From NCBI RefSeq assembly GCF_021057185.1, contig NZ_CP054059.1:1050001-1082000 (forward strand): DNA of 32,000 bases, given 5' to 3'. The notes below the pieces were generated by a model. That model had not been told where the DNA came from and made no database searches. It saw only the letters and a list, made by a program, of their open reading frames with translations. The stretch is from Candidatus Absconditicoccus praedator. GTDB taxonomy: Bacteria > Patescibacteriota > Gracilibacteria > Absconditabacterales > Absconditicoccaceae. Both the position numbers and the translations under genes were made by a program. Below are positions 1 through 32,000 of this stretch, piece by piece; position 1 is the stretch's first letter, and each line of letters begins with the position of its first letter.

Positions 1-2
1 AA

Positions 3-2594
3 AAGATGAAACATTCTATTACTCTTAATAGATTTTTGTTTCATATTTCTATGTTTATAAATCCAAAGATACTAAATGACTACAAAAGAAATCTTAATGA
101 ATTATTTTATATAATATCAAACGATGAAACTGTGTATAACCTTTTTATGAAGCAGTCAAAAATATTACTTAATATATTAAATGAAGAAGTTGGTGATAAT
201 GAAACTCTTTTTAATAGATCTCAATTTCCAGATAGAAAAAATATGATTTTTTTAGAATGATTATATTATTGAATCCTAAACATTAAAGAAGCTTTAGAAT
301 ATGTTTTTTATATCAAAAGCACAGATAAGGCTTATTGTGAATACTATGAGCAACACAAAGATAATAAGCTAATTACAAATATAATAAATGAAATAGATTC
401 TTTTTTAGAAGAAAATGAAGTTAGCTTGGATAAAGATAGTAATGAATATTATGAGCTTATTTTGCATTTTTATATGCTTAGAATACCAAATAAAAGCACA
501 TCATCTAAATATAAACATATAATACTTAAAAATCTTCAAAAAAAAATTGGTATAAGTTGAATTAATCAAAATTTTTCAGGGCAAAATGTAGGCAGTAAAT
601 TTCAGAAAAACTTGTACAAAACTTGAAGCAAGATATGAAATAAACAAAGAAGAGATACAAATATTACTAACTTTTTAAATGATTTGAAAATTTTAGGAAG
701 AAAACAACAATATTATAAAAAACTATCTCAAAATCTAAAACAAAATGATTGTGATGGTCTTTTGATTGAGGAGTTTTTGGATATATTTTTTGATTCATTA
801 TTTGAAAGCAATGTTGATCTGGATTTTGTGGGTGTTCTTTATATGGCTTTTAAAGAGAAAAAAATATCCAATGATGATAATATCAGGATAAGCTCTATAT
901 ATAAAAAATATAAACAGTGAAAAATAGAAAACACTTATGATCTTCAAAACTTTTTAGGTTTTCTTTTGTTAGCAAGTAAAAATCCTGAACTTCAGTCTTT
1001 TTCAGAAGAAAACAGGGACTACTTGTTTTCTGAGTACAGTGCTGAATTTATTGAGGAAAATGTTAACTTTTTCTTGAAGTTCAAAGACAATGTATGTTTA
1101 ATAACTCAAATATTATGAGCTGATTTTGTACAAAAAAATATTGAAAATATTCAGTGATTTAAAAATATTTCTTCTTTGTTAAAAAAAGTAGATATAGATT
1201 TAATTGGAAATAAAAATTTGTATTATTTATTGTATGTAATTTTTTGGGAAGAACAAAACCAAGTTAGCAAATATGTTGAAGAATTTAGAGAATACAAACA
1301 AAATTTAATAAGACTTAAATCACAGGAAGATTTATTTTTACAGGAGACACAAAATCCTATAGATATTGGTTTTTGGGAGTTTTTGCAAACTGATCTTGAT
1401 TATGAAAACTTACTTAATCTTGAATTTGCTATACAAGAACTAGTAGAACTAAACAATAAAATTAAAAATTTTTTATCAGATAAGCAATTTTCTAATGAAA
1501 TAACTCATAGAAGAAAAATATATGATATATCAGTAGAAAGGCTTATTTATTATGTATATTTTTGTGAAAATTTTGACTGCAGTGAAATAAGTGAAAGAAC
1601 TCTTCAAAATATATTTTTATTGCAGGAAGATAAATATCATACAGTTGTAAATAATATATTAAGTTTGGCAAACAATACAGCATTAAAAAAGCTAAATCAT
1701 CTAAGTAAAAATGAAATTTTATATATTTTTTATCATAATTTTGCAGATATATATCATTTATTAGATAATGACTTTGAAAATATACAAGATATCCTAAGTT
1801 GATTAAATAAAACTAGCTTTGTGGAAAAATATCAAAAAGAAATAGAAGAAATATTAGATTCTACAAATATAGATGTTACATTAATTTTTGAATATTTTGA
1901 AAATCTAGAAGAGGAAATAGATTGGTTAGAGAGGCTATTAAAATTGTTTAAGTTCTTAAAGAAAAATAATTTATTGCCAATAATAGAAAGTAGTTTTCCA
2001 GGTTGAATTGAAGGATTTGTACAACAAGTTCTTGATAATGTAAATTCACCTGAGCAACTATCATATCTAAATTCAAATAATTATGATTTAATATTTATTT
2101 CAAACTATCTAGATATAGAATTTTTACTCCAAACAGTATATAGTTCAGCAAATTTATTAATTTTATTAAACAGATTTCAGTCATCACAACTAGATCAATT
2201 AATAGAAAAGTTTAGTGCTGAACAAATAGATCAAACAAGTGTTCACAAGAATATAAAAGAATTCTCTGAAATTTTGATAGATTTTCTTTTGGGGAAAACA
2301 AAAATCCAAGAAATTGAAAAATACAAAACACCAAGCTCTAAAGAAAATCAAACTAAGAGACCAAAAACAAATATATTAAGTTATTGGTCCCCCCAAATGG
2401 GTTCAAGAGAGGTTGAAGCTTTATTGAAGAGATTTGGATTTCTAAAAGATAGACAATGATCCACAAGTCACAGAATATTTAGACATCCAGGCGGAAAATG
2501 AGCTATTGTTGTTCCAATGGGTAAAGATTCATTACCTGTGGGAACATTGAGAAATATACTTAAAACTGCTGCTTTAATTTTGGAAGAAGGTTAG
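3..2594 (+). CDS. Large (>=863 aa) mostly helical hypothetical protein with a C-terminal HicA-like toxin domain. The frame is open to the window edge, so the 5' end may lie upstream (first ATG at 6).
   Basis: Standard-code fragments 6-260, 684-920, 1176-1802, 1821-2006 and 2274-2459 share one frame and are joined only by TGA codons. There is no TAA/TAG until TAG 2592-2594. I saw no Walker or other NTPase motif in the N-terminal ~790 aa. Confidence 0.75.
2397..2594 (+). other. HicA-like (YcfA/HicA_toxin family) domain at the C-terminus of the large protein
   Basis: MGSREVEALLKRFGFLKDRQ-G-STSHRIFRHPGGKGAIVVPMGKDSLPVGTLRNILKTAAL matches the HicA pattern (GF..rq.GSH..f.HP......vP.h...l..GTl..Ilk.agl). 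The conserved Gly before the catalytic His is written as TGA (2457-2459). Confidence 0.7.
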
Positions 2595-2660
2595 TTTTCT
2601 GAAAAAAGATTTCTCTAAAACCTATAAAATTAAATTATTAATTATTGGTTTTTTCTAAAT

Positions 2661-2689
2661 TTGACAAATGAGCTTGATTTAGATATTAT
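2661..2689 (+). promoter_or_regulatory. Sigma70-type promoter candidate for the pilT operon
   Basis: TTGACA (2661-2666), a 17-nt spacer, then TATTAT (2684-2689), 33 nt upstream of the pilT ATG. Confidence 0.5.
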
Positions 2690-2722
2690 TAATATATTGA
2701 TTTAAATAAAAATAAAAAATTT

Positions 2723-3826
2723 ATGCCTTCAAATAGTATTTATTGAAAACTTGAACAAATATTGGTTAATAACATATCTGATATACATATTTTAGAAGAT
2801 GATTTTATTTATGTTAGAAACTCTTCTTGAAAAATAAAAAAATTAGATTGATACATTTTATATCAAGAAGAGATTTACTGATTTTTACATGATATATTGC
2901 CCACAAATAGTGTCGATTTGCTATTAGATGGACATGAAGTTGATGCTTCTCATACTTTTTCTTGAAGTAGATTTAGAATCAATGCATACAAAGATAACAA
3001 TTGAATTAGAATTGCTTTAAGAAAAATATCCTCTATGCCTCCTAGTATGGAAGAGATTTGATTTTCTACTGAATTTAAGAATCAATTAATTAACAAGGAA
3101 AAGTGATTGATTTTAGTTACTTGACCAACTTGATCTTGAAAATCAACAACATTAGCATCAATTATAGAAGCAATTAATAATGAACTTAACTCTCATATAA
3201 TTACTTTAGAAGATCCAATAGAATTTTTATATGAAAGTAAGAATTCTTTGATAACACAAAGAGAAATATGAAAAGATACAAAATCTTGGAAGTGAGCGAT
3301 AAAATACAGTTTGAGACAAGATCCAGATGTGGTTTTAGTTTGAGAAATGAGAGATCTTGATACAATATCTTCTGTAATGACCTTAGTAGAAACATGACAT
3401 TTAGTTTTGTCATCTTTGCATACAACTGATGCTATTCAAACAATTAATCGTATAGTTGATTCTTTTCCTGCTAATCAGCAGCAACAAGTAGCAGCTCAAT
3501 TAAGTTTCTCTTTGGATACTATTATTAGCCAAAGACTTTTTACAAATAAAACTAATAATTGAAGAGTTCCAGTAAGGGAGGTATTAATAAATAATAATGC
3601 TGTAGCAAATAATATTAGAGAAAGAAAGTTAGCACAATTAATATGAATCATGGAAACTTCTACTAAATATTGAATGAGAACTATGGATCAGTCTCTTGCA
3701 GAAGCTGTAGCTAGTGGACAAATAGACTTAAATGTTGCATTATCAAAAGTTAAAAATATAGATAATTTTAAATCTTTAGTTTCATACCATAAAAATGGAA
3801 GTTCAAAATTTAGGCCAATTGATTAA
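2723..3826 (+). CDS. pilT: Type IV pilus retraction ATPase PilT
   Basis: The frame is continuous from ATG 2723 to TAA 3824-3826 with TGA=Gly (about 18 in-frame TGA by hand count). Walker A GPTGSGKST is written TGA-CCA-ACT-TGA-TCT-TGA-AAA-TCA-ACA at 3122-3148. It also has LRQDPDVVLVGEMRD and GHLVLSSLHT motifs. Length 367 aa. Confidence 0.92.
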
Positions 3827-4571
3827 GAAATACTGACAAAAAAAGTTTTTAGAATCTTGAAAGATGTTATTTGATTGCTCAAAGGAAGATTGTAATATTT
3901 ACTATATTCAATCTTGACATGTTTTACTTGAGAAAAACTCAATTCCAGTAGTTTCTCTTTGAAGTTGAGAAATTTTATGAGAAAAAAGCTTTTTAGAATT
4001 AGTTCCCAAACTTTTAGATGCAAAAGTTTCTGAAGATTTAGAATATTATTTTTTAACTAAGGAAAAATTTGATCAACTGAATGAAGATGCTAAGGTGTCT
4101 ATTTTATCTTGAATTTGATCTTTTTTAACTAATAGAATTTATAAATTAAATGATGTTCTAACAAAGATTAATTATTATAACAGTAATATTATACTGTCTG
4201 ATATTGATGATGAAAAATTAAAAAATATATTTAAAAATGATATAACAATAGAAGAGATACTTGTTTTAAAAAAAATAAATTGAAATGAAAATTTTCATAA
4301 ACTTTATTGAAATATAGTGTTTTGAGATGATGTTGAAAAACTTTTGTATACTATCTCAAGTCAAGATAATAAAATTAAAGTTTGAAAAAATTATCTAATA
4401 TTTGATTCATGAAGTTATGTTTTCTTATTTTTTGGTAAGATTATAAGTGAGAAGTATATTCTAGAAAATTCTATATTATATAGTACATGAATGTTTGATT
4501 ATTTATGATTTAAATTAGAGGAAAAACAAAATAATGAATTTTTAGAAAGTTCAGATAGTTTTGATGAATAA
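3795..4571 (+). CDS. Cyclic-nucleotide-binding (Crp-like beta-roll) domain protein
   Basis: Runs from the first ATG after TAG 3777-3779 to TAA 4569-4571 and overlaps the pilT 3' end by 32 nt. The N-terminal FLESGKMLFDCSKEDCNIYYIQSGHVLLEKNSIPVVSLGSGEILGEKSFL resembles the cNMP-binding fold signature. Length 258 aa. Confidence 0.6.
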
Positions 4572-6033
4572 TAATGTTTTATTAGTATTAGGTGGAATAT
4601 TTGTTTTTTTGTTTTTATGGATTTTTGCTATTGTTTATTTTTTGGTATGATGATCTCAGCCATCAGCTGATGTTTTACAAGCTGAAAATGAAAACTTATA
4701 TGAAGACAACAATGATGAAATTAATAACAATGATCAAGATGAAGATATTGATGATGAAAAAGAAAATACTAAAGATGAAAATGAAGTTGATGGTGAAAAT
4801 GATGAAAGTAAAGATGCTGATAATAATAAAATTAAAAAAGAAGAAGATAATTATGAACAAAAATATGAGGATTCAAAGATAGTTGTTCATATACCTGATT
4901 TTTTTTATGAAAGAAGATGATTTGAAGTTTTAAAAAGAAGATTTCAAAGGGAATACTCTATAAAAGTAGATTATGAGAAATATAAAGATATGAATAATTA
5001 TCAAAATGAGTTATTATTGAGTCTTGCAAGAGAAGAGGATTGATACGATGTTTTTATGATCCCTTCTACTTGGAAGAAAAGTTTTGATCAGTTTGCTTAT
5101 AATATTGAGTTTGATTCATCATTGGATCAACATTTTCATTATCAATTTTCAGAAATTAATGATATTGATTCAAATACTTTTTTGCCTTTTGCTATTGATC
5201 CTCTTGTTACATTTGTTAGAGATAATAGTTTTTGGAGTTGAAAAAATTCTATAAGTGTATCAGATATTCAAGAATATATTTTAATGGAAGGGGACTCTAG
5301 TTGATTGAATATGCCAGTAATGTTTTGAGTTTCTCCAGGTGATATCTCTTATATGCAAAACAATAATACTTTTTATGAAAACTATTTAGATGTTATATAT
5401 AGTTATGTAAAGCTTTCTTGGATGGAAGATGATATAGATTATATAGAATTTTTATTGGATTTATGATCAGATTGAAATTATAAATCCTGGGATCCTAGAA
5501 AATTTATTTCTATCGTAAGAAGACTTTCTCAAGAAAACGAAAAATGTAGAAAATTTCCTGATATTTGTGTAAAGTTTTCTTCTTTTGTGGATATATCTTT
5601 TGGTTATATGTCTGATTTGGATAAAAAAAATAAATATTTTGATGATGGTTTAACAGATGATTGATTTGAAGTTTTTAACTTTCCTATTAAATCAGATGAA
5701 TATCTTACTAGATCTTGGTGATTTATGATAAATAAAAATTCAAATAAAAACAAGCAGTCAGTTTTGTTTTTGGATAAATTTATGCAAGAAGTGTCTTGAT
5801 GAAATACAAGTTTTTGGAGTAGTACAATTTCTTCTTTCAATAGTGTAATATCCAGTCAAAGATCAAAAAATATTTTTGAAAATATAATTTGAAATCTAAC
5901 AGATTTTAATATAAAGACTTGAACAGTATCAAAATATGAAAATTTTATTAAGGATACGAAATTTTTACAAGCATTAAATTGAGAATATAGCATATCTGGA
6001 TTTTTTGATGAACTTGATAAGTATATTTATTAA
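4564..6033 (+). CDS. Membrane-anchored extracytoplasmic protein with an acidic linker and weak resemblance to family-1 solute-binding proteins
   Basis: Runs from ATG 4564 (8-nt overlap with the upstream gene) to TAA 6031-6033, 489 aa, and I checked every codon for TAA/TAG. It has an N-terminal anchor VLLVLGGIFVFLFLWIFAIVYFLV and a ~65-aa D/E/N/K linker. It then carries DGYDVFMIPSTW and LPFAIDPLVTFVRDNSFW, which look like SBP motifs. Confidence 0.6.
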
Positions 6034-6373
6034 TATATTTTTAATTTTTTTTCAAAATATCATCTATTTTTCTGTCTAGTTTGCTTAGGTCATCTTTAAT
6101 GTTTAATATTCAAGATGTGCTATTTGTGTTTATTTTTGAATTTAATATATTTTCAGTATCTTTTATTTGTCATAATACTTCTTCTTTAATTTTTTCATTG
6201 TCTATTTTTTCTGCTTTGTTTTTAATAGTCTTAAGTTCGTCTTTTAAAAGTTGATAATCTAATTGTTTTTTCTTCTTTTTTTTGAGAAATTTAAACAAAA
6301 ATATTAAAGAAATAACAATTACTAATATAATAATGGTAACTAAGATATAGTCAGTATAATTGTAATCCATCAT
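5948..6373 (-). CDS. Small N-terminally anchored coiled-coil protein downstream of murA
   Basis: Starts at ATG 6373, 13 nt after the murA stop. It has the TM helix DYILVTIIILVIVISLIFLF, a KKKKKK run and charged heptad-like sequence. The standard-code stop is TGA 6170-6172. With TGA=Gly the frame runs to TAA 5948-5950 and overlaps the convergent gene by 86 nt, so the 3' end is uncertain. Confidence 0.45.
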
Positions 6374-6386
6374 ATTAAATTAAAAT

Positions 6387-7616
6387 TTAAACTTTTTCTA
6401 TATCTACTCAAATTTTTTTGAGCTTTTTATCAATATCTTCATATCATCTAAGTATAATATTTTCATTTGTGATATAACTGGTTCATTTTGCTAGTATTCA
6501 TGCAAGTAACATTGCTCATCATCATCTTAAGTCAGTACTACTTAGATAATCTCAATGTAACTTGGTTTTTCAAATAATTATTACTTGATGTGGATTTAGT
6601 ATTTCAATATTTGCTCATACATTTTCAAGTTCTGCAAGATAGGCAAATCTTCATTCAAATATAGTTTCATGAATTTTGCTTATTCATTTTATTTGAGTTA
6701 AAACCACTCAAAAAATTGATTGTAGATCTGTAGGAAATCAGGGATATATTTGAGTTTGCAAGCTAATAGGCTTATATTTGTTTTTATTTTTAGAATTAAC
6801 AATTATTGTGTTATTATTTACTATTTTGTAATTAATTCATATTTTATCTGCTGTTGCTAACACAGCAGTTAGATCTTTGATATTGAATCAAGTGATTTTT
6901 ATTTCCGAGTCATCAGTTATAGCTCATATTGCAAAAAAAGTTCATGCTTCAATATAGTCTCCAATTATTTTAAATTCATCTTTTTTTATTTTTGTCCTTG
7001 TTGGAGTTATCAAAATGCTATGATCATAATTTATTTTTATTTTTGCTCAAATTGTCTTGAGAAATTCAATTAAGTTTATTACATGAGGTTCAATTGCAAC
7101 TTGTTCAATTTTTATTGTGTAATCAATATCCTTTAAAAAACTCAAATATGTAAGGATGCTTTCTGTTGTTGTAACGCTAAATTCTTTTAGAATAATTCTT
7201 TTTTGAGGTTTTCATGTTTTTTTGTATTCTTTTTTTCAGTTTTGAAGTTTAATTGATATTCCTGCTTGTAAAAAGGCATCATCAAATGTGTCAAGAGACC
7301 TTTTTCATATTTTGCAGCCTCATGGTTGTGAAAAAATAACTTTTCAAAATTTTATAAGTCAATTTGGTATTAATAGTATACTAGATCTTATTTGATTTAC
7401 TTTTTGTCATTTTAGATCATAAAATTTTTTAGATTTTTTTTCTGCAGAAGTAGCAATTTCTTCAAGTATTTGTAAATCTTTAATTCTTGGCTTGTTTACA
7501 AGTTCTATGGAATTGTTTATTATTTGATTTGCGGCAACAATTGGAAGTGCTGCATTTTTGCTTCAAGATATTCTAACTGTTCAATTTAATTTTTTTGAAT
7601 TTTTTATTTTAAACAT
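6387..7616 (-). CDS. murA: UDP-N-acetylglucosamine 1-carboxyvinyltransferase MurA
   Basis: 409 aa from ATG (complement of 7614-7616) to TAA (complement of 6387-6389). Motifs are GTVRISGSKNAALPIVAA, IYPGFPTDLQ and TDLRGGGAMLLAGILAKG, with many Gly written as TGA. Confidence 0.93.
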
Positions 7617-7646
7617 ACCTTTAATTTATCAGTAAAGTTAATAAAC

Positions 7647-7674
7647 ATATTAATAAAAAAAATATTTATTTCAA
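7647..7674 (-). promoter_or_regulatory. Sigma70-type promoter candidate for murA
   Basis: On the minus strand: TTGAAA (complement of 7669-7674), a 16-nt spacer, then TAATAT (complement of 7647-7652). Confidence 0.4.
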
Positions 7675-7718
7675 TGAAATATATATAAATACAAATTAAA
7701 ATTATATTACAAATAAAT

Positions 7719-7746
7719 TTGACAAAAAAAATATATTGTGTATAAT
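7719..7746 (+). promoter_or_regulatory. Consensus sigma70 promoter
   Basis: Perfect TTGACA (7719-7724), a 16-nt spacer, then perfect TATAAT (7741-7746), 31 nt upstream of ATG 7778. Confidence 0.6.
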
Positions 7747-7777
7747 TTTATAAAATTTAACAAATAAAAACAAAAAA

Positions 7778-8101
7778 ATGAATATAAATAAGTTAGTAGC
7801 AGATCAAGAAATTCAAGAAATTACTGCAAATCCAGATTCTTTTGCTCCTGATGTAACTTGAGATCTAGCAGAGGAGCTTTCTGAACTTGGTGTAGATATA
7901 GTTATCAATCATAAAACTTGTGTAGTATGAAGAGATACAACTTGAGATTGAACATATATTATATCAGACAACTGAATGGTAAAAGATACAGTATTTTGGG
8001 TATGAGAAATCGAAACTTTTTGATATGGAAGAGTTTGATTTGAGTATGAAACTGTAAATGGAGAAAGTTGAACCTGGATAGTTTGAGAAGGTCCTTTATA
8101 A
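7778..8101 (+). CDS. Small hypothetical protein (107 aa), Gly-rich
   Basis: Runs from ATG 7778 to TAA 8099-8101. It contains 10 in-frame TGA against 4 GGN codons by hand count, and it sits behind a consensus promoter. I recognised no family. Confidence 0.6.
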
Positions 8102-8536
8102 TGAGATATTTTTGAGTTTGTCTTTAAGAAAGTTTTCTAATTCTGGATCTATATCTTCTTTTTTATATATTGTTTCTTTGATTTGATTTATTTTTTGATT
8201 GTTTGGTGTTATTAATTTTATAACATCTTCTATGTTTTTATATTCTCCTTTGATTTGCATTGTTTCGAAAAAATTAACTGTGTTTTTGATGAATTCTTTT
8301 CAATCAGAATGTAAAAGTTTTTTTCTGTAAAATTCTAACATTTCTTTTCTTATTATCTTAAGTTTTTTCTTTTCATTTATATTTTTTTTGATTTGTATTA
8401 ATATCTTAAAAAGAAAGAAAATGCTACTTATCAAGGAAAAAAATATTAAAAATAACAATATTATAAGCAACATATTGTTTAATATTGCATATATTCAAAT
8501 TTCAGGCCATTGATTGAAGTATATATTTTCTATCAT
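8096..8536 (-). CDS. Small membrane protein (one or two TM segments plus a charged helical tail), partner of the vWA protein
   Basis: Starts at ATG (complement of 8534-8536), 1 nt after the upstream stop, and ends at TAA (complement of 8096-8098). Length 146 aa, with the TM region LLIILLFLIFFSLISSIFFLF. Confidence 0.6.
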
Positions 8537-8537
8537 T

Positions 8538-9272
8538 TTAGATTCAAAATAATGATAAAATTCAGGCTATTGTTTCCAACAATTTTTGCTGGCTACCTGA
8601 TATGTTTCAACTTGTAGTAGTAAAATAATTTTTTATATCTTTTTCTTCTTTTATACTTTCTTTTTGAACTCATAATTTTCAAGATATATTTTGATTTGTT
8701 TGTTCTCATATTCCAAGAATTTTGAGAGATTGACTTTTAGCAGCTAGCTTATTTCTTACTTCATTTGATTCATTTTCATCTATATTATAGTCGTCTGATG
8801 CTAAAAATAAAATTCAACTACTTCAAGGAGATGTATTTTTTGAAAAATTATGGATTCAGTCTAGAATGTCAGAACTATATTCAGATTGCTTATCTGTGGG
8901 TGTTATTATAGTGTTTTCTCTTAGTGAAGATAAGTAGTGCTCTAAGGTATATTTGTCTCAAGTTGGGGGTATTAAGTATGTGCTTGTTGGTCATACTGTT
9001 TCTTTTTGATTTCCAAATAGTACTATTCAGTAATTATTGTTGTCATCCTCTGAAATTGACTTGGATATTGTGTTTTTAATAACATCTAGTTTTGAGGTGT
9101 TGTCAACTCAGGCGGATTGATTGATTTCTTTTTTATTGTCTATCAAAAAAACTACACTATTTGATGTTGTATCTTGAGTATCTATTAAAAAAAGATAAAA
9201 AAAGATTCAAATTCATACTATGCTTGATAATATTTTTATTATTATAATTTTTTTAAGATGTTTTTGTAGCAT
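8538..9272 (-). CDS. Membrane-anchored von Willebrand factor A (vWA)-like domain protein
   Basis: 244 aa with an N-terminal TM segment (IIIIKILSSIVGIGIFFYLFLI). VVFLIDNKKE...GIVLFGN...GSSGILFLASDD has the spacing of a vWA fold. The metal-site motif looks degenerate. Confidence 0.55.
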
Positions 9273-9403
9273 TTTTAATTTATTTTTTAAAATCTTTCAC
9301 ATATTATTAAAAACACTTGAAAAATCAACAGATTTAATTAAAAGTAAATTATATATAAAAATTGCTTTCTAAAATCATTTAGCTTTTAAAATTCACTTAA
9401 ATT

Positions 9404-12400
9404 ATGTCTATATTTCCTAAAAAATATGATCCATCAATTGAAGAACAAATAAATAAAATGTGGATAGAAAATAATTTGTTTGCCCCTGACAATCAAGGGA
9501 AAAAACAAGATACAGAAAAATTTGTAATTTCAATGCCTCCTCCGAATGTTACCTGAATACTTCATCTTGGTCATGCTTTTATGCTATCCATAGAAGATGC
9601 ATTTGTAAGACATGCTCGTATGAGATGAAAAGAAACTCTACGAATCCCATGAACAGACCATGCATGAATAGCAACTCAGGCAGTAGTAGAAAAGAAACTA
9701 AAAGAAGAATGAATTTCTAGATATGATTTATGAAGAGAAAAGTTTGTTGATAAAGTTTGGGATTGGGCTAAGTACTCTAGGAGTACAATAATAAACCAAA
9801 CAAAACAAATGTGAGCGTCTTGTGACTGGAATAGAGAAGAGTTTACTATGTCTGAAAGACTTTCTAGAGCAGTAAGAAAAGCTTTTGTTAATCTATATCA
9901 GAGTTGAAAAATTTATCAATGAGATTATATTGTTAATTGGTGTCCAGAATCTCAGACAGTAATTTCAGATATAGAAGTAAATTATGAAGAAGAAGAAACA
10001 AACTTGTATCATATTAGATATTTTATAGAATGAAAATGAGATTCAATTACAATAGCCACAGTTCGTCCTGAAACAATTTTTGCAGATGTTGCAATTGCTG
10101 TTCATCCAAAAGACAAAAGATACAAAAAGTTTATATGAAAAAATGTACTTATTCCAATAGTAAATAGGCCAATACCTGTAATAGCAGATGAATATGTAGA
10201 CACTACTTTTGGATCTTGAGCATTGAAAATAACTCCTACTCATGATCCAAATGATTTTAATATATGAAAAAATCATGATTTACCTTTGGATAGATTTGCA
10301 ATAGATAAGGATTGATGTTTTACAAGTTGGGCAGGGGAGTTTGAATGACACAAAGCTAAAGATGTGATGGGAAACCTAACTCAAATGCTTGATGAGATTT
10401 GAAATTTAGAAAAAATAGAAAAATATACAACAAAGGTGCCTTATTCTGAAAGATATAATACAAGAATTCAACCTATGTTGAGTAAACAGTGGTTTGTAGA
10501 CACAAAAGATTCTGCTCAGGCTTCTATAGATCTAGTTAATGATTGAGAAGTAAATATATGTCCTGAAAGGTTTAATAAAAATTTCTTCAATTGGCTTAAT
10601 GATATTAAGCCTTGGTGTATAAGTAGACAGCTTTGGTGGTGACATAGAATTCCTGTTTGGTATTGTGAAAACTGACATAAAAATGTTTATGATGAAGATT
10701 CAGTTATATCTTCAATCAAGCAAAATGAAAAAACATCTAAATACACTATACTGTCTATGATAATATTTAACTTGATTTCAGATTTAAAGCTAAAAAAGCA
10801 TTTTAATATAGAAGAGTTGATTAATGTTTTGTTTGATGACAGTATTCTTCCTCATCAGTGAAAAATTTATAGAACATACATTGATATTTATAAAACAAAA
10901 TATAAAAATGATTCCAAGTTACTAAATGAGGTTGAAGAATTAGAAGATGTCTTAGATTTCATGTCTTCCAAAGAAAATGATATATTAAGTAAGTGAGATA
11001 AATTAGTTGATATTCTTTGAGAGTCATATTGAATTCAGGAAAAATGAGATTTTTATGAGTTTATTTTTTATTGTCAATCTTGTGATTCTCAAAAACTAAA
11101 ACAAGATGAAGATGTATTAGATACTTGGTTTAGTTCATCTCTTTGGCCTTTTAGTATTTTGTGATGGCCAGAAAAAACTACTGATTTTGAAAGGTATTAT
11201 CCAAATCAGGTTATGTGAACTTGATATGATATACTTTTTTTCCGAGTAGCAAGGATGGTTATGATGTGATGGGAAAACTTAGGTCAAAAACCATTTGATA
11301 ATGTTTATTTGCATTGATTGGTAAAAGATAAAAACTGAGAAAAATTTTCGAAATCAAAATGAAATAACATTGATCCTGCAGAAGTAATTAAAACTTATTG
11401 AGCTGATAGTATGAGACTGTCTTTGGTTTTGTGAACAACTCCTGGTAATGATACAAAATTTTCTATGGAAAAAGTTGAGTACAACAAAAGATTTATAAAT
11501 AAACTATGGAATGCCACTAGGTTTATCCATGTAAATTATATTTGAGACAATGCATCAACTATTGATTATGATCTTATAAGAGAGGATATAAATAAAAATT
11601 TTGAGCACTTAAATGATTTTGATAAATGGATTGTAAATCAGATTAATGAATTAGTTGTTTTGTGAGAAAAGTCTTTCAAAAATTTTATGTTATGAGAATT
11701 TTGACAAAATATAGTTAAGGTAGCCTGGCATGATTTCTGTGATTGGTATATAGAGATATCCAAAATAAGTTCTTCAGAGTATACCCAAAAAGTTTTGCTG
11801 TATTGAATCTGAACAATACTTAAGCTTTTGCATCCTTATGCTCCTTTTGTGACAGAAAAATTGTGGAGTCTTTTGTGATTTGAGTGATTTTTGATAGTTT
11901 CAGATTATCCTCAAACAATTGAAGTTTGAGAAAAAAACTCTAAAATAAACTTATTGATGGATTTGATTTCAGAATGAAGAAATCTTAGACATCAATCCGA
12001 ATTAAAACCACATGAAAAAGTTGATATTTGTGTTCAATCAAACTCAAGATTTTTAGAGTTTTTAAAGCAGTATGAAAATATATTTACTTCTCTTATTTGA
12101 GTAAATAATATTAGTTACTTATCAGAAAATGAACAAATTCCAGAAGAATATCATGTAGGTGTTGTTTTTGATGTAAAACTTGGGCTGAAATGAATAAAAC
12201 AAATAAGTGTTGCTGAGCAAATAGAAAACCTTGAAAAGCAAAAATCACAAGAAGAGCAGTTTTTGCAATCATTGAGAAGTGTAGTTACAAGCCCATGATT
12301 CATGGAAAAAGCTCCAGAAAAAGTGGTGGAAGAAAAAACTCAAAAAATAGAAGAAGTAAAAAATAGGATTTTGGATATACAATATGAAATAGATAAGCTT

Positions 12401-12415
12401 AAAATGAAAAAATAA
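9404..12415 (+). CDS. valS: Valine--tRNA ligase
   Basis: 1003 aa from ATG 9404 to TAA 12413-12415. The HIGH region is PPPNVTGILHLGHA, KMSKS appears as KFSKSKGN (about 11345-11368), and [17 protein letters not shown] is present. It carries an extra ~125 aa between WYCENGH and CQSC. Confidence 0.93.
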
Positions 12416-12440
12416 CTTTTTTATTGATTAACTTAAAAAA

Positions 12441-12818
12441 ATGATAAATAAAATACTGTCATCTATATTAATCAATGCGTTTGTAATATATGTAATTGCA
12501 AGATATATTCCTGAATTATGATTTAGTATCGAGCCTAAATCTGCTATTACTCTTGAATTGATATTTGCTCTTTGAGCTACATTCTGGGTGTTTGATGAAG
12601 TTATAAAAAGGTTATTGAAGGCATTAGTGTTTCCATTGATGTTGTTGATGTCTTGATTAATGAGTATTATAATTAATATTTGAATATTTTATCTTTATGC
12701 ATATACTGTAAATGATATTTTACCATTAGAAATAGAGATAGTCTTGTGAACATTTTTGCAAGTTGTAATATTATCAATTGTAGTAAGTATTGCTAATTTA
12801 TTACTTAAAAAATTATAA
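12441..12818 (+). CDS. DUF360 / Phage_holin_4_2-like four-TM membrane protein (YvlD-like)
   Basis: 125 aa from ATG 12441 to TAA 12816-12818. The hydrophobic pattern and the LINAFVIYVIARYIPELGF opening are typical of the family. Confidence 0.6.
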
Positions 12819-13048
12819 TGAAATATGTATATTTGGTACTAATGATTGTTTTATCAGTTTTGCTGTTGATTTTGTATTTTCAAAATTTATGAGAAAGAGG
12901 AAGTTTTGATTTTTTGCATATGGATATATGAACTAACTTGTTGATGACATATCTTTTTATCTTGTCTTGAGCTTGCTGAGCTTTGTTAGTTTTGACTATA
13001 AATGCATTTTTTGGATCTTGATATGATAATGATGAGTTTGACATATAA
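12818..13048 (+). CDS. Small two-TM membrane protein (LapA/DUF1049-like)
   Basis: ATG 12818 overlaps the upstream TAA (TAATG) and the gene ends at TAA 13046-13048. Length 76 aa, with two hydrophobic segments. Confidence 0.5.
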
Positions 13049-13580
13049 TTTGACAAGAAAACAAGCATCTAAAAAATTAGATGTATCTACAAGAACAATA
13101 GATAGATATATTAGAAGATGAACTATTTCTTACAAAAAACATGCAAATAAGATATATCTGTCTGAAGATGAGATAGAAACTCTCAAATCTCAACTTTTTG
13201 GTGTAAAACAAAATGAAAGTTTATCAATAGTTAAAAATACCTCTTGGGAGCAATGAGAGGTGTCTCAACAAAATTCAGCAGACTGATTAAAAGAAATGGT
13301 AGAGGTATTACAAGAAAAAGATAAGCAAATAGAAGCCAAAAATGCCATGATATTCAATATGCAAAAAACTATTACAGAACTTGAAAGTAAGTTAGCTAAT
13401 ACAGTAGCTTTGCCTGACTATAATCAAGAAAAAGAACAACATCAAATAGAAAAAGAAAAAATAAATTTAAAAAACAAACAAATAAGCCAAGAGCTTGAAA
13501 AAGAAAAAATTAAAAACTTGATCAATCTTGCTATATTAGTATTTTTTGTGGTAAGTATATTTATTTATGCATTTTTATAA
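13032..13580 (+). CDS. HTH (excisionase/MerR-like HTH_17) protein with a coiled coil and a C-terminal TM anchor
   Basis: It contains LTRKQASKKLDVSTRTIDRYIRRGTISYKK (HTH), a K/E/Q-rich coiled coil and the C-terminal LINLAILVFFVVSIFIYAFL. It ends at TAA 13578-13580. The start is ambiguous, with in-frame ATGs at 13002, 13023, 13029 and 13032. Confidence 0.6.
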
Positions 13581-13591
13581 TTTAAATTTCT

Positions 13592-14801
13592 ATGGATTAC
13601 AAAGTTTTTTGATGTAGATTAAATAAATATTATGCAAATCAATGGTTAAACTATTTTTATGAACAAAATATTTACGATAGAAATTATTTTTTGTTGGTTT
13701 CATGTCAGGTTACTGATAAAGCAAAAACAAAATGGATAAAAGAAGCTAAATCACAAATTAAAAAATGAAAAATAGTATATTTAGCATGATGTGGTAGTAT
13801 CGATAAATGAAATATAATTGATGAAAAAAAACTGTTAGATCAGTTTCCAGAATTAAAAGATTATTTTTACAATATTAGGCTTTTGCCTGAGTCTCCTAAA
13901 TGAAATTTTGATACTATTAAATGATATGAAAAAAGTATATATACTAGGAAAAATATACTTATACAAAATGGTTGTGATACCAACTGTACTTTTTGTATAA
14001 CAGCAAAAAAAGATGAAAAAGTAGAAATAGAAATAAAAAAGAGATAATAGATGAAATAAATGAATTTCATAAATACTGATGAAAAGAGGTGGTATTAACT
14101 TGAGTAAATGTTTCTGCATGGTGAGCTTCCAATACAAGAAATTCAAAAGAAAGTAAATTTTCACATCTTCTAAGAGATATCTTGAATTATACAAATATTC
14201 CAAGAATTAGAATATCATCTATTTCTCCAGAATTTCTCGATGATTATTTTTTTGATGTGATAGAAAATAAAAGAATAATGCCTTTTTTTCATTTTTCTGT
14301 ACAAAGTTTTTCAGATAAGGTTTTAAAAAATATGAATAGAAATTATACATCTTGTGAATTGATAGAAAAAATTGAAACAATTAGAAGTTTAAAAAGAGAT
14401 GATAAAGATTTAATCAATCTTGGTGCAGATATAATTGTGTGATTTCCTCAAGAAACTTATGAAGATTTTTTGATAACATATAATATGCTTGAAAAATATT
14501 TTTTTACGAATATGCATATATTTCCATTTTCTTCTCATATAAAATGAGATTCAGTTCCTGCTTCATTGTATAAAGGTAAAATTGATGATTCAATAAAAAA
14601 TCAAAGAGAAAAAAAACTTTTTAATCTTTCTGAAATTAATCAAAAAAAATTCAAGAAAATAAATAAATGAAAAAAATTAAATGTTCTTTTTGAATATCAA
14701 AAAAAATGAACTTGGTACTGATGGTCTGAAAATTATATTCAAATAAAAAAACTTCTCATGATGATTTGTCAGGAAAATTGCAAGAGGTTGTTTTTAAATA
14801 A
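13592..14801 (+). CDS. MiaB/MtaB-family radical-SAM methylthiotransferase, interrupted by two apparent -1 frameshifts
   Basis: The N-terminal MTTase domain (FGCRLNKYY...LVSCQVT...YLAGCGS) and the radical-SAM motif GCDTNCTFC lie in frame 2 (13592-14011). The conserved continuation RGKSRNR...VVLTGVNV...RISSISPEF lies in frame 1 (14011-14751). The TRAM-like tail TSHDDLSGKLQEVVFK lies in frame 0 and ends at TAA 14799-14801. Confidence 0.75.
14005..14011 (+). other. A7 tract at the first -1 frameshift site in the methylthiotransferase gene
   Basis: GC-AAAAAAA-GATGA. Frame 2 stops at TAA 14045-14047. Frame 1 is closed upstream by TAG 13945-13947. One extra A would give ...CITAKKRGKSRN... in a single frame. 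Confidence 0.8.
14745..14751 (+). other. A7 tract at the second apparent -1 frameshift site in the same gene
   Basis: AT-AAAAAAA-CTTCTCATG. The shifted reading gives a TRAM-like end. The unshifted reading gives ...KKLLMMICQENCKRLFLNNYYFLQFV and stops at TAA 14824-14826. Confidence 0.55.
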
Positions 14802-14811
14802 TTATTATTTT

Positions 14812-14839
14812 TTGCAATTTGTTTAAATTTGGTTAAAAT
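14812..14839 (+). promoter_or_regulatory. Sigma70-type promoter candidate
   Basis: TTGCAA (14812-14817), a 16-nt spacer, then TAAAAT (14834-14839), upstream of ATG 14874. Confidence 0.4.
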
Positions 14840-14873
14840 AAAATTATTAATTTAAATAAAAAATAAAAACAAA

Positions 14874-15350
14874 ATGACACAAACTGCAGTAACTAATAGC
14901 CTTGATGTGATGTCTTTTACTGAGGATTTAAGAAATGTTTTTGAATGAGTTAAAAAAAGAGTTGAAGATGTATTGAAAGAAGTTTTTTCAGAAACTCAAA
15001 GAAAGCAGTACAGGGAGCTTAAACAAAAAGAAAGTCTTACTCAGGATGAACAATTACAGTTTTATAGGTTAGAGTTTTTAATGATAAGTTGAAACAAAAA
15101 ACTATCAGAATCTTTGATACAAGTCTACAAAAAGCATATTATTAACTGACAAGAACTTTTAGATGAAGATTTTGAAATTATAAATAAGTTTTATGCAAAA
15201 GTTGAATGAAAGCCAGCCTACCAACAAGAAACAATGGTTTATTCTCATATGTTTTGGGAAAGTATTTGTAGTTGAGAAGACTGTTTGAAAGCTATTATTT
15301 ATGCAAGAAAAGAATGAAATGAGGTGCTTTCTCAGATTGATTTAGCTTAA
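14874..15350 (+). CDS. Hypothetical protein (158 aa)
   Basis: Runs from ATG 14874 to TAA 15348-15350, continuous with TGA=Gly. I recognised no family. Confidence 0.6.
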
Positions 15351-15360
15351 TTATTCTTTT

Positions 15361-15624
15361 ATGATTTTTTTGTATTATTTGATAATAATTAATATTATAG
15401 TATTTTTTCTTTTTGCTATAGATAAATTTAAAGCCTATTTTTGATATTGGAGAATAAGTGAAAATATACTATTATTATCTAATCTTTTTTGATGAATAAT
15501 ATGATGAGTTTTAGGGATGATCTTATTTTCACATAAAATATCAAAGTCAAGTTTTCAGTTGAAATTTTGGCCAATTGTTTTTTTATGGATTTTTATTTAT
15601 CTTTATTTGTTGTATTATATATAA
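15361..15624 (+). CDS. DUF1294-family small membrane protein
   Basis: 87 aa. DKFKAYFGYWRISENILLLSNLFGGIIGGVLGMILFSHKISKSSF matches the DUF1294 pattern (DK..A....RI.E..L.....GG..G......HK..K..F). It ends at TAA 15622-15624. Confidence 0.7.
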
Positions 15625-15650
15625 AAAGTCTAATTTAAGTTTGAATTTTA

Positions 15651-15679
15651 TTGAAAAATTATTATTATGTGGTTATATT
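15651..15679 (+). promoter_or_regulatory. Sigma70-type promoter candidate for rpoD-proS
   Basis: TTGAAA (15651-15656), a 17-nt spacer, then TATATT (15674-15679). Confidence 0.4.
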
Positions 15680-15735
15680 TTTTGATTTTTTTCGTAATAT
15701 ATTAAATATATTTATATTTTTAGAAATTATTATTT

Positions 15736-16920
15736 ATGGCTAAACAAAAGCTTTGGGACAAATTAAAAGAAGATATAAAAGAGCTTCCAGAAAATTTACA
15801 AGACCTTTTAAATACTTGATTGGATAGGTGACATATTACAGAAGATGAAATAATAAGTAAAGTAAGTGATATTGATGAACAAATAGAAATTGTAGAAAAG
15901 TTTTATGATGTTGCAGATAAGTTGAGTATAAAAATTGAAACAATAGAGGAGATATTAGAAAAAGAGGCAAAGGATGAAAAGCAGGATAGAAAACTTTGAA
16001 AAGTATCCTTATATGAAAATGAACATCATATAAATGATGTTCAATACAAGGACTTCATAAAGCTTTATTTTAATGATATTTCTAAAATACCGTTGCTGAC
16101 AGCTGATGAAGAAAAATCATTGGCAAGAAGAATAAAAGATTGAGATGAACAGGCTACAAAAATTCTTATGGAATCAAATCTTAGGTTGGTAATTAGTATC
16201 GCCAAAAGATTTTTGTGATCTAGACTATCTTTTATGGATTTAATTCAAGAAGGTAATATATGACTTATAAAAGCTATTGAAAAGTTTGATCCAGATAAAG
16301 ATTTTAAGTTTTCTACATATGCAACTTGGTGGATAAAGCAGTCTATTACAAAATCAATAGCTGATATAACTAAAAATGTAAGAATACCTGTACACTTAAT
16401 TGACGAGATAAATGCATTCAATAGAGCATCACAAGAGCTTTTTCAAAGATATGGAAGAGAGCCAAATGCCAAAGAAATTGCTAAATATTTAGATTATCCA
16501 TACAAGAAAGTTAAAAAGCTTGAAGAAGTGATTTTTTGAAATATTTCTTTGGATGCTGAAGTAGGTGATGATTGAAAAAATAGTATTTGAGATTTGATAG
16601 CAGATGAAAAAACTTTGACTCCAGACAATTATGTAGAAAGAGAAACAGTTTCTACAAATTTAGATAAAATTCTTTCAATGCTTGATGAAAGAGAAGCAAA
16701 AATTATTAAAATGAGATATGGTATAGATTGACCAAAATATACTTTGGAACAAGTATGAGCAGAATTTAATGTCACTAGAGAAAGAGTAAGACAAATTGAG
16801 CAAAAAGTATTACAAAAATTAAAAGAACATGAATGACTTCAAAAACTATTATGAATAGAAGATTATATAGAAAGAATGAAGTATTTAGTTAAAAAATCTT
16901 GAAGAAGAAAAAGTAGTTAA
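15736..16920 (+). CDS. rpoD: RNA polymerase sigma factor RpoD (sigma70 family, group 1)
   Basis: 394 aa. Regions 1.2 to 2.4 read [23 protein letters not shown]...[12 protein letters not shown]...[18 protein letters not shown]...[19 protein letters not shown]...RIPVH. Region 4 contains [17 protein letters not shown]-type sequence ([13 protein letters not shown]). Confidence 0.93.
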
Positions 16921-16943
16921 TTTAATATACTTATATTGAACAA

Positions 16944-18218
16944 ATGAGGCTAAGTAATTATTTTGTAAAAACTTCAAAACAATCTTCAGAAGAAGAAAAG
17001 TCTATAAATGCTCAATTGCTTACAAGGTGATGATTTGTTAGAAGAAATATAGCATGAGTTTATACATATCTACCTTTCTGATTAAGAGTTTTGAGAAAGA
17101 TAGAAAATATTGTTAGGGAAGAGATGAATAAGATTTGATGAAATGAAGTTTTTATGCCTGTATTGTCGTCCAAAGCTAACTGGGAGGCCACATGAAGATG
17201 GGATGAAATAGATGTTTTATACAAACTTGAATGAGCTTGATGACATATGTTTGCTTTGAATTCCACCCATGAAGAGATTATTACTCCTATAGCAGAAGAA
17301 TTTATAAAATCTTATAAAGATTTACCAAGATATATCTATCAGATACAAACAAAATTTAGAAATGAAAAAAGAGCTAAATCTTGACTTTTGAGGTGAAGAG
17401 AGTTCTCTATGAAAGATTTGTATAGTTTTCATGAAAATGAAAAAGATTTAGATGAATATTTTGAGCTTGTGTCAAAAGCATATAGAAAAATTTTTGATAG
17501 AGTATGACTTGGCAAATTAACTTATGAAGTAGAAGCACCTTGATGAGATTTTTCCGACAAACCTTCTATAGAATTCCAAACATTAACTAATGCATGAGAA
17601 GATAATATTTGGATAGATACAAAAACTAATTATGCAATCAATGAAGAATTAGCTGAATGTATGACAGATATTTTTGATATAGTAAAAGAATGAGAAAATA
17701 TTTCATCAATATACTCTAAAAAAATTTGAAGAGAGCTTGAAAAAAGAAAAGCTGCAGAAGTATGAAATATATTTAAATTGTATGATAGATTTTCAAAAGC
17801 ATTTAATCTTTTTTATCAAGACAAAACTAATTCTCAGGAATTAGTACAAATGTGATGTTATTGAATATGAACTTCTCGTTTAATGTGAGTAGTTGTGGAG
17901 GTGTTTAATGATGAAAAATGAATTATTTGGCCAGAAAATATTGCTCCTTATAAATATGATATAATTCCAATATGAGAGACATGATATAAAAAAGCTGAAG
18001 AAATATATAATTACTTTGAAAAATGTTGAATAGAAGCTGTTTTAGATGATAGAAAAGAATCTCCATGATATAGGCTAAAAGATGCTGATTTGGTGGGTTT
18101 TCCATATAAAATAGTAGTTTCAGACAAAACATTATCTTCTTGAGAAAATATTGTAGAAGTTATAAATAGGCAAACTGGTAGTACTGAATTAATTGATTAT
18201 ACAAAAATTAAAAAATAG
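16944..18218 (+). CDS. proS: Proline--tRNA ligase (short form without a full INS editing domain)
   Basis: 424 aa from ATG 16944 to TAG 18216-18218. Motifs are [45 protein letters not shown] and MGCYGIGTSRLMGVVVE. Confidence 0.9.
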
Positions 18219-18434
18219 CCGAAATGGTGAATTCCATTCCGGCTTTGAGATTCAAGAAAAAAGGCTTTTGATAGTAGGAACAATATCATTTTCATTTCCT
18301 ACTTTGGCTACTTTTCTATCTCCAAACAGTCCTTGTTTTTCATAGATTCCAAATCCACCAATTTCCTTTTGGATTTTGAATCTCCTAGTTTGTCCATCAG
18401 GACATTTAAAGGCAAATTTGCTTGGCATTTCCAT
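18189..18434 (-). CDS. Small hypothetical protein: 60 aa to the TGA codon, 81 aa if TGA=Gly
   Basis: Starts at ATG (complement of 18432-18434), preceded by AAGGAG 8 nt upstream and a near-consensus promoter. The standard-code end is TGA 18252-18254. Table-25 reading adds [21 protein letters not shown] up to TAA (complement of 18189-18191), crossing the hairpin and 30 nt of proS. Confidence 0.6.
18217..18244. terminator. Hairpin between convergent genes (bidirectional terminator candidate)
   Basis: AGCCGAAATGG (18217-18227), loop TGAATT, then CCATTCCGGCT (18234-18244). This is an 11-bp stem with one A-C mismatch and only a short T-run follows. Confidence 0.5.
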
Positions 18435-18442
18435 AAGTTGTA

Positions 18443-18495
18443 CTCCTTTTGTATGGATGGTATATTCTTTATAATTATTTGCGCAAAAATGTCAA
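18443..18495 (-). promoter_or_regulatory. Near-consensus promoter plus Shine-Dalgarno of the small minus-strand gene
   Basis: On the minus strand: TTGACA (complement of 18490-18495), a 16-nt spacer, TATAAA (complement of 18468-18473), then AAGGAG (complement of 18443-18448) 8 nt before the ATG. Confidence 0.6.
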
Positions 18496-18599
18496 TAAAT
18501 TGTGTTTGATTTTTTGTGATAAATATTAAATACTTAAAATTGAATTTTCAAGAAATATTCTTAAACTATAAAATATATTTTAGAAATTTATTTTAAAAA

Positions 18600-19502
18600 A
18601 TGGGATTTGAAACAAAATATATACGAGAAAACTGAAAAAAATTGCAATGGGATGACTCAAAAATACATACAGTAAATCATGCTTTACATTATTGAACAGC
18701 AGTGTTTGAATGAATTAGAATTTATCAAACAGAAAAATGACCAAAAATATTTAGGCTTACAGACCATATGAAAAGATTTGTTCATAGTATGCAATGTATC
18801 AATATAAATACAGATTTTTCTATAAACGATTTAAATGAAGCAACAAAAGAACTTATTAAAATAAACTGAATAGAAAATTGATATATAAGACCAATTGCAT
18901 GGTATTGATCAGGTAAAATGTGATTAAACCCTGCTTGAGCTGAGCAAAACATTAGTATATCAGTACGAAGTTGGTGAAAATACCTATCAGAAAATCCTAT
19001 AAATGTATGTATTTCCAGCTATATAAGACCACATCCTCAGTCTGCAATTATGACCGCAAAAATAAGTTGATATTATATAAATAGTGTTTTTGCTAATACC
19101 GAAGCAAAAGCCAATTGATATGATGAGGCTTTGCTTTTAGATAATGAATGAAATGTTGCTGAATGACCTGGTGAAAATATTTTTTTTATAAAAGATAAGT
19201 ATTTATATACACCAAATTCTAAGTCAATTCTTCCTTGAATAACTAGGGATACAATAACAAATGCAGTAGCAAAAGATTTATGATATATAGTTGAAGAGAC
19301 TTCAATTTCTCCAAATAAAATACAAAACTTTGATGAGGCTTTTTTTGTATGAACTGCTGCAGAAGTAACTCCTATTCAAAAAATACAAGAAACAAACTGA
19401 AATATTATTTCTTATAGTGCTGATAAATCTTATGAAATAGCAGATTATTATCAAAAAATTGTAACATGACAAATAGATAAATACAAGTACTGGAATGAAT
19501 AA
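18600..19502 (+). CDS. ilvE: Branched-chain amino acid aminotransferase (fold type IV)
   Basis: 300 aa from ATG 18600 to TAA 19500-19502. Motifs are HALHYGTAVFEGIR, YIRPIAWYGSG, EGPGENIFF, LPGITRD and FFVGTAAEVTPI. Confidence 0.88.
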
Positions 19503-19505
19503 AAT

Positions 19506-19949
19506 TTAGTAATGATACGATTTATTTATTGATATTGTATATCATCTATAAAGCTGTTCTAGTAAAACTAGTTTGGCAATTCAATGTGGCAATGTAATTT
19601 TTCAAAATGAGATTTCTTGCTGTATGCTAGGGTAAAGAAGTGAAGTATTTAGACCATATGGGCCTCCTAATATAAAAGCTGTATTATTGTTTCAGGGAAA
19701 AAATTGTGAAAAATAATGAGAGTCTACCAGTTTTCAACTTTTGTTTAGGATTATTTTATGGAAATTTGGATATTTTTTTAATTTATCTAAAATTTTTTTT
19801 GTTTCAAACTTTATAGTGTTTTCTATACTTTCTCATTTAACAGGTTTTATAGGTATCAGTTCAACTGATTTTCCAAGTCTTTTTTGATATTCAAAGATAG
19901 CTTTATCAAAATGTTTATCACTATCTCATACAGATATTATTTTTATCAT
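19506..19949 (-). CDS. rlmH: 23S rRNA (pseudouridine1915-N3)-methyltransferase RlmH (SPOUT)
   Basis: 147 aa. Motifs are MIKIISVGDSDKHFDKAIFEYQKRL, FILGGPYGL, ISFGKITLPHGIAKLVLLEQLYRGY and INKSYHY. Confidence 0.88.
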
Positions 19950-19970
19950 CTCTTGCGAAAAAAATTAAAT

Positions 19971-21335
19971 TTATTCTAGATATCCGCTTTCTTCTTCTGC
20001 TTTGTCATAAAATTTCATAACATTATCTACAAAAACAAGTTCTACATCTCAAACTGGTCAATTTCTATTTTTCCTCAAAAAAACATCTGCAAGTCACTTC
20101 CTGTCTGTATCAGGATCATAATAATCTTCTCTAAATAACATCAAAACTGCATCCGCATCTTGTTCTATAGCTCAAGACTCTCTAAGATCAGAAAGTTGAG
20201 GTTTCTTATCTGGTCTTTGTTCTACTGCACGAGAAAGTTGAGATAAAGCTAAAATAGGAACCTCAAGTTCTCTTGCTAATTCTTTAAGTCATCTAGATAT
20301 TTCTGAAATTTCTTGTACTCTATTTCCAGCAAACTTTGAAGATGCTCAGCTCATTAATTGAAGGTAATCTATTAATATCAAGTCCAGCCCTCCTTTTTCT
20401 ATTTTTAGTCTTCTTAGTTTTGATTTTAGTTCGGGAATGGTAGCTCATCATTTATCATCAAGAAAAATGTTTACCTCAGATAATTTTTCCATTGCTTCTC
20501 ATATATTTGCAAAATCTTCTTCGTGAAGATCTCATCTGTGAATTTTTCCTAAAGGTGTCTCAGATACACAAGATAGTATTCTATCAACAATTTGGTCATT
20601 TCACATTTCCAAGGAAAACATTGCAACATACTTGTTTTGCTTTATAGCAGCATTTATAAGTAGATTTATAGCAAATGATGTTTTTCACATACTTGGTCTT
20701 GCAGCCAAAATCACCAAATCACCTGGCTTAAATCCTCCCAATAAGTTATCCAAGTGAGAATAAGTTGATAAAACTTTTCATTTGTCTACCTTTGATGGAT
20801 CATCAACAATTTCCATATATTCTTCCATTCTTTGATTGAGTATATCTTTTATGTGAGCCAAAGAACTACTTGTATTTATCTGAGTCAAGTCAAATATTCT
20901 TTTTTCTATATTATCAAGTATTTGTCAAGTATCTTTTTCTTCATATACATCTCATGCTATTTTTTGGGATGTTTTTAATATATTTCTTAATATGGATTTT
21001 TCTTTAACAATCTTAGAATACTCTCATACTACAGTAGGAGTTAATACGAAACTTGATAATTCGTAAAGATAGTCAATACCTCATATATTTTCAAGATTTC
21101 AATTTTTTGAAAGTTGGTCAGAAATAGTAATAACATCAATAGTTTTATTGGACTCCCATAACTGAGAAATTGCTTCATAAATAAACTGATGTTCTTTTTG
21201 ATAAAAATCTTCAGCATTTATAAAATATGATGTTGCTGAGTACAAAGAATCATTATCAAGTATTATGCTTGATATAACTCATTTTTCGGCTTCCTGAGAG
21301 TTAGGAGGCAATTTGATGTCTTGAATATCTACCAT
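19971..21335 (-). CDS. dnaB: Replicative DNA helicase DnaB
   Basis: 454 aa. It has [18 protein letters not shown], Walker [22 protein letters not shown] (the G of MGKT is TGA, complement of 20685-20687), DYLQLM and [32 protein letters not shown]. Confidence 0.93.
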
Positions 21336-21360
21336 TAAATATTTTTACAAAAATAAAAAA

Positions 21361-21933
21361 CTAACTAATTGGAATATAAGCTAATCATAAATTATCTAAT
21401 CATTCTTTTTCGTCTAGAATTTGTTTTAATGATTTTCAGTGAATAATTGAAATTAATGCTTTGTATACTCATCAATGAGCTACCACTAGAACATTTTTAT
21501 TATTAATTTCTTTTGTATTATCTATTAAAAACGACCTTATTCTTGAGACATACTCTTCCCAAGTTTCTCAGTTTTCATTTTTAGTTCTGTAAATATAACT
21601 AAGTTGAGTTTTATTGCAATTATATTTTTCTAAAAGATCATCTACTTTTTTTCAGGAGAATTCTCAATACATTTGTTCATTTAATCTGTTATCTTTTATT
21701 ATATTTTTATTGTATCAAATTATTTCTGCAACTTTTTGAGATGTCTGAATAGCTCTTATAAGTTTTGATGAAAATATTTTATCAATATTAAGTTTTTTGA
21801 GTTTTTCTTGAAAATTAGCATCTTCAAAATCTTTTAATCATTGATTTGAAAGTTCTTGGTTTTCTTCTCATCCATTCAAAAATCAATCTAAATTGTTTCA
21901 AACTTTTCAATGTCTTAAAAAATAAAATCACAT
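21361..21933 (-). CDS. Histidine phosphatase (phosphoglycerate mutase-like) family protein
   Basis: 190 aa. It has the N-terminal catalytic motif FYFLRHGKVGNN (RHG, with G as TGA) and a later VLVVAHGGV motif. It ends at TAG (complement of 21361-21363). Confidence 0.75.
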
Positions 21934-22024
21934 AATTTACAATATAATTTTTAAAATAATTTGTATTACCAATATAGTATTATATATAATTATAAAAAAG
22001 TGAATTTCAAACTATAAATTTTAG

Positions 22025-22675
22025 TTAGTATTCTTTTATTCAAAAAAGCTTTTCAAAAATATATTTTTGTAATATTATCAATGGATCAAAAACTCGTTTT
22101 TTAAAGAATCAATAAATTTTTGGTCTTATTAAAATCAAAGGACATAAAATTCATAAAAAGAAACCAGCTATTATATCAGTAGGTCGATGTATTCATCACA
22201 TCACCCTAGATATTCACATAATAAAAGAGAAAATAAATAAAACAAAAGAGAAAGCCAATAAAAATCTATTTTTATTTTGTAATCCCCATAGCATAGAAGA
22301 GGTTGCAATAGCCATGCTTAGAGTCATATGATCTGATGGAATACTTACATCTGGTAGGTGTTCTAATACTAGGTTTTTTTGGGATTCTATATGATCTTCA
22401 GGTCTATCTTTAATAATTAGAAACTGAAAAGCTTGACTTACTATCATACTGGTAACTCAAGAAAAAAATATATATAATGAAGCATATTTATAATTTACAT
22501 TTTTATTGTAAACTCCATACAAATACAAATATACTAAATATATTGGATAAACAAACACAAAAATATCTGCTGTTATAGGAATGTACTTAGATAAAAAATA
22601 GTTTTTATCTGCAAAATCATTTAAGTTTTCAAGAAGTAATTTTCACCATTCAGGTTCTTTTAGTTTTAAGAACAT
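22025..22675 (-). CDS. PAP2-family phosphatase (BcrC-like undecaprenyl-diphosphatase candidate)
   Basis: 216 aa. All three PAP2 motifs are present: KDRPEDH, PSDH and SRVMGGIHRPTD. It has multiple TM segments. Confidence 0.8.
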
Positions 22676-22871
22676 ATTATGAATTTTATAAATAAAACAA
22701 ACAAATATATAATTTTTTATATAAAAAATTCAACCTATAAAATAGTTTATTGTTTTATTTATTTAAGTAGTATATGTTTTGGATAAATTCAAAATTGTAA
22801 AATAACATAAATTTGAAATTACAATATTTATTTTTAGCTATTATTATAAGGTTTACTTATTGTTTATTTAA

Positions 22872-23486
22872 TTATCTATATTTTTCAAAATATTGTTCAA
22901 CTTTTTTCCAGTCTATTACATTCCAAAAGTTTTTAAGATATTCAGGTCTTTTATTTTGATATTGTAGATAGTATGCATGTTCCCATACATCTATTCATAA
23001 GATAGGTTTTCATCTATCTTCTTCATTAATTATATTCATCATAGGATTATCTTGGTTTGGGGTCTTTGTAATTTTTAGCTTTCAGTTGTTGTCAATAATA
23101 AGCCATGCCCATCATGATCCAAACTGTGTGATTCATGCATTTTCTAATTCTTCTTGTAGTTTTTCAAAACTTCAAAATGTGTTTTCTATCTCATATAGTA
23201 GATTACCTTCTGGCTTTCATCATCAGCTTGGTGACATTATATCCCAATAAAGATTGTGATTGAATGTTCAACCTCAATTATTTCTTACAGCAATAGGTAA
23301 TTTATCTATATTTTCAAACATCTCCTCCAAAGATTTTGATTCTAACTGTGTTCATTCAATACTAGTATTTAATTTATCGATATATGTTTGATGATGTTTA
23401 CTATGATGAATTTCCATGGTTTTACTATCTATATATGGTTCTAGTGCATCATATGAATAATTTAGTATTGGTAGTTTGTAGTTCAT
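22872..23486 (-). CDS. sodA: Fe/Mn superoxide dismutase
   Basis: 204 aa. Motifs are [13 protein letters not shown]-type start ([25 protein letters not shown]), FNHNLYW, GSGWAWL and [18 protein letters not shown]. Metal specificity cannot be decided by eye. Confidence 0.92.
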
Positions 23487-23714
23487 TTTTTGGGGTTAGT
23501 ATTTAAATTTATATAAATTTTATTATTATTTGTTTACTTGTGAACAACAAAAATTAGGTATTATACAATTATTTTCCAAAAGTTAAAAAAATTTCTTGTT
23601 TTAAAAAGATAGTTGTTTAAAATAGAAAAGTTTTTAAATATGTTTTTTAAAGAAATGTTTTTATAATAAAAGCTATATTAATTTTTTTTATAAAATAAAT
23701 CAAAAATTATAATT

Positions 23715-24470
23715 ATGCGAAAAAAGATAGGGTATTTTTTGGTTCATGTCTTAAATATTACGATAATTGTAACAACTTTCATTCTTGCTTTTATCACAAT
23801 ATTTTATCCAGAAGTAATTAAAAATATAATAGAATGGATAGAAGAAGTAGTTAAATGACTTTGAAACTGGAATTATTTGATAGCATTTTTGAGTGCAGCT
23901 ATAGAAAGTTTTCCTTTGGTTTGAATGTTGTTGCCTTGACAGACCGTGTTACTTACAGTTTGAGGTTTTTTTGGTCAGGAATTTTTAATAAATGTAATGG
24001 TAGTAGCAGCGTTATGAGCTGTATTGGGTAATTATACCTGATATATTCTTGGTTATTATGTAGGTGATGCATTTTTTAAAAGGTATTGAGAATGGTTTTG
24101 AATTTGAGAAACAGAGCTTGATTATATAAAATCTTGAATACATAAATATTGACCAATAGCAGTTATTCTTAGTAAATTTCACCCTATGACAAGAGCTTTT
24201 ATTCCATTTATAGCTTGAAGTATGTGAATGAAGCAATTCTCTTTTATGATATATAATTTTATAGGTTCTATTTTGTGGGCTGTTACAGTGGTTGTATTAT
24301 GAGTTTTATTTGTTTCTTATTATGAAGTGATAATTGATTCATTTCCTTTGATTGTTCTTGTATTGTTAATATGATGAGCATTTTATATATACTTTTTTAA
24401 GAAAGAAAAATTTCAAGAGTATATGAAGAAAAAACAAGAAGAAATAGAAAGAAAGTATTGAAATAAATAA
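23715..24470 (+). CDS. DedA-family (SNARE-associated/VTT domain) membrane protein
   Basis: 251 aa. Motifs are LIAFLSAAIESFPLVGMLLPGQTVLLTVGGF, NYTGYILGYYVG, FHPMTRAFIPFIAGSMGM. Confidence 0.8.
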
Positions 24471-24548
24471 TATTGCCTAACTTTTGTGTTTTATTATTAG
24501 ATTTGATTTACTATTATCTCATTGTGATTTATATTATAAAATAAAAAA

Positions 24549-25196
24549 ATGGATAAAGAAATGATGAAAGAAGAATTATTATCAGAAGCTACAAGTAATT
24601 ATCCTATGGTAAAAATTGAACATGAAATATTAGATTTTGACTTGGAAATGTATGATCCTACAAGTGATGATGTAATTAACAAAAAAATTAGTGATTATAA
24701 ATGAAAATGGTTGGTTATAATGTTTTATCCTGCTGATTTTACTTTTGTTTGTCCTACTGAATTAAAAGATTTAAATAAGTCAATAGAAGAAATTTATAAG
24801 TTATGAGATGTTGAAGTTTTGGCTGCTAGTACTGATACAGTTTTTTCTCACAAATGATGGGTAGAAAATGAAAAACTTTTGAATGACCTAAAATATCCTA
24901 TGATATCTGATAGAAGATGAATTCTAAGTAGATATTTTTGAATTCTGAATGAAGAGACTTGAAATTCAGAAAGATGAACATTTATTATAGATCCAAATTG
25001 AGTATTGAAGTCTATTGAGATAGTAACTGAGCCAATATGAAGAAGTTCAAAAGACTTGATAAGAAAACTTAAGGCTTTAAAGTTTGTTAATGAAAATCCT
25101 TGAAGTGCTTGTCCTGCAAACTGGAATGATGATATGCCTGTATTGAATCCTTCTGTAAAAATAGCGGGTCATATCTGAGAAAATTATTCTTGATAA
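24549..25196 (+). CDS. ahpC: Typical 2-Cys peroxiredoxin (AhpC/TsaA type)
   Basis: 215 aa. The peroxidatic site is [13 protein letters not shown], the resolving Cys sits in GSACPANW, and TFIIDPNG is present. It ends TGA-TAA, with the real stop TAA at 25194-25196. Confidence 0.9.
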
Positions 25197-25201
25197 TCTA
25201 T

Positions 25202-25233
25202 AAAAACCTGAAATACTACTTTCAGGTTTTTTT
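25202..25233 (+). terminator. Rho-independent terminator after the peroxiredoxin gene
   Basis: A perfect 12-bp stem AAAAACCTGAAA (25202-25213) / TTTCAGGTTTTT (25220-25231) with a 6-nt loop TACTAC, running into a T tract. Confidence 0.7.
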
Positions 25234-25234
25234 A

Positions 25235-25262
25235 TTGAAAGTTATGTAAAATTATTTATAAT
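25235..25262 (+). promoter_or_regulatory. Sigma70-type promoter candidate for the transglutaminase-like gene
   Basis: TTGAAA (25235-25240), a 16-nt spacer, then TATAAT (25257-25262), 30 nt upstream of ATG 25293. Confidence 0.5.
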
Positions 25263-25292
25263 AAACAATATTTAAACAAAACAAAAATTAAT

Positions 25293-26819
25293 ATGAAAAA
25301 AATCTTATCTTTTTTTCTTTTTATGAGCTTGATCAGTTGATACACTTATGCTCAAGATTTTTTTGACTATATAAAAACCAATTATGAGTATATACAATTG
25401 CAAGATCAAATTTTTTCAAATGAGCCTTATGTATCCAATAAAGATAATACTTACTATTTTTTGTGAAGTGTTTCATTGTATGAAATTTCAGACTTTCAAA
25501 GTTATTATAATATAAATAGGTTTTTAGGTTTTGATAGTAATACTTTTTTTGTGAAAATTGAAAATGAAGATAAATTTTATGTTTTACAAAAAAAAGAAAA
25601 TATTGCCGACTCTTGAAATTGTGAAAATTTAGATAATATTCCTAATGAATTTCTGTCAAATCATACTGATTTAATTAAGATAGATAATGACAACACTGTT
25701 CTTCTTTGAAAAAATAAAACTGATAAGACTTGTTTTTCAAAAGATTGAGTTGTTTTTCTTCCCAAAAATGATTTTGTGGATTATGATATACAATATTTTA
25801 GAGAAAATTATTCTCAAATTAATGATGTTATAGATAAAATAAACTCCAAAATTAGCCCAGACAATCAAAATGATGATACGATAAAGCTAATTTATGATTA
25901 TATAATAGAAAATACCTCATACAATTATGATGTAGTAGAAGACTTAAATAATCTTCCAAATGATATGTATCCTTGGAGAATATGATGATTTTTTGATTGA
26001 TTAAATGTTGTCTGTGATTGATATGTAAAAGTATTTGTTTTTCTTGCAGGAATTATGTGATTAGAGGCTGAAAGAGTGGTAGGTGAAGTACAGCCAATTG
26101 TTAAAAATGAATTAGACTTGGAGGAGTACTTACATTCTTGGATAAAAATTGAAGATAAATATTATGATCCTACTTTTGATGATACAGAAAACCCAAACTG
26201 ATACAATTATTTTTGAAAATCTAAAAAATGTTTTAATATAAATCATTATAAGGATTGATGGATTAATTTTAGTAATTATGATGAAAGATTTGAATATCTA
26301 AAAAATAATGCTGATTATATAATATCAAACTGTCCTTGAATTTTAGTCTCTGCTTTAGTTAATGACTGAAACCTAAATAAATTTCTTACTTATGTAGTAA
26401 AAGAAAAATCATCAAATAAAATAGAAAAAATTTTTTGTTATATGTGAGTTTGTGATATCCAGTTTGATAATTTAGAATCAAAAAAATGAAAACAAATTTC
26501 TTATACAATCTGATCAGAAAAAGAGGTAGTGGAAGTTTATCAGATTTTAAAAAATTTTGAAATGGATAATGAGGAAGATGTAGAAAATCAGGAAACTTTA
26601 GAGGAATCAAAGAAGCTGTCATCTGATGAGAAAAGAAGGGTAGAGTTAGTTTATGAAAAGATAGATGAAGAACTATTGAGTTCAAATACTATTCTAAGAG
26701 AAAGGCAAATAAATAATATTACAAATCAGTTAGATGATATTATAGAAAGAGATGATATATGAGATAAACCTAAAAGAAGAATTAAATATCTGAAAGACTT
26801 ATTTTTAGTTGAAAAATAA
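25293..26819 (+). CDS. Secreted transglutaminase-like cysteine protease domain protein with an acidic coiled-coil C-terminus
   Basis: 508 aa. It has a signal peptide MKKILSFFLFMSLISGYTYA. The transglutaminase-core Cys-His-Asp arrangement reads VVCDGYVKVFVFLAGIMGLEAERVVG...HSWIKIEDKYYDPTFDD. The tail is rich in E/D/K. Confidence 0.7.
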
Positions 26820-26877
26820 CTTAAAATATTTATCATAAATTCTAATTTGTGTATGATTTATTTTGTATAATAAATTA

Positions 26878-27687
26878 ATGAGTGAACAAGAGGAAATTAA
26901 AAAAAATAAAGCAGAGTTTTTGCTTAGCACTGATAGTTTGTCGTGATATTGACTAGACTTGATATTTGAAACTGCTAGAAACATAAATTTTGACTGAATA
27001 GATCTTGCAATGTGGAAGAGTTTTGATAGTTGGAGCTCAAAATATGTTAAAAAACTTTCTGAAAAGTATGAAATGCCAGTAAAGGTGATTCAGATTTCAT
27101 CAAACACAAATTCAAAAGAAATGAATAAAGCTGTAGATATGGCTAAAGAGCTTTGAGTTGAAAACATAACAATAAATCCTCCTCGTTTTACAAATTGGAA
27201 ATCATATAGGTTTATTAGCAATAATATTTCTTCATATAAAAGACAAAACCCAAACATAAAATTTTCTATAATAAATCCTCCCAAAAGTAGTCTTTTTATG
27301 TTGCCTATACCAGAGTATCATTTTAATAATATCGTTGATATAATTAAGAAATATAAAGTGTATTTGTGATTTGATGTGGCAAATATAGATGAACAGGCTT
27401 TGGAGATTAATTTTTTAAGAAAAATTTCTGGCTTTGTTCCTCATATATGAGTAGTTTATTTATCAGACAAAACTAAAACTTGAGTATGACATGTGCCATT
27501 GTGAGATTGATCTTTGAAACTTCCTACAATACTTAAAAAGTTTAAACAACATGAATATTATTGAAATTTTAGTTTGAAATTAGAAATTGATAAAAAAGAT
27601 TTGGCAGATATAGAAAAAGTTGAGCAAATTCTTAAAAAATGTAAACTTTATTATAAAGAAAATTTTGAAGAGTTAGTTATTTCTTAA
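26878..27687 (+). CDS. Xylose-isomerase-like TIM-barrel (sugar phosphate isomerase/epimerase family) protein
   Basis: 269 aa from ATG 26878 to TAA 27685-27687. FDGIDLAMW...AVDMAKELGVENITINPP and the later VYLSD...HVPLGDG resemble the AP_endonuc_2 family pattern. The match is judged by eye only. Confidence 0.55.
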
Positions 27688-27707
27688 AATTTATATGAGT
27701 AAATTTG

Positions 27708-28439
27708 ATGATGAATTATCCAAAGCATGTTTGATTAATCCCTGATTGAAATAGGACTTGGGCGAAAACTCAAAATATACCAAAATTTTGGTGACATCTT
27801 GAGTGATTTAATAGATGTATTGAACTTTGTAATCATATCTTTACTAATACTGATATAAAAGTATTTAGTATATGGGGACTTAGTACAGAAAATCGAAAAT
27901 GAAGAACAAATGAAGAGTTGGATTACCTTTTTGGTTTGTATAAAAAAGTACCTATTAATTTGGAAAAGTTTTTAAAAGAAAAAAAAGTCAACTTTAGATT
28001 TGTATGAAACTTGGATGGTATACCAAAAGATTTGGCAGACTTTTTAAAGGATAAACAAAAAGAATTAACTTTTGATACTGATAAATATCTTGTGTTGGCT
28101 ATAAATTATTGATGAAGAGATGAGGTTGTTAGAGGTATTAAAAATATGGCTTCCAATATGATACAACAATGAAAATACAATTTGAATGATATTCAAGACG
28201 ATATTACTGAAGAAAATTTATCAAAACATCTTGATTTTTGAGACTTGCCGAATATAGAATTAGTTATCAGAACAAAATGAAATTTAGCAAAAAGACTTTC
28301 AGGATTTATGCTGTGGTGGGTGTGATATGCAGAATTGTATTTTTCAGAAAAAAAATGTCCAGAATTTAATTCTAAAGATTTGGATGAAGCTTTGTCTTGG
28401 TTCAATAATGTTTATAAAGAGAGAAACTTTTGAAAATAA
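27708..28439 (+). CDS. uppS: Isoprenyl transferase / undecaprenyl-diphosphate synthase
   Basis: 243 aa. Motifs are HVGLIPDGNRTWAK, STENRKGRTNEEL, INYGGRDEVV, ELVIRTKGNLAKRLSGFMLWWVGYAELYF and ERNFG. ATG 27695 in another frame is a decoy that stops after 20 codons. Confidence 0.88.
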
Positions 28440-28461
28440 TTTATAAATTTACTAAAAAATA

Positions 28462-29607
28462 ATGATAGCAACTATACCTACATCAAAATTACAAGAAATA
28501 TTGGATAATTGTACAAGATTTGTTTCAAAAAGCTCTACACTGCCTGTGCTAGAAAATATATATATAAAGGCTGAATCCGATAAAGTTGTTTTTAAGTCAA
28601 CTGATATGGAAAAATATATACAATTTGAAATAAATACTCAAGTGGAAGCTCAGTGATGACTTACTGTAAATGCAAAAGTTTTTTCTGATATTATTAGAAG
28701 TTTGGATGATGATGAGGTTAAACTAGAAATAGATGAAAATACTGATATGTTAACAATAAACACAACAAGTGATGTTTTTAAAGTAAAATGAATTTCTATA
28801 TCTGAATATGTAGCTGCACCTTCTGTTTCCTCTGATGTAGCTGCTTCTATCAAGCCATCTGAGCTGTCAAAATGAATTGATAAAGTTGCTTATGCTGTTA
28901 CTGAAAGAAATTTTTCACCTGTATTGACTGGAGTGTTGCTTAAAATGAAACAAGAATCAGATTGAAATAAGTTAGTTTTTGTTTGAACAGATTCATTAAG
29001 GTTGGCAGAATACAAAATTCCTTATGAGGGAGAGTTTTGTGAGATGGAGCTTGTAATACCTAAAATAAATATCATAGATATAAAAAAAATGATAGATTAT
29101 GTAGAAGAAAAATGATGAACAAAAATTGATGTGTCATTTTCAGAAAATATGGTTAGCTTTGTAGCAGATTTAGAAGACTCAAAAATATATACAACTTCTG
29201 TATTAATTCAATGAAACTTTCCAAATTATGATAATGAAAGCATAATCCCTAGACAGTATAATACAGAAATAAATACTGATAAAATGCAACTAGAAAAATC
29301 TATTAAAAAAGTTTCAATTCTTACTAAAGATGTGAATAATTTTGTAAATATAAGTAACTTGGATGAGAAAAAAATAGTTGTGAGATCTTGAGAAACTGAT
29401 AAGTGAGAAGCAGATACCAATATTAATGCTAGCATAGACTGAAGTGACTTTAAGATTGGTATAAATTGAAAATATATTTCTGATTTTATAAAAGTAATTG
29501 AATCTGATAATATTTTGATTAATATTGTAGATAATGAAAAACCAGTAGTATTTAAGGATGAGTTGGATGAAAATCTTGTGTATGTGATTAGACCTTTGGT
29601 GGATTAA
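28462..29607 (+). CDS. dnaN: DNA polymerase III beta sliding clamp
   Basis: 381 aa. Motifs are LQEILDNCTRFVSKSSTLPVLENIYIKAE, FKSTDME, ERNFSPVLTGVLLK, GTDSLRLAEYK and the C-terminal VIRPL. Confidence 0.9.
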
Positions 29608-29627
29608 TTTTAAATAAAATAAAAAAA

Positions 29628-30317
29628 ATGAAGAATTCTTTTACATTATTTGAAATAATTGTAGTTGTTATTATATTATGATTACTTTTAGCAGCATTAA
29701 GTAATTTTTTTCAAATGAATGAAAGAGATTATATAAGAGCAAGATGATGTGTAGATCATACATACTGACAGATAAAAAACTTTATTGATATGGCTTCTAC
29801 CTGAAAATGACTTTATGATGAATCAGTAGGAGAGGTTGTGTATCCAGATGAATATGAGTTAGTTTTTAATGAGGATGACAATTATATAAGTTTTAGGTAT
29901 ATTAAAGATTGAACTTCTAGTGATTATAAAAAAATTGAGCTTGAGTGATCTGATTGAACATGAGAAAATTATTGTTATGATAATTCAAGAGAATATTATG
30001 TAAGTATATGAGAGTATGATTGAGCTAGTGATGATGAAGGCCTTATAGAAGAAATCAACTTATCAACGTTGTTTCAGTGAGATATAAATACACCGCCTGT
30101 TAAAATAAATAATGATGAACAAAAATCTTATTGATATATATCTTTTTATTTTTCTCCTGCAGATGTTGAGGATAGAAGAATAATAAGCAAAATTATTTTT
30201 GATAGGAGAGTTAATCAAGTAAGACATAATAAATGTACACAACGGTGAGAAAATTATTCTACTTGTCAAAGATGGGCTCAAACATTCAATGAAATGGATT
30301 GAATTTTCAATTATTAG
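29628..30317 (+). CDS. Type IV pilin-like / pseudopilin protein (prepilin-type N-terminal motif)
   Basis: 229 aa. MKNS-FTLFEIIVVVIILGLLLAAL is a class III signal with Glu at +5. The C-terminal Cys pair KCTQRGENYSTC resembles a pilin D-region disulfide loop. It ends at TAG 30315-30317. Confidence 0.75.
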
Positions 30318-30357
30318 TAATGATAACCAAAAGTAATCACATTAGAAAAATTACTAT

Positions 30358-30385
30358 TTGACTTTGTTTTTGATTTTGTTATAAA
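30358..30385 (+). promoter_or_regulatory. Sigma70-type promoter candidate for ftsA-ftsZ
   Basis: TTGACT (30358-30363), a 16-nt spacer, then TATAAA (30380-30385), 42 nt upstream of ATG 30428. Confidence 0.45.
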
Positions 30386-30427
30386 GAGTTTATTGAAAAA
30401 ATTTATTTGAATTAAATGTTTTTTTAA

Positions 30428-31609
30428 ATGCAGGATTTAAAGTTGGTTTTAGATTTATGAAACTGATATATAAAAGGTATCATATTTGCAAAAGAGTGAG
30501 ATAGTACAGTGGTTATATCTAAAGATACAGTTAAAACTAAGTGAATGAGAAAATGAAAAATATTGGATGTTGATGATTTTGTGTATTCAATTAGAGCTTT
30601 GTTTGAAAGTTTTGAAAAAAAACTTTGAGGTGACTTTATAGATGAAATATATGTGGGGTTGTCTCATCCAGATATGAAAATCAAAAGAATTTCAGAACAA
30701 AAAAGAGTAATGAATGAGTCAATACAACAAGATGATATGGATCATCTTACAAATCTAATTTCAGAAACTTCCGGTGAACAAAATTATGAAACCATCAAAA
30801 TCATTCCTGTACAGTGGATTATAGATGAACAAATGAGGCTAAAAGACCCTACATGAATGCAGTGAAAAAAGCTTGAAATTACTGCAGATGTTTTTTCTAT
30901 ACCAAAGAATTTTTATAATACATTAGTAGAAGTTTTTGAAAAACTTGAAATAGATGTAGTGGATATTGTTCCAAACTTACTTGGTGCATCGGAATCAGCT
31001 ATAGATTTTGATGATAAGGATCTTTGAACATTGTTGATAGATATATGAAATAATCAAACTTCTTTTGTGGTTTATGAGGAGTGATTTCCTATAACTTATT
31101 GAGTTGTACCTATTTGATGAGAGGAAGTAACCAAAGATATTTCAATTTGACTTCAGGTAGATATAAAAGATGCAGAAAAAATAAAAAAAGAAAAATGAAC
31201 TGCATTATTGGAGGATCAGTCTCAAGAAGACGAATCAATTGATGTGGCATTTTTGTCTGATGTTATTACCGCAAGGTATGAAGAAATTTTTGAACATATA
31301 AATGAGTATCTTGTACAGCTAGGGAAAGATAGTAGGCTTCCATGATGAGTAGTACTAGTAGGATGATGAGCAAAGATGAATAATGTTGAAAAGCTATCAA
31401 AAGAATATTTTAAGCTTGTTACCTTTTTTGGAAAGGATAAAGTTTATAATATATCTGATGTATCAACCAAATTGCAGTATATAAATACAATATGAGTAAA
31501 TGCATGGGTTGACAAGTATTGAGTATGAAGTGGATGATTTAGTATGTCTATGTGAGTTTGATTATGATGGGTGAAAAAAGTAATAAAATATATTAAAGAT
31601 ATGTTCTAA
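30428..31609 (+). CDS. ftsA: Cell division protein FtsA
   Basis: 393 aa. Actin-fold motifs are LVLDLGNGYIKGIIF, LLIDIGNNQTSFVVY and GGVVLVGGGAKM. The C-terminal amphipathic helix is WVKKVIKYIKDMF. Confidence 0.9.
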
Positions 31610-31653
31610 AATTAATCTTATTTTGAAAATTTATATACTAAAATAATAAGAAA

Positions 31654-32000
31654 ATGACATTACAAGAAATAACTCCAGATTTTGTACCATGAGCTAGAAT
31701 AAAAGTAGTTTGAGTATGATGAGGTGGTTCTAATAGTTTGAATAGAATGATTCAAGAATGAATAGAATGAGTTGAATTTATATGAGTAAATACTGATGCT
31801 CAAGCATTATCAGGTTCTTTTGCAGAGCATAAAGTTAATATATGACTAAATCTTACAAGATGACTTTGAGCTTGAGCTAATGCTGATGTTTGAAGAAAGG
31901 CTGCAGAAGAAAATATTGATGAAATAAAAAAACTTCTTCAAGATACAGATATGCTATTTGTGACTGCAGGTATGTGATGAGGTACAGGTACTTGAGCAAC
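31654..32000 (+). CDS. ftsZ: Cell division GTPase FtsZ (3' end beyond the window)
   Basis: GVGGGGSN is written TGA-GTA-TGA-TGA-GGT-GGT-TCT-AAT at 31711-31734. NTDAQAL is present. The tubulin signature GMGGGTGTGA is written GGT-ATG-TGA-TGA-GGT-ACA-GGT-ACT-TGA-GCA at 31969-31998. Confidence 0.95.

Follow-up and report, generated by a model that had tools for sequence, protein, structure and literature searches.

Tryptophan as the very likely meaning of CGA, and probably of CGG, in addition to the UGA-glycine code of Candidatus Absconditicoccus praedator

Known deviant codes and the segment analysed

Genetic code 4, which assigns UGA to tryptophan, is used by Mycoplasmatales, Entomoplasmatales, Hodgkinia, Nasuia, Zinderia and Stammera. 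The DNA considered here resembles it in the capture of UGA as sense, in the AT-rich reduced genomes and in the proposed route through loss of RF2, but differs in that UGA is read as glycine. This reading is established in Absconditabacteria and Gracilibacteria (PMC8629427, which cites Campbell et al. 2013 and Rinke et al. 2013 on code 25), and its proteomic validation by Hanke et al. 2014 (PMC4032931) is cited in PMC6851277. For Absconditabacteria, Shulgina & Eddy 2021 (PMC8629427) additionally predicted with Codetta that CGA and CGG encode tryptophan and found tRNAs consistent with this, the prediction being still experimentally unconfirmed; the combination of UGA as glycine with CGA/CGG as tryptophan has been restated for Absconditabacterales (PMC13092985). 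No report of CGA/CGG as tryptophan in A. praedator was found in the literature searched, whose coverage did not extend to the organism's original description. To our knowledge, no NCBI translation table implements both reassignments together.

The window, i.e., the whole stretch of 32,000 nucleotides that was analysed, is the following:

1..32000, no strand assigned: chromosomal segment of Ca. Absconditicoccus praedator, GC 25.6%, 93.6% coding under the gene map that reads TGA as sense

It is identical to positions 25464-57463 of Logan contig SRR15691272_91, so that the NCBI complete genome and the Logan assembly share this sequence, and under table 25 the products MurA, ValRS, BCAT and UppS, along with three others, match NCBI A. 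praedator proteins exactly. The lineage is Absconditabacteria/SR1 (CPR), by taxonomy a member of the code 25 group, and UGA as glycine is already known for this DNA, as the organism is published and its GenBank/RefSeq record uses code 25. NCBI code 25 and the window are alike in UGA as glycine, UAA and UAG as sole stops, low GC and the Absconditabacteria lineage, but that code leaves CGA/CGG as arginine, which does not agree with the window. The Codetta code for Absconditabacteria is matched in the placement of CGA on conserved Trp columns, the rarity of CGA and CGG (here 8.0 and 1.0 per 10,000 codons, respectively), the dominance of AGA among Arg codons and a GC content (0.26) inside its range of 0.26 to 0.38.

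With TGA as sense, the map holds 34 ORF segments, or 33 genes when a methyltransferase with a genuine frameshift at an A7 run is counted once. The 34 tightly packed genes described in the initial annotation correspond to these segments, and its 33 internal gene ends, all TAA or TAG, were recovered as 29 TAA and four TAG with no TGA; termination is at UAA and UAG only. Two antisense ORFs, 7702-8136(-) and 31638-32000(-), appeared spurious on inspection and were dropped, and a doubtful 47-aa ORF was replaced. The Rfam search of the window gave no match at gathering thresholds, and only noise was obtained for the 18.2-18.6 kb spacer. We are nearly certain that the window represents normal housekeeping chromosome of an organism with a deviant genetic code.

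CGA and CGG at tryptophan positions

TGA, CGA and CGG were masked in thirteen window proteins, which were then aligned to their E. coli orthologues. The CGA codons of the window (n = 8) and its sole CGG lie in these genes:

9404..12415, plus strand: ValRS, with 47 TGA codons and CGA at 9641-9643 (aa80) and 11243-11245 (aa614)
18600..19502, plus strand: branched-chain aminotransferase (IlvE), with CGA at 18624-18626 (aa9) and 18966-18968 (aa123)
22025..22675, minus strand: PAP2 phosphatase, with CGA at 22184-22186 (aa164) and 22094-22096
23715..24470, plus strand: DedA/VTT-domain membrane protein, with CGA at codon 2 (23718-23720)
27708..28439, plus strand: UppS, with CGA at 27894-27896 (aa63) facing the conserved Trp of S-x-E-N-W
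29628..30317, plus strand: pilin-like protein, with the CGG at 30243-30245 (aa206)

Five CGA sites could be aligned to E. coli, four of them facing Trp, one Phe and none Arg; TGG faces Trp at 38 of 50 positions. Both ValRS columns are Trp in E. coli and in 56 of 56 standard-code ValRS sequences, while in IlvE aa9 faces the E. coli Trp (YIW-FNG) and aa123 faces Phe. In the PAP2 phosphatase, the CGA at aa164 belongs to a G-x-H-(aromatic)-P-x-D motif, where LpxE (6ebu) has Phe. Likelihood decoding of the five aligned sites gave CGA as Trp with a posterior of 0.99997, 10^9 over Arg, and other codons with adequate data all decoded as standard. The decoding also flagged GTG as Ile or Val and TCC as Pro or Ser; their counts were small and their posteriors 0.63 and 0.75, and both were set aside as noise.

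The same distribution was found in relatives. Across 22 recoded ValRS genes, Trp columns carry CGA/CGG 23 times (19 CGA and four CGG) and Arg columns do not carry them at all (zero for either codon), and CGT/CGC are found 35 times at Arg and never at Trp (Fisher test, P = 1.1e-16). At these Trp columns, the relatives show TGG or CGA/CGG and nothing else, and among the sampled ValRS loci CGA stands at Trp columns only in those that appear to be of Absconditabacteria type, including Vampirococcus lugosii. For CGG, no homologues were available for the pilin-like protein that carries the window's only copy; in the nearby dnaA, CGG at aa21 aligns with E. coli Trp6 in a weak alignment of the poorly conserved domain I.

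Judged by these homologues, CGA is used where they have Trp and never at Arg, and CGG probably also means Trp. We thus consider it very likely that this cultivable Absconditabacterium goes beyond code 25 and assigns CGA to tryptophan, probably together with CGG, in line with a clade-level prediction that has so far been computational. An ambiguous decoding of CGA as a mixture of Trp and Arg may also occur, being compatible with the sequence comparison.

If table 25 were complete, CGA would remain arginine and the Trp-to-Arg differences would have arisen by genuine substitution in a rapidly evolving CPR lineage. NCBI translates the genome in this way, CGA is rare (eight codons), one aligned CGA faces Phe and three CGA sites are not assignable, among them 22094-22096 in the PAP2 phosphatase and codon 2 of the DedA/VTT-domain protein. 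This reading would nevertheless need four independent, near-invariant Trp residues in three enzymes all to have become Arg via one rare codon, in a window where the control Arg codons face Arg (CGT at 5/5 and AGA at 72/119 positions) and CGA never does; the absence of CGA/CGG from the conserved ValRS Arg columns of the 22 genomes, together with the exclusive exchange of TGG with CGA/CGG in relatives, also argues against it, and we regard it as improbable. The assignment of the window to table 25 in the initial annotation therefore stands for UGA as glycine and for the UAA/UAG stops, but not for CGA, which behaves as Trp at four of five aligned sites. Its observation that conserved Trp is still written TGG likewise holds for most positions (e.g., LDTWFSS of ValRS and the WAWL motif of SOD), but some conserved Trp residues are CGA. 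With CGA as Trp, a plain table 25 retranslation would mistranslate at least 4 to 5 residues of the window, and the public NCBI A. praedator proteins do carry Arg at these sites.

UGA as a glycine codon

Under the standard code, the short ORFs noted at the outset were reproduced: the longest stop-to-stop frame of the whole window has 214 codons, and frames of at least 100 aa total only 3.7 kb. Frames of up to 1004 codons appear when TGA is sense, whereas with TAG as sense the longest remains at 214 codons and with TAA as sense it does not exceed 259; in 100 shuffles of the window, frames free of TAA/TAG averaged 127 codons with a maximum of 199, against 1004 in the real window. As only TGA as sense restores long ORFs, TGA is a sense codon. 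It occurs in frame 472 times, in every gene, amounting to 4.7% of all codons.

Which amino acid it specifies was read from the masked E. coli alignments, i.e., the tabulation of alignment columns that the initial annotation had proposed as a check. TGA faces Gly at 142 of 246 aligned positions (background 7.3%, P = 5e-94) and Trp and Cys at one each, with the control codons GGT and GGA facing Gly at 19/30 and 11/20. In the likelihood decoding, Gly exceeded the runner-up Ser by a factor of 10^94.7 and Trp by 10^192. Across 56 standard-code ValRS sequences, Gly accounts for 61% of the residues in the TGA columns, and the TGA-at-Gly pattern of the ValRS motif recurs in 27 other clade genomes. TGA is the main Gly codon of the window (472 vs. 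128 GGN, or 79%), lifting Gly from 1.3% to 5.9% of residues. The conserved motifs concern the following genes in addition to ValRS and UppS:

2723..3826, plus strand: PilT-like type IV pilus ATPase, T2SSE 151.5 bits with TGA as G vs. 111.2 with TGA as W
6387..7616, minus strand: MurA, with 28 in-frame TGA, Pfam 178.6 bits (G) vs. 105.2 (W)
19971..21335, minus strand: DnaB helicase, Walker A S-M-G-K-T with its Gly as TGA (complement of 20685-20687)
31654..32000, plus strand: FtsZ N-terminus, truncated by the window end, with GVGGGGSN and GMGGGTGTGA motifs

The codons of the PilT, FtsZ and DnaB motifs singled out in the initial annotation were all confirmed at their positions. The PilT Walker A GPTGSGKST (3122-3148) reads TGA CCA ACT TGA TCT TGA AAA TCA ACA, all three Gly being TGA. 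FtsZ, whose full-length gene encodes 392 aa (seen in L125), mixes TGA and GGT, with GVGGGGSN at 31711-31734 as TGA GTA TGA TGA GGT GGT TCT AAT and GMGGGTGTGA at 31969-31998 as GGT ATG TGA TGA GGT ACA GGT ACT TGA GCA. Both Gly of the ValRS PGTDHAGI motif (9647-9669) and of the UppS NYGGR motif are TGA. The claims made for MurA, the phosphatase, UppS and HicA are borne out by the masked translations (X = TGA), in which LR-XXX-AMLLAX, RHX, NYXXR and XSTSH are visible, along with XWAWL of SOD. Furthermore, the window MurA matches the NCBI A. praedator MurA at 381/381 non-TGA residues, and NCBI has G at 28/28 TGA positions. From these comparisons with standard-code homologues, together with the exact NCBI proteins, UGA is a glycine sense codon, neither stop nor Trp, and the SR1/Gracilibacteria code recognised at first reading is upheld.

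UGA as Trp, the genetic code 4 of Mycoplasmatales and certain insect endosymbionts, which are likewise very AT-rich, would suit the GC content of 25.6% and the NCBI label 'gcode 4' of ACD80 relatives, and the Logan automatic gene caller gave W at all 47 ValRS TGA codons of the same contig. Against the single TGA that faces an E. coli Trp and the 142 that face Gly, this is extremely improbable; Pfam bits were higher with TGA as G than as W in 10 of 10 proteins (e.g., FtsA falls from 71.6 to 31.2), Trp would reach 5.5% of residues, and the Walker A and GGQ motifs would be destroyed.

Degraded or non-coding DNA, or a poor assembly in which TGA represents nonsense mutations or sequencing errors, has still less to recommend it. 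The standard code opens nothing longer than 214 codons and one gene does carry a real A7-run frameshift, but the genes are interrupted by one stop triplet of the three only, 58% of the interruptions fall on Gly columns, and both assemblies agree. The products are full-length, their C-termini falling 0 to 38 aa from those of the E. coli orthologues, TGA codons occur inside the aligned C-terminal parts, and the ValRS TGA-at-Gly motif is shared with the 27 other genomes. UGA as selenocysteine, its role in standard bacteria, or as a stop with occasional programmed readthrough, is the least credible of all, given 472 in-frame TGA spread over all genes, one of 246 facing Cys, no gene terminating at TGA, and essential catalytic glycines (Walker A, RF1 GGQ, FtsZ G-box) that rely on it.

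Release factor, decoding and consequences

On the same contig, 20 kb upstream of the window, there is an RF1 gene. It scores 466 and 453 bits with the prfA profiles, above their cut-offs, and fails prfB (275 vs. a cut-off of 370); the PxT motif is present and the catalytic GGQ is itself spelled TGA-TGA-CAA. In the 56 kb examined (Logan contig SRR15691272_91, positions 5268 to 61287; 5% of the genome), which include the window, neither a second release factor nor tRNA genes were found, and the 30 recoded ValRS loci likewise contained no tRNA genes. In PMC6851277, the Gracilibacteria (BD1-5) genomes to which the authors had access are reported to lack prfB, and a tRNA-Gly with anticodon UCA (G1:C72, C2:G71, G3:C70, U73) is known in the clade (PMC8629427). 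Following this clade literature, strong AT mutation pressure (GC 25.6%) would first have depleted the codons concerned, RF2 would have been lost with RF1 left for UAA and UAG, and a dedicated tRNA-Gly with anticodon UCA would decode UGA; after the capture of TGA, AT pressure would drive it to replace GGN. CGA and CGG would be decoded by tRNA(UCG) and tRNA(CCG) bearing the identity elements of tRNA-Trp (G73, no A20).

In practice, tools assuming table 11 or table 4 fail on this DNA, a warning given in the initial annotation that is real but already known, as the Logan calls with W at TGA illustrate (47 wrong Trp residues in ValRS alone). A ValRS homology search of metagenome contigs with Gly back-translated as GGN returned no recoded relatives, the 80 loci being all standard-code with GC of 40-69% and none carrying a tRNA with a UCA anticodon; peptide patterns back-translated with GGN and TGG led to the retrieval of standard-code bacteria only. 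As a separate observation, the gain in ORF length under TGA as sense is useless as an indicator of recoding on GC-rich DNA.

Even table 25 would still turn conserved Trp into Arg in the essential enzymes ValRS, IlvE and UppS, errors that have passed into RefSeq and UniRef. If true, the tryptophan reading of CGA would amount to the reassignment of a sense codon in a bacterium, and the GenBank/RefSeq proteins of the organism itself would carry Arg in error at these positions. Growth of A. praedator in co-culture with its prey has been reported, and the organism may therefore permit a direct experimental test of the reassignment of CGA/CGG to Trp.

UGA codons and the gene map

In order to avoid circularity, all in-frame TGA codons (and later CGA and CGG too) were masked as X, and only comparison sequences with an undoubted code were used. 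Local alignment with 13 orthologues from E. coli K-12 (valS, murA, proS, rpoD, ilvE, dnaB, sodA, ahpC, ispU, dnaN, ftsA, ftsZ, and yggR) yielded 246 aligned TGA positions, at which E. coli carries glycine in 142 cases (58%, with a glycine background of 7.3%), alanine in 26, serine in 14, and tryptophan and cysteine in one case each. For comparison, GGT and GGA codons of the window were found opposite glycine in 63% and 55% of cases, respectively, in the same alignments. In 56 standard-code ValRS sequences, 61% of the residues in the 47 TGA columns were glycine (background 5.8%), so that the placement of TGA on glycine columns, as claimed in the initial annotation, was borne out in both comparisons. 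Codetta-style likelihood decoding favored glycine for TGA, by a factor of 10^94.7 relative to the runner-up and of 10^192 relative to tryptophan, and Pfam scores were higher with glycine than with tryptophan in all 10 proteins tested, for example:

MurA: 178.6 (TGA as glycine), 105.2 (TGA as tryptophan)
ValRS: 448 (TGA as glycine), 342 (TGA as tryptophan)
FtsA: 71.6 (TGA as glycine), 31.2 (TGA as tryptophan)

The share of glycine among all residues rises from 1.3% without TGA to 5.9% with it, tryptophan would reach 5.5% if TGA were read as such, and TGA is the dominant glycine codon (472 codons, 79%, vs. 128 GGN). Code 4, in which UGA is tryptophan, is excluded by the E. coli alignments, where tryptophan accounts for one of the 246 positions and glycine for 142. 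The motifs in which glycine had been read from TGA lie exactly at the positions first reported, i.e., the PilT Walker A with three TGA (3122–3148), the FtsZ glycine boxes (31711–31734 and 31969–31998) and the DnaB Walker A glycine (TGA on the complement of 20685–20687), and the remaining ones were seen in the masked translations.

The window has a GC content of 25.6%. As first described, the standard code leaves broken, short frames: the longest stop-to-stop frame in all six frames has 214 codons vs. 1004 when TGA is sense, and frames of at least 100 aa total only 3.7 kb. With TAG as sense the maximum stays at 214 codons, and with TAA as sense it rises only to 259. When the window was shuffled 100 times, the longest frames without TAA or TAG had a mean of 127 codons and a maximum of 199. 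With TGA as sense, the full-length, tightly packed genes that had been proposed are recovered as 34 ORF segments, equivalent to 33 genes if a frameshifted methylthiotransferase is counted once, covering 93.6% of the window. All 33 internal gene ends are TAA (29) or TAG (4), as had been noted, and these are the sole stops in the window. Protein C-termini coincide with those of the E. coli orthologues, and the aligned C-terminal stretches themselves contain TGA codons, thus TGA is not used as a terminator. At one locus, the mechanical choice of the longest ORF picked an antisense frame over what is probably the real gene:

7702–8136 (−), antisense frame of 144 codons
7778–8101 (+), ORF of 107 aa with 10 in-frame TGA, as called by Logan; no Pfam family matched

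Pseudogenes or sequencing errors as the origin of the TGA breaks are excluded, as just one stop triplet breaks the genes, it sits on glycine columns, the sequence is identical in two assemblies (the window corresponds to positions 25464–57463 of Logan contig 91, run SRR15691272) and the pattern is common to 27 relatives. Selenocysteine or occasional readthrough is likewise excluded by the number (4.7% of codons) and position of the TGA codons.

CGA and CGG codons

Absconditabacteria, to which A. praedator belongs (Absconditabacterium, SR1), have also been predicted to read CGA and CGG as tryptophan (Shulgina & Eddy, PMC8629427). In the final gene map, the window has 8 CGA, 1 CGG, 6 CGT, no CGC, 228 AGA, and 48 AGG codons in frame. 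Five CGA codons could be aligned with E. coli, one opposite phenylalanine and four opposite tryptophan:

ValRS, aa 80, TL-W-xPGTDHAG
ValRS, aa 614, DIxFF-W-xARM
IlvE (BCAT), aa 9, YI-W-xNG
UppS, aa 63, SxEN-W

The initial annotation used table 25 and missed CGA; its UGA-to-glycine assignment stands, but with CGA on tryptophan at 4/5 aligned sites and on arginine at 0/5, table 25 alone does not describe this window. As controls in the same alignments, CGT was on arginine in 5/5 cases and AGA in 72/119. Against a tryptophan background of 1.3%, the placement of CGA has a binomial P of 1.6e−7, and likelihood decoding gave tryptophan a posterior of 0.99997, 10^9 over arginine. Both ValRS CGA columns are tryptophan in 56/56 standard-code sequences, and a sixth CGA (PAP2, aa 164) occupies the aromatic position of the GxH-[F/Y/W]-PxD motif, opposite phenylalanine in LpxE. 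The only site bearing on CGG in A. praedator itself is codon 21 of DnaA (L124, a piece of the Logan contig, 2798–4285, (−)), a single weak site: in a global alignment it falls on the conserved N-terminal tryptophan of domain I (E. coli W6), where similarity is weak. The flanking genes in the 56-kb view of the contig hold 7 further CGA and 2 further CGG codons; four of these CGA codons sit in a single functionally uncharacterized protein of 498 aa. At the density observed here, the whole genome would carry roughly 250–300 CGA and 40–60 CGG codons.

The GTDB representative genomes were scanned with a 23-base pattern encoding the ValRS motif P-G-T-D-H-A-G-I, in which TGA stands for each of the two glycines. 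Among 30 matches, 27 were true ValRS genes, from genomes with 21–36% GC labeled as Absconditabacteria, Gracilibacteria, Vampirococcus lugosii, Altimarinus, or loosely named MAGs. The remaining three, L095 and L097 (labeled Sericytochromatia) and L118 (labeled Geobacteraceae), were judged chance matches from their GC content (47–55%) and ORFs of only 81–234 nt; L095 and L097 have local sequence in common. The ValRS DNA of the window and those of 21 scan loci (22 recoded sequences in all) were set against the 56 standard-code sequences at 21 tryptophan-conserved and 22 arginine-conserved columns. CGA/CGG occurred 23 times at tryptophan and 0 times at arginine columns, CGT/CGC 0 and 35 times, respectively (Fisher P = 1.1e−16), and CGA at tryptophan columns was confined to loci of Absconditabacteria-type look, V. 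lugosii among them.

Plain table 25 with true tryptophan-to-arginine substitutions at CGA is very unlikely given this perfect split of CGR and CGY between tryptophan and arginine columns. Judged from the alignments, this window follows table 25 with CGA, and probably CGG as well, reassigned to tryptophan; decoding of CGA may in part be ambiguous.

Decoding machinery and atypical loci

Four loci were considered further:

L124 4315–5388 (−), release factor gene RF1 (prfA), about 20 kb upstream of the window, adjoining dnaA
13592–14826 (+), methylthiotransferase of MiaB/MtaB/RimO type (UPF0004 and Radical_SAM), in overlapping ORFs 13592–14047 and 13993–14826
1–2594 (+), HicA-domain protein of 930 aa, named 'HicA family toxin' by NCBI; full gene L012 399–3191
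18219–18599, spacer of 381 nt between proS and the BCAT gene, upstream of the latter, no called gene

The release factor is classified as RF1 by NCBIfam (prfA models 466 and 453 bits, above cut-offs; prfB model 275 bits vs. a cut-off of 370) and has the P-x-T motif (PET). Its universal catalytic GGQ is spelled TGA-TGA-CAA, so a terminating UGA would leave the cell without functional RF1: the factor that terminates translation itself depends on UGA being read as glycine. No tRNA genes were found in the window or in the 56-kb view (contig 91, 5268–61287; pieces L124, L123, L012, and L125) of the 1.13-Mb genome. From the literature on the clade, UGA would be decoded by a tRNA-Gly(UCA), prfB would have been lost, CGA/CGG would be decoded by tRNA(UCG)/(CCG) of tryptophan identity, and AT pressure may have been the driver.

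The radical-SAM methylthiotransferase is broken by a −1 frameshift exactly at an A7 run (14004–14010), with GCA AAA AAA G as slip site (an A_AAA_AAA slippery heptamer) directly after the CxxxCxxC cluster motif. Joined conceptually, the two ORFs give a 411-aa product in which both Pfam domains are recognized (84 and 26 bits), and the region is the same in the Logan assembly. The split may mark a pseudogene or a homopolymer error, or may be bridged by slippage during transcription or on the ribosome. The HicA_toxin domain (55 bits) lies in the last ~60 residues of the 930-aa protein, with no recognizable domain in the ~870 residues fused ahead of it, only a self-match among 5.8 billion proteins (an orphan), and no HicB-like gene recognized beside it. 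Its glycine codons are atypical (12 TGA vs. 20 GGN; genome overall ~79% TGA). The spacer has 30–35% GC, above its flanks, and looks structured (folding energy z = −3.3 vs. shuffles), but it matched nothing in Rfam. On the minus strand, an overlapping frame of 114 codons (18189–18533), rich in GGN-coded glycine, had no Pfam match, and the spacer could hold a leader RNA or the remains of a gene, or nothing of note.

Public records of a recoded genome

PMC8629427 takes the reading of UGA as glycine to be settled for SR1 and Gracilibacteria, and PMC6851277 cites Hanke et al. 2014 for its validation by proteomics in BD1-5. The masked MurA matches the NCBI A. praedator protein at 381/381 unmasked residues, with glycine at 28/28 TGA positions, and the table-25 translations of ValRS (UFX83471.1/WP_231177920.1), BCAT (UFX83480.1/WP_231177949.1), and UppS (WP_231177995.1) are exactly the deposited GenBank/RefSeq proteins, all on the 1,129,696-bp replicon. 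As the deposited proteins are table-25 translations, the UGA recoding of this genome is already known and annotated in the public record. The NCBI proteins have arginine at CGA positions, and the Logan gene calls, which place tryptophan at all 47 ValRS TGA codons, are worse still. What is added here is that the less widely implemented reassignment of CGA, and probably CGG, to tryptophan applies to A. praedator too, and that the public protein records are wrong at those sites; since A. praedator is reported as cultured, in co-culture with Halorhodospira, a direct experimental test is possible.

Follow-up and report, generated by a model that had tools for sequence, protein, structure and literature searches.

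A HicA domain fused to a very large orphan region in two Absconditabacterales genomes, a candidate single-gene self-inhibited toxin

The first 2,594 positions of the 32,000-nt stretch of Candidatus Absconditicoccus praedator DNA analysed here (the window, at its full length) belong, on the plus strand, to a 930-codon gene whose product combines a long orphan N-terminal region (N-region) with a C-terminal HicA domain. HicA is the toxin of two-gene toxin-antitoxin systems; here the domain persists without an antitoxin in two minimal genomes (~1.1-1.3 Mb), fused to a very large orphan region, and there is hardly any doubt that this fusion is real and conserved. The name assigned automatically in databases, "type II toxin-antitoxin system HicA family toxin", is misleading for such a protein of 918-930 aa. 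As a whole, the gene is tentatively read as a genuine, conserved single-gene HicA module of the class-13 type described below, in which the N-region would inhibit the toxin in cis and perhaps serve as a defence sensor; the statement as a whole, its proposed mechanism included, lies just on the doubtful side of probable.

Under genetic code 25, where TGA is read as glycine, a single frame is open from position 3 to the stop at 2592-2594, in agreement with the sequence-only reading, which had described one frame running without a stop into HicA. With translation table 11, the same frame breaks into pieces of at most 208 aa. The glycine reading of TGA is confirmed in the source genome, since TGA encodes invariant Walker A glycines in PilT (3/3) and FtsH (1/3). 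Nor is the open frame a product of chance: the probability of 930 codons without TAA or TAG, derived from the base composition of the ORF itself, is 4e-34, the remaining two frames of the gene contain 79 and 67 stops, and the longest open run in 200 shuffles of the ORF was 133 codons.

The gene starts at an ATG located at G000:C1:1049802 (= L002:9802), i.e. at window position -198, immediately 3' of a TAG, and ends with the TAG at 2592-2594. A TTGACA-17-TAATAT site is present at L002:9716-9744, about 60 nt 5' of this ATG, and the N-terminus (M-G-L...) aligns with that of the Ca. Vampirococcus lugosii orthologue from residue 1. Because the gene begins 5' of the window edge, its length had been underestimated: the full protein has 930 aa instead of about 860, and the N-region about 860 aa instead of about 790. 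The orphan part covers residues 1 to ~841 (67-841 inside the window, positions 1-2324), followed by a linker (residues 842-865, positions 2325-2396) and by the HicA domain (residues 866-930, positions 2397-2591), all on the plus strand.

The nature of the C-terminal domain is well supported by profile searches, which recovered the HicA family match proposed for 2397-2594. When the whole protein was used, Pfam HicA_toxin (PF07927) matched with an E-value of 6.9e-15 and 55.3 bits, vs. a cut-off of 27, over profile positions 1-56 of 58; for the domain alone, these values were 8e-17 and 61.5 bits. The solved HicAs 1WHZ, 4C26, 6G26 and 9SVK match the domain at E-values from 2.8e-8 (1WHZ) to 9e-4, and the PHROGs match the HicA part only (PHROG 353, "toxin", 2e-13). 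AlphaFold2 models of this part, with pLDDT below 50, display a helix-strand-strand-helix order, the canonical dsRBD-like RNase fold being alpha-beta-beta-beta-alpha. In alignments, the motif histidine of 1WHZ and 9SVK falls on His890, a residue that the V. lugosii protein has retained.

A search of the N-region with phmmer against 1.84 billion proteins returned one relative, a Ca. V. lugosii protein (E 4e-5). This orthologue, of 918 aa, is collinear over its whole length with 27% identity (BLASTP 9e-44) and also ends in HicA (Pfam 5.9e-11, 42.7 bits), with no Met at the junction. The best conserved segment between the two fused proteins is the HicA part, with 40% identity, these conservation statistics resting on two members and being correspondingly weak. 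The fusion is thus kept in a second genus, as had been proposed for verification in related genomes. When protein collections were searched by word index, the full protein, a two-sequence profile and the HicA part (the last among long proteins only) each retrieved nothing but the query; two metagenome scans yielded no relatives, and a scan of genome contigs found V. lugosii only. All HicAs found in searches of 40 relatives and of 400 genomes from the class were free-standing.

As for the N-region, no match was found in Pfam, NCBIfam or PADLOC, and neither its sequence nor its profile matched the PDB at E<=10. Walker A and HExxH motifs, internal repeats and paralogues within the source genome were looked for, and none were found. 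The earlier description, of a long and apparently all-helical region in which neither an NTPase nor any other motif can be recognised, held. Its maximum 19-residue hydropathy is 1.21, so no transmembrane helix is expected; the region is predicted to be soluble and non-repetitive. AlphaFold2 gave a pLDDT of 37.6 for the single sequence and of 35.8 for the two-sequence alignment, with helices only and no usable fold; on these low-confidence models, the N-region is apparently all-helical, most of its helices being short and unlike the long arms of a coiled coil. The region is AT-richer than its surroundings. Judging from its identity to V. lugosii (16-36%, vs. 62% for FtsH), it is a fast-diverging sequence.

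Monocistronic HicA fusions have been catalogued as classes 11-14 (Gerdes 2024, PMC10865869), so that the earlier statement that no described family resembles this protein was too strong, given classes 13 and 14: the gene is a variant of a layout catalogued in 2024, and not unprecedented. Class 13 (exemplar WP_067334119.1) comprises proteins of 340-440 aa with a helical N-region and a C-terminal HicA (PMC10865869). The present protein resembles them in being monocistronic, in its mostly alpha-helical N-region (here from low-confidence models), in its C-terminal HicA and in the lack of a separate HicB; it differs in its size of 930 aa, its N-region being over twice the length of theirs. Moreover, since phmmer found only V. 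lugosii, its N-region is not detectably homologous to those of class 13, a class compared by description only. Class 14, or SMC-HicA (exemplar WP_223300692.1), is likewise large and mostly helical, with HicA as last domain and no function assigned (PMC10865869), whereas the protein studied here has no SMC/AAA Pfam match at E<=0.1, no P-loop match, no Walker A and, in low-confidence models, mostly short helices.

The fused HicA groups in alignments with the free-standing HicAs of the class-2 type (hicBA, e.g. at loci L041 and L004). It is 50% identical to the HicA of L041, shares the D-R-Q and V-P-M-G-K motifs, and keeps the same order of partner then HicA; unlike these systems, it has a fused orphan region of 860 aa as partner in place of a HicB, and [G/N]STSH in place of GSH. 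Compared with type II HicAB/HicBA systems in general, the gene has no adjacent cognate HicB, and its toxin is not a small free-standing protein of 60-100 aa.

The absence of HicB, reported by the sequence-only reading for the window, extends to the whole genome. Profiles PF15919 and PF05534 gave nothing at E<=1 in the complete 1.13-Mb source genome, and a HicB HMM made from 19 proteins encoded next to related hicAs gave a best E-value of 0.56 against all 19,766 ORFs. In V. lugosii, PF15919 found nothing. Each of the two genomes encodes exactly one HicA domain, and no HicB-like remnant was found inside the fused protein. By comparison, 19 of 20 free-standing hicA loci of the same class have a HicB of 60-100 aa encoded directly upstream, and the N-region thus occupies the place of the antitoxin.

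The gene is accessory and movable. Within the order Absconditabacterales it occurs in 2 of 141 genomes, and it was not found in three genomes (G011, G019 and G041) whose FtsH is closer to that of the source genome than the V. lugosii FtsH is, nor in a fourth (G225) with an FtsH similarity equal to that of V. lugosii. The loci differ between the two carriers: FtsH, a flippase and pilT are the neighbours in the source genome, vs. tRNA-Ser, a sigma factor and a VirD4-like ATPase in V. lugosii, with a convergent 260-aa gene downstream. In the latter, the gene is cleanly inserted, on its own, between two flanks that lie next to each other in the source genome, where no gene remnant was found at the matching position. 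Neither locus is recognisable as a defence island, and PADLOC returned nothing meaningful.

The preferred reading remains that of a single-chain toxin or defence effector, as the earlier note had suggested. A hicA ancestor with the reversed "hicB-hicA" order would have lost its small antitoxin gene and become the C-terminal domain of the 860-residue helical protein, the N-region of which may neutralise the RNase domain in cis and probably act as a sensor too. If the N-region is such a cis neutraliser, the protein would stay inactive until a trigger appears, which could be an invader such as a phage, or a stress signal; the trigger would then free the HicA domain, which could cut or bind RNA and so arrest growth. 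The retained His890 favours this reading, whereas the altered motif around it (see below), the lack of a recognisable defence island at either locus and the N-region, in which no sensor or inhibitor fold could be identified, speak against it. Cis-regulation of this kind was proposed for fused HicAs, as in CapRel(SJ46) or EzeT (PMC10865869). For these two experimentally studied fused toxin-antitoxin proteins, that logic is given as demonstrated, and the CapRel domain also senses a phage protein (PMC10865869). The putative likeness lies in a single polypeptide in which another domain would keep the toxin inactive, and the differences in the unrelated toxin folds (toxSAS, kinase) and the far smaller regulatory domains. 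As a further precedent, activity against phage was validated in 2026 for a system with a HicA domain (PMC13092281). Should cis-inhibition hold true, the protein would contain the largest HicA "sensor" known and represent a conflict system retained in extremely reduced CPR genomes. Such genomes were thought to be poor in conflict systems.

The altered motif of the HicA domain bears on a first alternative, in which the domain is non-toxic and its dsRBD-like fold is kept for RNA binding or weak RNA processing on a large scaffold, an antitoxin being unnecessary if HicA is not toxic. By alignment to solved HicAs, the motif corresponds to T888-S889-H890 (positions 2463-2471, plus strand), a derived form of the catalytic GSH motif. 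The sequence-only reading had noted a "GS..H motif" and G(TGA)-S-T-S-H is indeed present, but the canonical Gly is replaced by Thr, beside a one-residue insertion, in both fused proteins; in the alignment, these have [G/N]STSH where 17 of 17 free-standing HicAs of the class have xGSH. Substitution of the Gly at this site reportedly inactivates the B. pseudomallei HicA. Going by the changed motif, the catalytic activity of the domain may be weakened or lost, and a cis-antitoxin would then be superfluous. The "VPxH" region, too, lacks its second His (VPMGK), although the closest free HicAs are changed in the same way. The complete lack of HicB in the genome and the position of the gene among housekeeping genes also fit a non-toxic role. 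Against it, His890 and its flanking residues (R-Q...H-R-I...H-P) are conserved in both fused proteins despite an overall identity of 27%, in a HicA part that is the best conserved at 40%, and an occurrence in 2 of 141 genomes at different loci fits a housekeeping role poorly. This alternative is considered unlikely.

Another alternative, also judged improbable and to the same degree, is that of an effector directed at prey: the N-region would be involved in delivery or targeting, and the HicA RNase would enter the photosynthetic prey and shut down translation during feeding. A toxin acting outside its producer would make an immunity gene unnecessary, and neither an antitoxin nor an immunity gene was found. 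The two carriers among the 141 genomes include V. lugosii, described as an epibiotic predator, and its relative, the source organism, may be the other cultured predator of the order. Placing a toxin domain at the very C-terminal end of a long protein also follows the logic of polymorphic toxins; however, RHS-type and filamentous-type repeats were not found, and the immunity gene of polymorphic toxins was not found directly downstream, where pilT lies in the source genome and the convergent 260-aa gene in V. lugosii. Neither Pfam nor hydropathy revealed a signal peptide, a transmembrane segment or a known trafficking domain. Being related, the two genomes amount to one evolutionary observation and provide no correlation with predation. 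If true, this alternative would open a first molecular route to understanding how these epibionts disable their prey.

The neighbouring genes could also be taken in support of an effector, with a VirD4-like coupling ATPase two genes away in V. lugosii and the pilT operon downstream in the source genome. Nevertheless, the VirD4-sigma block is present in the source genome without the gene beside it, and the position of the pilT operon is unchanged in relatives that lack the gene, so that the adjacency looks accidental. pilT (positions 2723-3826), a cNMP-binding protein and a 490-aa protein are kept together in four relatives behind different upstream genes, while a fifth keeps only pilT of this set. 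The claim that pilT has its own promoter agrees with a promoter-like site, TTGACA-17-TATTAT (11/12 match), found outside the HicA gene at 2661-2689 on the plus strand. In the relative G003, a 972-aa gene upstream of pilT was considered as a homologue and rejected, as it encodes a hybrid histidine kinase.

A narrower version, in which the protein would be a weapon that the "vampire" Absconditabacteria alone use in predation, is decidedly unlikely. The product would be a cytoplasmic pro-toxin, transferred by its N-region through a pilus- or T4SS-related attachment apparatus, with HicA degrading the mRNA of the prey; it would then be the first HicA put to use as an effector between bacteria and, for CPR epibionts, the first candidate for a killing factor.

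The linker separating the two parts (KYKTPSSKENQTKRPKTN), present as first described, has little predicted structure and a conserved N-I-L-x-Y just before HicA; its alignment to V. lugosii is gap-free, with S846, E848, Q850, N857, I858, L859 and Y861 in common. It contains a C6 homopolymer (positions 2389-2394, plus strand) 2 nt 5' of ATG 2397, and the fused frame depends on its length: with one C more or less, the products would be a protein of 880 or 883 aa and a separate, overlapping hicA. Runs of at least six C or G are rare, with only 13 in the 1.13-Mb genome. The Met at 2397 noted earlier is there, exactly at the start of the HicA domain, but it is not conserved, the matching residue being Leu in V. 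lugosii, and no good promoter-like site was found before it; a separate 66-aa product is therefore unlikely. Even though the genome lacks Shine-Dalgarno sites, which, judged from sequence alone, makes internal starts possible, it is highly improbable that two products are made, with HicA issued from ATG 2397 or from C6 slippage and the long protein being either an antitoxin acting in trans or the product of an unrelated gene upstream, given that V. lugosii has a single frame with neither a junction Met nor a dependence on a C-run, and that the junction N-I-L-x-Y is conserved as protein. An assembly error at C6 was also considered, and rejected because V. lugosii keeps the same fusion. The fused frame is further supported by a Logan assembly made independently from SRR15691272, in which 12.2 kb of this DNA are identical, C6 included.

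The genome of Candidatus Absconditicoccus praedator is complete, in a single contig of 1,129,696 bp with 27.9% G+C, of which the window covers positions 1050001-1082000. Genetic code table 11 splits window positions 1-2600 into short ORFs; with table 25, a single frame meets no stop from the first bases of the window until 2592-2594. Table 25 (TGA=Gly) is the right code for this genome, since TGA encodes 3/3 Walker A glycines in PilT, whose gene is a neighbour, and one Walker A glycine in FtsH. The frame opens straight after a TAG at 1049799-1049801 of the genome's contig (G000:C1), and its first codon is the ATG at 1049802 (window -198), giving a protein of 930 residues (P0002); a TTGACA-17-TAATAT site lies upstream, ending about 60 nt before this ATG. 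The sequence-only reading of a long protein running in frame to HicA was right as to the open frame and is amended as to the start, which lies outside the window, and hence the length. Chance does not explain such a frame: given the gene's own composition, 930 codons in a row lacking TAA and TAG have a probability of 4e-34, the remaining two frames hold 79 and 67 stops, and the longest open run in shuffled sequences of the gene is 133 codons.

The C-terminal module (residues 866-930, window 2397-2591, + strand), initially identified as HicA by eye, matches the Pfam HicA_toxin profile with an E of 6.9e-15 and 55 bits (cut-off 27) over 56/58 profile positions, rising to 61.5 bits when the domain is scored by itself. 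It also matches PHROG 353 'toxin' and four solved HicAs, the top one being 1WHZ (2.8e-8), and His890 is aligned with the HicA motif histidine. When the domain and that of its orthologue in Candidatus Vampirococcus lugosii were aligned with 17 free-standing HicAs from genomes of the same class, x-G-S-H was present in 17/17 of the latter, and both fused proteins had [G/N]-S-T-S-H, i.e. a one-residue insertion and a Thr replacing the motif Gly. These two changes make the P0002 domain a derived HicA, which could plausibly still be catalytically competent but need not be.

A run of six C (C6) at 2389-2394 lies 2 nt before the ATG at 2397. C/G runs of at least 6 are very rare, with only 13 in the 1.13 Mb, several of them at ~726-728 kb; among those examined, only the run preceding hicA sets a reading frame. 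Gaining or losing one C there would let the long protein run on for another 15-18 codons and make hicA a separate, overlapping gene, so that assembly error or slippage was a serious rival. Arguing against it are an independent Logan assembly of run SRR15691272, which has the same 930-codon gene and identical DNA across the comparable 12.2 kb, and, decisively, the V. lugosii orthologue. This orthologue (WP_213348771.1, 918 residues, named 'type II toxin-antitoxin system HicA family toxin' at NCBI) was the single relative found when residues 1-860 on their own were searched exhaustively with phmmer against 1.84 billion representative proteins. It is collinear with P0002 from a common M-G-L start through the end (27% identity, BLASTP E 9e-44), its C-terminus is also a HicA domain (Pfam E 5.9e-11), and the junction keeps N-I-L-x-Y. 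The in-frame fusion first suggested for one genome is thus shared by two; it is ancestral to both proteins and is kept by selection. Although taken earlier as a feature, the HicA module's own Met is not conserved, as V. lugosii has a Leu at the position of Met866, and separate products made via the internal ATG or slippage are now unlikely. Identity between the two proteins is 16-36% per 50-residue block before the domain and 40% in the HicA part; a family of two members is too small for covariation or selection statistics. The 90%-identity cluster of P0002 also includes a 52-aa ENA protein (P0003) with no visible similarity, probably a clustering artefact.

As for the residues preceding HicA (the N-region), no match was found in Pfam, NCBIfam, PADLOC or PHROGs (the last matching the HicA part only), nor in the PDB by sequence or by two-sequence profile. 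Neither a TM segment, a signal-like start, an internal repeat, Walker A nor HExxH was found, in line with the first impression that no NTPase or other recognisable motif was present. Its all-helical description agrees with the one feature that can be drawn from the low-confidence AlphaFold2 models of the protein (pLDDT 37.6 with one sequence, 35.8 with two), predicted helices throughout and then helix-strand-strand-helix; neither model gave a usable fold.

The window genome and that of V. lugosii each contain exactly one HicA domain. The lack of a nearby HicB extends to the complete window genome, where PF15919 and PF05534 have no match at E<=1; PF15919 has none in V. lugosii, and a HicB from beside a closely related HicA matched nothing in either genome in a search without positive control. 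Free-standing hicA genes of the class have a HicB-like gene directly upstream in 19/20 loci, mostly of 60-100 aa and often overlapping hicA. When the 19,766 stop-to-stop frames of the window genome, giant ORF included, were all searched without filters using an HMM built from these 19 HicBs, the best E was 0.56. These loci are the counterpart of class 2 of Gerdes 2024, 'hicBA with small HicB', and the derivation of the P0002 HicA from this type is established. Since its nearest HicA relatives have a small HicB directly upstream, the 860-residue region occupies the antitoxin gene's exact place.

Gerdes 2024 (PMC10865869) catalogues 14 genetic contexts of HicA, among them class 13, in which a helical N-region of 340-440 aa precedes a C-terminal HicA, and class 14, SMC-HicA. 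P0002 shares the architecture principle of these fused HicAs, but its 930 residues place it outside the size of class 13, to which the phmmer scan showed no homology, and it is devoid of the class 14 SMC head. A fused HicA is therefore already known in principle and P0002 is a variant of that architecture; the earlier view that no such family was described is too strong. The covered part of its table lists no Absconditabacteria entry, the V. lugosii protein included, and HicA goes unmentioned in the paper describing the V. lugosii genome. The class also has a large HicA fusion of a second, opposite kind, HicA being N-terminal there and C-terminal in P0002: in G223, another member of the class, a normal 87-aa HicB (Pfam 4.7e-14; locus L052:1518-1778) precedes a protein of at least 602 aa (L066:366-2171, on G223:C55, to contig end) with HicA at its N-terminus (Pfam 1.2e-18) and a long C-terminal part without confident domain.

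As to mechanism, the best-supported inference is that P0002 would be a self-inhibited one-protein toxin: its N-region would replace HicB in cis, keep HicA inhibited and perhaps sense a trigger. Self-inhibition was proposed for fused HicAs by Gerdes, by analogy with CapRel(SJ46) and EzeT (PMC10865869). Since then, a system with a HicA domain has been confirmed to act against phage in E. coli. There remains the reading that HicA was kept as a non-toxic RNA-binding module, which the change from GSH to TSH favours. A prey-directed effector of these epibiotic predators is attractive, but rests on one evolutionary observation, and no secretion signal was found in P0002.

Concerning its distribution, the N-region profile found the gene in 2/141 genomes of the order (the window genome and V. 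lugosii), all from one family and 43 genera; the search does recover the 25%-identical orthologue when given the V. lugosii genome. With relatedness judged roughly from a single marker protein, FtsH, the gene was not found in G011 (69% identity to the window genome), G019 (64%), G041 (63%) or G225 (62%); with V. lugosii itself at 62%, the first three rank nearer to the window genome than it does, and G225 ranks level with it.

The gene occupies unrelated loci in the two genomes. The V. lugosii copy has on one side an 83-108-aa ORF, with a tRNA-Ser ~1 kb upstream, and on the other a 260-aa ORF, a sigma factor and a VirD4-like ATPase. Since these flanks adjoin each other in the window genome at 781-782 kb, with no gene remnant found between them, the gene behaves like a single gene that was cleanly inserted or deleted. 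What is established is an intact HicA fusion in one gene that is conserved, lacks any HicB, and is accessory and movable. In both genomes the N-region has less G+C than the DNA around it (23.6 vs. 27.9% in the window genome, 15.4 vs. 20.9% in V. lugosii), and neither neighbourhood resembles a defence island. The VirD4/TraG-like coupling ATPase (~807 aa), with its adjacent sigma-70 factor, is conserved between V. lugosii (L060:8956-11379) and the window genome (G000:C1:778136-780610) at 65% identity; in the window genome, a second, more distant copy lies at 503775-506900.

In the window genome, P0002 is preceded by a flippase (L002:7472-9016, +, on the locus spanning the window's left edge) and a convergent 183-aa orphan ORF without family match (L002:8997-9548, -), ~450-1000 nt upstream of the window, which overlaps the flippase 3' end by 20 nt. 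Downstream, the pilT, cNMP-binding and 490-aa genes (window 2661-6033) overlap end to end behind one predicted near-consensus promoter-like site, as had been proposed for pilT. This three-gene set is an independent unit, because it recurs in four relatives behind a different upstream gene each; a fifth has pilT only. Upstream of the operon in one relative, G003, are a 436-aa protein (L037:161-1471) that hits concanavalin/Laminin_G_3 and neurotoxin-receptor-binding-like lectin domains and, adjoining it, a hybrid histidine kinase of 972 aa (L037:1487-4405) in which PAS/GAF, HisKA, HATPase and receiver domains are combined, a size unexpected for a sensor kinase in a ~1.6-Mb genome of this group.
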